Shown here piece by piece: positions 1 to 64,000 of a stretch of 64,000 nucleotides of DNA. Both the position numbers and the translations under genes were made by a program. This DNA comes from Squalus acanthias (lineage: Eukaryota). Under the pieces are notes generated by a model, which saw only the letters and a list, made by a program, of their open reading frames with translations, searched no databases and was not told where the DNA came from. Position 1 is the first letter of the stretch. Every line of letters begins with the position of its first letter. The stretch covers positions 75,454,001 through 75,518,000 of the forward strand of contig CM059430.1 of the NCBI GenBank assembly GCA_030390025.1. Direction: 5' to 3'.

Positions 1-2080
1 TCCTAGTGTGGCATAAGAATAAAACAAAAAGGGTGACTCAACCGTGACTAACAAGGGAAATTAGGGATAGCATAAGATCCAAGGAGATAGCATTTAAATT
101 GGCCAGAAAAAGCGGCAACCCTGGGGATTGGGAGCAGTTTAGGATTCAACAAAGAAGGACAAAGTGATTAATTAAGAAGGGGAAAATAGAATATGAAAGT
201 AAGCTTGTAGAGAACATAAAAATTGACTGTAAGAGCATTTATAGATATGTGAAGAGAAAAGGATTAGTGAAATCAAGTGTAGGTCCCTTGCAGTCTGAAG
301 CGGTGTAAGTTATAATGGGGAACAAAGAAATGGCAAATCAATTAAATGCATATTTTGGTTTTGTCTTCACAAAGGAGGACACAAATAACCTCCCAGAGAT
401 GTTGGAGAACATAGGGTCTGATGAAAGGGAGGAACTGAAAGAAATCAGTATTTTGCAGGGAAATGGTGTTAGGGAAATTGACGGGATTGAAGGCCGATAA
501 ATCCCCAGTGCCGGAGAATCTACATCCTAGGGTACTTAAGGAAGTGGCCCTAGAAATAGTAGATGCACTGCTGATCATCTTCCAGCATTGGATGGAATCG
601 GGAACTGTACCCATGGATTGGAGGGTAGCTAATATTACCCCACTATTCAAACAGGGTGGTAGAGAGAAAGCGGGGATTACAGACCGGTAGGCCTGACATC
701 GGTAGTGGGGAAAATGATAGTGTCCATGATAAAGTATGTAATAGCTGAGCACTTGAAAAACAGTGACAGGATCGGACAAAGTCAACATGGATTTACAAAA
801 GCTAAATCGTGCTTGACTAATCTAATGGAATTTTTTGAGGATGTAACTGGGGAAATAGATAAGCGAGAGCCAGTAGATGTGGTGTATTTGGACTTTCAAA
901 AGGCTTTCGATAAGGTCCCGCATAAGAGATTAGCGTGTAAAGTTAAGGCACATGGGATTGAAACAAGGTATTGACTTGGATATAGAACTGGTTGGCGGAC
1001 GGAAAGCAGAGAGTAGGAATTAATGGGTCCTTTTCCGAGTGGCAGGCAGTAACTGGTGGGGTACCGTAGGGTTCAGTCCTTGGACCCCAGCTATTCCCAA
1101 TATACATTAATGATCTGGATAAGGGAACTAAATGTAATATGTCCAGGTTTGCAGATGACACAAAGCTGGGTGGGCGTGTGTGCTCCGAGGAGAATACTGA
1201 AAAACTCCAGGATGATTTAGACAGGTTGGGTGAGTTGGCAGAAGCGTGGCAGATGCAATATAACGTGGATAAATGCTAGGTTATCCACTTTGGTGTCAAA
1301 AACAGAAAGGCGAACTAGTATTTGAATGGCAATAGAGTGGGTGAAGGGGAAGTGCAACGAGACCTGGGTGTCCTTGTGCACCAGTCGCTGAAGGTAAGCA
1401 TGCAGGTGCAGCAGGCGGTGAAGAAGGCAAATGCTATGTTGGACTTCATAACGAAAGGGTTTGAGTATAGGAACAGGGCTGTCCTGCTGCAGTTGTACAG
1501 GGCCTTGGTGAAACCACACCTTGAGTACTGTGTGCAGTTTTGGTCGCCTTATCTGAGGAAGGATCTTCTTACCATGGAAGGAGTTCAGCGAAGATTCACA
1601 AGGCTGATACCTGGGATGGCTGGAATGACATATGAGCAGAAATTGTGTCGATTGGGCTTATACTCGCTGGAGTATAGAAGAGTGAGAGGAGATCTCATGG
1701 AAACATATAAAATTCTGACAGGTCTGGACAAACTAGATGCAGGAAGAATGTTCCCGATGGTCGGAGCATCCAGAACCAGGGGTCATACTCTAAGGATAAG
1801 GGGTAATACATTTAGGACAGAAATGAGGAAGAATTTCTTCACCCAGAGAGTGGTGAACCTGTGGAATTCTCTGCCACAGAAGGTAGTTGAGGCCAAGTCA
1901 TTAAATATATTCAAGAATGAGTTAGATATATTTCTTAAAGCTAAAGGTATCAAGGGATATGGGGAGAAGGTAGGTATAGGGTACTGAGTTTGGATGATCA
2001 GCCATGATCTCATCGAATGGCGGAGAAGGCTCGAGGGGCCGAATGGCCTACTCCTGCTCCTAACTTATATGCTTCTATGC
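1..2080 (+). mobile_element. CR1-type LINE, 3' part of ORF2 (RT) plus 3' UTR, degenerate, cut by window edge
   Basis: Fragments with QHGF..KSCLTNL, VYLDFQKAFDKVPH, RFADDTKL, PHLEYCVQFWSP; stops and frameshifts; 3' tail gggccgaatggcctactcctgctcct. Confidence 0.95.
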
Positions 2081-2749
2081 TTAATCAGAGTGCATCATAT
2101 TCCCGTCCTGCGGTTTGAGTTGGAATGTGTTTATAGCTTCCGTCACAAATTTCTATTCAAGTTTATATCTTCAAAAATGTATATGATTAATTCTCTTCAA
2201 GGGCATATATAACATTGAATGATGATCTTGTCAAGTATTTATCGGAAAACATCAACAATTCTGCCATATTAGACAAATGTATTGATTATCTTAGTGCGAT
2301 TTTTTGCTGAGCTCAGCGAGGCTTGTCGGCTATTTCAGTGAACTGAAGCTGGTGATGTATCTTCGTTGTAACCACAGATATGAGTTCAACGAAACACATT
2401 CGAATTATAATAATTATAACAATTCGCCAACAATTGGACCTTATCTTTGAGAAGCAAAATGTATTTTTTGCTTTCAGCGATAGTGTAAGCCGCCGGTTTA
2501 GATGGGCAGCCCATTGTACACCCCGCCCGATTTTCTATCCCATTTAAGTAACTGGAAAGGAAAATCGGGCCGGGTGTGTAATGACTGACTCATCCGAAAT
2601 CGCCTGCTTTACATTATCGGTGCAAGTTAAAATTACCAGGTCTCGAGTTTCAGTAATTTCTCAGATGTTTAAGAAGACGCATTCCAGCACATAAATTAGC
2701 TAATAATTATTTGGGTATAATATTATCTAAACACTGCATACGTGTAAAC

Positions 2750-3188
2750 GGGGTACAGTAGCATTGTGGTTACATTACTGCACTAGTAATTCCGTAAGAC
2801 TTGACTAATAATCAGGAGACGTGAGTTCAAATCCCACCACGGCAGCTGGGGAAATTTTAATTCAGTTAATATTTCAGTTAATTAAAATTCTCTAGTGTTA
2901 GTAATGTAGACCATGAAACTACCTGATTGTTGTAAAAACCATTTGATTTACTAATGTCCTTTAAAGAAGCAAATATGCCTCGTTACCCAGTCCAGACCCA
3001 CAGCAATGTGGTTGACTTTTAACTACCCTCTAAATTGCCTAGCAAGCCAACAAGTTAGGCCAAACCGAATACAAGGACTGCAGCGATTCAAGAAGGCGTC
3101 TCAACACCACCTTCACAAGGACAATTAGAGATGGGCAATAAATACTGGCTTTGCCAGTGACGCTCCCATCCCATGCATGAAAAAAAAT
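2750..3188 (+). mobile_element. tRNA-derived SINE with 3' tail shared with the LINE family at 31750-32517
   Basis: B-box-like gagttcaaatccc at ~2823; tail ggcaataaatactggc...gccagtgacgctcccatcccatgcatgaaaaa matches 32462-32517. Confidence 0.75.
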
Positions 3189-3777
3189 TGGCATGCCAAT
3201 AATATTAAAAACTATCTCACTGAGTATTATGAACAGCTGCCTGCCTTAAATAAATATGGAGTATACATTCGTCCTGAGCAGTAGATCGAAAGGTCACCAA
3301 CAGCCCGTTTTGCAATCCTCATGGAGTTATTTTTCAAACAATGGGTATCTCCAACCAAGCTTGGCGCTCAGGGTCTGAGGACACTGATTTCCAAATTGCA
3401 AAGGGCTTCCCACCTTAAAGAGGCTGGTACGTTGGGCGCCCAGCGATAGCTCTCCTTCAAAATGGCTCTAGTGCTATTGTCAGGGTTAAGCAACTGATAA
3501 AGCTTGCAAATCATTGACGCCAAACGAAATAATTTACGATCAATCCCATTGAGGAGAATATCAAGCAGGATGCAAAACGGGTTACTGATTTGCTGTTACC
3601 GGTTTTGCGCAGCCGCCAAGAACAATGTTCCGCCCAATGGCGTAATTTTATATTTTTGCGATAGTGTAAAACCAGCGCTATGGGACAGGCTGCCCATTTT
3701 ACACCTCTCCTAATGTTCTTTTCCACTGAAGTCCGTTTTACAACTAAGAGCTTTGCACATTGTATATTTCAAAAATC

Positions 3778-4085
3778 CAGAGGCCAGTGTCACGAGCGGA
3801 GAGAGCAGCAGCACAGTGAGTAGTTAAACTCACTTTCGCGGGCTTTTTTGCAGACGCCAGTGTCGGGAGCGGAGAGAGCAGCAGCACAGTAAGTAGTTAA
3901 ACTAACTTTCGGGGGCTTCTTTGCAGACGCCAGTGCCGGGAGCGGATAGAGCAACAGCACAGTGAGATATTAAACACACTTTCGTGGGCTTTTTTGCAGA
4001 GGCCAGTGTCGGGAGCGGAGAGAGCAGCAGCACAGTGAGTAGTTAAACTCACTTTCGTGGGCTTTTTACAGAGGCCAGTGTCGGG
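3778..4085 (+). repeat. 73-bp tandem repeat (4 units plus partial) forming the 5' UTR of the CR1 LINE
   Basis: gccagtg recurs at 3783, 3856, 3929, 4002, 4074; units contain agtgagt-agttaa-actcact. Confidence 0.92.
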
Positions 4086-4173
4086 TAAGGGCCCTTGAGT
4101 ATATCATTTAATTGAAGTGAAATTGATGGGATTCATTTAACTTAATTTTAATTAATTAATTAAAGGGTAAGCC

Positions 4174-5099
4174 ATGGCAGGAGAGCTCCGCCCCGTGATA
4201 TGCTCCTCCTGCAAAATGTGGGAAATCAGGGAAGGTTCCTTTGTCCCTGACGACCATGTGTGTGGGAAGTGTATCCAGCTGCAGCTACTGATAGACCGAA
4301 TTGTGGTACTGGAGCTGCGGATGGTTGCATATTGGAGCATTCACGATGCTGAGAATTTCGTGGATAGCACGTTTAGCGAGTTGGTCAGACCGCAGGTAAA
4401 GGATGTGAAGGCAGAAAGTGAATGGGTGACCAACAGGCAGAGTAAGAGGTGCAGGCAGGTAGTGCACGGATCCCCTGTGGCCATACCCCTCTAAAACAGA
4501 TATACCTCTTGGATACTGTTGGGGGGGATGACTTATCAGGGGAAGGCAGCAGCAGCCAACTTTATGGCAGCATGGGTGGCTCTGCTGCACAGGCTGGGAG
4601 AAAAAAGTGTGGAAGAGCTATAGTGATAGGGGACTCAATTGTAAGGGGAATAGATAGGCGTTTCTGCGGCCGCAAACGAGACTCTAGGATGGTGTGTTGC
4701 CTACCTGGTGCAAGGGTCAAGGACGTCTCGGAGTGGCTGCAGCACATTTTGGAGGGGGAAGGCGAACAGCCAGTTTTCGTGGTGCGCGATATTGTTAAAA
4801 AACGGGACGAGGTCCTAAAAGCAGAATATAGGGAGTTAGGAGGTAAATTAAAAAATAGGGCCTCAAACGTAGTAATCTCAGGATTGCTACCATTGCCACG
4901 TGCTAGTCAGAGTAGAAATAGGAGGATATTTCAAATGAATACGTGGCAAGAGGAATGGTGCAAGGGGGGGGGATTCAAATTCCTTGGACATTGGAACCGG
5001 TTCTGGGGGAGGTGGGAGCAGTGCAAACGGAACGTTCTGCACCTGGGCAGGGCCGAGACTGATTTCCTAGGGGGAGTGTTTGCTAGTGCTGTTGGGTAG
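4174..5099 (+). pseudogene. CR1 ORF1 (zinc finger plus SGNH esterase-like), frameshifted near 4494
   Basis: ORFs 4174-4494 and 4449-5099 with CxxC..CxxC and VIGDSIVRG/CLPGARVKDV. Confidence 0.85.
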
Positions 5100-5259
5100 G
5101 GTTTAAACTAAAGTGGCAGGGCATTGGGAACCTGAGCAGGGAGACAGAGGAAAGGGAAACAAGGATAAAAGCAAAAGACAGGAAGGTGAAAAACAAAAGT
5201 AGAAGGCAAAGAACTCAACGGTTTAAATCAAACATGGTCACAGTAAATAATAATTCATA

Positions 5260-8081
5260 AATGTCTGAAAGTGTTAAAAAAACAAGCCTGAAGGCGTTGT
5301 GTCTTAATGGAAGGAGCATTCGGAACAAGGTGGATGAATTAGCTGCACAAATAGAGGTAAAATAATACGATTTGATTGGTTTTACAGAAACATGGCTCCA
5401 GGGTGGCCAAGGCTGGGAACTCAACAACCAGGGGTATTCAATATTTAGGAAAGATAGGCAAAAAAGAAATTGAGGTAGGGTAGAATTGCTGGTTAAAGAG
5501 GGGATTAAAAGAATTGAAAGGAAGGATATTAGCTCTGATAATCCGGAATCTGTTTGGGTAGAACTGAGAAATAACAAGGGGCAGAAAACGTTAGTGGGAG
5601 TGTTATTTAAAACTCCAAACAGTAATACGGAGGTTGGAGACGGCATTAGAAGGGAAATTAGAGAAGCATGCAGTAAGGGCACAGCAGTCATCATGGGTGA
5701 CTTTAATTTGCATATCGATTGGGCTACACAAATTAGTAAAGATACTGTGGAGGAGGAATTCTGAGAATGTTTATGGGATGGTTTTCTGGAACAATATGTC
5801 GAGGAACCAACCAGAGATCAGGCCATCTTAGACTGGGTATTATGTAACGAGAAAGGATTAATTAGCAATCTTGTTGTACGAGGACCCTTGGGTCAGAGTG
5901 ATCATAATATGATAAAATTCTTCATTAGGATGGAGAGTGAAGTATTTGAATCAGTGACTACGGCCCTGAATTTAAATAAAGGAAACTATGATGGTATGAG
6001 GCGCGTATTGGGCAGGATTAATTGGGGAATGTCACACAAAGGGTTGACGGTGGATAGGCAATGGCAAACATTCAAAGTCTGCATGGATGAACTACAGAAT
6101 TTGTTCATCCCAGTGTGGCATAAGAAGAAAACAAAAATGGTGACTCAACCGTGGCTAACAAGGGAAATTAGGGAAAGCATAAGATCCAAGGAGAGGGCAT
6201 ATAAATTGTCTGGAAAAAGCGGTAACCCTGAGGATTGGGAGCAGTTTAGGATTCAACAAATGAGGACAAAGGGATTAATTAAGAAGGGGAAAATAGAAAA
6301 TGAAAGTAAGCTTTCAGGGAACATAAAAACTGACTTTAACAGCTTTTATACATATGTGAAGAGAAAAAGATTAGTGAAATCAAGTGTAGGTCCCTTGCAG
6401 TCAGAAGCAGGGGAAGTTATAATGGGGAACAAAGAAATGGCACACCAATTAAATGCATATTTTGGTTCTGTCTTCACAAAGGAGGACACAAATAACCTCA
6501 CAGAGATGTTGGAGAACATAGGATCTGATGAAAGGGAGGAACTGAAAGAAATCAGTATTTGCAGGGAAATGGTGTTCAGAAAATTGACGGGATTGAAGGC
6601 CGATAAATCCCAAGGGCCTGATAATCTACATCCTAGGGTACTTAAGGAAGTGGCACTAGAAATAGTAGATGCATTGCTGATCATCTTCCAACATTCGATG
6701 GAATCTGGAACTGTACCCATGGATTGGAGGGTAGCTAATGTTATCCCACTATTCAAAAAGGGTGGTCGAGAGAAAGTTGGGAATTACAGTCCGGTAAGCT
6801 TGACATCGGTATTAGGGAAAATTCTAGTTTCCATTATAAAGGATGTAATAGTTGAGCACTTGAAAAACAGTGACAGGATCGGACAAAATCAACATGGATT
6901 TACAAAACGTAAATTGTGCTTGACTAATCTAATGGAATTTTTTGAGGATGTAACTGGGAAAATAGATAATGGAGAACCAGTAGATGTGGTGTATTTGGTC
7001 TTTCAAAAGGCTTTCGATAAGGTCCCGCATAAGAGATTAGCGTTTAAAGTTAAGACACATGGGATTGGGGGCACGGTATTGACTTGGATAGAGAACTGGT
7101 TGGCGGACAGAAAGCAGAGAGTAGGAATTAATGGGTCTTTTTCCGAGTGGCAGGCAGTGAATAGTGCGGTACCATAGGGTTCGGTCCTTGGACCCCAGCT
7201 ATTCACAATATACATTAATGATCTAGATAAGGGAACTAAATTCGATATCTCCAAGTTTGCAGATGACACAATGCTTTTGGGCGTGTGTGCTGCGAGGAGT
7301 ATACTGAGAAACTTCAGGAGGATTTGGACAGGTTGGGTGAGTGGGGAGAATCGTGGCAGATGCAATATAACGTGGATACATGCGAGGTTATCAACTTTGG
7401 TGTCAAAAACAGAAAGGCAGACTAGTATCTGAATGGCAATAGATTGGGAGAAGGGAAAGTGCAACGAGACCTGAGTTTCCTTGTGCACCAGTCGCTGAAG
7501 GTAAGCATGCGGTGAAGAAGGTAAATGGTATGTTCGCCTTCATAGCGAAATAGTTTGAGTGTAGGAACAGGGATGTCCTGCTGCAGTTGTAATGGGCCTT
7601 GGTGAGACCACACCTTGAGTACTGTGTGCAGTTTTGGTCGCCTTATCAGAGAAAGGATGTTCTTGCCATGGAAGGAGTTCAGCGAAGTTTCACAAGGCTG
7701 ATACCTGGGATGGCAGGAATGACATATGAGGAGAGATTGGGTCGATTGGGCATATGCTCGCTGGAGTATAGAAGAATGAGAGGGGATCTCATCGAAACAT
7801 ATAGAATTCTGACAGGTCTGGAGAAACTAGATGCAGGAAGAATGTTCCCGATGGTCGGAGAGTCCAGAACCAGAGATCATAATCTAAGGATAAGGGATAA
7901 GCCATTTAGGACAGAAATGAGGAAGGATATCTTCACCCAGAGAGTGGGGAACCTGTGGAATTCTCTACCGCAGAAGGTAGTTGAGGCCAAATCATTAAAT
8001 ATATTCAAGAATGAGTTAGATACAGTTCTTAAAGCTAAAGGTATCAAGGGATATGGGGAGAAGGCAGGTACAGGGTACTGA
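5260..8081 (+). pseudogene. CR1 ORF2 (APE endonuclease-reverse transcriptase), disrupted
   Basis: ORFs 5486-5764, 5888-7177 and 7599-8081 carry successive APE/RT motifs separated by stops and frameshifts. Confidence 0.9.
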
Positions 8082-8709
8082 GTTTGGATGATCAGCCATG
8101 ATCTCATATATGAATGGCGGAGCAGGCTCGAGGAGCCGAATGGCCTACTCCTGCTCCTATCTTCTATGTTTCTATGTGAAAGATACGCTGGCTAATTACT
8201 ATTCCTAATCATATTTGAAATAATATTTCATTGAATGTAATTTGAGTGATTAGAAAACTTATGTTTTTCTTACCTTGGTGTCGCCTCTCTTGAAAAAAGA
8301 AGACTGAGAGGGATGTAATAAATTTAGGAAAGGTTTGGAAATATTGGAACCAAGTAAGAGTTTCTGTCTTGTACAGAGCTAAACCAAATTTACAACTTAA
8401 GTACAACAAAAAAAAAAAAAATTACAAGCGTAACTTTTTTTTATTAAAAGCTAGTAATTATGTGTATTATTGGTATGGATAATGCAACAAGCAAAATAAC
8501 GTCTTTGGTTAGATGGACTGAAGGTCTTCTCTTGCCTCAAACTGTTACTAAAACAGAATGTGGAAATTTTTCTCAGTACACTAGTTGTTATGACATCTTA
8601 AAAGCAATTATAATGGATGGAATTAAGATATTCTAGCACAAAGAGCAGAGAGGAAATCTTCGTCAATATTTTTTTAATGTATTCTTTCGCAGAATGCCTT
8701 TTTATAATC

Positions 8710-10190
8710 GCAGGTTGCCAAGGGAATTGGGGGAGAAGATACCATAACGGCTTCCCATAATTTTCCAATCTTCCCTAGATGCGGGGGAGGTGCCTGAGGA
8801 TTAAAAAGTGGAAAATATGACACCATTGTTCAAGAAAGGGTGTAAAAACAATCCAATAACTACAGGCCGGTCAGTTTAACATCAGTGGTTTTAGAAACAA
8901 TAATCAAGGAAAAATTAACGGGAACTTGGAGAGGTTTAAGCTAATTAAGGAGAGCCAACACGGATTTGTAAAAGGCAGATCGTGTTTGACTAATCTAATT
9001 GATTTTTTTGATGAAGTAACAGGGAGCATCGAAAAAGGGAATGCAATGGATGTTGTCTACATGGAATTTAGGAAGGCGTTTGACAAAGTACCACATCGAA
9101 GGCTGCTTAACAAAATTGAGGTTTATGGAATAGGTGGGTCAGTGGAAGCTTGGATAATGAATTGGCTTAAGGACAGAAAACAGCGAGTTGTGGTAAATTA
9201 CTGTTTTTCATACTGAAGGATGGTCGACATTGGTGTTCCCCATGGGGCCACTGCTTTTTTTGATATAAATGACCTGGATATTAGAACAAAAAGTAGAATT
9301 TCTAAAGTAGCTGATGACACCAAACTGGGGGGGTGGGGTGGCAAAAGGTGAGAATGATACCAATCGGCTGCAACAGTGCATGGAAAGGCTGGCAGAATGG
9401 GCAGGAAAAGTGGCAGATGGAATTTAATACAGAGAAGTGTGAGGTGATTCATTTTGGCAGAAGGATTAGGGAGAGGCAATATACACTGAATGGTACAGTT
9501 TTAAAGAGTGTGCAGGGACAGAGGGACCTGAGAGATATAGTGCATAGGTCCCTGAAGGTGGCGGGACATATTGAGAGAGTGGTTAGCAAAACGTATGTGA
9601 TCGTGGGCTTCATAAATCGAGGTATTGAGTACAAAATTAGAGAAGTTATGTTGAATCTTGATCGAGCGCTGGTTCGGCCACAATTGAAGGATTGCATCCA
9701 GTTCTGCTCATCACACTTTAGGAAGGATGTGAAGGCATTTGAGAGTGTTCAGAGGAGATTTACCAGAATGGTTTCGGAGATGTGGGTTCTTAGCTACAAG
9801 GGCAGGTTGAAGAAGCTGTATTTGTTTTCATTAAGGCAAAGGAGGTTGAGTGGTGATTTGATAGATGTGTACAAGATTATGACGGGTTTGGATAGCCTGG
9901 AGGGGAAAGGCTGTTCCCACTAGTTGATGGTACAAGGACTTGGGACACAGATGTTTTGGGCAAGAGATACATGGGGGATGTGAGGAGAAACTTTTTTATG
10001 CAGCGTGTGGTGAAATCCTGGACCTTGCTGCCGACGGAAGTGGTGCGAGGAGAGACACTCAACGTTGTCAAGGGGAGACTGGATAGGCATTTGCAGGGCT
10101 TCGGGGATAGAACGGGGGAATGGGATTGACTGCATTGTTCTACAGAGAGCCGGCACGGACTCGATGGGCCGAATGGCCTCCTTCTCTGCC
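8710..10190 (+). mobile_element. 5'-truncated CR1 LINE of a second subfamily
   Basis: QHGFVKGRSCLTNL, FRKAFDKVPH, QRRFTRM; tail gatgggccgaatggcctccttct. Confidence 0.88.
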
Positions 10191-10327
10191 TCCTTCTGGG
10201 CATCACTGGAAAGGCCAGAATTTATTGCTCATCAGAAATAGCCCTTTAGAAGGTGGTGGCGAGCCACCTTCTTGAACCGCTGCAGTCCATGTGGTGAAGG
10301 TACTCCCAAACTGCTGCTAAGTAGAGA

Positions 10328-12426
10328 GGGGTAGAAATTCATATATTATTGTAAATCCGTAGCCCCATGAAATTGCAAAAAAATGGCGGCTGCCGCTCTT
10401 TCACCAGCTGGTGGTGGCACCCGTGGCGGCCGCCATTTTCCTCCCTCTCTTTGCGCTGCCGGTAAGAGTTATCACCCTGGGGACAGTGGCAGTTTTGTGA
10501 CGTCAATCGGCGTGCAATGCCAACTTAATGTCACCAATCTGAACTTCGACTCTAGCGCTGAATTCAGTGCTGGGTACTAAGCATGAAAGCTGGCTTACAA
10601 TGGTGAGGCCAGCACATTTTAAAGGGACACACACATCTTTCAGGTAAGTTTGGATTTAAGACTTTGGACTGGGTTATTTTGGTATTATTGAAGTAGTGGC
10701 TTGCTGCAATAGATGTTAGAAGTTTATTTAACGTGTATGGAGTGCTACTGGGCGCTTTAAGGCCTCGGATGGTAAAGGAAGGTCTCTGAGAAGACAGAAG
10801 ATGCTGCAAATACTCAGCAGGTCAGACAACGTCAGTGGAGAGAGAAACAGAGTTCACGTCTAAGGTCGAAATGCTTTCTGACCGTCTGATTATTTCCAGA
10901 ATTTCATGCTGTCATTTCAGATTTACAGCATCTGCTCACCGAGGGAAGAGGAAGACACAGAAGAGGAAGAACCTGAAGAGGAGGAAGCAGAAGGAAGTAT
11001 GCAACCCTGTCGCCCCTTCCTGGTCGTGATATCCAGGATGTAATCGTCAGCCTGCAGTACCAGAGAACCACAGCAACCAATTTCCCTTTCGACATTTTTC
11101 CCACACCTTACCTTTCCTCTGTTACTGACCATCACAGCGTCTGTTTGGCCACAATGATGAAATAAAAGCCTCCACAAAGCAAACCGTCCAATCCAACTTC
11201 ATACATCTACCCATCCAATATGACATCAAGAAATCAGCNNNNNNNNNNNNNNNNNNNNNNNNNNNNNNNNNNNNNNNNNNNNNNNNNNNNNNNNNNNNNN
11301 NNNNNNNNNNNNNNNNNNNNNNNNNNNNNNNNNNNNNNNNNNNNNNNNNNNNNNNNNNNNNNNNNNNNNNNNNNNNNNNNNNNNNNNNNNCTTCTTGGTC
11401 AACCACTGGCTGGGAAGGCTGCATTTCTTTGGTGTGTGAAATGAGGAAGGCACAAGCGTGGAGTTGTGGTGGCGGGCGTTCGGGAAAGCAAGAGGTGCAT
11501 GCATGAAGGAGGATAACAATGAGGATACCAGCATTTGTATCTTATCAGCTGGCCAAGGGATCTGCCATGTCCCTGCCAAGAATGGCCTGCACCGTCTCCT
11601 GCAACTGGTGATGTGAGGTTAGGAATGGGAGATGTGTCTCGTGATTGATACAGATTTTTGGTAGCTATGCATTGGCGTGGGGGTGGGGGGTGTGGGCGAG
11701 TCGCGCAATGAGCAGTGTGTGAGGCTAGTGATGCAGTTCGTAGGAGAATGCTTTTGAAGAGGCATTCACTGACCTTGACCAGTGGTCTGAGGCCATAAGC
11801 TTCTTTTAGCACTCGAGTAAGGTGGTGGAGATGTCAGTGCTAGCAGTGACTGCCCTGGTGATGTATTCCCAAGTCGTTCTTTCAAGAGGGTGTCCTGGCC
11901 CCTGTGGAGTGCTGCGTTCGAGCCTTTGGGTGCCCACTCTCTGGCTTGCTGAACTATTTGTGTTAGTGCTGATGCACTTTTACCATTTTTGGTGTGGCAG
12001 ACAATTCATTTTTAAGAGCTGAATACTGCCATTTGGGAATGATTTTTAAGATATATATGTCATTTTTCTGAATGGCAGCAAGAGCTGAAAATGCAACGTT
12101 TCACTTAATTTTAAATGTAATAGTATTGAATGCATTACCCCTTTAATTTATAGCCCCATTAATTGTCCACAATGCCTTGAAAACGCCACAGCTTCTCTCC
12201 CAGAGGTTGTAAGAAGCGGCAACGCCGACTGTGGATGGGAATTTCGAGTTGGAGGCCTATATTAACGCCAGCAGGAGACCGTAGCACGGTAAGTTAGCTC
12301 TGCAATCCACATCGCCAACCCCCAGAGCCAATTTTTCGACAGTAGCACTGCGGCCATTTTCGGCAGCCATTACCTCGATTTGCATTGATACCGGCATTTC
12401 TGTTGGTGCACGCGAATTTTCCCCCC
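10328..12426. mobile_element. Probable PIF/Harbinger-like deletion derivative inserted in the LINE
   Basis: Imperfect TIRs ggggtagaaattc / gaattttcccccc, 3-bp aga on both flanks; LINE sequence resumes in register at 12427. Confidence 0.55.
11239..11390. other. Assembly gap (152 N)
   Basis: Run of N. Confidence 1.
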
Positions 12427-14878
12427 AGATTTCCAGGATTTTGATCCAGTGATGATGAATGAATGAAGCTATATTTCCAAGTCAGAATGTTATTTGACTT
12501 GGGGAACTTTGAGGTGCTGCTTTTCTCATGCATCTGCTGCACTTGTCCTTCAAGGGGGCAGATGTTGCGGGATTGGGAGGTGCAGTCGAATAAGTCTTGC
12601 CGAATTGCTGCAGTGCATCTTTTAGGTGATACACGCTGCAGCCATTTTGCGCTGCTGGTGGAGGGACTGACTGTTTATGATGGTGGATGGAGTGCTTGTC
12701 ATTCGGGCTGCTTTGTCCTGGATTGTGTCGAGTTTCTTGAGTGTTGATTGAGCTGTACTCATCCAGGAAAGTGGAGAGTATTCCATCACACGCCTGTCTT
12801 GTGCCCTATCAGTGGTGGAACAGCTTTGGGGAGTCAAAAGATAAGTCATGCGCAGCAGAATACCCAGCCTCTGAAATGCGCTTTTAGCCACAGTATTTAT
12901 GTGGCGGTTCCAGTTAAGTTTCTGGCAAATGGTTACTCCCAGGATGTTGGTGGTGAGGCATTCGACTATGGTAATGCCACTCTTTAGTAGGGGTTGGGGA
13001 TGGTCATTGTCTGGCACTTGTGCCACTTTGCAGCCCAAACCTGGATGTTGTCCAGCTCTTGCTGAATGCGTGTATGGACTGCATGGTTACCTGAGGAATT
13101 GTGAATGGCACTGAACACTGTGCAATCATCAGCAAACATCCCGACTTCTGACCTTATGATGGAGGCAAGGTCATTGATCAGCAATTGAAGATGGTTGGGC
13201 CTAGAACGTGATTGGCCTCCAACAAACACAACCATCTTTGTGCTCAGTATGACGCCAGACAGTGGAGAGTTTTGCCCCTGATCCCATTGACGTCAATTTC
13301 ACTGGTGCTGCTTGGCGCATCACTCGGTTAAATGCTGCCTTGATGTCAAAGGCATTCACTCTCACCTTACCTCTCGAATTCAGCTCTTTTGTCCATGTTT
13401 GGAACAAGGCTGTAATGAAGTCTGAAATCGAGTAGTCCTGCGTGACCCCAAACTGAGCATCGGTGAACAGGATATTGGTGAGCATGTGCCACTTCATATC
13501 ACTGTCGACGACACCTTCCCTCCCTTTGCTGATGATTGAGAATAGGCTGATGAGGCAGTAGATGGCGGGCTTGGATTTGTCCTGCTTTTTGCAGACATTA
13601 CATACCTTGGCAACTTTCCACCTTGTCGGATAGGTGCCAGTATTGTAGCTGTACTGGAACATCTTGACTAGAGGTGAGGCGATGTTAGAGCACACGTCTT
13701 CAGCACGATGGCCGGGATGTTGTTGTGGCCCACAGCGTTTGCTGTACCCATTGCACCCAGTCGTCTAATGATATCACGTGATGTAGGTTTTCCTCTCATG
13801 TTGGTTCTCTCACCACCTGCCACAAGCCCATTCTGACAGATATCTTCTTCAGAACTCGGCCAGCTCGGTCAGCAGTGCTGCTAGCGAACCACTCTTGGTG
13901 ATGGACACGGAAGTCCCCCACCCGCAGCACACTCTGAGCCCTTGCAATCCTAAATGCTTTATCCAAGTCAAGTTTAACTGCTCAAGAAGTGCAGTAGGTG
14001 GTATTCAGCAGGAGTTTTCCTTGCCCATGCTTTCCCTGATGCCGTGGGATTTCATGGAGTCCGAAGTCAATATTGAGGATTCCAAGGCCACTTCCTTCCG
14101 ACTGTATACCACTGTGCCGCCACGTCTGGTGGGTCTCTCCTGCCACTGGGACAGGACATACCCAGGGTTGTTGTTGTAGGAGCCTGGGACAATGGCTGAT
14201 GATTATGCGAGAATGAATATGTCAGGCAGTAGGTTGACTAATCTGTGGGATAACTCTCCCAATTCTGACACAATTCCACAAACGGACGTGAGGAGGACTT
14301 TGCAAGATCCACTGGTCTGGGTGTGCCTTTGCCTTGCCCGATGACCAGGTAGATGCCAGGTGCTCAGTCCAGTTATATTCTAGTTTTACTTTTTTTAGTG
14401 GTATAATTATTCTGTGATTTTAGTAACTCCTACAGTTGTACAAAAGTAAATAGGCATTTTAATATTCCATGTTATAATGTATGGAGACGGGAAAATATTT
14501 CTAACTAATCGGCGTTGCAGATATCACAGACAAACACGTTGGAGAAGTGCAATTAAACACAATTTCTCAAAATAAAGTTTTGCATTAGTTTCGTTTCCAA
14601 AACAACTCTGTTTTTAATGGAGCAAACCTAACATCAGAAGGATTTGGATTACATCGCCGAACAATTTTAAATTAACAGCACAAAGAGATCTCAGTTTTAA
14701 GAATAAATTGCTTTTTGCATGACAAACGAAGCTTGCATGGAGCGAATATATCTGTAATGAATCACAGGGCTTAATTCCATTCAGTTTATTTCCTCATTCC
14801 TCATTCTCAGCTTAAATGGACACATCTCCTTAAGACGTTGCTGTTTTGTTCCAACCAGTACAACTCCACCACCACAAG

Positions 14879-14906
14879 TCATTCTGCGTCCCAACACTTA
14901 ATGCAT
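14879..14906 (-). CDS. Putative last coding exon of the activating receptor (tail ...RCIKCWDAE*)
   Basis: Acceptor tttcgtttcacag; phase 2 matches the TM exon donor; AATAAA on minus at 14785-14790. Confidence 0.55.
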
Positions 14907-17161
14907 CTGTGAAACGAAATTCAGTTCAATACAGTTTTTATCGCTGATAATCCTTACATTCTTGATTACATTTACAGGTCGTCACTTTGCACCAGCAAGA
15001 AATTGCTTCTGTGTCTATATTTTGGAATTACAAGAGTTCCCATTAAAATTGTTCAGATATTTCCATTCAGTTTGATAAGATTATTCTGTTACCATAATTT
15101 GAACCTTTATATTGTGCAGTCTTAATCAATTCCGAGCCTTCATCACATAATACTTAATCTTTTAGCAATGATTTTTTCTGTCACGAAATTAAATTCAATC
15201 ATATGGATAGCACTACAAGGTTAGAAATGAAACTAAAACGGAATAGTTTTCAAACCCGTCTAGAATGACTTGTTGTACATGCATTAATCTGTGTAGCTTC
15301 ATTTATTAATTTGTATCATGTGTTGCACAATCACTTATGAATTGTGGTTTAAAGACTATTTCAAAGATGAGGAATATGCAGTCTAGTGAACCAGGGTTTA
15401 TTTAGACAACATAAGGTTGCAAAAACGTTTCAAAAGCTTTCCACCACTGGGGTTTCCCTCGCGTCATGTCTGGATATGAGCAAACTGATTGATTAAACAG
15501 CAACTCTATTATCATTGTAAGATGCAACGACCAGAATGGTAGAAGGTGCACTACATATACCATGATCTTTTCTTATCTAGCAATTCTCATGTTCCTAAAC
15601 CATCTTTGCAGCACATCCAGTGTCTGGGTCGCTTCGATCAGTTTTCTCTCCTGTGGTGTCCAGGAAATATGATACCACCAGGATTTGAGCATCATAATAC
15701 AAATTGTTTACAACTAGTTGAAGGAAAATCTAGGGCTCCAACGGATTTTGCTTGAACAGGCTTATTGTAATTAATCTACTAATGTGTGAGTAAAGTTTTG
15801 ATTTTTAGCTCCTAAAGTGTTACAACATTATATAGGCATCATAGTAATTTAAATTTCCACTAAAATAGAGACTACATACCAAACTTTCTGAATGTCAGTC
15901 TTGCAAAAGATCAGAAGCATCACGCCACTGTAAAAGTAGAGTTCGTTTTCATCGATATTTAAAGTTACTAAATGATACTGGGAAGATGCCCCATTTTGAT
16001 GTATGCAAATTAGGTAAGTATCTGTCTATTAGGAAATATGTAATACGGAGCAAAACAGGTTAATTTACTCATACTAAAATTCAGCACAAAGCATTACTAT
16101 ATTTAACGATATCTCAAGCATGAGCAAAGTACGGTTTATATCAGATTCATCACCTATATAATATGTTATTTTGGTAAAATATGTAAATAACAAATATATA
16201 ATGATCTGAGTAGAACATAGTATTCAAGGGTCAAGTTCCACTTCTATCTCCAGGTGTTAACGGGCAGGTAACGGCTTCATAATGAGGTGAGTAGACTTTA
16301 CGCCCATTTAACACGATAAAAGAACCCCGATGCATTTTGAATAGGGTCTACCGCAATACCCGGCGCCTCCTGTTTGAGTTGGTACCCAAAAACCCTTTTA
16401 ACATGCAAATAGCGGTCCTTGGATCCGGATTGATATTTTAGGGCAGAACTGAACGAAACTATGTGCTTTGCAAACTCGGAGGATTTCCACGGACCACAAA
16501 TCCAGTGAAAGCCAGACAAGTCAAGTGTGGAATTTTTTGAGTGGGTCCCGGAGGAGCACGGGAGCTGCTCTGGGCCTCACAAATTTATTTGGGCTGCTGC
16601 CGCCTCGGAAGGCCATCCTCGGCGATTTGCACGTTCCTTGCTGGCGGCTGGGAGAACCTCATCCCAGTGAGCAGTATTGGGAAATCCTTTTGGTGCGCGG
16701 CTGATTGCCGGCTCAATATTAATAAAGCCAGTACCTCAAAATCGTGGCCGCCTCGTTGTCACGGCTACGCTCTATAAGCTAGCGCGCACTGTCTGTCAGT
16801 CTCCTGCCCTAAAGTTAAAATATCCCCTGTACAGTACAAGACATTCGCCCATCAAGTCTGTGTCGGTGCTTTTCCCTGCAGCAGATACCTCGCGGGTTAT
16901 TCTAAATTCTGCCGATGGTGTAAAACGGGCGGTTACAGATCCGTCATCCTTTATGCACAGCCACGTTCTTCCATTGGCTGAAGTCCATGGAAGGGTAAAT
17001 CCGGCGGAGTTTATAAAGTGCGGCCAACTCCATTACACGCATTTTACACCATCGCACAATGTTAAAATTATCCGACAATCTTCTTTCATTATTTTCAGTT
17101 GTTGTTCTCTGTCTGCCCTGTCTTAAAGCTATCGCCCGTCAGTGATAAATGAATGTCTTAC

Positions 17162-17270
17162 CTTTCAATGCAGTTGATCCAGAAATGATCCGCAATAATT
17201 ATCGTCAGCATCAAAATGACCAACACACTCAATACCAACCGAACAACCATAACTGTCTTGTCAAGGGAAA
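17162..17270 (-). CDS. Transmembrane exon with positively charged Arg (activating-receptor type)
   Basis: Acceptor ttcatttcctag, donor gtaaga; encodes SLDKTVMVVRLVLSVLVILMLTIIIADHFWINCIER, phase 1 to 2. Confidence 0.85.
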
Positions 17271-18699
17271 CTAGGAAATGAATAAGAAACAGAAATGATA
17301 AACGGCGGTTTATATAAAAGGCGGCTGAGCTGAACCTCGACTTTACTCTCCGACGCCAAATAGAAAAATCGACCCCATTGTATTCCTGGTCCTGCACCCG
17401 AACAATGCAGTAGAGATTGAGAATTTCATTACAAAACCGTGAAGTTCTTTAGCTAAAAGTGTTATGAAGCTATTTTAATAGTGTTTTGCAACATGCACTT
17501 CAGAGAAAGGAAGTAAATATATTCTGCCATCCCTGTGCAGCGTTATTTGGGACAATATCCGTATTTTAATGACATTAGAATTCCGAACAATCAAGCTGAC
17601 ATTGGCTGAGACCAGAAGTATCAGATGGACTCGTCTTTTTTTTTCTCCGTAGAGATGTCCTGACTCCGCATTTACACGATAAATGTTCTTCTGGTGCTAA
17701 GCTAATTTTTTTTCCGCCGACGCTACATTGCAATATAAATGCACACTTATTTAAGTCTAATTATTGTTGAAACTCTCGGCACATTACCCATATTAGAAAC
17801 CTCAACAATTAAGGTAATTTTAGCTCGCGCCGTGACGGTGTGGTGAGACTATTGACAAGTATTAACAGCACCTCTCCGGACGGGCTCTGTCTCTGTCTCC
17901 TTCTAAAGGCTGGAACTTCATACAGTCCATTCATGTTATACTTTGTGCTTGTCGCTATGCCGATCAAAATCTCAATCCCATATCTACACCAAGTGAGGTT
18001 GAGAGTCCCCGGGTAAAACTCAACGGTTTTTCACGCTAGATTCAGAGCATAGAAATTTAATTCTGGTACTTTGGAGAAAATCCTCAGCTGAGTTGGTGGA
18101 ATCGTCGGAAAAAAATGGTTAAGAAACAGCATTTGGGCTATTTTGTTCTTGCGTTTACCAATTATCTTCTCTTCATTTGGAGCCTTTAAACGGGATAGCA
18201 TTAATGTATCAGTGTTGAATGACTACCGCAAAATTGTATTAATTACATAAAAAATAATTAATCAAGAGAACTGCGCATTTGAAGCGCAGCTTCGTTTATG
18301 TTCGAGAAACTTCACTGCATAAGATAAATTCATATCAATATGAATTGACATAAATGCCTGTTCAAATGTCCCTTGTCTATTGTATTATTATGACTTGACA
18401 GTATTGGTAAAAACTTCAGTTGTTACAAATCCAATATAACTTTCAAAATTGGAATGTTGTTGCGTTTTCAAATAACAGTCATAGTTGTCATGCAATTTTC
18501 CACTAAATATTCTGAAGAAATATCAAGTCGGTTACAATATCAATAGACATTGTCTCAGTTGTATCTTGCTATGTCTTTGATGTGACCTGATTGCCTTTTG
18601 TCACACCTCGGCAGATAAACAGTCAGGGTGATTTAAATGTAGTCGTCTGCTTTTGTAAGTAACACATGCATTGTTCTCTATCTATATATGCTTTGGCGA

Positions 18700-18845
18700 T
18701 TCTGTATCTCTTTACTTCACCTGAGGAAGGGGCGATCGATAGCTCCGAAAGCTTGTGATTTCAAATAAAACTGTTGGACTATAACCTGGTGTTGCGCGAC
18801 TTCTCATTTTTGTCCACCCCAGTCCAACACCGGCATCTCCGCATC
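18700..18845. mobile_element. Short Penelope-type terminal fragment
   Basis: cacctgaggaagg...ctccgaaagcttgtgatttcaaataaa resembles Penelope terminal repeats. Confidence 0.45.
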
Positions 18846-18964
18846 ATGACCAGATTAAGTATGTTGCCACATAAAATGCTAAATATTTTCTAGTATTAAT
18901 AATCACGTTAACTAATCTACAATGTTAAAATGGTAAAGAATGATATAATAAATGCAGTAACCAT

Positions 18965-19320
18965 TTAAGATAGCAAATTGTTGCAGCATAAAAGAGCAAA
19001 CATGTTGCAGTATTAAGTAGCGCACATGCATTAGAAAGTAGCAAATATATTGCAGAATTAAATTGCTAATTTGTTCCAGTACAAAATATCCAATATCTTG
19101 CAGCATAAAATAGCCAATAAGTTACAGAATTAAATAGTAATGCGTTGCAGCATCAAATATCAAATATGTTATAGCATAAACCATCAAATATGTTGCATTA
19201 TATAATAGCCGATATGTTGCATTACAATATAGCCAACATGTTGCAGCATCAAATATCAAATAGGTCGCAGAACAAAATACTCAATATATTACAGTATCAA
19301 ATTGAAAATATGTTGTAAAT
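18965..19320. repeat. Degenerate ~24-bp minisatellite
   Basis: Recurring aaatatgttgcagcataaaatagc-like unit, about 15 copies. Confidence 0.8.
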
Positions 19321-21788
19321 ATAAGAAGATAAACCGTGATCGCAGAGATTTTATTCGTGAGTTTTGGCCCATTGGCACATACCATTCTCGCCTTTAGTAC
19401 ATAGCGTATCCTTTACTTTTAGCTTGGAAATTGACTGCAGATGTCACTTTCGTGTGGGGAGATATCGATCCCGGCAAATCCAACACCTTCCTGCAGAGGT
19501 TATTGAGCCCAATACCAAATCAGTTTCTAAGCAGAAGTTTTTCTGGTGATATTTTATTCCGTGGCAGCTGTAATTTTGCGTTCGAAATCGCCAGAGCTGA
19601 TCGATGACTATCCAATATCACTTGGCTTTAAGCTGTGGGCTACAGATTGGTGGTTCGGGGAGGGACGCAATTGCTATTACAAACTGGAACACTTGTATGT
19701 TTCTAGAGGGTGAATAATTTTAAATATATGTCCATCTGAAATTATATTAGACATTATTTTATTTCCTACTCCGTGCCAGATAAAATCGGTTAATTTGACA
19801 GTGCGAACACACATTGGTTGAAAAAATCAACAAAATCATTGAACATCATGGTAGTTTTGTAATTTCAGCCTTAAATTTGACGACTGGAGATATGTAAAAG
19901 CAGAGCTGCTGCGGCGCAGAATAAATTGGGGACGACTTTAATCTGCATTTAGGGCGTACAAAATAACTCTGTACAACCAAATCGGAACTTGAAATATTTC
20001 GAATTGATTTTAGGTTTCATATTTCAAATGTGTCTCTTCTATTCTTCAACACAAATAACATGCGACGCAACTAGACAAGGTTCCGATATTTAAACAAATG
20101 AGGAAAAAATTATCAGCATGTAAAGCTGCAAATGGATAGTGCGGATATTAGTCGGTGCACGCTGAGGGGTGGTAAAAGAGCCCAGTTTTTTTAAAAATAA
20201 CATAGGCTTTCATCTGTTTATTTTTAAATAAAGTTGTAGATTTTCAACTTGCCACACGGGAGTGACACTGATGTTCAGAATGGGGCCACCTGTTATGCTC
20301 ACAATCCTCGGGCTCTTTCTACGATGCAAGCGTAATATTAAGTATTTATTTTAACTATTTAGAAATTAGACGACCGGATCTCCACTTCCATTGACTTCAG
20401 TGGAAAGGAACATCCTGCGTAGATTAGAATGAGATACTCATTCAATGAAGCTGATGGGCGGAAAATTGTTCACTGACAAAATGTCCAGCACCCATATTTA
20501 TTTTGAAATAACGAACATTTGAGGTTGCTTTCTCCACCCAGTTTCACTTACCAGAGATTCACTCGGAACTGAGCGACAATCGCAACTGGCAGGAAATAAA
20601 ACGGTAATTTTAAATAAAACTCGAAGTAGGAATGAGGGAGATACAATTAACCAGATATAAAAAGTGGGAGAGGGAGAGCCGAGAAACGCAGAGAAAGAGC
20701 AGAAAATACCTGTGTAAATAATCCCGAGGACCCATATGAACAACAGTACAGAGCGGCCAGACATATTGAACAATACAAATCGCCATCTTTGCTGTGAATA
20801 ACAACGGTCATTTGGGAAAAAATGGTTTGTGCATGATCTGTCATAAAATGACACGTAATATCAAAAGGCAGAATCGGAGCTGGCAAATGAGGCACTAATT
20901 GAAGTGCGTAGGGTGATGTTTCACGAAGCCCCATTCGGTCGGAAGTGCACCGTGTATTCCATTCCGCCAACCCAGTAACTCCGCAGCTCATCCAAATGAA
21001 TTCCGGGGTGAGAAACAAGGATTTACTAATATTGCGCTTCGGCTGAGAACCGTTCAGCTCTTGAACGCAAGTGAATATGAGGATGAAAACTGGATGATGT
21101 TGCAGCAATTATTATGCTGTAGCAAATTAATTTAATCAAATGATTTTATGACTAAAGCGACACTTTAAGACACTGCTGTAATGACGTGGTGTGGCCTGCA
21201 ATTGCATTAATGTGCTTTCCTGTCTACAGCTGGCCATAGGATCAAATATTCACCTCTAAACTGGTTTCACAGAAAGGCCCAATGGTCAGTGGCAATGTTA
21301 GCAGAGGCCTGGGACTAGAAAGTAAAAATACATCCCGGGGAATATCGAGGCTGATGCAGAAATCTAAATAATGTTAGATCGTCAGATCGCTTAAGGTGGA
21401 GACAATACATAAAAAATGTATATTAATAAGTGACAATCATCCTACCGCATGCCATCAAAAGATTGATAACCGCTGATATTTTAGCTGCTTCCGGAAATAA
21501 ATTGTTTTTTAAAAATTGCGTATAATTTCTGCATTGAACGTATAGTTGCCACATACCACATATTTAATGACATAATACAGTATTGTCAAATTAGCCACTG
21601 CAGTGGATTTATGCTCCGTGTGGAGTCAAAATGAAGCAGTCAGCGACTATCCGCTCAAAGGAGTGTCACTCGGCTTCTCTCGGAGTCGGGTCCTGACTGC
21701 CGGTCTACACTACAGGTTTGCCTATGGTGCTAATTGAATTGACTTCCTACCGACGCTAAACTTGCAGTGTAAATGCACACTTATTTCA

Positions 21789-24700
21789 CTACAGTTCAAG
21801 GTGTTGGTGAGAATGTCGGCACGTTACTTTTTTAGAAATCGGAACAATGAATCTCTCACTAGCTGTATGCGTCAGTGTCAGGTGAGACACTTGACAAGTA
21901 TAAACAGTCCCGCTCCGGACGGGCTGTGTCTTCTTCAACAGGCTGGAAACTTCATATAGTCCGTTGATGTTCAACTTTGTACTTGTCACTATGCCGATCA
22001 CAATCTCAATTACATCTTTATACCAAGTGAGGTTGAGAGTCCCCGGATGAAACTCATCCGTTTTACACACGATATTCAGAGCAGAGGTGTTTAATTCAGG
22101 TACGTTGGAGAAAATCCTCAGCGGAGTTGGCGGAACTGTAGAAATAAAACAGGTCAGAAATAGCATTTGGTCTATTTTGTTCTTGAGTTTACAAATGATC
22201 TTCTCTTCATTTGGAGCCTTTAAAACGGACGTCATTAATGTATCTGAGTATTGAATGACTGACGCGAATTTTTTATTCATTACATACAAATTAATTAACT
22301 AAAATATTTCGGAAATAATACAATGTTTTACTTCTTGTAGGCTTCGCAAAATCCCCCAGAAAATAGAACAGAGCCCTAAAGGGAGTGATTTTTGGACTTT
22401 TCATACAAGCTTGGGATGATGGGGCCTAAGTGAAGTAATTTAATGTAAAAACCTAAAGATCAGGGAAGAAAAAAAACCTGAGGAAACTGACGTGTTGAAT
22501 CTTACTGTTGGGAGAGAAACCTTTCACAGACACAAGCTGCGAGGGGCGTGGCCGGGCAGTGAACAGATCAAGCTGTCTGGGAATTGCTTACACTGCAAAT
22601 CCTACCAAGGTGCAAGAGACAAAGCAAAAACTCACAAACACATTCAAATATGAATCCCCAGGGGCAAACAAGATGCTGGAAATCTAAAAACGATGCAATG
22701 ACAATAAAACTTAGATCACACAGTTTCATAGCCATTATCCCATCAAAAAAATCAATCAACCAGGTATCCACAGAACAAATTAAAAAACCCGCCAACAGTC
22801 CTAGGACAATAAGGTGGAGATTTGGCTGTGTTTAAATCGGAAAACGATCAAGTCATGTTTAACACTGAGCAAAAGCCATCGGAACTGGCAAGCCCGCCAA
22901 AACTAGACAATTGGACTTAGCAAGCTTCATTTGCAACCAAAAGGAATCCGTTTTAGTAAGGGTTATTTGGGCGCAAAAAAGAAACAGTATAATTTGAATC
23001 CTGTGCCATAATCTCTCTCTTTTTCGGACTGGCTGATGATGCGGACACAGTGCAAAACCTACCACAAGCCACGAGGAAGAAGGCCAGAAGAGCAGCACGC
23101 AAGAAGAAACCAGTGCGACTGCCTCAGTGACCATCTGACACCTCGCAGCAACAAGGGCCTTACGGAGTCTTTTTTAAACAAAAGACTCTAATATCCTGTC
23201 AAGGATTCGTTGGTGAGCATTATCCCTGATCTCCTGAAACTAAAAACCTAGCCAGATAGTGGGATCTTTGGGAGGGATAAGGTTTTGTTTGATATATTGG
23301 GCCAAAAATTGATCCCGCTGCACGAGAGTATGCAGTGCGTACTCTCGCGTATTCTCTCTCCAATTGCCGATTTTCTGCATGCACTGCGCATGCGCTGAAA
23401 ACCGGCACTTGGTCTTTGGAAAAGGGGGCGGTTCCTCGGTGCACCGCGTGCGCGCTACAGGCTGCGCGCACGCTGTGCACTTAGTGCTTTGGACGCACAG
23501 GTAAGGACGGAAGATTTTAGAAACGAAAAAAGGAGGAGTAAGACCCACTTTTAACAAGGTGAGTAGTGAATTAAGTATTATTTTGAATTTTTTTTAACAG
23601 GTATATCTTTTTTAGAGACTTTAAAGAAAGGTAAGTTTATTTTTATAACTTTTTAAAAGATTTTAAATTTTTTCAAAAATTTAATTTTTTATTTAAAATG
23701 TTTAATTTATTTAACTATACTTATTTTATCAATGTGATGTTTTTTTTTAAATTTAATTGAGGTTTAGCTGTTATTTTGGGGGTGTGTAAGATTCATAGCT
23801 TTCACAGCACATATGTGAAACTTATGATTGGAAGATGGTGTGCTGCCATTGGCTCTAACTGAGTCACGTGATCCCACAGCTCGCACGAATTCACTACCCC
23901 GGCGGGATACGCAAGCACTGCCCAGCTGATGTCTATAACATCAAGTTCGTGCGAGCTGGATCTGAAAAAGCCAACCCGGAGTGAGAGATCGCGCCTGCTC
24001 CTTACCCCCGCGGGAACAGAGCGAGATCAATTTCTGGGCCATAGACATTTCCCTCGCTTGTACCGTGTGCTCCCCAAATCTTTGTTTAAGTAATAAGTAT
24101 GTTCCAAGTTTGTTACCTTTTCTTTTAATCAAGTAAAATTTCTTTCATCAGAATCTGTCGTTTACTGCAATTTTGTTCACAACCCTAAATAAGTCCAAAG
24201 TCTAGGAACCGGAGGGTTGTGGGAGCGATTAACATACCCCTTACACTTCTATAGCAGTTTCTAGCAATATATTGCAGGGCTATGGGGAAAGAGCAGGGGA
24301 ATGGGCCAATCAGATAGCTTTTTCAAAGAGCCGGCGCAGGCACGATGGGAAAAATGGTCTCCTTCTGTGCTTATCATTCTATAACTTTTGAATTTTGATT
24401 TTTATCAATAAACCGCCAATTTAAATATTGTAATGCATCAGACCAATAGTTTAGCATGTAACAGGACGAAACATCGTGCACAGCGAACCTTCAAATCTAA
24501 TCCTGTCCCCCTCCAAAAAAATCGATTGTTATTTCAAACTAAAAAAACGCTAGTTTTGTGTCAGTTACAAAGTTTGTGTGAAATGCACAAATTCTTATTC
24601 GGCAACATTTTTTTTTAAAGTGAGGAGATTGGTTTTGCAGAATTTGAAACAGGTCATCATCTAAGACGGGAGAATTTGTAGTTTGGGAACAAAACTATAT

Positions 24701-25927
24701 TAAAAACAAAACATTGCACACCATATGTTATGTTTTAGTAAGTTTCAGTCTGAGTAAGTTCGAGTTACCTGGATAATGCTGTGTTCATCCCGAAACATAA
24801 CACGGGGATACCGCACTGATAATATGGAAGGTGTATTGGAAGTCACATTAACTAGTCGTAATTTAAAGCGCTCGGTGTGTTTTTTTAAATTTGTTTGTAT
24901 GCAGACTTCATATTTGATTAAGAAATTTAAACAAATGAGACAACGCAGCAATATCATTACAAAATGTCGTCGCTCGCGTTTTTCGTCAAAATCTCAGTAA
25001 CATTTACTGACGGGTAAACAGCACAATCGTCTAACTTTATATTATATTCTTATATAAATCTGGAAATAGATATAAAACTATTGGTGCTCAAGATAAATTA
25101 GGAGCAGATGTTAGAACTGTATAGGGCGCATTAAAGTAAATCAAGGCGTGTCGATGGAAGAGCTGCAGAAAAGACTTAAAATGATTATAGCAACACTGTT
25201 AACATGCGTTTGGAGCAAACAACTTCTTTCACACTTTGGAATCAATAAAGTTACACAATGAAAGGAAGATTCCGGTAACTATAATACACAGTATAAAAGT
25301 GAATACATATACATCAAGGGGACGCTTCAGTTCAAATATGTTTCAACATTAAGTAGCATGGATTGAATGTGTAGTTTGGTGAAGCATTTTTAGTTTAATA
25401 TTCTAACAAGAACACCACACAGCTCTGTGTAGCAACTCATTCGGCTCCACAGTTTCACTTACCGGAGACTTTGATCGTTGAGCCTGTTCCGGTTACAATC
25501 CTGCTTCCCAGGTTTGTCACTCCGCAGTAATAGACCCCAGAGTCCCACGCACTGATATTCAGGAGATGAAAGGAGGCTCCCCCTTGTTTAAAAAGGAGAA
25601 ATGTTTTCCTGCTGTCGGAGGCTGTTTGCAGAAATTTACTTTCGCCAAGTTTCCACCAATAAACACTCACATCTGAGTTATCTTTAAAAATGGGGAATGC
25701 GCAATGGAAGGTGATGTTTGAACACACGAGCAAGCTCGTGCTTTCAGGAGCCTGGGAGACTCGGAACTGAGCGTCAATAGCAACTGTCAGGAAACACAAT
25801 AATAATTATAAATAAAACATATAAATGGAATGCACGGGGATTCATGAAAAGAAAAAGAACAATAGAAAATACCTGTGCACATAATCCACAGGAGCCGTAT
25901 GGACTGAAGTACACCGGCTACGGGCAT
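21789..25927 (-). CDS. Gene B: non-rearranging VJ-C1 Ig-superfamily receptor (SIRP/NKp30-like ectodomain); activating or secreted form
   Basis: Leader 25873-25927 (MPVAGVLQSIRLLWIMCT), V 25463-25783, C1 from 22135 to donor at 21828 or stop at 21789; GT-AG phase-1 introns; leader and V exon sizes (55, 321 nt) equal gene A. Confidence 0.88.
21828..22135 (-). CDS. Gene B C1-set Ig domain exon
   Basis: VPPTPL..IVCKTDEFHPGTLNLTWYKD..NGLYEVSS.L..YTCQVSH.TL; acceptor ttctacag. Confidence 0.92.
23299..24040. mobile_element. ~750-bp non-autonomous TIR element (Harbinger-type MITE), copy 1, in gene B intron
   Basis: TIRs gggccaaaaattgatc / gatcaatttctgggcc; AT-rich core shared with the other three copies. 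Confidence 0.85.
25463..25783 (-). CDS. Gene B V-set exon with germline J-like G strand
   Basis: FRVSQAPE..TFHC..VYWWK..DSGVYYC..TGTGSTIKV; acceptor tttcctgacag, donor gtaagt. Confidence 0.93.
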
Positions 25928-26734
25928 TTATCGCTTTTTGCGAGGAAGCACAACGCTCTGGCGATAACCTGCGAGCAGATGACATCCGCCTGAAATGGCA
26001 GAGCCAATGATTGAGTTGATTTTAATGTGTGAATTGCGTGGCGGTAGCTGAACGCTTAATGAGACTTGGAAGGTTGTCACAATGTTAATAGTGTTAGTCA
26101 AAATCCTGACCACAGCGGGAAACTGGGTGCGGAATAAACGTGGTAGAAAATATCCTTCTGCAAATAGGAAGCTTGGTGTTAGCTTATTTACTTGATGTTT
26201 GCTCATCAATATATACACATTGTCTATTACCTGAGATGAAGATTTACTTCAGATGCAGTGACATCTCTACGGCCTATCCCTGCAGCGTCGTGCGCAAATA
26301 TCTCAGAAACTAGAACCCAGAAAATACTGGAACATTTCAGTCAGGTCGCTCAGCATCTGAGGAGAAATCACACGAGTTACCGTTCTGGGCGTAACACTTC
26401 GTCAGAACTGGAAAAAAGAGTAAGATTTAAATAGCATCAGAGCAAAGGGGAAAAGGTGGAAATAAAATCGCACCAGAGAAACAGAATATATAGTCAGAGC
26501 TGCAATGTCGTGGAATAAAGTTTTAATGAACGGAGTGATGTTAATATTGAGTTCAATGGAAAGGAAAGTCCGGCGAGGTTTAAAACGGGCGGCTGATCCT
26601 CTATCATCCGTTTGTCATCTTGTGATCTCTCTCGATTGTTAATGCCATCCCTAGAGGTTAATAAAGGGCGGTTGATACCATATCACCTGTTTAGTACTAG
26701 GGCCCATAGTCAAAATTACATATCAATAAAAGAT

Positions 26735-29500
26735 AGAATCATAGACTCGTACAGGAAAGGGAGAGGCCATTAGGCCCATCATGCCTGTGCCGGTTCTTTT
26801 ACAGAGTTATCCAATTAGTCCCACTCTAAGGTCACGTTCCTATAGCCAGGCGACTGATTCCCCTTCAAGAATTTATCCAATTACCTTTTGAATGTTATTA
26901 TTGAATCTACTGCCACGGTCCTTTCAGGCAGTGTATTCCAGATCATAACAACCAGCTGCATTGGAAAAAAATCTCATTGTCTCCCCTTTTGTTCTTTTGC
27001 CAATTACCTTAAATCTGTTTCATCTGGTTACCGACCCTCCTCTCAGTGGAAACCGTTTCTCCGATCTTACTCTATCATAACTTCATGTGATTTTGAAGAC
27101 CTCTGTTAAATCTACCCATAACATTCTCTGCTCTAAGGAGAACAATCCCAGGTTGTCTAGCCTCTCCGCATAACTGAATTCTCTCATCCCTGGTTCTATT
27201 CTAGTAAATCTCCTCTGCATTCTTGCCTGGGCTCTTACCTATAGTGTGCTGACCAGAATAGCACAGAGTACTCCAGCTAAAGCCTAACCAGTGATTCATA
27301 AAGGTTTAGCATAACGTCCTTGATTTTGCATTCTATGCCTTTATTTATAAAGCCAAGGATCCCGTATGATTTTCTGAAAAGCCTCATCAACTCTTCCTGC
27401 CACCTGCAAAGATTTCTATAAAGAAAAAGAAAAGACTTGCATTTATATAGCGCCGTTTACAACCACCCAACGTCCCAAAGCGTTTTACAGCCAATGAAGT
27501 ACTTTTTGAAGTGTAGTCACTGTTGCAATGTAGAAAACGCGTCAGCAAGTTTACAAACACCTAGCTCCGACAAACAGCTATGTGATAATCTGTTGATTGA
27601 GGGATAAATATTGGCCAGGACACCAGGAATAACTCCTCTGCTCTTCTTCGAAATAGTGACATAGGATCTTTTACGTCTACCTGAGAGAGCAGACAGGTCA
27701 CCCGAAAGACAGCACCTCCGACAGTGCAGCACTCCCTCAGTAATATACTGCAGTGAGATTTTTGTGCTCAAGTTTCTGGAGTAGGACTTGAACCCGCAAC
27801 CTTCAGACTCCGCGGCGAAGGTGCTATCAGCTGTGCCACGCCTGACACGCCTGTACGAAAAACGTAGGTGTCTCTCCTCCTGCACCCCATTTAAATATTC
27901 TCATTTTGTTTATATTGCCTCTGCTCATTCGTCCTTCCAAAATGGATCACTTCACAATTCTTTGCATTTAACATTAAACTGCCTTGGATCTGCCCATTTC
28001 ATCAGTCTGTCTATGTCCTCCTGAATTCTGCTACTTTGCTCCCCACTGTTTAGTACATTTCCGAGCTCCGTGTCATCTGCAAACTTGGAAATAATTATCT
28101 GTCTACCCAAGACTAGGTCATTAATATATATCAAAATAAGCAGTGGACCGAATAACGACCCCCTAGTGGGTATTACTGTATATATCCCTCCAGTCTGAAA
28201 GGCCATATACACAACATTAACCACACTACCGTCATCAACCCTTCCCTTTATTACATCAAAGAACTCACTCAAGTTTGACACATTCGATTTTCCTTTCACA
28301 AATCCATTTTGGCTGTCATGTATTCAACATATTTTCGAAGTGAGGAATAATTTTGGCCAAGATTGTTTTCTCCAAAATTTTCCCCAACACTGACGTTACT
28401 TTGACTGGCCTGTAGTTACTGGGTTTATCCCTCTCCCCTTTTTGGACTGGGGTGTAACATTTATACCCATCCAGTCCTCTGCCACCAGTCCCATACGCAA
28501 GGCGGATTGAAAGATTGCGGCTATTTCCGAACTTACTTCCCCCAGCAACGTACTATGCATCTCAGCTGAATCGGCTGAATGTTTTACTTTGAGCGGTGCC
28601 AATCATTTAATTGGCTAAACTTTAGCTATTTTTATGCTACCTACTTTCTGTACCCATCCTCCTTTATTGTGACATTGGGAGGATCCTCTTCTTTTGTGCA
28701 GCCAGATGCAAACTATTCATTTAGTACATCAGCCATGCCCTCGGCGTCCATAAGTAGTCCCCTTGTTCTGTTTCTAATCGGCCCCACCCTTCCTTTGACT
28801 ATCTTTTTAATATTTATATGTTTATAAACGACTTTGGTTTTAGTTTTTATTTTAGCTGCTAATGTTTTCTCAGAGACTCTCTTTGCCAGTCGTGTTTGCT
28901 TTCTCGGTTCTGCTTTGCACTTTTTGAATTCTGCTGGATTCTCTGATGTATAAAAGAATTGACATTTACCATAAGCGTCCTTTTCCTGTGTAATTGTAAT
29001 CTCTATCTTTTTATTCATCTAGGGAGATCTAGCTTTGAATGCCCTTCGTGTCCCCTTCAAGTACACCAACTATCTCCTCTCTGAAGGCCTCACATTTCTC
29101 GTTTAAAGTTTTCCTGCTATGCTTAGTTTCCAATCCATCTGGGACAGATTCCTTTTCAGCTCACGAAAATTAGTCCTCTTCCAGCTGAATATCTTGACCT
29201 TATATTGTTCATGTTCCTTTCCCTAACTACTCTACACCTAATGATAGTGTGATCGCAGATTCCCAAAAAATCTCCCCCTGAAACTTACTTCACTTGCCCC
29301 ATTTTTGTCCCCAGAACGAGATCCAACACTGCTTCCTTCATATTTGGGTTGGAAACAAACTGATCAAGAAAGTTATTTTGTACACATTTCAGGAATTCAG
29401 CCCCTCATTGCATATTACTCCGTTTTTTTGCCCAGTCTAATTTAGGATAACTGAATTCTCGCATTATCACTACTCTATTGTTTTTTCATCTTTCGAAATT
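26735..29500 (-). mobile_element. Old CR1 LINE, heavily decayed, interrupted by a SINE
   Basis: Minus ORFs 27952-28299 (YINDL..SKFADDT), 28396-28602, 28713-29018; CR1 tail near 26740. Confidence 0.8.
27425..27850 (-). mobile_element. Deu-domain tRNA-derived SINE (SacSINE/AmnSINE-like)
   Basis: ccgaaagacagcacctccgacagtgcagcactccctcagta core; B-box complement cttgaaccc. Confidence 0.75.
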
Positions 29501-31749
29501 GGTGGGAGATTTTCTTCTCCTTCTTCTTCCCACATCGGATCACTTATGAAATGAGCAGAAATCGACTCTTCTTAGATTAACAGAAAATAACAGCGTTTTT
29601 AAATTTCTGTACAGGAATCCGAGTCTCCACACCCTGACTCCAGCTTTTGGAATTCCCACCTCCTTTTACCATTGCATTATTGGCTGTCCATTTATCCATC
29701 TTGGCCCCACGTTCCCTCCTTAAAGCGACTGCCTGTTCACATCTCTCTCCCTCTTTAATACCCTAATTAAAATCTTGCTCTTTGACCAATCTTTTGATTA
29801 CACTCCCTATTACTTTTTTCTATCCTGTTGCCATTTTTGAAAACCTATCTGTGGAGTCCATTGGGACGTTTTTCTAAGTTAATGGCATTGTTTGAATGCA
29901 ATTTGCTGTCGTAAATAACAAACAACTTGAAAATTAATTGCAGCAGAACTCCTTGTTAACAGGTTTGAGTGTGGATAAGACGTTCATGAAGGGCTATTGC
30001 TCAATAACTACCATTTCACAATTAAGAAACCGTGGTTTATGTTTATATATCCGGTGCAGCTTCAAACTTCTCAACAGCCCTGACTTTTCATACTATTCAC
30101 ATCTGTAATTATAGCTCAGTTTCAGTGTACCCACTTCTACAAATAGGAAACGCTGCATGTGCGCGCTTGAATGATAAATATTCTGATAACTAACATCTCT
30201 TTATAGTATACAATGGTGCGTGAGAACAGTGTGCATAACTTTGCAAGGTAAAAGACGGTTTGTGAATATGTCCGTGCCGAACAACACATCTGTTGGATAA
30301 ATTTTAATGAGTTAATTCATCAACACTGCCAACCAGCAAAATATGTTATTTGTGCGACTATAAATGTACAATGCGTGTTTCCATCAGATATAACCCCGAT
30401 TATTTTTATGCTAATTTGTGTTGGCTTCAAGCGACAATTTTCAGTTTTCCCAAATCGTTTGTGAGAGATTTACTTCCATAAATTTTCAGTACAAGGATTT
30501 ATACTGAAATATTCTAGCATGGATCATTTGTCCATGGATATGGGGCCAATTTTGTGGGCAAGGTCAGATCTGGAAGTGGTAGTAGGTTAGGAGGAGGAAT
30601 AAGGTGGATGTCTAGCTGAGAGCTGAGAGGAGTAGACAGCACACTCTACAGCTGAGAACCGATAGAATCATAATGGGAATTGTAAATCCAAAAAAAGGTT
30701 CGGGTGGGGGCGGTGGAAGGTTAAAGTACAAACAATGTGATTCCCGACCCCAATCCGCCTCCAACACGCCCATTTCCGGACTTAATGGAGGCAGGACGGG
30801 TGACTTTAAATTATAACGAGGCTGAAGCCTTTGATTTAATCTGCTGTGTAGGTTTAACTGTGGCTCGACGGGGATCCCGGCACTCGAGATTCCCAGCAGC
30901 TGCAACGAAGTGAAGACAGCCTCGGGGTGCAATCCTTATGGACTGCAAGGAGCAGAAGTGCTTCCTCCTGAACCACAAGGTTCGCCCTCTCTCCCACCCA
31001 TCTGTTCCCACTCTATTATCTGGGACCACACGGATTGGAAACCCCTTTGGTTGTGATCAGAACCACCCGTGTTCCGACCCCCAACCTCGGGTCGTGGATT
31101 GGATTCTCCGGGATTGGACTCCAAACCAAGGTCGGGGATCAAACCTCCCAGGTCCTGCGATCACGTGTAAAGCGTTCCCGACCGCCTGCAAACCATGCTG
31201 TGGAGTTAAAACTTCTGGCTAGAAGGAACTTCAAAATTCCGGCATATAATCATGCAATCATACAGTACAGAAGGAGGACATTCTGCCCATCTTGTCTGTG
31301 CGAGCTATTTGAACGCGTTGTCCAATTGTTACCACTCCCTTGGTCTTGCACCGTAATCCTGCAAATGTTGTATTTCAAGCAGAGATCTGCATCCCTTTTG
31401 AAATTTACTATTGAACAAGATTATACCAGCCTTTCAGGCAGTGTCTTCCAGATCATAACAACTCGGGTGTAACAATATTTCTGCCCATATGCACCCTGGA
31501 TTTTTTGCCAATTATCTTAAATCTGTGTCCTGTTGCCCGACCATCCTGCCAGTGGACACACTTTGGCCGGAGTTTTTCAATTGAAGAGATGCGGGTTTGC
31601 GAGTGGGTGGGCAGTTAATATTGCAGAAATTGACAGCGTGTCGGGAAGAAGCCTTCAAGCCACTGATTTTAGCCTTTTACTTTGGTGCGTTTCTCAGCGC
31701 GCCAGAGACCCGCTCGGGAGAGACGGGTAGGTAACATTCGCGCCATAGA

Positions 31750-32517
31750 ATTGCCAGCCAATTAATTTCTCCAACAAGCGAGAGGCCAACCACCTCCCCA
31801 TGACATTCAACGGCATTACCATAGCAGAATTCCCCACCATCAACATCCTGGGGGTCACCATTGAACAGAAACGTAACTGGACCAGCAACATAAATACTGT
31901 GGGAACAAGAGCAGGTCAGAGGCTAGGTGTTCTACGGTGAGTAACTCACCTCCTGACTCCCCAAAGCCTTTCGTCAATCTACAAGGCACAAGTTAGGAGT
32001 GTGATGGAATATTATCCACTTTCCTGGATGAGTGCAGCTGCAGCAACACTCAAGAAGCTCGACACCATCCAGGACAAAGGAGCCCGCTTGATTGGTACCC
32101 AATCCACCACCTTAAACATTAATTCCCTCCACCACCAGCGTACCGTGGTTGAAGTGTGTACCCTCTACAAGATGCTCTGCAGCAACTTGACAAGGCTTCT
32201 TCGGCAGCACCACCCAAACCCGCGACCTCTTCCACCTAGAAGGACAAATGCAGCACGCGCATGGGAACACCACCACCTCCAAATTCCCCTCCAAGTCACA
32301 CACAATCCTGGATAAGATGTATATTGCCGATCTTTCATTGTCGCTGGGTCAAAATCCTGGAACTCCTTACCAGACAGCACAGTGGGAGTACCCTCACCAC
32401 ACGGACTGCAGCGGCTCAAGAAGGTGGCTCACCAACATTTTCTCAAGGGCAACTAGGGATGGGCAATAAATGCTGGCTTAGCCAGCGACGCCCAGATCCC
32501 ATGAATGAATAAAAAAA
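31750..32517 (+). mobile_element. 3' fragment of L2/CR1-group LINE
   Basis: MEYYPLSWMSAA..LKKLDTIQDK; ends atgaatgaataaaaaaa. Confidence 0.85.
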
Positions 32518-32899
32518 CTAATTAATATATTTCAGAAGTCATTAATGAGCTATTAACAGGTTTTTAAACTGATGTAACAGCTTTCACTGTGCACGGGATT
32601 CATGGGCTTCCTGAACCTTGCCTGTGAAAGAAAGGTCAGAGCTGAGCGGCCATTGTGGGAGTTGAACAATTGGCGGTAGAAAAAAATCATGAAAATACGT
32701 ACCCCTCACACTTGCTTCCCTGTCTAAGTGAAAGGCTCTTGCTGACATCAGCTCTGCTCCGAAATTGCTTTCAGGAGTTTGCAAGTGATTTCTACAAACA
32801 CGGAAGTCACTCTCACGTCATTGAGGATTGTTCATCTGATTTGCACTTTATCTGGCATCTATCAGTTCAGCAATGCTGTTTCACCTTGGATCTCAGATT

Positions 32900-34100
32900 C
32901 AGGCGAGATGAGCTCCAGCAGCAACAACACCAGCCATACCAGCCGCAGCAGCCTTCTCCACACCGATCTGCAGCTCCACAGGAGAGAGGGGATGTGCATG
33001 GGCTGCTCCTCGCCAGAGGTGATTCCCCCGACATCGGGTATAGAGGCTGAGGATTAGATTCTTGGACATGACTGAACAGCAGTGCTTCAGGAGGCTAAGG
33101 TTATTGCGTCAGGTCGTGGCAGACATTTGTAGCTTGCTGGAGGAAGACCTGCTGCTAACTGGACCTGATGGACATGCGTTACCAGTGGCTGTCCAAAGAC
33201 ACCACTGCACTCAACTTCTTTGCCTCCGGCTCCTTCCAGGTATCTGCAGCATACATTTGCAGGATCTTACAGTCGGCCGCACATGGATAGATCACCCAGG
33301 TGACCGATGCCATGTTTTATAAGTCAGTTTCACTTATGTTCACTTTGCCACTGATGAAGCCTGTCAGACTGAGCAAACGCTCGGCTTTGTGACACTGGTT
33401 GGCTTCCCACATCTGCAGGGCGTCATCAACTGCACGCATGTGCCTATCAAGGCAACCTTAGATCAAGCAGGAGTGTTCGTGAACCAGAAGGGATTCCACT
33501 CCCTAAATGTGCAGCTCGTCTGCAACCACAAAACGATCACCATGCATGTGTGTGCCAGATTCCCAGGGATCTGTCATAACTCTTTCCTCCTGCGCCAGTC
33601 CAACATCCCTCAGCTCTTCACACCTGCGACCAGACTCGCTGGCTAGCTGCTTAGAGACAAGGTCTATGCACTGATGGCGAGGCTGATGACTCCCTTGAGG
33701 AGGCCAAGCAATGAGGTCAAAGAGCAGTATAATCAAAACGATATGACGATCAGATGTGTAATAGAGCAAGCAATCACGATGCTGAAGATGCGCATCAGAT
33801 GCCTGGGCACATCTTGAGGAGCCCATCAATATGGACGAGGCAGCTACTCCAGAATTATCATCGTATGCTGCGTGCTGCACAACATAGCGCAGCAGCGAGG
33901 ATTGGAGCTGCAGGAGCAGCAAGGTGCTTCTTTGGAGGAGGATGAGAAGGAGGAGCAGGTGGAACACGTGGAGGAGGAGGAACCTCTGGTAGAGAAGGCA
34001 CCAGCAGCGGCAAACATTGCTGCCTGGCAGGCACTGGATGGCCTCATAATGGCACGACTTGGTTATGTTGCATCATTGCACCGGTATGACAACAAGAACT
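32900..34100 (+). pseudogene. PIF/Harbinger (HARBI1-like) DDE transposase, inactivated
   Basis: ALNFFASGSFQ, GFPHLQGVINCTHV, NQKGFHSLNVQLVC, ARFPG..HNS, IEQ..MLKMRIRCL, CCVLHNIA; catalytic Asp positions read Asn; stops and frameshifts. Confidence 0.9.
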
Positions 34101-34356
34101 TCCCCCCCCCACCACACCAACACCACAAAGCAGTCCTAACATGGCCAAAATGTTCCTGTCACACACACCCATTGCTCAAGGTTAAGTAATGTCCTAACAT
34201 TTACTCGAAATGACAAGGTCACTTCCCAGGTAGAAGGCAAAAAGGCACAAGACGGGAAAGTGCTGCAAAGAAATACATTTTGTGCGTCATAAACAGAACT
34301 AATATTTTGAAACACACCCATGTGGATACCTTTGTTAGCTCCCATTGTGTCATTTT

Positions 34357-35170
34357 TCATCTCCACGTGCCTCTACGACGTGCACCCCCCGTGGCTTCAG
34401 CAGTTGTGGAGGTAGGCTGCTCACTTCCGTGCTCTGACTGCTTAAACACTTTTGTCGGAAGTCCTCTGGGTTTTGGAGCCTGTAACGTCCACGCTAAAGA
34501 CTGCTCCACCTTCAAATGTGCAGGGGCAAATTTGTCCATCGGGATCCGAGGCAGCATGTGTGTCTCTGTCTGACGGGAAGGCAACCGGGGAGAAATGGAC
34601 CTGCTTTCAGCAGAGCTCCAATTTCCATGTCCCCTCTCACCATCACACCTCCCATGGCCCACCTGCACCTTCCTGCGAGCAGGTAGTTTTGGAGCACCTT
34701 GCTGCAGATCAGTGGGACGGTGAACGGACAAGTCTAAGTTTGTATCCCTCCTAAATATGACTGCACTCAGAATCTGAAAGCTCTCGTTCACAGCAAGCAT
34801 GCATTCGTTTGACTGGCACATTTGAAACTCCATATAGGTAGCCACCCTTTCCATGGAAGAGCATATCGTCGCCATCACTTGCGACATGGTGCTGCTCATG
34901 TTGGAGATGGACACCTCCATTCTCCCTACAATCCTGCACATCGCGCCTGGAAAAGTGGCCAGTGCATCCCACTATTTTTGCTGCTCCTCCAGAATAATCC
35001 ACTTTGTAGTCAACGCCCAGTGTTCTATATTTGCATTCAGCTGAGCAAAGCTTGGAACGTCCTGCGCCCTCTGCCAAGGACTCTCCACTGCTTTCCCTGT
35101 CTCCAGCATCTGCTCTTGTTCACGTGAGACACCAGGCGACAATACATATAACCCAGAGTATGGGGAAGTC
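34357..35170 (-). pseudogene. Probable Harbinger second (accessory/Myb-SANT partner) ORF remnant, convergent with the transposase
   Basis: 194-aa coiled-coil-like minus ORF in the expected position and orientation; no DNA-binding domain seen. Confidence 0.45.
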
Positions 35171-35730
35171 ACTGTAAGTGGCAGACGTTCTTAGCGCAGT
35201 TGATTATTGTAGGTTTCAACTGGCTGCATTTATCGTAGCTTACCTTCTAAGGGTACTTAAATTTGTGATAGGAAGAACGGTGAGGCTAACAGCTCTCAGT
35301 TACCCATTATACACGCCATGAACAAGTTCGGACTGGTGCATTCAGGTGTAAGTGATTTTATTTTTAATGGCGTGGTATGTCTTACTTACTGCCAAACAAC
35401 CTCTCTGGCCTTAAAAAAAATATTTTACAAGTGTGGACTTTCATTCCTTCAGAATATAATTATTGTTGGAGAATTTAAAAATAGCTACATTTTTACTTTT
35501 TCTTGCTGTCTCTTTTATCTCTCTCTCAAACCCATCTTTTATTCTGTCTCTTTATTTCACTTTTTGTATATGATTTTACATTGAATGAAATATTCCAATT
35601 CATGCTTTCTGCTTTAGATTCTGCGCACCTCGGTGTGAATTTTTCTACCTGACTGGTGGAAAAGACACGTTGTTGCTTGCCTTGCGCACACACGCCACAA
35701 TTCCCCATGCAGAGGGCAGCACATTGAAAA
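35155..35730. repeat. Interspersed repeat, direct copy of 42360-43110
   Basis: Shared blocks such as aatattccaattcat and agacacgttgttgctt. Confidence 0.75.
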
Positions 35731-36437
35731 TTAAAGAATCGTGAATTGGAAGAAATTATGAATTATAAGCAATAATGGCTTTATAAAATCATTAAGCTCA
35801 CCCGAGCTGAGCAGAAAAGATAAGCCGCTGATACAGCTATTGTACAAAGAGCTGAGGTCGTTGCAAGTTCATAACACAAAACAGGCCTTCGAGTGGCATA
35901 CCTCGTGCTGAAAAGGGGTTGAGTAAGAAAAACAAGCTGTGTAGGAGGAAGTGGAGGAGATAAGCAAAGGGATGGTTTCGATAGACTGGGTGAGATGTGC
36001 TACAGGTTCATATTCCTCCGTGAATGGTCAATTGAATGGGTAAAGGTGATTAATACAAGTGATTGGCGTGAGGTATCCACCAGCCCCTCAAATAAGTTAT
36101 ACAAACGAGCAGCCGAGAGGGAAAGGCAGGCAGAAAGGGGTATAGATTCCACGGGGTGGATGCATGCTAGCTTCGGCTTACCAACTCTGCCAGCTCGCGA
36201 GATGACCAAATAAGAAGAGACCGCTGCGGTAGGCTGCAGGGATTGTAAACTGCCATTCTGCCTTCTGCCATCCGTCCATTCCGGGCCGGTAAACCTTTCT
36301 CACCTGTTACCGGTTGTATGTCTAGGATGTCTAACCTGATTTAGCTATATTTGAACTACCGCTCCTTAAAAAAATGCCCTAAGACTCCGATGACCCTTTG
36401 GGTAATCGGTGTGTGCCTGCGATTCGAATTCTTACAG

Positions 36438-36455
36438 TGGTGTCAGAAGTGGGAT
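36438..36455 (+). promoter_or_regulatory. Primer-binding site complementary to tRNA-Leu 3' end
   Basis: TGGTGTCAGAAGTGGGAT, one spacer base after the LTR end ...TTACA. Confidence 0.9.
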
Positions 36456-39400
36456 CACATAGCGGGAGCCATACGGACCTCGGCATTGTGAGAGCCGGGA
36501 AGTCTTGGTCGACCGTGCATGATCGACGCTTAGACTGGGTATGGAACTCTCTGAGAGAGTTAGAGGAAGCGTGTCAAATAATTGAAAACAGATATACAAT
36601 GGCGTTTGCATATCACCGGGAACACTTGATAGATAGCCTGACAGAGAATAACAGCGCGCCTGGGGCGTCGGACATTTTAAGAAATCTAGAGGAGTATGCT
36701 GGGAACTATGATTGCATTCTTGACAGACGTTCTGAGGAAGTCCAGAAATCCAAATAGAAGCCGAAACACGGCCGAGATAAGTTACTCTACGGAGCACACT
36801 TCTCCGCCTTGCAGTTAAACAAAATAAATAAAAAAATAAAAGAACAGAGAGTTATGCTACATAAAGAAAGCGAAGGTTGGCAGGAAAGCATTGCCTTCCT
36901 ACACAATCAGTTGCAGTGGGAACAGAAAGGACATGACGAGGCGCCTTATAAACGGAAAAAGCTGGAACAAATATTAGAACGAAATATCGAGTTACAGGCA
37001 GAGAATTCAGACTAGGTGAGGAGTTAGAAGATGCAAGGGGGGTTCTGAGGGAGTTAGAGGATTGCCAAACCATCGCCTCCCCCAAAGCAGAACACGCACC
37101 GTGTTTAGCAAAAATGCAACTGCTTCAGGCACATATCGGACAACAGCGGGCACTAGTGATAGCTGTCTCCAAAATCAAACCATGAGATCCAGCCTCTTGT
37201 TGGGACAACATATCTGAGGACCCCACACCCTCTGCTCCCCCTCCACCGTACAATGATGGCGAGGCAAACAAAGCAAACAAGGCAATACCAGTGTGTGTCG
37301 TCAGCTGGGCCAATGCTGCCCGTCAGCCTCAGCACCAGACTGAAGAGGAGGTGGAAGGTGTCCAAGCTTCCTCTTCCACTAACGACGAGTTGGAAATGAT
37401 CACCACAACCACGCATAAGGTTCTTACCGCTGTTGAGGTTAGTGCTCTAAAGGATGACCTAGGGACGGTAGACATGAACACCAGACAGCGCGCTGGAGGA
37501 TTTTTAAGGTCACTCATCCAGAACTAGATGGGGGCGACCTTAAACAGGTCCTCCTGGCTGTGTGTTCCTCAGAATTGAAATAAGAGATGGATCAGGATGT
37601 TCTGGAGGCAGGTGCGATACAGGATATTGAGATGGACCTATGTAGAACACTAGGGAGGAGGGCATCGACTTCCACCAACTCTTGGCTAGTACCAAGCAGT
37701 GCCCTACCGAAAGCCCGAATGCCTTCGCGCATAACGTCCATGACATTTTCCAGTGCTGTAGTGATGGCAGAGGTGAATCTTTAAGCAACCGGGCCTCAAA
37801 ACCTTCTTTTTCAACGGGCTCCACCCATTAGTCCGTAGCCCGCTGGGCGTTTACATCTCCAAAGACAAACCCTGGGAACAGCTGTGCACCCATTCCTGGA
37901 CTGCTTAGCAACAGACACGTGCCAATATTCCCAGAATACACACCAAAGTTGAAATAGCAGCCGTCGAAGACCAACTACTCGGCCAGAAATCAGGGCCGTC
38001 TGAAACCCCTGCACCAGAGAAGGGAGCTCCGGTACGCTGCTATCTTTGCAATCACCTAGGCCAATATGCCCATTACTGCCGCATTCCTCTGAGACACACT
38101 GGTCCCGACTCGATGGAGCAGAGCTTGGAAAGAATGGAGGCAGCGATATGGGCCATGCAGATTAGCCAAGGTGCTCGACCGGTTGCCGCGGTGCATCAAC
38201 AACCGAGCAAATGACAGATCGTTCACCTCCCCTGTGACTCCTGCAGGCTTCTCAGGGAGAGATGACTTCCCCTCTCCGATACGCTAGTGTACGGAGACCG
38301 GTAGTCCGCACTGTTGATCCTGGAGGCCGTCAACAATTAACGTTATTTGACTCTGGTTCCTCAGCCAGCATCATTCAGGATCCCTACCCCGCCCCTACGA
38401 AAGGCGTGCCCCAAGTTTTATCGGGCTTTGTCAATTGAACCCAGGCAACTACACAAGGATCCCTTCCCTTAGAGATAGACTTGGACAGGGTTTAAGTCAC
38501 GGTCTAGTCTCCCATTTATATGGCCTTACATAATGAGCAGGGACTACTGGGAAGTGATGTGCTCAAAGGTTAGAAAGCAGTAATTGATTATGGCAACAAT
38601 TGTATCTGGTGGAACCTTAAAAACGGACCCCCTACTCCGGTGTCTAGCGTGCACTCGGTATTCGCAAATAAATATGATTACCCCGAGGTACAGAGTACCT
38701 AGAGTCAGCACCGTGTGTATTCGCAAACAATAAACATGATTGCGGCAACATGACTGAACGTGAAGAAATTAACGAACGAGTACATGCTCCCGTAAAGCAG
38801 TAGTCCAACCCAGCCGAGAGTATGCCCTATATTCGGCCACCAGGGGATTAGGGAATAAGTTGCTGAGACAATTTAACAAGCGAACAAAACGAAACTTAAA
38901 GTTGAAAGGGAAACTGAAACGTCCAGCTTCTGTGCCGAGAAAAATAAAACACAAGATTGCTGATTGAAAGGAACCTTAAAAGAAATGATGGAATTTCAGT
39001 TTGTGTGAAAGTGTGTGTTACAGTGCGGAAGTTTACCTGACTATGAATGTTTCGAAGCGACAAGCTGAGGGAAGCTCCGCCGTCTTTTTTCCTTTTCTGT
39101 AGAATCTATAACGTGTGTTTAAATATGAAACAATTATTATTTCTCCAGTTATATTTAGTATTTTTACAATCATTTAGAAAATCATCTGAAGAAAGTTCCA
39201 TAAGAAATATCATGTAATTTGCTGCTTTCTGCAAGCAGGTGCTTTTTTGTTTTGTTTTATCTGTGTTGTATCGTGTTTAGTTGATAAAATATTGTCCTGA
39301 ATTAAATTGGAATTATTGAAGTAAACGAAACACAACTGTCTTTTTTCGATCAGGATTTTTTTTAAATTTAGGTGAAGTGACGCAATTGTGTGAATCTGAC

Positions 39401-40966
39401 AATATTTGCTCCAACTTCTGACAAACCTTACAAGGGGTTAACCCTTTCTGCTAACAACTGTTTTTTTTTCACCACACAGCAACTTGTGTAATGCTGAATG
39501 AAATTTAGAGATACTGGACATTATTAAATTTAAGTATCTTAATTGTAATTGAATATTTCCTAACAGTGACAGAAGGACTATTATGATTTGAGGAATTATC
39601 CCCGTGAGCTGTTAAGCAGTGCCACAATGGAACTAATTGCGGCACTTCTGTCTCTAATGTTAAAACAAAATTTTAAACCACATAGCCTGGCAATCACTTG
39701 TTTCTGAAATTGGAGCTGATAACGTAAGGTACAAGAAGAGGAAATCTACCTGGTGTTGAAGGGGTTAATTACATTTTCATTAAAATACACTGGTTGAGAG
39801 CAGTATAGGTTTTCCTGCCAATTTCTGTGATCAAGGAAGAAAGTTTGTGGGGAAATAAAATTGAACATTGTCAAAACATGTCAGTCCAACAAATATGCTA
39901 TTTGGACTTGGGATAAGTTCGAACTGATTAAATGGACTCGGGCACAGTATGTCTGCATCATTACCGCTTGAAATATACGTACTTGGACGACGTGCTAATG
40001 ATTGTAAGACTGAATTATAACTTGTAACTGTAATAATTGTGGTTTGTACGTAATAGAACGTGGGAAAAGCCAGTACGAGACCAGTATGAGGTGGTTTTGG
40101 TCGTACCTCCTCTGACACTACTACCTGTCTAACAGGGCCTGTCCCATTAATTGCCCCAGTTTCTGCTTCACACCACATCAACCAACACGTTTTAGTCAGT
40201 ATCAAAACCTATGCTCAAGTGAAACTGACAGTAAATTAGATAATTAAGTAGGAGCTGTACAATTATGTGGACACTTCTGTACGACATTCCTCTGTTGTCT
40301 GAGGGCTTTTGTAAGATCGTGATGCGACTGAACTCCTCCCTAAAGCATTTTTTTATGTTTTGGAGAAATATAACTAGAGAATAGATATTGAAATTGACAG
40401 CATAGGGGACGATTCACACTGGTGGGCTATTGAGCTTAATATGCCAGCACACCCTTAAGTTTGGTATTATTTCACAAGCTCTGGTAGATCTCTAAATTAG
40501 AATGATAGTGTATTTGATATATGTAACCCATGTAGCAAGAGTTTGATGCAGACGCCAATGAGGTACACATGCCTATGACTAACCAGGAATTAAAAATTAA
40601 TTTAGCACACCGAAAGAGAAGATCCGAAGCAATGTAGGGGAGACCCCAGGCGGGGTAACATCAGGAACGATAGAAGAAACAGAGGATACCCCAGGCGGGG
40701 CTGAATTGGAACACCGGAACCGTGAATGGAACCTTTGTGAAGAATAGGAGGTTGCTATTCCCCCTCAAAAGAATGGATTGTAAGAAAGGGGGAAATCTTC
40801 ATTTCTGAGGCTCCCTGCTCACGAACTCACAAATTGAGAGAGCAATAAGAACTAGCTAGATTAGTCATGAGAAGATTGTGAGAAGTCAGTAAGTATATTA
40901 CCTTCCCAAGGTGGGGAATTGTAAGAAATCGTGAAATGGTAGAAATTGTGAATCATAAGAAAGAAT

Positions 40967-41730
40967 TGGCCAGAAATTCGACTCTTGTCGTGTGAGTAGG
41001 CGCTGTGCACTCAATCGTAAGGATCCCTGAAGTGCCGGTTTCCTGCATGCACTGCGCATGCGCGGGAAACCGGAACTCCCGATCCCCTGAAGGAAGGGGT
41101 TCAGAAGTCGAACGCGTGTGCCGGAGAGGCTGCATGCACACAGCGAACTTTGTTTTTTTCTCAGGTTTCTCCAGGAGGGGAAGTATGGAAAAGCTGCAAT
41201 TTTAAAAAGGATGCGCAAGACCTGTTTTTAACTTTGGTAAGTGGTTAATTAATTATAATTTATACATTTTTTCAACAGGTTTATCTTTTTTAGATACTTT
41301 AAAGAAAGGTAAGTTTATTTTTAGCACCGTTAAAAAGTATTATTAACTTTTTCAAAAATTTAAATTTTTGTTTAAAGTAGTTAATTTATGTAACTTATAG
41401 TTATTTTAAAAATGTGATTTTTAAAAAAGATATATTTGAACTTTAATTGTGGTTTTGGGGCCGATCTCTATTCATAGATTTGACAGGTCTTCCTGTCAAA
41501 TCAATGAATTAAAATGCCCTGTTAGGATTGGCTCTCCGTGGCCCACGTGATGCTAGGGGACGCTTCGAAATAACTGCGACTCTGGGATAAGCAAGCACTG
41601 CGCGCTGGCAGCTTGAGGAGGCCCAGGAGCCGAAGTCATGGTGGACCGAAAGCACAACGGCAGGCGCGGCAGGCAAGTACGCGCGTGATGCCTGCACCCG
41701 CAGGAAGCCGGAAAGCTGAATTTCTGGGAC
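40967..41730. mobile_element. MITE copy 2, inserted in the 3' LTR
   Basis: tggccagaaattc / gaatttctgggac with AAT duplication; the 5' LTR has the empty site. Confidence 0.9.
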
Positions 41731-42359
41731 AATGACTTTATGAAACAAATGAGCTTATCCGAGCTGAGCAGCCAGGATAAGCTGCTGATATAGCTGTTGT
41801 ACAAATAGCTGAGGTCGTTGCAAGGTCATAACACAAAACAGGCCTTCAAGTGGGCAGAAGTAGGGCTAATAAGGGATCAGTAAGATGAACAAACTGTCAA
41901 GGAGAACGTGCAAGAGATAAGCAAAGGGTTGAACTCGATAGACAGCGAGGGATGTGCTACAGCTGCATATTCCTCCGTAAATGGACAATTAAATGGTTAA
42001 AGTTGATTAAAACAAGTATGAAGTATTCAAAAGCCCCTAAAATAAGGTATATAAATGGGCAGGCGAGAGGCAAAGGAAGGCAAAAAGGATGGATAGCTTC
42101 CACGAGGTGGATGCATGCTAGCTTCGGCTTAACACCCTGGTCAAGTTTAAACTCTGAGGTAGATTCCATGCTAGCTTCGGCTTAAAACCTCCGCGAGCTC
42201 GGGAGATGAATAAAGAGGAAGAGACCGCTGGCGCAGGCTGCATGGATCCAGGACTACCCATCTACTATGTCTATCCTGAGTTAACTATATTCGAATTGCC
42301 GATCTTAATATAATGCCTGGTTTGGCAGTTTCCAAACTAATTGAAACCGTATAAGGCAG

Positions 42360-43140
42360 AATATGGGGAATGTTCTGTAAGTGGAAGAAGGTCTGAGTAC
42401 TGTTGATTATTGAAGGTTATGGCGGCTATACTTATCGTAGGTGACCTTCTATGGGAACTTAATTTTGTGATCGGAATAACGGTGAGTCTAACAGCACTCA
42501 GTTTTATTATGGAGTAAATCGGCAGCAACTTCCGGCATCCGCACGTGCAAAGTTAAGCATTGAATTCCGGAAGTTGCTGTCTGAGTTGCTCTGTTCCTCC
42601 ACACGCTTCGCTACACCAGTACCTCACCGATGGAGTCGATATTGAAATACATGAAGGCATGAACTTGCGGTCCTTACGAACTAGTTACCCATTATGTACG
42701 ACAGAAAAAGTTAGGGCTGGTGCATTCAGCTGTAAATGATTGTTTTATTAATGTCGTGATAAGTCTTAGTTACTGCCAAACAACCTCTATGTTCCTAAAC
42801 ATGTTTTTTTACAAGCGTGGAAACTCATTATGCAGAGTTTAATTATTGTTGAAGATTTTAAAAATATCTACTTTTTTACTTTTTCCTTCCGTCGCTTTTA
42901 TCTCACTCTCAAGCCGAACTTTAATCCCCTCTCTTTATTTCACTGTTTGTATATGATTTTTACATTGAATTAAATATTCCAATTCATACTTTCTGCTTCA
43001 GATTTTGCGTGCCTCGGTGAGGATTTCTCAACCTGATTGGTGGAAGAGACACGTTGTTGCTTTCCTGCGCAATCACGCCACACATCCCCTGTAGAGGGCA
43101 GCACACTGAAAAGAATTTCAAGCAACCTTAAGTTGCCGGT
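42360..43140. repeat. Interspersed repeat, longer copy of 35155-35730
   Basis: Collinear similarity, with ~190 extra bases near 42500-42685. Confidence 0.7.
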
Positions 43141-43674
43141 CAAAATCACATAAAAAATATTTGTACAGCTGTAACCGCAATGAATGGCGAGCTCCCTTCT
43201 TTCACATCTTACCACAATATCCGGGGCATTTTCTTTCTATACTTTATTGTTTGGAATGAGCAGATTTTTATGCATTGACGTCCCTGGTGACCACCTTCTA
43301 TTGTACCTATTCCTCTCACTTTCGGGCCCTGCGATGTTCATTGCCAAACGCAACTCTCTCCCCCACCACCAGCGCCTCACCCCCACCCCCGCTGCACGCC
43401 GTCCATGAACAACAGATGCATCAAGGAAACTCGGGTCTCTTTGTCCTCTCTCACATGTGCCGAAGATTAGTTTTCTACAAATATTTGTGACTTTACACGT
43501 ATCTCTTTATGTGGTGTCTGTGCCACTGCCATTTGAAGCATCTGCAAGCCATTAACTTCCGCAACAGGTTACTTCGCTCCACCCCCAAAGCTTTATCGAC
43601 CTTGGTCACTGAATAACAGCGACGACGCTTCACAGTATGGATTAAACATGGGAAAGATCGGCATGGATGATGAT

Positions 43675-45255
43675 GCATAGAAGCACATAAGCATAGAAGA
43701 TAGGAGCAGGAGTAGGCCATTCGGTGCCTCGAGCCTATTCCGCCATTTAATGAGATCATGGCTGAACATCCAAATTCAGTGCCATGTCCCTGCTTTCTCC
43801 CCATATCCCTTGATCCAATTAGCCTTAAGAAATATATCTATCTCCTTCTTGAATATATTTAATGAATTGGCCTCAAATGCTTTCTGTGGTACAGAATTCC
43901 ACAGGTTCACCACTCTCGGTGAAGAAATTCCTCCTCATCTCAGTCCTAAATGGCTTAGCTCTTATCCTTAGACTGTGACTACTGGTTCTGGACACCCCAC
44001 CATCGGGAACATCCTTCCTGCATCTAGTCTGTCTAGTCCTGTTGAATTTTATAAGTTTCAATGAAATCCGCTCTCATTCTACTAAACTCTAGCGAATATC
44101 AGCCTAATCGACTCAATCTCTCTCCATACGTCATTGCTGCCATCTCAGGTATCAGTCTGGTAAATCGTCGCTGCACTCCCTCGATGGCAAGAACAACCTT
44201 GCTCAGATAAGGCGAACAAAACTGCACACAATACTCAAGGTCTGGTCTAACCAAGGCCCTATACAACTGCAGCAAGTAATCCTTGCTCCTGTACTGGAAT
44301 GCTCTCGCTATGAACGCCAACATACCATTTGCCTTCTTAACCGCCTGCTGCACCTGCATGCTTACCTTCAGCGACTGGTGCACAAGGACTCCCAGATCTC
44401 GTTGCACTTCCCCTTTTCCCAATCTATTGCCGTTCAGATAATAATCTGTCTTCCTGTTTTTTGCCACCAAAGTGAATAACTTCGCATTTATCCACATTAT
44501 GCTGCATCTGCCATGCAGCTGCCCAATCACCCAACCTGTCCAAATCATACTGGAGTTTCTCTGCATCCTCCTCACAGCACAGACACACTCCCAGCTTTGT
44601 GTCGTCTGGATACTTAGATATATTACATATATTTCACTCGTCTAGATCATTAATATATATTGTGAATAGCTGGGGTCCTAGCACCGATCCCTGTGGTGCC
44701 CGATTAGTCACTGCATGCTTCTCGGAAAAAGACCCATTTATTCCAACTCTTTCCTTTCTATCTGCCAACCATTTCTCTATCCAAATCAGTACCTCAACCT
44801 AAATTCCATAAGCTTTAACTTTGCACGCTAATCTCTTATGCGGGACTTTATCGAAAGCCTTCTGAAAGTCCAAATACACCACATCCACTATTTTTCCCTT
44901 ATCTAATCTACCAGTTACATCCTCAAAAAATTCCAGTAGATTAGTCAGGCATGATTTCCCTTTTGTAAATCCATGTTGACTTTGTCCGATCCTTTCACTG
45001 TTTTCCGAGTGCTCTTGCTATAACATATTTTATGATGAACTCTAGCATTTTGCCCACTACCGATGTCAGGCTTACTGGTCTATAAATCCCCGTTTTTTTC
45101 TGTCATTTTTTTTAAATAGTGGGGTTACCTTAGCTACCCTCCAATCCATGGGAACTGTTCCAGGGTCTATAGAATTTTGAAAGATGACCAGCAATGCATC
45201 TATTATTTCTAGGGCCACTTCCTTAAGTACCCTAGGATGTAGATTATCAGGCGGT
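43675..45255 (-). mobile_element. 5'-truncated CR1 LINE (same family as 1-2080)
   Basis: Minus ORFs PDNLHPRVLKEVALEI and RPDLEYCVQFCSP; tail at ~43680. Confidence 0.92.
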
Positions 45256-45798
45256 AGTGCTTTAAAACTAGCAGAATTTCCAACAGCATTGTCCGAAACA
45301 TCTCTCATGTCTGATCTGAAATGGTGAAGGAAACTGAGGGAGAACTTTGGCGCAATCCTCACAATCTGCAGCCGTATCTTCGCCGGACGATCAACGGAAA
45401 GCTAGCACAAGCGAAGTAACGGCCAGGATCCGCCAATCTCGGCAGATTACGCCGGTCTCCCATCAGGGAACTCCGTGGAAATGCTAAGCGCAGAGCAATG
45501 AAATATGGAATGTTCCAGAAGGAGTGCATGACCTTTTCATCCCAGTTTTCCTTAGAATAGGAGGTCCCGCGGCGAGGCCGCTCCATCTGTTCGTGTAGAA
45601 ACTTAAAATTTCGAAATGGAGCCTCTTCTGGCGCATATACAACTGTTGCAACAAATCTGACTAAAGGGTCAAAGAGACATGTTCTGAACACATAGACAGG
45701 ATTTGACGCTGACGTATTTCAATTTCCGGCTCTTCAACGTTTTTACAAACCACCAGCCAGTTCACGGTCTGTCGCTCCGAGTGATCAATTGGTTCAGA

Positions 45799-48700
45799 AT
45801 GTTGGCGAGTGATGTACTTCAGTGCCTCTCTGTTCTGGGATTCATGTTCACAGGTACCTGTTGCTTCTATACCTTGCTTTCTCGCTAAACCGCAGAGCTG
45901 CTTATCATCCATTTGATACAACATGTCTTATTGGCATTTGCTGACATTGCCTGACTTACTTACTCACGCGCTTTTTCACCTGTAATATTCGCACTAATTC
46001 GGTTTTGATTTTCTTTTCCGATAGGCTCCTGCGAAAATTCGCTCAAAGTGACTCAGCTCCCTGAAGTCGCGAGCAGCAACACGGGTACAAGCGTTTCCTT
46101 TCATTGCTCAATTCCCTTATTTCAAGACGGACCACCGGTGAACGTGTACTGGTGGAAACAGCGTGATAATAAATATCTAAGCACTGGACCTGATGACAGA
46201 AAAGTAACTGGCTCCAAAACTAAATTCAGCGGCTTCCTTCAGATAATCAATGTGACTTTCCAGGACTCGGGAGAATATTATTGCACTGTCGCCCATCGGG
46301 GCAGAATAGTTGGAAACGGAACGGGATCCAATTTAACTGTCTGGGGTAAGTATAAAAGAAGCGGCGAATGAGATCGATGTGACAGTATTATTTCACGATT
46401 CCAAGAAATTCTCTATTGTGCTTTGTAGGATTCACAATGCAACTTAAATCCCAGTCATTTTATGTGTATATATTCAAATTGCACTGTTGACTGCTACTCG
46501 TTACATGCTAATTTGTAGTACAATATTACAGCAATATTAATCAAGACGAGCAGCATCGGATTTACCCCAAGTACACAGTAAGCAAGTATACAAAAGGCGT
46601 TTGAGTTTTAAATTGCAGTGTCCGTTAAGGATCTGTATAATGGCTGGCGCGTATATCCGCCGCTGTAAGCACCGATCTTACCCTATTTACTGGATTCTTT
46701 TGTCTGCGTTGGTTACGGAGGGAAGACTGTTGATATTGGGACTCAGATTCGCATATTTATAATTTAATTCTCCACAAGTTAAGATCTTTGATAGCCAAAT
46801 TGCTAATGGCTAAAGTCCGCACTGTGTAGCTGGATCCTCGGACCCCTTATATTAATCATCATTGCAGCCTCCAGAAAATATGGTTTAGCACCGAATCTTC
46901 GTGCCATAGCACCTTTCACTTGGGTAAATTATACTTCCTCATCAGATGTTATGCTCAACGGGATGGAATTTGTCCACAGCTGTACCGCAAAACAAGCGAC
47001 AATGAGTCGGCAGCCCGATATACACCACACTCAATGTTCTTTCCCATTAGAAAAGAAAATCGGCGAGCTGTAAAAGAGGCGGCCTATTCGCTGCAATCCG
47101 GTTTTCGCCTGGCTAAAGCAGTTAAAGTTACCGCCGATATAAATTTGACTTTTATGAAGATGCCGGTTACGACGTAGGTACCAATAGCGCACAGTGAACA
47201 CCAGGCCCCCACCACTACCCCAACTCCCCGCCCACATTGTGCTGTCAGGAATGGGCTGGAAGAAAGACGGTGGATGATGTCCATGTAACATTATTTTCCT
47301 CCATTTTTCTAGTTCCGCCAACTCCACTGAAAATTGTCTCTCAGGAACCTGAAAAGGATTCACCTGCGACTCTGACTCTACTTTGCACAACATCTCCCTT
47401 TTACCCGCAGAATATCAGCTTCACTTGGTATAAGGATGGAACCAAAATTACACCAAGAATAAATAACATTAATCAACCAAATACCGATGGACTATATGAA
47501 GCTTCCAGCCGGTTGGAAGAGACGCAGACTGTCGAGACCGGGACCGTTTATACCTGCATGGTGTTTCACAGTGCCCTCAAAATTCCAGCCACGGTCACCC
47601 ACATTGTCACCTTCAGGAACACAGGTAATATTTTAGATAGAATCATTGAAACTTACAGCACAGAAAGAGACCATTAGGCCCGGCGTGCCTGTGCGGGCTC
47701 TTTGAAAGAGCTGTCCAAGTTAATCCCCACACCAGCTTTTTCCCCATAACTCTGAAAAGTAGTCCTCTTCCAGTACACGTCGAATTGCCTTTTGTAAATT
47801 CCTACAGGAAACTGGTTCCACCAACCTTTCTGGTAATGCGTTCTGGATCCTAACAATACTTCGTGGGAAAATAATTCTCCTCAATTCACCTCATGTTTTT
47901 AACCAATAATTTTAATCTACGATTGATGGTTAACGACTCACTCCGTACATAACTGCAGGCCCTTATCATTGTTATCATCCTGGTAAGCCTCCTCAAAACC
48001 TCTTCAAGAACTTGACATCCTTCCTAAATTGTGGTGCTCAGAATTGGACACAGTACTCCAGCTGAGGACTAGTCAGTGATTTGTCAAGGTTTAGCATGGC
48101 TTCCTTGTTTTTGCATTCACAGCCTCTATTTACAAATTCAATCATCCCATGTGCTTAATTAATCACCTTATCATCTTGCCCTTCCATCTTCAAAGATTTG
48201 TCAATATGCACCCCAGGTTCTCCTGCCTCTGTAAGACCCTCAAAATAGAACTATTTCGATTATACTGCCTCTCCATGTTGTTCCACCCAATGTGCACACT
48301 TCACTTGCCCGCATTAAATTGATCCAGACATGTGTCTGCACGTTTCACCACTCCATCTATGTCCTGCTGAAATCTTCTACTATCTTTTTCACTATTTACT
48401 ACGTTGCCGAGTTGTGCATCATCTGCAAACTTCAAAATTGTATTCCCTGTATCCAACTCCTGGTCATTGAGGCATATCAACACAAGCATTGGTTTTAAGA
48501 CCTATCCATGGGGGACCCCACTGCATAATTCTCTCCCGTCAGAAAAGGCATTCTTTCACCACGACATTCTGCCTCCTTTCACATAGCCAATTAAGTACCC
48601 AAATTACCACCATCCTTAAAATCCTATGCGCCTCTATTTGCCGAATAAGTCTATTGTGAGTTACATTATGAAATTACTTTTTAATGTCCATATATCTTCT

Positions 48701-51700
48701 GAACTACCTTCATCAAACGTCTCTGTTAATTCATCAAAGAACTTAATCAGGTTAATCAGACATGATTTTCCTTTAACAAATCCATGTTGGTTGTCGCTTA
48801 TTAAGCCATGCGTCTGTGAGTCAGAATTAATGTTGTCCTTACCAAGGGTCTCTAGTAATTTTCCCACCACTAACGTTAGATTTGCTAGACTTTAGGTAAC
48901 TGGTTTATCTATCGCACTTATCGTGCAAGTAAACGGTTTGCTGTGATCCATCCCCCCACCATTTGTTTACTTTTACTCAGATACAATTATCCGCGGAGTT
49001 CGGCCAGGTGTTGTGCTCCATGGTCTCTGCAACTGCTGTTCGACATCTTCTGCCCCAATGGAAGTCACGGTCCAGGTGTGGAACTGAGATGTGGGACAGT
49101 ATCCCGCAGTAAATCGCACCCTGTGATTCCAAGTCGCAACATGTCGGAGCTGGACAGCTGTCTCCAGCATTCCTTAAATCGTGTTGTAATCTTCAGCAAG
49201 CTGTAAATTTGGCAAGTGCCGTCTTTAGCCCTCTAATAAAACAACAAACTGAACATGATCGAAGAATTCAGTGGAAATAAAAATGGGGAGTAATGCACAT
49301 CTATCTTCCGATTGGCTATCGCCCATTTTACTGTAATGCACAATGTCAGAATTACTCCCTGATATCGCAGTCTTATTTCAACAAGAAACAAGCATGAAAT
49401 CACATTTGAGTTTCAGCCAAGATAAAGTAAAATTAACTATTCTTTAAGCATGAAAAATTAAACAAAGACGAACATTTTTATTGTGTTTCATAAAATTGTA
49501 CCTTAATGCAAAAAATAAATGGTAAAAATTATTTAAAATATTTTAATGTTTCTGATCTTTTAAGTCATAGTCTTATTGAATTGAACAGTTTAGGGATACA
49601 TGTTGATATATTTCATCTCAATCTCGAAGGTGGTGAGATCATCCATTACTTGCTGATTTCTGCAAGTGCAGGGGGCGGGTTGGTAGTCCTGGTGCTGTCT
49701 GTCATCATTGGGAAGCAATGTGTCTCCAAGAAAAATAAAGGTAAGAAAGAATTTAGACTTTTTACTAAAGCAAGAACAACTTTCAAAGAGAGTGTGAACG
49801 AGAACTTCCTGTTACATGCACAAAGAATGTTAGTTGATTGCATTTAAAAGGTTCAAAGAACAGTTACTCTGTCTCACAGGAACAGGGGCGTTTGCTGAAA
49901 GGGTTTTTTAACTATATGGGACGCTCCACAGTCACCCCAGTCTGCTTCATTTAAAAAAATTGCAGCACCTGATGTATTTAATATGGGTTTAATCACTACC
50001 GGTGTAGCGGTAAATTCGAATTTCTGAAATGTGGTGGAATTTTCCGAGTTCCCCCAGCCAGCGGCAGCGACTGGCGGGATCTTTACTGGAAAATCTATTT
50101 TAATTTTTTGCCAATTTACGCCCATTCGGGACAAGGAACGTAGAATTGTGGGTAGTTCCCCCCGCGATTTTCCAATCAGGATCGCGCAGGGTCCGAGGCA
50201 ACACCGGCATCTGAAAAATCCATTGTCAAACACAGGTCGGAAACCAACAAATCCTTCAAATGTGATATCTAGATCATTTTATACCTTACATTGAATCTAC
50301 CCGAAGTGTCTTTCCAGGCTGAGTAAATGCCTCATTGTAAAGTCATGAATTTAATTCATTACCAGGAGCGCTGAACGATGGCGAAAGATCCGACTATCGC
50401 GAACAGCCGGTATGTGTGTATGATTCATTCTAATATATCTCAGATATTAACATATATATAACAGTAGTAATCTATTTAAAGCAATATGTTGTCACGTTAT
50501 AATCTATTGCTCTCAAGATTCATACAAAAATAGCGCAGATTGAATTCAGCGCTTATGGAAAAAATCTTCGTCAATAGGTCAGAGGCAGCTGAATTTTAAA
50601 TGTCATCTGCTGATGGCGAATAAACATATTGCTTAAAAGTTACCATCAACCGTAATTAATAATAAGGAACTGTTTTTGCCTCCTGGACACAGCGGACAGT
50701 ATGTTGGCGGTAGTCCATAATACTGTGCCCAATAACTAACTCTGAACTTAATCCACAGTACGCGAGTTCAAATCCTATCATTGTAGTTTGAGATTTTGAA
50801 TTCAGGTTTCAAAATATGTTAATAAATGATGTTATCTGAAGCTGTGGGATTGTCTTAAAAAGTCAGGGAATGAAACCTGCCATTCTTACCCGGTCTGCAC
50901 TCTATGTGACTCCAGTCCACACCAAGGTGGGTGACTCTCAACTTCCCCCTGAAGTCGCCTCTGAATCTCGCCACCAGCAACTTCTAAGGGAAACCAGGGA
51001 TGGGCAACAAACGCCGACCTTGTCAGCGATGCCCTCATCTCGAGAATTAATACAAATTCCGGCACAATATCACAGGCTGGCGGTGCCAGTTAAGCGATTT
51101 GTTGTTCCCGGAATTTTGGGTGAATTTGCGGAAATGTTAAGAAGACGTGGACGAGTAATCGGCATTTCCTTCAGTCGCCGCATTCTCCCGTCATAATATC
51201 CATCTGAATTTGGAAAACCTCCAATGTCAACGCCCAACCTTCACCTCCTTGGAAGGAATTTGCTGCTTCACCGCACAGGCCGCGAGACCAAGCAAGCACG
51301 GAGATGCTTATCGAAAATTGAAGTTATTTGCCCGCCATCTCCCACGTATTGAAATCAATAGACAGAAAAGAGTTGGCATAAATTCGAAGTGTTCCAATAT
51401 ATACCGCCTATTACCTGTGATTACCGATCCCGGGAAGCGTCCGCGAAAATTCCAGCCAACAAGAGAGTTATTCCAACTAAATCTGATTCTTTCAGTGTAT
51501 ATGTCTTTCCTGATATCTGTTCGACATTTGTTTTCCATTTGTATCCCTAGTTCTAATTCATCTCCGTGATTGAGTCATCAGGGTCTGCCTTAAAGTGAAA
51601 GACAGATAGACATTGATGTAGATAGAAATATATAAATATAGATATATATATAGTTATAGATATAGATATAGATATAGATATTGTGACATTGTGGATGAAT

Positions 51701-53227
51701 TAATAGCTGAACATAAGATTCCATGTGTAGTCCAGAAGCTGAATGACAAGCTTTAATATAATCTCTTGTATTCCATGGCCTTATCCTTGATTGCAGAATT
51801 ATAATCGTTGCTTACTTTTCTGGACATTGAAAGTGACCTGACTCTTGTTAACCCCAGACCCCTTTATGTCTCATTGTGCTAATTCAATTCCATCCATTGT
51901 ATAACTACGATACACATTTACAATTATGCCTAAAGCTCAACTTTATAAAGTAGCTAAATGGTTTTACTATTTTTTTTGTGCAACGTAAGTGTAACTTGAA
52001 GTATGGAAACCTTGTCAGATGGAGATTATTTCAACCAGACTACTCCTATCAATGGACTTCAGAGATGAACATTGATCCTTTATTTTACTTTACTTTCTTA
52101 AAATGTAAATTTCGAGGGATTTCCGTAACTTCGGCGGGACACCCGTGGAAGTCCCAGACAAACGACGTAAAGGGCGCGTTCATCCTATTATACAGTTTCT
52201 ATGGGGATTCTGGTGGTCATCCAGCAAACTGAGATCAGGAGACCGGTTGTAGCTCCGCGCATTTTGGGGGTTGATTTTCGTCTTTACCGTCTGGGCGCTA
52301 AGCAATGCATGGGCAGAAAGGGATATCTGGTGGGGAGGATCGCTCGTCCTGAGGGAATTTCTTTGCATTCCTTTCAATGATAGGAAAATTCGCGGGTTCT
52401 GTTGCCAGCAGCGGCTCCGCAAGATTTTCCAATCCATGCTCAGCCCTGACGATGCTTCAGGTCCAGGCGGTAAAGAAGAAACCTCCTTTCACCCTCCCCA
52501 AACTGTTCGAATATTTGTGATAATGCGACGGATTCCGCCTGCTGGGCACTGACGGCGCGGACACGGAGCACAAACAAGGAGGTTGTGGCAGCCGTGACTG
52601 ATATTCCATCCATTCATTTATGTGATGGACTCTGGACCTGCTGTTTTCGGGCCTGCTCGCATCCTTCTGCGCAGGGAGCGCCCAAACGTGGTATCTGCCC
52701 TAACAACATAACAAGATATATTTTTCCGTTCCTTCCATGCAGGGAGCAGCTGATGTGATGGCGTCTTATGCCACATTAGATCTGAACAAGTCCCGGAAAG
52801 GTCCAAGAGCGAAGCATCAAGAGAGGACAGTGTATGCCCAGGTAGGGCTCAGGAGCAGAACAAAGAGTCACAGATTACCTGTAATTAATGGGCATGCGGG
52901 ATAGTGTAAGAAAGACCTTGAATAGTACTATGGTAATCTTTTATATTTAATTTGTAATTATATCCTCGCTAATTCTGCGAGGCTCCAGCTATTCCAATGA
53001 ATGTGCTAAACATTATTCTTTAAATAACTACAATATCGAAGTAATGATATTCCCAATAATTGATTTCACAGACCAAGCAACGGGCGCCAGATCATAAGTT
53101 GACCTACGCTGCACTAGACATGACAGGCTTCAAGAAAACATCAAAGCCTAATGTTAAGGATAAGAGCACGGAGTATGCTCAGCTACAGATGAAAAATCAA
53201 AGAGCAGACGTTATTTACACGGAATGA
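45799..53227 (+). CDS. Gene A: inhibitory VJ-C1 Ig-superfamily receptor, SIRP-alpha-like tail, 365 aa
   Basis: Exons 45799-45853, 46025-46345, 47313-47624, 49630-49740, 50366-50409, 52743-52841, 53072-53227; all GT-AG, compatible phases, 1098 nt open; leader, V, C1, uncharged TM, tail with ASYATL, TVYAQT, LTYAAL, TEYAQL, VIYTE. Confidence 0.9.
46025..46345 (+). CDS. Gene A V-set exon with germline J-like G strand
   Basis: LKVTQLPE..SFHC..VYWWK..LQIINVTFQDSGEYYC..GNGTGSNLTV; ttttccgatag / gtaagt. Confidence 0.95.
47313..47624 (+). CDS. Gene A C1-set exon
   Basis: [43 protein letters not shown]. Confidence 0.95.
47640..48900 (-). mobile_element. Decayed CR1 LINE in gene A intron 3
   Basis: QHGFVKGKSCLINL and LKFADDAQL on minus strand. 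Confidence 0.8.
49630..49740 (+). CDS. Gene A transmembrane exon
   Basis: YLLISASAGGGLVVLVLSVIIG followed by basic KQCVSKKNK; donor gtaaga. Confidence 0.9.
50690..51050 (+). mobile_element. tRNA-derived SINE (same family as 2750-3188)
   Basis: gagttcaaatcc B-box; tail gggatgggcaacaaacgcc...gcgatgccctcatc. Confidence 0.65.
51610..51682. repeat. (ATATAG)n-type microsatellite
   Basis: gatatagatatagatatagata. Confidence 0.85.
52743..53227 (+). CDS. Gene A cytoplasmic ITIM/ITSM exons (52743-52841 and 53072-53227)
   Basis: GAADVMASYATLDLNKSRKGPRAKHQERTVYAQ | TKQRAPDHKLTYAALDMTGFKKTSKPNVKDKSTEYAQLQMKNQRADVIYTE*. Confidence 0.9.
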
Positions 53228-53378
53228 AAAGCCAAGTAATATTGGCCTCCAATGCGGAACCCGTTTTATTTGTGTATATCTGACTAGAGGCTCATTAACC
53301 TAATAACAATAACAGGGAAATTAATTGCAACAATTCTAAGATGAAGAGTGGGAATCTCCAGTTTAGAAATAGTTAGCA

Positions 53379-53384
53379 AATAAA
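53379..53384 (+). terminator. Candidate polyadenylation signal of gene A
   Basis: First AATAAA after the stop; alternatives near 53693, 54819 and 54852. Confidence 0.4.
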
Positions 53385-53889
53385 GGCCAGCATGGATTAA
53401 AAGCGAGGCTCCTGTCTGACCCTCCCCTCCGCCTTATTTTCGAAGCTGCGGATAAAATAGATTGTAAAAACCCACTGACACGACGCCCAAGCTTTGCTCT
53501 AACAGGTCCCAGTCGTCCAAAGCCAGGCATCCGATTCGTGTTCGCACTTCTTTAGATAGTTGATGTTTTGTGCTGTTTGAATGCTGTGAAGCTTTGGAAA
53601 GGGTTGGATTTAGCGCGGTTTCCCGATTGGCAGATAAATCCTGAATCACAACACCGTGATCGCTCAAGTATCAGAAACTTGAGTTGTTGAAAAATAAAAG
53701 GAATTTGCATTTAATCTTCATGGGGTATAAATTCGTCTTGAGCGAGAGTGCAAAATGGGCGCTCGAGAATAGACAACAGGTTTGCACTCGATTTTTCTCT
53801 ATGTTAAAGTCTGTCCATAGGGATTGGATTAGGTGCACGGAGCAAAATTAATCTCAGTGAACAGGGAATGAGTCGAATGAAAGAAAAAA

Positions 53890-54330
53890 TGAAGCTGCCT
53901 TTATATATACCTTTCTGAGATCTCAATTCGTCCCAATCGCTTCAAAGTCTCGGAAGTACTTTACAATTTTAGTCACTATTGTCATGTAGGGTAAATGGGA
54001 CAGCCAATACGCACAACAAGACCCCACAAACAGTAAATTCATTTATGTTCTGATAACTGTTTCATTGATGTTGGCCGAGGCATAAATATTGGCCATGAGA
54101 CCAAGTGAACGTCTCTGCTTTTCTTCAAATTGTGCCATGGATTCATTTACGATGAGAGAGCAGACAGGAATTTGATTTAACGGCACATTCAAAAGACGGG
54201 ACCTCTCAGAGTGCAGCATCCCTCAATGCTGCCCCGACATGTCAGATTATATTATGTGCTAAAGACATTGAGCGGCGATTGAAAAATGAACCTTATGACT
54301 CAGAAAGGAGATTGCTACCACGGAGCCAAG
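53890..54330 (-). mobile_element. Deu-domain SINE, decayed
   Basis: Collinear with 27425-27850. Confidence 0.65.
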
Positions 54331-55834
54331 AGGGGCACTAGAGGAGGTCAAGCACTACTGCCTAGGAAGAAAGCAGTTAATTTAGGAATTTACTGTCATC
54401 TATAAAACATTAAATAGTACAGATAAGGTGAATGCAGAATTTAAAGGAAAATCCCGGAAGTAGTACAGGAGGACAAAACATAACTAAGTAAGAAATAGTT
54501 TTTTGTTAAAGGTATTAGAACGTGTTTATATTTTACTCAGAGCTTGAATACTTCTTCAAACGGGCTACTGAACCAAAATTGTTGTATTGTAAATGTGTCT
54601 GGACGCTCTAAAGGGAGACCGACGAGCTTCAGTGGGCCGACTGGTCTTTACTGGGCCTTGACTTTTATTATGTTGTTACTATTCATTTAGTTGTAATTTA
54701 CTTTCCAGTGTATCACTGTTATTCGAGAGTTAACAGAATGCCCAGACGAAAAATCATTAACATAATAGAATATGGATATTGTATGTTGCCTTTCATATTT
54801 TACTGATTTGTATTCTGTAATAAATCTACATGCAAGATTGTGTTCTGGTAAAATAAATGTTTATCACATTCCTTCTTGCCACCTCCTCACTTTGCAACTG
54901 CAGTAAGCTTAAAGGTATTGATTTGTTTATGAACATAAACATAAACAAAGCTCAGTCTTGCGTGCAATAATTTTAGACCGCCATAGCTCTGTAATATGCA
55001 TTCGGTTGTATAGACTGGAAAATAAGGTTAGTGACAGATATCTTATGAACCATGGGGATAGCTAGGATTGTCTGGGTTGTTGAAACTATCATATCTTCAT
55101 TTGTCAACACTAACATTCGATGATACATTATTGATTCATATCATGACGGCTGAGTGAGAAGAGCAAACACACTCGTGCATACTCCATGAATCCCCACCAA
55201 ACCTGAAATCATTTTATTAGAGAGGTAGTCCCTTTAAACGCGTACGACATGCATCGCATGGTAAAAAATGTTGTTTGATGAGTTGCACTTATAAATCTGC
55301 GCAATATTGGGACAGTACACGGGCTGATGCAGTAGTGGGACACGCCGTTGATGGAAAGGCGCTTGCACGATACACTGATCAGGAAATATTAAGTCCGCAG
55401 TACTTGATGTTCTGCATAGCTAAGTTAAAGGACGGAACGGCAGGCATTATGGGCATCCAGTTTGCTGGTCAGCTCTCCCTGCGGGCACCCTTCCGCCTCG
55501 GGCGTTACCAAAGGGTCAATCAGCCCTGGTATATGCTTCAGCAGACAATGCCGTGGAAGGCCCTAATTATGGTTGTAGCTCTTCTGTGCAGAACATCGAT
55601 TTGGTTTGAAGGTGTAATTGCACAGTTGCAGGAATGGTTGGATAGATCACTACAAAGCAGGGGAACAACGGAAAATTGTTAACTGGCCTTGTGCAGTGTT
55701 TGTAAGAAACGAACAACGGAAGTGAACACGATTAAAATCATTAGATGAAACGCCAGGCTCTTAGCGGAACACATTTTAAGGTTGAAAAAATATAGAGAGT
55801 TATCAGAACGAAGGAAAGCAAACAAAGAAAAAAA

Positions 55835-56225
55835 GAACAATGTGGCGCCTTTCAAGATATCAGGACCTCCCAAAGCGCTTTGCAGACAATAAACTACTTT
55901 CGAAGCGTCACTGCTTTAAAGTAGGGAACCCGGCAGCCAATTTTTACACAGCAAGATCGCACAAACAGCATTGAAATAATGACAAGATAATCTCCTTTAG
56001 TGATGTTGGCGGAGGGATAAATATTGACCAGGACATCCGTTCTTTCAATGGTGTAATGGGATATTTAACGTCAACCTGAGAGGGCATACAGGGCTCCGGC
56101 TTAATCGCTCATCCAAAAGACCGCACCTCCGAGAGTGAAGCACCCACGCAATACTGCACTGGACTTTCAGCCTAGATTATATGCTCAAAACTATTGCTGA
56201 GTAGTTGAACCCACAACCACTGATC
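55835..56225 (-). mobile_element. Deu-domain SINE
   Basis: Collinear with 27425-27850. Confidence 0.7.
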
Positions 56226-58249
56226 CAAGGTCACTTCTTGCATCGCCAGCGCATCTCAGACCTCGTTTACTTACCTGGAATTTCATCTTGAAGTGTAATG
56301 GCTTTTACATGTAGAGTTAATAAGATACATTATCTGTGTTTCTGTATTTGGTGGGGTTGGTTCAGTCCTGCACTCCGTGAAAAGTCTTATTTTTTTTACG
56401 ATGCTGTTACTAACTTCTTATCCGAAAGACGGCACATCTGACAATGCAGCAGAATATGTAGGGCAGTAGATGGGATTAATAAAGCAGTAGTGGTGCAGTG
56501 TTGGGCAGAATAAATACCCTTGGTGCACTAGAGAAACCGAAAGCGACATTTCAAGGTACTTTGACATTAACGGCTACTAAGGCGTCAGGCTGCACTTTTC
56601 TATAACATGGCGCCGAAAAAAGCCTTTTTAACCTATGATAAAATCTTCATTATTGGAATAACGTCTTACCCTCGGATTTTCTTGCAGAAATTACTGAAGA
56701 ATTGTGTTATTTAAAATCGTCTAATATCGTTGAGACTTTTCTAAATAGTGAACTACTTTCCACATAAATCTCCTCCATCAGGTTAGTCCAGATATAAGCA
56801 ATCCATCCTCTCTCAGTTAATAATTCCCATCTATATGTTTACAGACTCGGCAGTGTGTTTAATCATTGCTCCAAGTCACGCCTCATGTGGGAGATTTGAA
56901 CATCTATCACATACCAATTATTGACTTTTTTGTGATTGGCCTGTTGATTAAAATGCTGTTTTCACGTGTACTTATATTTATCTGGGATACATTTCTGGCC
57001 TTCTCGGCGCAATTCCCAAATTGTCTGACTGAATAACTGTTTTCGAATTATTTCAATCTCAGCTAATTGTACACGGGATGAGAAGGGTTTGTTGTGGCTC
57101 TGGAAGAATGCTTGTGTGCGTTACTAAACAGGCTTATGGGTGTAAATACGTTCACGACTTCGATATGGAGGTGCACACATCTGCAATGTAACCAGTGGGC
57201 TGCAGATAGATTGCACAGAAATGTCATCACATAAAAGTGCTACTACGATACACTTGAACAAATAGGAATAGATGATATTAATCTACAGCAGTGACGGGGT
57301 TAATGAGTGGATAATTTACTGCTCGCGTACACAGCTAGATATGACTAATCTGACCTTTTACCAAAACTGTGATGTGGTTTCCGTTGTACTGAAAACTGTT
57401 GGCCAACGTTTATTCTATTATCGCGGTTTACGAGTAGGTGAGGAAAAGGTTCTTAGCACCTCTCGGGGCATCAAGCATTGAGTTTATTGCAACATAATGG
57501 AAACAAGTCTTGTGGTTTGCAACTGTAACTATTAAACACCACCTTTCAATATAGATTTAATAACTGACCTGATTTTATACACAGAAGGTTAATTCTGCCT
57601 CTTAGGCTGCGATCACGCAAATGAACCACTGGATCTGCTCAGTTGCAGAGCTGGAATCTGAGGAAGGACAGGGAATATTGAGGAGGTCTGTGTGGTTATT
57701 TTACTACAGGATTGCACTAAACCGCACATGTCCTATAAAGGTCAATACACATGGGGGTAATTTATACATTGTGTGATCTATAAAACTGGTGATACCAAAT
57801 CGGATGCATGATTTATAGCTCTCCCAGTTTTTATTTCCATTGGGACAATCATTCTGCACTATCGCACATGGAGCAATATTAACTTTGGGCTGTTGTGTAA
57901 AACGGGCGCTATCAAATTAGCCATCCATTATGTGCGACGCCCGATTTTTCTTTCCATTACAGTCAATAGAAGTTAAATCGATCATGACATGTAATGGCGG
58001 CCAATTCAATATCGCGAATGTTACACCACAGCCCAAATTTAAAATTGCGTCCCCTAGAAATAGTGCCCCAGATGCATTTGCAGCCCTGCTCCTGTTCAAT
58101 TTCACAGTGAGATGGGACTTTGATCTCTGATGGACCGGTAATGTTAGAGGATAAAGACAAATAATGCTCGAAATACTCAGCAAGTCAGCAGCATCTGTCC
58201 AGAGAAAAATGAGTTTAAGTTTCAGGTCGTTGACTCTTCATGGAAGAAG

Positions 58250-60680
58250 ACGCAAAAATCTCCCGGAAATAGTTGAGTACAAAGGGTCTAGTGAGGATGA
58301 AGAACTGAAAGAAATGAGTATTGTAAAAAAATAGTAATGGACAAAGTAATGGCACTGAAAGCCCATAAATCTCCTGCACCTGATGGCCTACATCCTAAGG
58401 TTTTGAAAGAGGTGGCTATGGAGATAATGGCCCAGAAATTAGGGTTGGAGACCTCCCGCGGGAGCAAGCCCCCGGCCTGCACTTACATAGCACGCCTGCC
58501 GTTGTGCTGTGGGCCTGCGTGGGATTCCGATCCTGGGCCTCCTCCAGCTGCCCGTGTGCAGTGCTCGCGTATCCCAGCGGGGAAGCTAGTTCGCAGCATC
58601 CCCTGTGATCACGTGGGCCATGGGGAGCCAATCGAAGCAGGGATTCTCCATTCATAGAATTGACAGCAAGTCCTGTCAAATGTAGGATTAGAGATCGGCC
58701 CCAAAACCGAAGTAAAAGTTCAAATATTTTTTTTTAAAACACCACATTTTTCAAATAACTATAAATTACATAAATTAACTATTTTAAACAAAAATTTAAT
58801 GTTGTGAAAAAATTAATTAAAGTTTTTAACGGGGCTAAAAATAAACTTACCTTTCTTTAAAGTATTTAAAAATGAAAACCTGTGGTGAAAATGCTTCAAT
58901 TTTAATTAATTCACCACTTACCTTGTTAAAAGCACGCCTTGCGCCTGCTTTTTCCATGTGCAGCTGTTAGGGACATACCCGCACGGAGAAACCTGTAAAA
59001 AAAAGCGGAAGTTCGATGCGTACGTGCTGCCTCTCCGGTGCACGACGTTGACCTGTGAACCCCTTCCTTCAAGGGAACGGAAGTTCCGGTATCCATCGCA
59101 TGCGCAGCGCATCCGCGAAACCGGCACTTTCCTTGGCCTTACGGGTGAGTACAGAGCGCGTACTCCCCCGTGGGGACCCGAATTTCTGGGACAATGAATG
59201 CATTGATTGTCATCTTTCAAAATTCCATAGATTCAAAACGGTTTCCACGGATTGTAAGGTAGCAAATGTAAACCCACTATTTAGGAAAGGAGGGAGAGAT
59301 AAACGGGAAACTACGTACTAGTTAGCCTGGCATCAGTAGTAGGGAAAATGCTAGAATCTATACTTAAGAACGTTGTAGCAGGGCACTTAGAAAATAATAA
59401 TAGGATTGGGCATAGTCAACACGGCTTTATGAAAGGGAAATCAGGTTAGTGGTTGTAACTAGCAGAATAGATAAGGGGAACCAGTGGATATGAAGTATTT
59501 AGATTTTCAGAAGGCATTTGATAAGGTGGCGCACAAGAGGTTATTAAACAATATTAGGGCTCTTGGGATTGGGGGTAATATAATAGCATGGATTCAGGAT
59601 TGGTTAACCTGCAGAAAACGGAGAGCAGGAATAAACGGGTCATTTTTGGGTTGGCAGGCTGTAACGTGTGGGGTACCGCAAGGATCAGTGCTTGGGCCTC
59701 AGCTATTCACAATCTGGATTAGGGGACCAAATGTAATATATCCAAATTAGCTGATGATACAAAGCTGGCTGGGAATTTATGTTGTGAGGAGGCTGCAAAG
59801 AGGCTTCAAGGGGATATAGAAAGGCTAAGTGAGTGGGCAAGAACATGGCAAATGGAATATAATGTGGAGAAATGTGAAGTTTTTTACTTCAGTAGGAGAA
59901 ATAGAAAAGCAGATTATTATTCAAATGGTGTGAGATTGGGAAATGTTGGTGTTCAGAGGGACCTGGGTGTCCTTGTACACGAATCACTGAAAGTTAACAT
60001 GCAGGTACAGCAATCAATTAGGGAAACAAATGGTATGTTGGCATTTATTTCAAGAGGGTTTATTTTAAGCATAAGGACGTCTTAATGCAATTATATATTG
60101 GACCTTGGTGAGACTACACCTGTAGTATTGTGTACAGTTTTGGTCTCCTTACATAAGGAAGGATATACTTGGCATAAAGGGAGTGCAACAAAGGTTCACT
60201 AGACTGATTCCTGGGATGGGGCTTTGTCCTATGATGAGAGATTGAGTAGACTAGTCCTATATTCTCTAGAATTTAGAAGAATTAGAGGTGATCGCATTGA
60301 AACATGCAAAATTCTTACTGGGCTTGACAGGGTAAATGCAGGGAGGATGTTTCTCCTGGCTGGGGAGTCCAGAACCAGATGTCACAGTCTCAGATTAAAG
60401 GGATCGGCCATTTAGGACTGAGATGAGGAGAAATTTCTTCAGTCGGAGGTTGTTCAATATTTGGAATTCTCTACCCCAGAGGGCTGAGGAGGCTCAGTCG
60501 TTGAATATATTCAAAACAGAGATCAATAGATTTATGGAGAGTGTGGGAATCTGGGGAGATGTGGATAGTGCAGGAAAGTGGAGTTGAGGTAGAAGATCAG
60601 CCATGATCTTATTGAATGGCGGAGTAGGCTCGATGGGCCGAATGGCCTACTTCTGCTCCTATTTCTTATGTTCTTATGAT
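58250..60680 (+). mobile_element. 5'-truncated CR1 LINE interrupted by a MITE
   Basis: PDGLHPKVLKEVAMEI, LDFQKAFDKVAH, GVPQGSVLGP; CR1 tail at 60630-60677. Confidence 0.92.
58429..59192. mobile_element. MITE copy 3 (inverted relative to copy 2)
   Basis: ggcccagaaatt / aatttctgggac with AAT duplication. Confidence 0.9.
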
Positions 60681-60689
60681 ATTGCTTAG

Positions 60690-63030
60690 TCAGATCTGGC
60701 AAAAGTTAGAGATATAATAGTTTTTAAGTAAGTACAGAGGCAAGGAAAGCAAGAGGAGAGGAACGAACAAAAGTGAAGGTTTGTGATAGAGTGGAAGGCA
60801 GCAATGATTAAATGACAAAAGCGATGATGTTGGAATGCATATGGAGGTGGTAATGGAACAAGAAAAGAAGCAGAAGTTGGGACCATGGAGCTGTAAATGG
60901 CCCATAGCAGAATCATTACAAATAGCTTCTGTCCAAAAAATGATAGCGGTGGTTATGATCTGAAATTGTTGAACTCAATGTATAGACCAGAAGGCTTAAC
61001 GTACTTATTCGAAAGAGGTGTTCTTCTCAAGCTTCATTAGAAGAGTATAGGAAGCAGAGGACGGAGAGGTCAGAGTTGGAGTGGGACCGAGAATTAAAAT
61101 GACAAGCGACCAGAAGCTCAGGGTTACACCTGCAGAATGAACCGAGCTGCTCAATAAACAATCACCCGAAATGCGTTTTGGCCTCCCAATGTATGGGAGA
61201 CTGCATCATGAGCAGCGAATATAGTATATTAAATTAAAAGAAGTACATGTAAATCACTGTTTCACCTGGAAGGTGTATTTAGAGCTCTAGACTGTGGCAA
61301 GGCAAAAGGGCAGGCATTGCATCACCTGCGCCTGCATGGGAAGGTGCCGTGGGAAGGGGGCAGTGTTGGGTTGATTGAATAAATTACTAGGGTGACCCTC
61401 CAGAATGCTGAAAGGAGAGGGAAGAGGAGGGGAAGAAGTATTTGTTGGTGGCATTGCGCTGGATGTGTTGCAAATGGTGGAGGATGATCCACCATTGGAA
61501 GCTAGTGGGGTGGGAGTTGAGAAAAAGGGAACTCTATCATGGTTCTGGAATGGAGGACAAGGATTGAGAGTAGAAGTGCGGGAAATGGAATTGTCACGGG
61601 GGAGGGGTCTGTCAACCACGGTGGAAGGGTGTCCTCAGTTGTGCAAAATGGAAGACATGTTGGAATCATTGGTATGGAAAGTATCACCATCAGAACACAT
61701 GCGATGGAAATGGAGAAACTTGGAGAATGATATAGGCCCAGAAATTAAACATTGATGGTTCCCGCGGGGGTAAGGATTCCCCGCGATATCGCACTCCGCG
61801 CCTACCTTTCTGTTAGGGGCCCACACGGACTTTAGTTTCAGAGCCTCTTCTTGTTGCAACCGCGCAGTGTGTGCATGTCCCAGAGGCGCAATTAGTTTGT
61901 GCGAGCTCTGGGATCACGTGATTCAGTTAGAGCCAATGGCAGAACACCAACTTTCTTTCATAGTTTTGACAGCAAGAGCTGTCAAAGCTATGAATACTAC
62001 AAACCCCCAAAAGAACAGCTAAACCTCAATTAAATAAAAAAAAGCCATCACGTTAATAAAATAAGTATAGTTAAATAAATTAACCAATTTAAACAGAAAA
62101 TTACATTTTTGAAAAAATTTAAAATCTTTTTAAATGTTATAAAAATAAACTTACCTTTCTTTAAAGTCTCTAAAAAAGATAAAACTGTTGAAAAAATTTA
62201 AAATAACACTTAATTAACTATTTACCTTGTTAAAAGGGGGTCCTACGACTGCTTTCTTTATGTGTAAAATCTTCACCACTTACCTGCGCGTTCAAAGCTG
62301 AAAAAAAACTAAGTGCACTGCGTGCGCACAACCTGTAGTGCGCACACGGTTCACTTAAGAACCGCCCCCTTTGCAATTCTCGAAGTGCCGGTTTCCCGCG
62401 CATGCGCAGTGCATGCAGGAAACCGGCAATTCGGGATCTAATACCCGAGAGAACACGGTGCTTACTCTCGCGTATTAGGTTTAATTTGCGGGCCATAGAG
62501 TCCTTGCCGGAAGCAGCGTGGGAAGAAGTATAATGAAGGTAGTTGCGGGAGTCAGTGGGCCTATAGTAGATATTGCTCAACAGCCTATCCACAGAACTGG
62601 AGATAGGGAAGTCGAGGGAGTGAAGGCAAGATTCAGAGATGGATCTTGTGAAGTCGAGGGAGGGTGGAAGTTGGAAGCAAAGCTGATGACATTTTCCAGT
62701 TTGGAGCGAAAACAGGATATGGCACCAATACAGTCATCAATGTACCAAAAGAAGAGGTGAGGGAGGTGACCTGAGTTGGCCTGGAACAAATAATGTTGCA
62801 CTTGTCTCAAAGAAAGGCAAAGAAAGCTAGGACCCATTCGGGTTCCCTTCGCAGCCGCTTTTGTTTGAAGAAAGTAAGTTGTGTGAATGGAGAAGTTGTT
62901 CAATGTAAGAAGTTCAGCAAGGCGGAGGAGTGCAGTAGTGGGTGGGGACTTGTTGGCTCTCCAGTCAAGAAAGAAGCAGAAGGCCCTCTGGTTGTCCTGG
63001 TGGGTTTGGACATGTAAATTGACTGGACAT
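60690..63030 (-). mobile_element. Penelope-like retroelement remnant
   Basis: Minus ORFs with LNNFS..YFLQ..GTRMGPS, WYIDDC, YYRPTDSRNYLHYTSSH, FSKFL..RMCS. Confidence 0.85.
61735..62494. mobile_element. MITE copy 4 inserted in the Penelope element
   Basis: ggcccagaaattaaac / gtttaatttgcgggcc with ATA duplication. Confidence 0.9.
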
Positions 63031-63639
63031 CCCTCCACAGATGCTACCTCACCGGTGGAGTATTTCCAGCATTTCATTTTCTTATTTCAGATTTCCAGCC
63101 TCCACAGTATTTTGCTTTGGCCCACGTTTGAGGATATGTGACACAGCCACTCTGCCGCAAAGAACATGGGTATGGAATCAGGAATTCAGGTGTCAGGAAA
63201 TTGGAGGTTAGGCTACCAGTATCACCAGACTTAAATGTTCACCTGGATTTTTCCAGATTGCTTGTCATAACTTTGGTGTATGATCTGCAGAATGCCCAGA
63301 GAAACAGCACGATATACATTTAACTTAACCTTTCCTCGGGGAAATCGACAGGATTTTATCTGATGCAGTAATATTGAAGTTAATGGAAAAGTAACTGCAT
63401 ACTGGAACAACTATCTGTTTCAAATGAGAGATCAGCCAGCTAATCCAACAGGAATTCCAAAAGTCAAAACAATAAATGGGAATTTCCTTGGGGGTCTCCC
63501 ACTCTTTGAAGAAGATTCGGTGCAATCCTCATTTACGTACATACAAGGGGTTGCCGGCAAACCTCCACAGTATTGACGGCGATGGAGCAGATGAAGCCCC
63601 GTCGAAATTTATACCGTATTTTGGCATACTACTGACATT

Positions 63640-64000
63640 AGCATTCTGGCTGTTATGTTGTTAAATTGGAGGAAGCAAAGGAATTACCGAGGAGGAGGAA
63701 GGAGAGACAAGTGTGCTACTATAAATACCACGTGGCTCCTACCAGCAGTCTGTCCAGAAATTATGTTATATGACCCAGATGCAACTACCTAGACATGGTG
63801 GAAGACTCACATTTTCTTTGAGCGAGATTTGTCATATCCTGGAGCGTTACCTGAAAGCAGCATCCAACTGAGTGTTATATTAAAACGCTTCTCCTCCTTT
63901 GTCCATCTGTGTGGGTCTGCCTTTGCATGGTTCCACTTTTACCTATCCAGTCGTAGCTAGATAATCTCCTGAAATGGTGTATCTTTCCGCCACTGCATTA
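63640..64000 (+). mobile_element. Possible start of another Harbinger transposase remnant
   Basis: NYLDM..FCHILERYL resembles the N-terminal part of the 32900 transposase; very decayed. Confidence 0.3.

Follow-up and report, generated by a model that had tools for sequence, protein, structure and literature searches.

Do cartilaginous fish possess paired inhibitory and activating receptors that are built on an ectodomain of the antigen-receptor type and encoded without rearrangement? This question is raised by a locus of Squalus acanthias (contig CM059430.1), of which a stretch of 64,000 nucleotides, hereafter the window, was analysed. It contains two paralogues in divergent orientation, as the initial annotation had claimed and as the exons, read directly on both strands, confirm. 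Gene A (45799-53227, plus strand) is intact and has seven exons. Gene B (25927-14879, minus strand) has the leader, V and C1 design of gene A, followed by an Arg-bearing transmembrane (TM) exon and a tyrosine-free tail. The flanks of the window hold only transposon-like open reading frames. Directly observed are the exon anatomy, the family membership, the taxonomic spread and the mixing of both signalling types on a tree of V domains. The two genes quite probably belong to a multigene family of chondrichthyans whose V(J)-C1 receptors, of the Ig superfamily, do not rearrange and include inhibitory as well as adaptor-type (activating) members.

Gene A, a predicted inhibitory receptor

The extracellular part of gene A is encoded by three exons. 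Exon 1 (45799..45853) is a 55-nt coding leader, MLASDVLQCLSVLGFMFT plus 1 nt, with the donor GTACCT, and is 78% identical to the leader of the Heterodontus protein P0152. It is followed by a 321-nt V(J) exon (46025..46345; phase 1-1; 66% identity to P0152), ending in GNGTGSNLTVW, and by a 312-nt C1-set exon (47313..47624; phase 1-1; E 4.2e-15). Exon 4 (49630..49740; 111 nt) encodes a stalk and the TM segment GEIIHYLLISASAGGGLVVLVLSVIIGKQCVSKKNK, which aligns with that of P0152 and is indeed uncharged, as had been proposed. The exons listed for gene A in the initial annotation are real, but the list lacked exon 5 (50366..50409), a 44-nt cytoplasmic linker ALNDGERSDYREQP running from phase 1 to phase 0, preceded by CAG and followed by GTATGT. 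It was recognized from its resemblance to linker peptides in P0152, P0162, P0170, P0172 and P0164. Exon 6 (52743..52841; 99 nt) is cytoplasmic and contributes ASYATL and TVYAQ; its junction with exon 7, VYAQ/TKQRAP, agrees with the Heptranchias protein P0170. Exon 7 (53072..53227; 72% identity to P0152) contains LTYAAL, an ITIM, the ITSM-like TEYAQL, and VIYTE, and ends with a stop codon at 53225-53227. Together the exons amount to 1098 nt with matching phases, and they match Heterodontus XP_067905935 exon by exon.

The tail had been credited with five tyrosine motifs. Tail tyrosines are present, but they number six, and the strict ITIM pattern fits LTYAAL only, with TEYAQL and ASYATL as near-fits; TVYAQV would require read-through of a donor, the spliced form being TVYAQ-T. 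LTYAAL in exon 7 thus provides the ITIM tail that characterizes the inhibitory member of a paired-receptor system. The order ASYATL, TVYAQ-T, LTYAAL, TEYAQL is SIRP-like, and a search with the tail alone matched only Callorhinchus proteins. Judged by its sequence, gene A is an intact inhibitory member of the family.

Gene B and its reading frame

All coding exons of gene B lie on the minus strand. The leader (25873..25927) has again 55 nt, MPVAGVLQSIRLLWIMCT plus 1 nt, and the V(J) exon (25463..25783) again 321 nt; the latter ends in TGTGSTIKVS and is 81% identical to both Heterodontus P0042 and Heptranchias P0175. The C1-set exon (21828..22135; E 2.1e-10) has 308 nt and ends in phase 0 with AAAAAA before the donor GTAACG, one base short of the phase-1 pattern of gene A, of a relic copy within gene B and of a relative's contig. 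The presence at this locus of an Arg-bearing TM and a short tail without tyrosines, as claimed, was verified (17270-17162; stop 14879). The TM exon (17162..17270; 109 nt; phase 1 in, phase 2 out) encodes SLDKTVMVVRLVLSVLVILMLTIIIADHFWINCIE, with Arg in the outer third. It is 50% identical to the P0042 TM and shares 14 of 27 residues with Callorhinchus P0201, a weak match (E 0.042 in one comparison). The last exon (14879..14906) encodes (R)CIKCWDAE-stop and is 73% identical to the C-terminus of P0042.

The five exons (55+321+308+109+28 nt) total 821 nt, a length not divisible by three; with splice sites and phases read throughout, no in-frame donor from the C1 to the TM exon was found in the assembly. 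Since phase 0 at the end of the C1 exon meets phase 1 at the start of the TM exon, the exon design of the two genes is not identical, and gene B is out of frame as assembled. The supposed identity thus extends to the leader (55 nt), the V exon (321 nt) and a single C1 exon each, but not to C1 length (312 versus 308 nt) or phases. As assembled, gene B cannot be read in frame as an activating receptor: the exons for the charged TM and the short, motif-free tail are open, while C1 is out of phase. Its counterpart in Heterodontus, XP_067905015, is a RefSeq model that joins V-C1-TM(Arg)-CINCWDAD in frame.

Furthermore, the long intron between the C1 and TM exons of gene B harbours relic exons: a pseudo-leader, the start of a pseudo-V and a pseudo-C1. 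The leader with the first part of the V exon (20561..20750, minus strand) is 85% and 77% identical to 25759-25818 and 25850-25913, respectively, and the C1 relic with its flanks (17692..18261, minus strand) is 77% identical over 581 nt to 21725-22298. This C1 copy has lost its acceptor AG, has TGA for a Cys codon and carries a frameshift; it has kept the phase-1 donor G/GTAATG. Because the TM exon adjoins this dead copy, it may belong to it. The missing base and the dead partial duplicate indicate that gene B is either freshly disabled, mis-assembled at the A-run, or limited to soluble products.

That gene B is a decaying pseudogene, so that the locus amounts to one working inhibitory gene and wreckage with no working pair, has a somewhat less than even chance. 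The C1 donor lying 1 nt short and the dead leader, V-start and C1 copies argue for it, as does the finding that, in four sequencing runs, no contig spans the V-to-C1 or the C1-to-TM junction of gene B. Against this, all its exons are open, their splice sites are intact and the canonical Cys and Trp residues are present; the sole defect is one base in a run of six A at 21828-21833, for which an assembly error or an allele might account, and the Heterodontus orthologue is modelled intact. Seven runs, none recorded as RNA, contained only 5-6% of the sampled words; no transcripts of S. acanthias were seen in them, and in the four runs from which contigs were placed on the window, nearly all fell on repeats. 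It is quite improbable that gene B gives rise to a secreted, light-chain-like V-C1 chain instead of a membrane receptor, by read-through or through a short terminal exon near 21308. The candidate exon, a weak one (21298..21308, minus strand), follows an acceptor CAG and reads GC CTC TGC TAA, which in a phase-1 join gives G-L-C-stop. One contig of run X3 links the end of the C1 exon to 21306 and would fit a 309-nt, phase-1 C1 exon joined past the CAG acceptor at 21309 with this same ending, and 14 family models lack a TM and stop no more than 60 residues from the C1 Y.C.V.H motif, although some may be truncated predictions. However, this is a single contig with a depth of 4.6 and 29 letters on its short side, non-canonical at its ends as printed; that run X3 is RNA is a guess, and the contig stems from another organism or a paralogue, a C1 contig of the same organism (run X4) differing at 15 of 200 letters.

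V(J) and C1 domains

The V exons of both genes have AG/GT flanks and phase 1-1. The Pfam V-set profile is matched to position 108 of 109 in gene A (E 5.3e-11) and to 107 of 109 in gene B (E 9.5e-6, at 26.2 bits against a cut-off of 26), and the J-like strand therefore lies inside the V exon. It carries an N-glycosylation site (NGT). V and J-like parts thus share a single open exon of 321 nt, in place of the separate V and J segments with recombination signal sequences (RSS) of Ig light-chain and TCR genes. No RSS-like site occurs in the window: heptamers are absent from the vicinity of the V exons, and nowhere is a heptamer combined with a 12/23 spacer and a nonamer. The description of a V(J)-C1 gene that does not rearrange is upheld by these observations. 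A tblastn search with four family proteins detected one C1 exon per gene, plus the dead copy in gene B.

The family and its two types of member

The cartilaginous-fish origin that had been assumed is borne out by the best relatives, proteins from Heterodontus and Heptranchias with 66-81% identity. Family matches were chondrichthyan in 51 of 51 cases in one search and in 38 of 39 in another, and the next match after the family, a bird tapasin-related protein, reaches 60 bits, whereas family members score 131 bits or more. A signature, NGTGSxLxV followed by VPPTPLKI, is conserved in chimaeras, sharks and rays, which indicates that the family is old. As to the suggestion that it is possibly undescribed, a literature search, with most subscription journals outside its scope, found no paper describing it; RefSeq gene models exist for at least 21 chondrichthyan species. 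Their automatic names are inconsistent (SIRP-alpha-like, SIRP-beta-like, SIRP-beta-1-like, Ig-lambda-like, Ig lambda-1-like, tapasin-related-like); with at least 10 different product names for this one family, the current RefSeq naming is unreliable.

Whether the locus represents a paired system depends on the level that is considered. Paired receptors have closely similar ectodomains with opposite signalling, while genes A and B are only 35% identical in V and 46% in C1 and fall into different starred clades of the V tree. By sequence comparison they are not a matched pair, and gene B belongs to a different subfamily. At the family level the situation is different. The V domain of gene B is 81% identical both to the ITIM-tailed P0175 and to the Arg-TM P0042, and it is placed in a five-row clade (SH-aLRT 99) whose other members are three proteins with an ITIM tail and one with an Arg-TM. 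Over the whole tree, the distribution of 8 activating and 45 inhibitory rows takes six state changes. Since both types are interspersed, the family is of the paired-receptor kind. Members with an Arg-TM and a short tail occur in Heterodontus, Scyliorhinus, Callorhinchus, Leucoraja and Mustelus; the supporting RefSeq models are predictions. Both types of the proposed inhibitory/activating system are present in the family; genes A and B are unmatched, and gene B is out of frame as assembled.

Proposed signalling

We infer the signalling steps, as well as ligands and expression. The product of gene A would begin with a signal peptide, followed by a V domain that incorporates the J-like strand and by a single C1 domain; after the uncharged TM it would end in a tail of roughly 110 residues. 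Once phosphorylated, LTYAAL, TEYAQL and probably ASYATL may recruit phosphatases of the SHP-1/SHP-2 type, by analogy with SIRP-alpha. Gene B would contribute the conserved activating module of the family, in which the TM has its Arg close to the outer face and IIIxDHF at the inner face, and the short tail is rich in Cys and lacks tyrosine. The predicted partner of this module is an ITAM adaptor that carries Asp, for example FcR-gamma, DAP12 or CD3-zeta.

Relation to known receptor systems

The amniote SIRPs resemble the shark family in several respects: an N-terminal V domain with the J-like strand in one exon, as found in both gene A and gene B; a membrane-proximal C1-set domain; a (in the shark, predicted) inhibitory member with a four-tyrosine tail of alternating ITIM and TEY-type motifs; a counterpart whose TM contains a basic residue and whose tail is short; and a clustered multigene family. 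They differ in that mammalian SIRPs are V-C1-C1, with two C1 domains against one in the shark genes (though the skate model P0005 has two), and in that gene A and gene B ectodomains are 35-46% identical rather than near-identical. True orthology of the two genes to tetrapod SIRP-alpha and SIRP-beta, which would make this the shark SIRP locus, is unlikely, even though many members are named SIRP-alpha-like or SIRP-beta-1-like in RefSeq and P0005 has the SIRP layout. A family profile matches SIRP-alpha d1-d2 over 192 positions with 63.3 bits, and d3 with 42.6 bits including the VPPT start; however, scores are about equal for Ig lambda V-C (69.3 bits) and UrIg2 V-C1 (60.2 bits), so that the family is by score no closer to SIRP than to either. 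The V exon alone has no SIRP among its best 60 PDB matches, and no tetrapod or teleost SIRP was retrieved in three protein searches. The activating TM has Arg plus DHF, whereas the basic TM residue of SIRP-beta is Lys. The alternating xxYAxL/TEYAxx tail does resemble SIRP-alpha; Siglecs and CEACAM1 likewise combine ITIM and TEY motifs, and the resemblance may therefore be convergent. In a published account, mammalian SIRP-alpha carries ITYADL, LTYADL and TEYASI.

It is a long shot that the family represents, in cartilaginous fish, the lineage from which the SIRPs (and PRARPs) arose, and that it is a sister of the Ig light-chain and TCR chain genes that was never split, perhaps with a soluble light-chain-like isoform. 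If so, a germline V(J)-C1 chain would have been coupled to either an ITIM tail or an adaptor module with Arg-TM already in the jawed-vertebrate ancestor. A 2022 review (PMC9652883) lists SIRPs from amniotes only, namely mammals, birds and lizards, and describes their evolutionary origin as unknown. A family in chimaeras, sharks and rays with SIRP-like inhibitory tails and a conserved Arg-TM module makes the origin of SIRP-type checkpoint receptors testable, and likewise ITIM and ITAM-adaptor signalling by non-rearranging antigen-receptor-like chains in early jawed vertebrates. The value of this particular locus is lower, its activating member being defective as assembled.

Two systems of bony vertebrates are similar by description alone. 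The PRARPs reportedly combine a VJ exon that does not rearrange with a V-C1 ectodomain (in non-avian species), a TM and an ITIM, and their genes occur in pairs, all of which recall the shark genes; they are not known to have an activating Arg-TM partner. The NITRs of bony fish form large clustered families with J-like motifs in their V domains and with ITIM and charged-TM members. They are teleost-specific and differ in having V or V-I ectodomains without a C1-set domain.

Ig light chains and TCR chains share with the shark genes the V(J)-C1 architecture, a split leader of the 55-nt class and phase 1-1 exons, and they are the best V-domain matches. The shark genes differ in lacking RSS and a separate J, in having TM and signalling exons, and in the NGT of the J-like strand. 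It seems rather unlikely that the family descends from Ig light-chain clusters that were joined in the germline and acquired TM and ITIM exons, instead of being a relic that predates the RAG transposon. In favour of such a descent, sharks are known to have germline-joined Ig genes, Ig light chains come directly after titin among the single-domain PDB matches of the V exon, the best two-domain stretch is Ig lambda V-C, and several members are auto-named Ig lambda-1-like; but the family has its own, old signature in chimaeras, sharks and rays, and RSS remnants are absent from the window.

Finally, the elasmobranch UrIg and UrIg2 likewise have a non-rearranging single-exon VJ, a split leader and C1-type domains. 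According to PMC12227049, UrIg is secreted with three C domains and nurse-shark UrIg2 has nine C domains plus a TM; for neither of them is an ITIM tail or a charged-TM partner described. Gene A has one C1 exon and an ITIM tail, instead of a VJ with at least three C1-type domains in a secreted or ITIM-less TM form. UrIg2 (PDB 9dmx) is the top PDB match of the gene A C1 exon by summed score; its best single-domain match (32.4 bits) is lower than the single-stretch match to IgM (48.9 bits) and similar to that of other Ig C domains.

A receptor gene with an ITIM tail

The window contains two genes of the kind known from paired ITIM and charged-transmembrane (TM) receptors of the Ig superfamily, built on a non-rearranging V(J)-C1 frame. 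The inhibitory-type gene of the window, gene A, lies on the + strand. It consists of a leader exon (45799-45853, 55 nt, donor GTACCT), a V exon (46025-46345, 321 nt, AG/GT flanks) and a C1 exon (47313-47624, 312 nt), the latter two both of phase 1-1, an exon for stalk and TM segment (49630-49740, 111 nt, GEIIHYLLISASAGGGLVVLVLSVIIGKQCVSKKNK), a linker exon (50366-50409, 44 nt, ALNDGERSDYREQP) and two cytoplasmic exons, one with ASYATL and TVYAQ (52743-52841, 99 nt) and one with the stop at its end (53072-53227, 156 nt). The seven exons sum to 1098 nt, or 366 codons including the stop, and every phase is compatible; here as in gene B, frames were checked per exon and via the summed exon lengths. 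The V exon matches the Pfam V-set profile (E 5.3e-11) up to position 108 of 109, which puts the J-like strand GNGTGSNLTV within this exon, and the C1 exon matches C1-set with an E value of 4.2e-15.

The tail exons have no domain match in Pfam. Five tyrosine motifs had been claimed for this tail; there are six tyrosines and a single strict ITIM, LTYAAL being the sole fit to the pattern [SIVL]xYxx[ILV] and TEYAQL and ASYATL being near-fits. TVYAQV exists only with donor read-through, the spliced form being TVYAQ-T, the same as in P0170, a relative from Heptranchias. A SIT match in P0170 (E 0.035) reaches 15 bits where the cut-off is 27.6, and was rejected as sub-threshold. Gene A is probably a working inhibitory receptor and, going by the ITIM literature, phosphorylation of its tail tyrosines would lead to recruitment of SHP-1/2.

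A charged-TM gene out of frame in the assembly

Gene B, on the - strand, comprises a leader exon (25927-25873, 55 nt), a V exon (25783-25463, 321 nt; V-set 26.2 bits against a cut-off of 26), a C1 exon (22135-21828, 308 nt; C1-set E 2.1e-10), a TM exon (17270-17162, 109 nt, SLDKTVMVVRLVLSVLVILMLTIIIADHFWINCIE) and a last exon (14906-14879, 28 nt) encoding (R)CIKCWDAE-stop. Direct reading of the exons of both genes upheld the coordinates and lengths of the initial annotation. The identical design that it ascribed to them holds for the leader (55 nt) and V (321 nt) exons and breaks down at C1, with 312 nt in gene A versus 308 nt in gene B and with gene B out of phase. That the V domains are non-rearranging agrees with our results: both are single open exons, neither CACAGTG nor CACTGTG was found near them, and the whole window contains no RSS site, searched for as heptamer, 12/23 spacer and nonamer with at most two mismatches. 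By type, gene B is an activating member, and its Arg would pair with an Asp in an ITAM adaptor.

The C1 exon of gene B ends in AAAAAA/GTAACG in phase 0, while its counterpart in gene A ends in ACAG/GTAATA in phase 1. The TM exon of gene B starts in phase 1, its exons total 821 nt, and the gene is out of frame in the assembly at the C1 donor. On reading the sequence 3' of the C1 exon no in-frame donor was seen, and the only phase-1 donor is inside the exon. This cryptic donor, GCTA/GTGAGA, was rejected, since the G strand would be lost with its use. Gene B also has within it a dead and incomplete copy of itself. It includes a relic C1 (17692-18261) with 77% identity over 581 nt to 21725-22298, and matches to the V-exon start (20561-20620) and the leader (20690-20750). 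The relic C1 has lost its acceptor AG, has TGA for the B-strand Cys codon and carries a frameshift, while it retains a phase-1 donor, ATGG/GTAATG; compared with it, the working C1 exon is one base short at the A-run. The long intron of gene B also contains a tandem array with a 24-nt period (19025-19315; eight overlapping 76-nt copies, 63-74% identical).

Three readings of the frame defect are to be weighed against these data and against sequencing runs. A run search gave seven runs, each with 5-6% of the sampled words; their RNA status is guessed, none being recorded as RNA. Four of the seven were compared with 16700-22400 at 90% likeness, and their contigs fall almost only on repeats (18419-18991 and 22239-22400). 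A 202-nt contig of run X4 covers part of the C1 exon (21832-22031), with 15 differences. In run X3, one contig with a depth of 4.6 and a short side of 29 letters joins 21832 to 21306 with 7 letters between; on the - strand it fits a 309-nt phase-1 C1 exon spliced after a CAG/ acceptor at 21309, giving G-L-C-stop. The source of this joint, a single low-depth contig, is another organism or a paralogue.

There is close to an even chance that the frame of gene B is intact in the animal and that the defect reflects an assembly error or an allele. The only defect is one base in a run of six A, and the X3 joint, a single weak record, is suggestive at most of the C1 exon being one base short. That gene B is a pseudogene is a real possibility as well, somewhat short of even; the base missing relative to gene A, the relic and the X3 contig and the dead copy within the gene speak for it, and the open exons with intact splice sites and the in-frame Heterodontus model speak against it. 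The X3 joint is also a hint that a relative makes a soluble isoform. A gene B that gives rise to soluble forms only is unlikely, given that the joint is one low-depth contig from elsewhere.

The segment 21298-21308 (-) is a candidate short terminal exon with a good acceptor, and a phase-1 join to it would end in Gly-Leu-Cys, comparable to the C-terminal Cys of light chains; its support is the one X3 contig. The repeat 18419-18991 has a very high copy number and attracts contigs of all four runs, the summed word depths reaching about 1.4e5. At 18847 many of these contigs stop matching and continue into unrelated sequence, as for a SINE-like or other dispersed element; Rfam has no match anywhere in the window, this repeat included.

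Relatives in cartilaginous fish

Among 1.84 billion representative proteins, 474 match the V exon of gene A at E <=1e-3 and 4 at E <=1e-30. The best single-domain matches are 220-500 aa long and share its V-C1-TM layout. RefSeq names obtained by cluster look-up for 10 of these relatives came from eleven cartilaginous-fish species, with automatic names as diverse as tyrosine-protein phosphatase non-receptor type substrate 1-like, immunoglobulin lambda-1 light chain-like, tapasin-related protein-like, natural cytotoxicity triggering receptor 3 ligand 1-like and HLA class II DO beta-like. Exon by exon (tblastn), gene A and Heterodontus francisci XP_067905935 share 78% identity in the leader, 66% in V, 57% in C1, 55% in TM and 72% in the last exon. 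For gene B and Heterodontus XP_067905015 (P0042) the tblastn values are 81% (V), 70% (C1), 50% (TM) and 73% (C-terminus), and this RefSeq model has V, C1, an Arg-bearing TM and ...CINCWDAD in a single frame. Residues 1-150 of P0042 are transposon-derived, matching many reverse-transcriptase-like places in the window, and the N-terminus of the model is probably a mis-prediction.

With the Heterodontus orthologue of gene A as query, all 51 matches at E <=1e-5 are chondrichthyan, as are 38 of the 39 at E <=1e-8 for a profile of 18 members; the exception, a bird tapasin-related protein, comes last with 60 bits, after a preceding score of 131 bits. As a match in either search has to share 5-residue words with the query and fall within a length window, distant relatives may be missed. 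Members are named in at least 21 chondrichthyan species, the chimaera Callorhinchus among them, and the family thus predates the divergence of holocephalans and elasmobranchs. Its signature in the alignment is ...NGTGSxLxV followed directly by VPPTPLKI. Four models, P0013 and P0193 (both Callorhinchus), P0125 and P0081, are of V-TM-tail type without a C1 domain; one such model, automatically named NCR3-like, has the family ITIM tail, being 53% identical to the tail query across 73% of its length.

Two signalling types on the V-domain tree

In many family members the C-terminus has xxYAxL and TEYAxx motifs, like that of gene A, and seven of the collected proteins combine a short tail with an Arg towards the outer end of the TM. 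A module R...IIIxDH(F/V) is common to gene B, P0042, Scyliorhinus P0049 and Callorhinchus P0201. Between the TM exon of gene B and P0201 the match is statistically weak (14/27 residues, E 0.042 in a single comparison), with the same positions kept.

The V-domain tree has 125 rows (109 different) and 106 columns. It stems from a quick search with SH-aLRT support only and leaves many forks open. Proteins above 520 aa were excluded before domain extraction, and rows covering less than 85% of the V exon or less than 80% of the C1 exon were dropped. Gene A is placed in a starred clade of 19 rows (95) with Heterodontus, Scyliorhinus, carpet-shark and skate or ray proteins; its pairing with the long-branch row P0092 (branch length 1.92) was treated as an artefact, the nearest row by identity being P0164 (75%). 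Gene B falls in a clade of five rows (99) that unites ITIM-tailed proteins of Heptranchias (P0175), Scyliorhinus torazame (P0180) and Mustelus (P0051) with the Arg-TM protein P0042. Eight rows were labelled activating and 45 inhibitory, the 72 of 125 without a clear signalling type not being counted, and at least six changes of label are needed. The Arg-TM forms are thus interspersed with inhibitory ones, a pattern also seen in the paired-receptor families of mammals. In the V-C1-C1 protein P0005 of Amblyraja radiata the two C1 domains are almost identical and the tail has an ITIM, and Leucoraja erinacea P0004 has a near-identical V-C1, an Arg-bearing TM and a 13-residue tail; the two look like a matched pair across two species.

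The initial annotation had taken genes A and B for a pair. This is contradicted by their low identity, 37/105 residues in V and 45/98 in C1, and by their places in different starred clades of the V tree; they are neighbours that belong to two subfamilies and do not form a matched pair. The 19.9 kb from one leader to the other are filled with transposon-like ORFs (27952-28299, 33389-33646 and 44099-44575, among them reverse-transcriptase-like fragments and possibly a DDE-type ORF). A compact promoter common to both genes is absent from this ORF-filled interval.

Comparison with SIRPs, immunoglobulin light chains and UrIg

These comparisons consist of PDB profile scores. For the V exon of gene A alone, titin I-set domains and antibody light chains match best (about 36 bits), and SIRP is not among the best 60. 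When the C1 exon is used by itself, UrIg2 (9dmx) leads in summed score through three domains that each reach 20-32 bits; Ig heavy-chain C domains come next, and SIRP-alpha has 38 bits. The best two-domain stretches for the family profile are Ig lambda V-C (69.3 bits), SIRP-alpha d1-d2 (63.3) and UrIg2 V-C1 (60.2); SIRP-alpha d3 scores 42.6 bits, starting at VPPT. By these scores, light chains, SIRPs and UrIg2 are thus at roughly the same distance from the ectodomain. UrIg is described as a secreted protein of VJ and three C domains, and nurse-shark UrIg2 as VJ, nine C domains and a TM (PMC12227049); both architectures differ from that of the present V-C1 family.

The tail motifs of gene A resemble those given for mammalian SIRP-alpha, ITYADL, LTYADL and TEYASI (PMC5413580). 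A tail-only search with a Callorhinchus member, in which 26 candidates were scored, found four proteins, all from Callorhinchus, and no SIRP-alpha. Similar pairs of ITIM and TEY motifs occur in Siglecs and CEACAM1, so the tails may have converged. Orthology of the family to SIRP, for which the tail motifs speak and the V-exon ranking does not, is rather improbable. SIRPs are known from mammals, birds and lizards, their origins being called unknown in a 2022 review (PMC9652883).

Previous records and flanking DNA

Gene models of the family are already public, under inconsistent names. In a literature search with subscription journals and supplements beyond its scope, nothing was found on a chondrichthyan SIRP-like or VJ-C1 paired family, and the word PRARP gave unrelated uses only, among the matches listed. 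The 64 kb of the window contain one N run (11239-11390). Over most of 1-10000, except 2001-4000, the GC skew is about +0.3, and the + strand of this segment contains several ORFs of reverse-transcriptase type, such as 5888-7177 (429 aa); it probably consists of stacked LINE copies in one orientation.

Follow-up and report, generated by a model that had tools for sequence, protein, structure and literature searches.

The exon at 17162–17270 on the minus strand of the window, the whole 64-kb stretch of DNA analysed here, is, judged from its sequence and that of its relatives, genuine and conserved, and encodes an anchor of the activating type in a family of shark paired receptors. Anchors of this type are spread across sharks, end in short tails free of signalling motifs and have inhibitory paralogues. 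In the reading we prefer, the exon anchors an activating receptor belonging to a paired V-C1 family of immune receptors, would pair through its Arg with a signalling adaptor and would be used by the neighbouring gene B. With both of these last parts included, we give the reading an even chance.

The locus and its transmembrane exon

The window contains three related gene units (A, B and C) amid reverse-transcriptase repeats, and no gene outside the family was recognised within its 64 kb. Two broken open reading frames, at 33044–34189 and 36383–38214, we take by eye to resemble a DDE transposase and a zinc-knuckle retroelement gag. The features of the locus are given below; anchor residues are numbered from the Arg at position 0, and P0002 is horn-shark XP_067905015.1.

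17162–17270, minus strand: transmembrane (TM) exon; 109 nt, entered in phase 1 and left in phase 2; outer-end Arg followed by Asp (+17) and His (+18)
14879–14906, minus strand: tail exon, terminal; eight codons and a stop; no ITAM or ITIM; AG acceptor; 6/8 residues identical to the end of XP_067905015.1
25873–25927, minus strand: gene B leader exon; 12/18 residues identical to P0002, 9/18 to P0001
25463–25783, minus strand: gene B V exon; VJ-type with a GxG motif; open; phase 1 to 1
21828–22135, minus strand: gene B C1 exon; open, 308 nt; phase-0 donor without G at −1; Pfam C1-set E 1e-9
20710–20764, minus strand: gene C leader exon; intact; 12/18 residues identical to inhibitory P0001, 8/18 to P0002
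20552–20585, minus strand: gene C V remnant; 34 nt left of a 321-nt exon after about 287 internal nt were deleted, with a frameshift; matches the gene B V exon at its two ends
17788–18101, minus strand: gene C pseudo-C1; acceptor lost, three stops, one frameshift
45799–53228, plus strand: gene A, inhibitory paralogue; leader 45799–45853, V 46025–46345, C1 47313–47624
49630–49740, plus strand: gene A TM exon; uncharged
50366–50409, 52743–52841 and 53072–53228, plus strand: gene A tail exons; four ITIM-like tyrosines

A sequence-only reading of the same DNA had reported an anchor peptide at this locus, and that peptide, VVRLVLSVLVILMLTIIIADHFW, is found there in a minus-strand frame. The exon is bounded by an acceptor with a pyrimidine tract and TAG in phase 1 and by a strong phase-2 donor, AAG/GTAAGA. 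Its hydrophobic core contains no Lys. The Arg is the third position of its most hydrophobic 19-residue span, in agreement with the earlier placement of an Arg near the outer TM end. An anchor profile trained on the TM segments of seven shark proteins, with the window exon excluded, scores the exon at 46.9 bits (E 1.8e-13), and the runner-up among 2139 six-frame segments of the window scores 9.2 bits. Because this separation is obtained with an exon-free profile, the exon is not a chance match.

The tail exon, overlooked by the sequence-only reading, encodes a tail without Tyr, and an AATAAA polyadenylation signal lies at 14790, 89 nt past its stop. The receptor tail is short by either route, because unspliced read-through past the TM-exon donor meets an immediate stop. 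Downstream of the tail exon, at a distance of about 3.5 kb, the assembly has a gap of 152 N (11239–11390).

Gene A is intact, with horn-shark XP_067905935.1 among its close relatives. The last of its tail exons can be aligned to the tail of SIRP-alpha at 36–43% identity (pairwise E 4e-5 to 9e-5); a search of the gene A tail against solved-structure (PDB) sequences returned no match. Gene C begins about 1 kb beyond the gene B C1 exon, and its own C1 is destroyed, as had been claimed. The gene C V remnant retains both splice sites and could therefore serve as a poison exon if spliced into gene B transcripts.

The gene B V domain matches Pfam V-set with E 1.3e-5 and 25.8 bits, slightly below the curated cut-off of 26, and its AF2 model has a pLDDT of 92. 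It is 86/106 identical to P0001 and likewise 86/106 to P0002; matches of the V exon are shark proteins in 8/8 cases, at identities of at most 81%, which marks the window as cartilaginous-fish DNA. Gene A, gene B and the shark relatives all have one C1 per V, and the V-C1 unit is seen in an AF2 model of P0022 (pLDDT 89).

The arginine anchor among shark V-C1 receptors

A profile search of 1.84 billion proteins recovered a large shark family, most of whose members, among the best 150 listed, carry an uncharged TM segment and an ITIM tail. A second search seeded with Arg-type members gave 18 matches, a seeding from which the ratio of activating to inhibitory forms is not readable. Scored with the anchor profile, 19 of 193 proteins reach at least 30 bits and the remainder at most 12.4; eight members outside the training set score 30–64 bits. 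With four isoforms or cluster mates dropped, there are 15 Arg-anchor V-C1 receptors from nine shark species: Heterodontus francisci, Carcharodon carcharias, Cetorhinus maximus, Scyliorhinus canicula, S. torazame, Mustelus asterias, Chiloscyllium punctatum, C. plagiosum and Heptranchias perlo. We take these species to span five shark orders.

Across the 15 relatives, position 0 is Arg in 13 and Gln in two, +17 is Asp or Glu in 11, +18 is His in 14, Asn at −3 occurs in one (P0078, which has NxxR) and Trp at +20 in none, counts that are partly by construction in that the pattern helped to select the set, which the gap in profile scores also bounds. GPVI and LILRA have an acidic residue at the same +17 spacing from the Arg. 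The C-terminal cap had been described as acidic and aromatic; the acidic part stands, and the aromatic part gives way to a conserved His.

An outer Arg without the Asp-His cap is found in P0003, P0025, P0032, P0039, P0062 and the batoid members P0189 and P0190; these may be activating forms that arose independently from inhibitory anchors. The one named chimaera match, P0017, is inhibitory (20 of 147 unnamed matches were looked up). With the TM segment and tail of P0002 as query, only P0002 itself was found among six candidates, and the ESM Atlas gave no lead (best feature score 0.79). Outside sharks, the turtle poly-V receptors P0059 (XP_037733860.1; Arg, Glu at +17) and P0104 (XP_053904980.1; ITIM), automatically named NCAM2 and FCRL5, resemble an activating/inhibitory pair; XP_037733860.1 scores only 11.3 bits with the shark anchor profile.

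Quick LG+G4 trees were built from short alignments and have many open forks (C1, 74 rows and 101 columns; V, 57 rows and 102 columns, from which SIRP is absent since its V domains failed the cut-off of the family V profile). In both trees, Arg-anchor proteins are spread over several separate clades in which ITIM members sit next to them; P0082, for instance, joins P0075 with support 99, and P0182 joins P0188 with support 96. Monophyly of the Arg-anchor proteins is nevertheless strongly rejected on the C1 tree (p-AU 2.7e-9, a cost of 275 log units; 15 versus 35 ITIM rows). Kin partly share an anchor type, because the C1 tree has 9 changes of anchor label against a shuffled mean of 12.9 (range 8–15). 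The scatter looks like that of paired receptors swapping ectodomains or anchors, with the moving part not told by the trees; exon shuffling or gene conversion may have carried the anchor from one ectodomain lineage to another.

Use of the exon and its probable partner

Gene B is most likely the owner of the TM exon, because its exons are open, no other TM exon belongs to it and its leader groups with that of a horn-shark gene carrying the Arg anchor. Specifically, no second TM exon was found between the gene B C1 exon and the TM exon, and the P0002 gene model runs leader-V-C1-ArgTM-tail, its leader being of the B type. P0002 is identical to the window at 86/106 residues in V (81%), 70/101 in C1 (69%), 21/35 in TM (60%) and 6/8 in the tail. 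Three leader sites, read by eye, unite gene B with P0002 and gene C with P0001, and none favours another grouping. The two C1 copies of genes B and C are sisters on the C1 tree (support 91), which suggests old paralogues with homogenised C1. The P0002 model is itself imperfect: residues 1–149 match a reverse-transcriptase repeat and upstream DNA, and its start is probably mis-annotated.

The junction between C1 and TM is the weak point. The gene B C1 exon ends in phase 0, one base shorter than that of gene C at the same point. Of the 13 donors in genes A, B and C, 12 have G at −1, and the exception is the donor of this exon (21822–21835, minus strand). As assembled, the canonical splice from C1 to TM is out of frame and runs into a stop after 14 codons. 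An early stop upstream of the last junction marks a message for decay, and decay is likely here because the stop lies 67 nt before that junction. The missing base adjoins a run of six A and reflects either an assembly error or a real lesion; long-read consensus errors are common at such runs, but nothing in the gene A exons points to frequent indels of assembly origin.

Gene B could reach the anchor by three routes. The first is leader-V-C1-TM-tail, if the absence of the donor base is a fault of the assembly or of one allele. The second would be the same order through an AAG acceptor 14 nt inside the TM exon, which is in frame and gives 268 aa. The third would skip C1 and join V to TM in frame, giving a single-V receptor of 170 aa. 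Read-through of C1 gives a secreted form of 240 aa. Two further ways of restoring the frame were considered and rejected: the gene C V remnant has a stop in the frame needed, and no phase-1 donor downstream of C1 precedes the stop, the one weak site, 32 nt upstream, being placed so as to truncate the last strand.

The earlier claim that gene B uses the exon thus holds for the B-type leader, the open exons and the lack of a rival TM exon, and fails for the canonical splice. With one gene B splice site out of frame as assembled, we lean only slightly towards gene B using the exon by splicing across the dead gene C.

The sequence-only reading had also taken the clean exon as a sign of selection, a conclusion that cleanliness alone does not carry. 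In neutral simulations with roughly chosen indel rates, the exon alone survives at a divergence (d) of 0.13 with a frequency of 0.41 (0.31–0.65 for d = 0.06–0.18). Survival falls to 0.20 (0.11–0.45) with the donor and tail added, and to 0.054 (0.02–0.24) when the Arg, the Asp or Glu, the His and the uncharged core are also kept. The C1 of gene B compared with the pseudo-C1 of gene C gives dS 0.28, dN 0.22 and dN/dS 0.77 over 96 codons, which fails to show strong constraint on gene B; the divergence of about 0.13–0.14 per branch assumes an even split between the two copies. The leader, V and C1 of gene B total 684 nt and carry one lesion, where the gene C rate would give 10.9 (P 2e-4, or 0.13 if the lower 95% limit of that rate is used), and gene B departs from its relatives at 1/22 and 1/23 conserved columns. 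Amino-acid changes at 80 polarisable columns are C-only in 19 cases and B-only in eight. The cleanliness of the exon is suggestive only alongside these intact exons.

The strongest competing account, possible but doubtful in our view, is that the anchor type is real and this copy is orphaned: the base loss in C1 is genuine, gene B is a young pseudogene or encodes the 240-aa form as a secreted V-C1 decoy, and the TM exon has survived by chance. The out-of-frame canonical splice and its weak donor fit such a history, as do the simulated survival of about 0.2 for exon, donor and tail, odd gene B substitutions such as Gly to Cys in V, and a C1 branch length of 0.13 against 0.08–0.10 for P0001 and P0002. 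It is opposed by gene B exons far cleaner than those of gene C, a neutral survival near 0.05 once motif and splice sites are counted together, the retained tail exon and polyadenylation signal, and the two in-frame splice routes that are left.

In a receptor built on this anchor, the Arg near the outer face of the membrane would pair with an Asp in the transmembrane segment of a dimeric ITAM adaptor belonging to the FcR-gamma/CD3-zeta class. Such pairing would bring the receptor to the surface and let it signal through Syk-family kinases; this whole sequence of pairing, surface delivery and signalling is likely. In the accessible part of PMC6557307, FcR-gamma-coupled anchors are defined by NxxR, a DYT motif and an acidic C-end and are traced to amphibians and birds, and partners of DAP12 use Lys instead. 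FcR-gamma restores surface expression of Xenopus XFL2 (excerpt of PMC2413239), and the sections of both papers available to us link outer-Arg anchors with acidic C-ends to FcR-gamma. The adaptor set is noted in teleosts, with no mention of sharks, in the part of PMC4536121 at hand. Our protein searches returned no adaptor sequence.

The sequence-only reading had assigned the exon to the FcR-gamma type of GPVI, LILRA, OSCAR and NKp46. The Arg position, acidic end and short tail bear this out, and the two remaining motifs do not: the window exon has Met at −3, where NxxR calls for Asn, and DKT at −7 to −5 in place of DYT, which occurs in 0/15 relatives. A functional receptor with another partner for its Arg and Asp-His cap (DAP10 or DAP12, a co-receptor, or self-association), its likeness to FcR-gamma anchors being convergent, is accordingly worth weighing, and we consider it unlikely. 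Consistent with it, beyond the missing motifs, Gln replaces Arg in 2/15 relatives whereas His is kept in 14/15. Searched against PDB sequences, the anchor profile gives chance serpin matches only (E at least 0.11) and retrieves no FcR-gamma-coupled receptor, although full-length receptor anchors are expected to be few among solved structures. Against it, the Arg sits at the outer end, unlike the central Lys of P0197 and of DAP12 partners, and the shark member P0078 does carry NxxR.

That the exon still belongs to gene C, whose intact leader and donor splice in frame to TM and tail, giving an anchor-only peptide of 63 residues that might recruit adaptors with no ectodomain of its own, is very improbable, since the V remnant with its good splice sites frameshifts the message to a stop at 32, an intact 55-nt leader would be unremarkable under neutrality, and no such short protein was seen in searches not tuned for one.

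Comparison with known paired receptors

The locus had been called SIRP-like; on sequence comparison the term describes a resemblance, and membership of the SIRP family does not follow. SIRP proteins (bird P0133, bat SIRP-alpha P0143 and SIRP-beta1-like P0197) have a VJ-type V followed by C1 and occur in paired forms, as in sharks, and gene A matches their inhibitory four-tyrosine ITIM tail. However, the SIRP ectodomain is V-C1-C1 and that of the shark family V-C1, and the activating SIRP form has a central Lys (P0197) where the shark form has an outer Arg. The contrast with SIRP-beta1 drawn earlier is right in that bat P0197 has a central Lys, and may compare non-orthologues. The shark Ig domains are about 21–29% identical to those of SIRP, no better than to other V or C1 proteins, and SIRP C1 domains lie on long branches of the C1 tree. 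Against solved structures, the family profile ranks UrIg2 second and SIRP-alpha fourth. Fold searches returned tied generic Ig matches, both for the V-C1 model (top Z 16.2, rmsd 3.2, 193 residues aligned) and for the gene B V domain (top Z 14.8, rmsd 1.9, 98 aligned); the top 50 of each search contain no entry titled SIRP, which excludes nothing.

Within sharks, the closest counterpart is P0002, which has the same family and anchor and is probably the orthologue of gene B; in its model, unlike in the window, TM follows C1 with no broken second leader-V-C1 in between. P0002 and the other 14 Arg-anchor proteins exist as automatic gene models under names such as tapasin-like and NCR3LG1-like, and several shark members are automatically named SIRP-alpha-like by NCBI. 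No description of the shark V-C1 family, or of an Arg anchor in sharks, was found in the literature searched; subscription papers and genome-paper supplements may list the genes. VJC1 genes reportedly treated by Ohta et al. in 2019 may bear on the identity of the family. NKp30 has an Arg anchor and no C1. NKp30, UrIg and UrIg2 have a germline-joined VJ exon, as does the shark family, and UrIg2 has nine C1 domains where the shark family has one (available portions of PMC10751288 and PMC12227049). SIRP is unmentioned in those portions of both papers, and ITIM is absent from that of PMC12227049.

Arg-anchor coupling of the FcR-gamma type is documented back to amphibians in the parts consulted of PMC6557307 and PMC2413239. 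A conserved shark version would place paired activating/inhibitory signalling of this kind in early jawed vertebrates, on a non-rearranging VJ-C1 ectodomain of the kind discussed as an antigen-receptor precursor. The Arg-anchor proteins are thereby named candidates for shark NK or myeloid receptors; the value of the single window exon is lower because gene B may be broken. More tentatively, the shark anchor may be homologous to the tetrapod NxxR anchor, date to the jawed-vertebrate ancestor and, in sharks, have been joined many times as a mobile module to antigen-receptor-like VJ-C1 ectodomains within a large undescribed paired-receptor family. The locus would then be a hand-over in progress, in which gene B splices past a dead gene C of inhibitory type to reach the anchor and perhaps forms a new C1-less, NKp30-like single-V receptor.

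The comparison with tetrapod NxxR anchors was made through published motif descriptions, as far as PMC6557307 and PMC2413239 could be consulted. Like the NxxR module (LILRA, NCR1/NKp46, FcalphaR, GPVI, OSCAR, TARM1 and Xenopus XFL TM1), the shark anchor has an Arg in the N-terminal part of the TM segment, an acidic C-end and a short motif-free tail, and sits on varied ectodomains beside ITIM partners. It differs from the module in lacking DYT and, in all but one of 15 proteins, Asn at −3, and in having a conserved His at +18 and a V-C1 ectodomain. In Xenopus XFL, the tail shares the TM exon, whereas at the shark locus it is on an exon of its own. Thus, although we do not class it as a member, the shark anchor most likely works in the same way as the NxxR module.

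Follow-up and report, generated by a model that had tools for sequence, protein, structure and literature searches.

A shark VJ-C1 receptor from a very large family of cartilaginous fish carries a cytoplasmic tail resembling that of amniote SIRP-alpha

The 64,000-nucleotide stretch of Squalus acanthias DNA analysed here (hereafter the window) contains an intact VJ-C1-transmembrane receptor gene, gene A, which belongs to a very large family of cartilaginous fish. Gene A lies on the + strand and comprises seven exons with AG/GT ends throughout, whose translation gives a 365-aa open frame in the order leader, VJ, C1, transmembrane segment and tail. The leader exon (45799..45853, phase 1) provides the ATG and a GT donor and is followed by a V domain of VJ type contained in a single exon (46025..46345), which is recognized as V-set by Pfam, ends in a GxGSxLxV G strand and has a predicted structure with a pLDDT of 89. 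Next come a C1-set exon (47313..47624; Pfam E=4e-15) and a transmembrane exon (49630..49740), placed from its translation and a run contig, with a hydrophobic span that contains no charged residue. The tail is encoded by three exons: cyt1 (50366..50409, phase 1 to 0), which holds Y277; cyt2 (52743..52841), a first tail module with Y290 (ASYATL) and with Y312, whose TVYAQ motif is interrupted by the donor; and the terminal cyt3 (53072..53227), a second module with Y326 in an ITIM (LTYAAL), Y349 in an ITSM-like motif (TEYAQL), Y363 and the stop codon. A phase-0 intron of 230 nt separates cyt2 from cyt3.

The predicted joints between leader and V, transmembrane exon and cyt1, and cyt1 and cyt2 are present in contigs of run X1, a run only presumed to be RNA. 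The sole contig support for the cyt2-cyt3 joint is a 9-letter loose end, runs X2-X4 do not cover the gene A tail, and the C1-transmembrane joint was not seen in the run contigs. The V-C1 joint appears in a contig that shows several differences from gene A and is probably that of a paralog. V domain and J-like strand form one exon spliced to C1, and the split V and J of a rearranging Ig or TCR chain are absent; such a single-exon V with a J-like G strand is a feature of the SIRP family. The second domain is C1-set according to Pfam and not of the I type found in NITRs. Gene A has one C1 exon, as an earlier note on this DNA had claimed, and therefore lacks the two membrane-proximal C1-set domains of SIRPs.

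On the - strand, the window contains a V exon of the same family (25463..25783, leader at 25873-25927), which we assign to a second gene, gene B. The C1 exon of gene B (21828..22135, -; 308 nt) terminates in a stretch of A and, in the assembly, does not keep the frame at its donor, which may reflect an allele, a pseudogene or an assembly error. A transmembrane exon of the activating type, bearing an Arg (17162..17270, -), likely belongs to gene B, and provides the paired form with a charged transmembrane segment that characterizes SIRPs, in a gene whose frame is doubtful. Behind the gene B C1 exon, a second, broken C1 copy (17790-18100, -) with similar flanking intron sequence is a recent tandem duplicate. 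A paralog at 61.81-61.82 Mb of contig C6 presents a V, a C1, a partial V, another C1 that is nearly identical to the first, and three tail modules. Both of these two-C1 cases are recent duplicates, and an ancestral V-C1-C1 form was therefore rejected as their explanation. Remnants of LINE-like reverse transcriptases were recognized by eye from open reading frames at 1300-10000, 27900-32500, 43700-45400 and 58300-60100 of the window.

A search of the genome with the V exon returned at least 127 matches (150 of the 222 candidates were scored), 121 of which sit on C6 between 57.5 and 76.9 Mb. Merged by hand, these matches form at least 112 loci, 38 of them with a tail match downstream; the cyt3 exon itself has 46 genomic matches. 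About a dozen close paralogs of gene A share 78-99% V identity with it and more than 100 are distant. Next to the cluster lie a GINS3 exon, single-exon GPCRs and a rho-class GST; the DNA just past it (C6 76.9-77.1 Mb) is highly repeated and includes one such GPCR and the rho-class GST. Elsewhere on the same chromosome, at 33.8 Mb, lies a B7-like gene with V and C1 domains, a possible ligand candidate. The family occurs in sharks, rays and a chimaera, with named relatives in Heterodontus, Chiloscyllium, Heptranchias, Scyliorhinus, Mustelus, Mobula, Narcine and Callorhinchus. Many of these relatives are called 'tyrosine-protein phosphatase non-receptor type substrate 1-like', that is SIRP-alpha-like, in RefSeq (same-family models in Heterodontus, Chiloscyllium, Heptranchias, Scyliorhinus, Mobula and Callorhinchus), others 'Ig lambda-like' or 'NCR3LG1-like'; all such names are automatic. 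The literature searched contains no study devoted to the family or to any shark SIRP, and the novelty of the family is provisional. In the ESM Atlas, the V exon retrieves generic V-set clusters, and all matches to the tail lie under 0.9.

The earlier note had read the tail of gene A as a counterpart of the four-tyrosine array of mammalian SIRP-alpha. Its four motifs are present on the + strand at the coordinates and in the order it gave, but the tail holds six tyrosines (277, 290, 312, 326, 349 and 363), of which Y326 alone forms a canonical ITIM: Y349 is in a TxYxxL context, Y290 has an A at -2, and Y312 is without a hydrophobic residue at +3. The four tyrosines are spaced 22/14/23 in gene A versus 24/17/26 in bird SIRP-alpha; the positions 429, 453, 470 and 496 given for human SIRP-alpha in PMC12765318 correspond to the same 24/17/26. 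Exons cyt2 and cyt3 are copies of one phase-0 module, made of YAxL, about 20 residues and TxYAQ/E, and 25 tail exons of the family align almost without gaps. An upstream module is present in 21 of 30 loci, with a GT donor directly after the second motif in all but one of these (20/21). The GTA used as donor in the upstream module is a valine codon in some terminal exons. Internal modules would have arisen by exon duplication, the +3 valine codon of the switch motif serving as splice donor, and this use of the codon would weaken tyrosine 2: in gene A, Y312 reads TVYAQ|T after splicing, its +3 residue being lost to the intron. An alternative donor that would restore TVYAQV found no support in the contigs or in the module survey of family loci. 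Sampled genes of the S. acanthias genome have one to three modules, and in Heterodontus (horn shark) a histidine replaces tyrosine 2 in all five two-module models, two further models having a single module. Since the number of modules varies and tyrosine 2 has decayed or disappeared, the four-tyrosine array is better described as one state of a variable repeat.

To compare this tail with all others, we built a profile of 37 positions from the 25 shark exons only and ran it over 1.84 billion proteins at E<=0.001. Of the 35 matches, 28 belong to gene A's family (14 named chondrichthyan records and 14 assigned by similarity), six are amniote tails of the SIRP-alpha type scoring 36-43 bits (four from named bird records, a fifth that clusters with a bird record and a sixth without a name), and the remaining one, an NKG2-like C-type lectin from a mammal, stands at the threshold with 35.2 bits gathered over four weak stretches. 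Outside cartilaginous fish, amniote SIRP-alpha tails are the only Ig-receptor tails to pass, and the similarity claimed in the earlier note exceeds what the motifs alone would produce. Mammalian SIRP-alpha is not among the 35 matches, nor is any tail of bony fish or amphibians, NITRs included. Both ITIM hexamers of SIRP-alpha are conserved across mammals and the devil, according to PMC5413580. Single modules reach 15-28 bits at best on the profile, which puts receptors that have a single ITIM-ITSM pair (PD-1 or Siglecs, for example) beyond the reach of the search.

The amniote signal was set against several null models, using bird tails and one unnamed tail. On the shark profile, 64 amniote tails have a median of 41.3 bits (34.5-46.5), whereas shuffles that keep positions -2 to +5 around every tyrosine average 17-23 bits (p 0.002-0.014 for five of five tails), and 2000 simulated tails with doubled YAxL+TxYA (ITIM+ITSM) motifs have their 99th percentile at 23.0 bits and a maximum of 35.1. 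In pairwise alignments, the gene A tail surpasses full shuffles of the amniote tails at p=0.001 in all five cases. A null keeping -2 to +3 gives p=0.001 for four of the five amniote tails and 0.026 for chicken, and one keeping -2 to +5 gives p values from 0.004 to 0.44, weak for two tails (0.44 and 0.059). Among 13 family tails, all beat the first of these nulls and seven beat the second at p<0.05. In pairwise comparison the tails share a median of 27 identities over 75 columns. Most of the signal comes from module 2 with its linker; the first shark module is no closer to the first amniote module. In the opposite direction, a reciprocal tail search of the S. acanthias genome found no cluster exon, and a bird-tail profile scores only 25.5 bits on the joined gene A tail. 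A search with the terminal exon alone returned one match among two candidates, and the named records among the best 120 of 748 matches to a bird SIRP-alpha query are all from birds.

Intron positions provide a further comparison, in which amniote introns are inferred from read-through proteins because none of the 198 pattern matches to amniote SIRP-alpha DNA in a metagenome scan was confirmed. Several of these read-through records turn conserved eight codons before tyrosine 1. The acceptor of gene A cyt2 is eight codons ahead of Y290, and the same distance is found in seven of nine shark class-1 modules. The intron before tyrosine 1 thus appears to be common to the shark family and amniote SIRP-alpha; the inter-module intron is not, as the amniote records span both modules without interruption.

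In the PDB, the best match of gene A by summed score is UrIg2, and the best mammalian one is human SIRP-alpha (71 bits); over V-C1, a kappa light chain scores 58 bits versus 41 for human SIRP-alpha. The SIRP V domain is absent from the top 60 of the 172 PDB matches to the family V profile. When bird SIRP V is used as query, exons on C26 (13.97-15.41 Mb), which we take to be NKp30-like, score 36, 31 and 27 bits versus 22 at most for V exons of the family. Both bird SIRP C1 domains score highest (55-57 bits) with a gene made of many tandem C1-set exons on C10 (45.59-45.61 Mb, with further sequence on C1615), versus 45 at most for S. acanthias family C1 exons; one family protein of another species reached 55 bits. 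The C1 of gene A is the best C6 match of the bird SIRP ectodomain and the eighth overall. No reciprocal best match between family and SIRP ectodomains was obtained. In trees, the family forms one clade (support 100/99 for C1, 71/80 for V) with no resolved sister, and AU tests do not reject its grouping with SIRP (p 0.30 for C1 and 0.27 for V), with outgroups from shark only and two planned outgroup rows lacking in the V tree. The C1 domain is rare outside antigen receptors and MHC. A second non-rearranging VJ-C1 gene, in two copies, lies on C5 (138.44 and 138.58 Mb); its C1 groups with Ig constant domains (96/91).

No common gene neighbourhood was found either. NSFL1C and PSMF1 mark the SIRP region of tetrapods, SIRP adjoining NSFL1C in the human order. 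In S. acanthias, PSMF1 and a gene that is presumably NSFL1C lie on C11, the latter with FAM110 as 5' neighbour, and the receptor cluster is on C6; 400 kb around NSFL1C contain no V, C1 or tail match (Pfam saw 286 of 725 unmasked ORFs). As SIRPs may have arrived at their tetrapod location only afterwards, missing synteny counts weakly. The genome search returned no match to the CD47 transmembrane family and six weak matches to its V domain, the two best being CEA-like Ig exons by eye. Human CD47 lies 3' of IFT57; the 200 kb in the corresponding position of the shark genome (93 unmasked ORFs of at least 85 aa) yielded no CD47. ZPBP-like exons and an ephrin-receptor-like repeat lie 3' of IFT57, at C4 125.96-126.01 Mb.

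Taken together, the profile search, the null scores and the apparently common intron make a common ancestry of the two tails likely, whatever form of homology is envisaged. Our analysis leans slightly towards one of these forms, in which the gene A tail and the amniote SIRP-alpha tail derive from the same ancestral signalling exon and the shark family is a sister lineage of SIRP. Amniote scores above motif-level nulls, a non-rearranging VJ-C1 ectodomain with paired Arg-transmembrane members that fits the SIRP design, and trees compatible with a joint clade all agree with it. Against a sister relationship stand the preference of SIRP V and C1 for other shark genes, the empty reverse tail search, the two weak pairwise nulls, the unmatched first modules, the lack of an inter-module intron in amniotes, the separate locations of the cluster and of NSFL1C/PSMF1, and the absence of bony-fish and amphibian tails from the profile matches. 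Part of the same evidence would suit a mosaic origin, which we hold to be improbable, where only the tail exon is homologous and the ectodomains differ in ancestry, with an NKp30-like V and a poly-C1-like C1 in SIRP and a separate VJ-C1 in the shark family: a strong tail signal accompanies Ig domains that each prefer another shark gene, and a symmetrical phase-0 exon module duplicates readily. Yet the VJ-C1-transmembrane-tail order is the same on both sides, domain scores are near saturation, and the trees do not reject common ectodomain descent.

Convergence would dispense with homology altogether: an unrelated inhibitory VJ-C1 family would have acquired the same SHP-binding motifs, together with basic spacers rich in proline, and duplicated its module independently. 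The ectodomains lacking reciprocal best matches, the absence of synteny, the variable module count and the failure of module 1 to pair with module 1 are what it would lead one to expect; the NKG2-like lectin attains the threshold through repeated ITIMs, and the controls of the comparison were shuffled or simulated tails. It is nevertheless fairly unlikely, given scores above both extended-core shuffles and simulated doubled motifs, an apparently common intron position and a C1 domain found in both families. At the other extreme, gene A could be the shark SIRP-alpha itself, reading a shark CD47 as a self marker. Its tail has the top mean score (78.2) against amniote tails among the 13 family tails, its C1 leads the C6 matches of the bird ectodomain, and RefSeq calls its relatives SIRP-alpha-like; but about a dozen close and over 100 distant paralogs, a SIRP V outside the leading PDB matches and a genome search with only weak V matches to CD47 count against this very improbable reading. 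Gene A fails two SIRP features, the two C1 domains and the reciprocal best match, and was not filed as a SIRP; it is probably not a one-to-one SIRP-alpha. The proposal of the earlier note that SIRP-alpha-type signalling could be ancestral to gnathostomes is likely for the tail, which beats motif-keeping and simulated nulls and is doubled and probably homologous to that of SIRP-alpha with a degenerate tyrosine 2; the ectodomain searches and the gene neighbourhood lean against orthology of the gene.

Among known systems, amniote SIRPs (SIRP-alpha and SIRP-beta1) come closest, with a non-rearranging VJ-type V and C1, paired inhibitory and charged-transmembrane forms, a doubled ITIM and switch-motif tail, a similar linker and a probable common intron before tyrosine 1. 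They differ in having two C1 domains where gene A has one, and the shark family in its more than 100 genes on another chromosome, its inter-module intron, its variable module number and the Arg of its activating transmembrane segment, SIRP-beta carrying a Lys. Shark UrIg, UrIg2 and NKp30 are also non-rearranging VJ receptors; UrIg has C1 domains, which group with Ig constant domains and away from gene A's family, and an ITIM is not mentioned in the description of UrIg2. NKp30 is not known to have a C1. NITRs of ray-finned fish, described in bioRxiv 2021.06.11.448072 as single-exon VJ receptors that occur in clusters and have ITIM/itim tails as well as charged-transmembrane forms, resemble gene A's family in all these respects. 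However, they combine V with I domains instead of C1 and are absent from the 35 tail matches.

Judging from its motifs, gene A most likely works inside the cell as SIRP-alpha does. Once the V domain binds a ligand, Src-family kinases would phosphorylate Y326 and Y349 above all, and probably Y290 too. In this state Y326 and Y349 would dock onto the tandem SH2 domains of SHP-1 or SHP-2, which may then damp the signals of sister receptors that have an Arg in the transmembrane segment. Given the more than 100 divergent V domains of the family, its members probably bind a variety of surfaces, self or pathogen, and not a single CD47.

We consider it an evenly balanced proposition that a proto-SIRP, combining a non-rearranging VJ-C1 with an ITIM/switch-motif exon, was already present in the gnathostome ancestor, expanded to more than 100 genes in cartilaginous fish and was kept in few copies by tetrapods. 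Tetrapods would have added a C1 and fixed two modules, and in sharks the paired family would fill the role of KIR, LILR or NITR, with braking strength set by exon copy number. A recent survey (PMC13262535) places the appearance of the SIRP family in Tetrapoda, together with that of CD28 and CD3, which suggests that its dating is conservative. If the proto-SIRP proposition is true, the origin of SIRP signalling shifts from tetrapods to the first jawed vertebrates, probably before CD47 recognition. If the tail is homologous, this checkpoint module dates to the origin of adaptive immunity, and SIRP becomes linked to the non-rearranging VJ-C1 genes discussed as relatives of antigen receptors. Gene A's family is in itself a candidate for a large paired innate-receptor family of cartilaginous fish.
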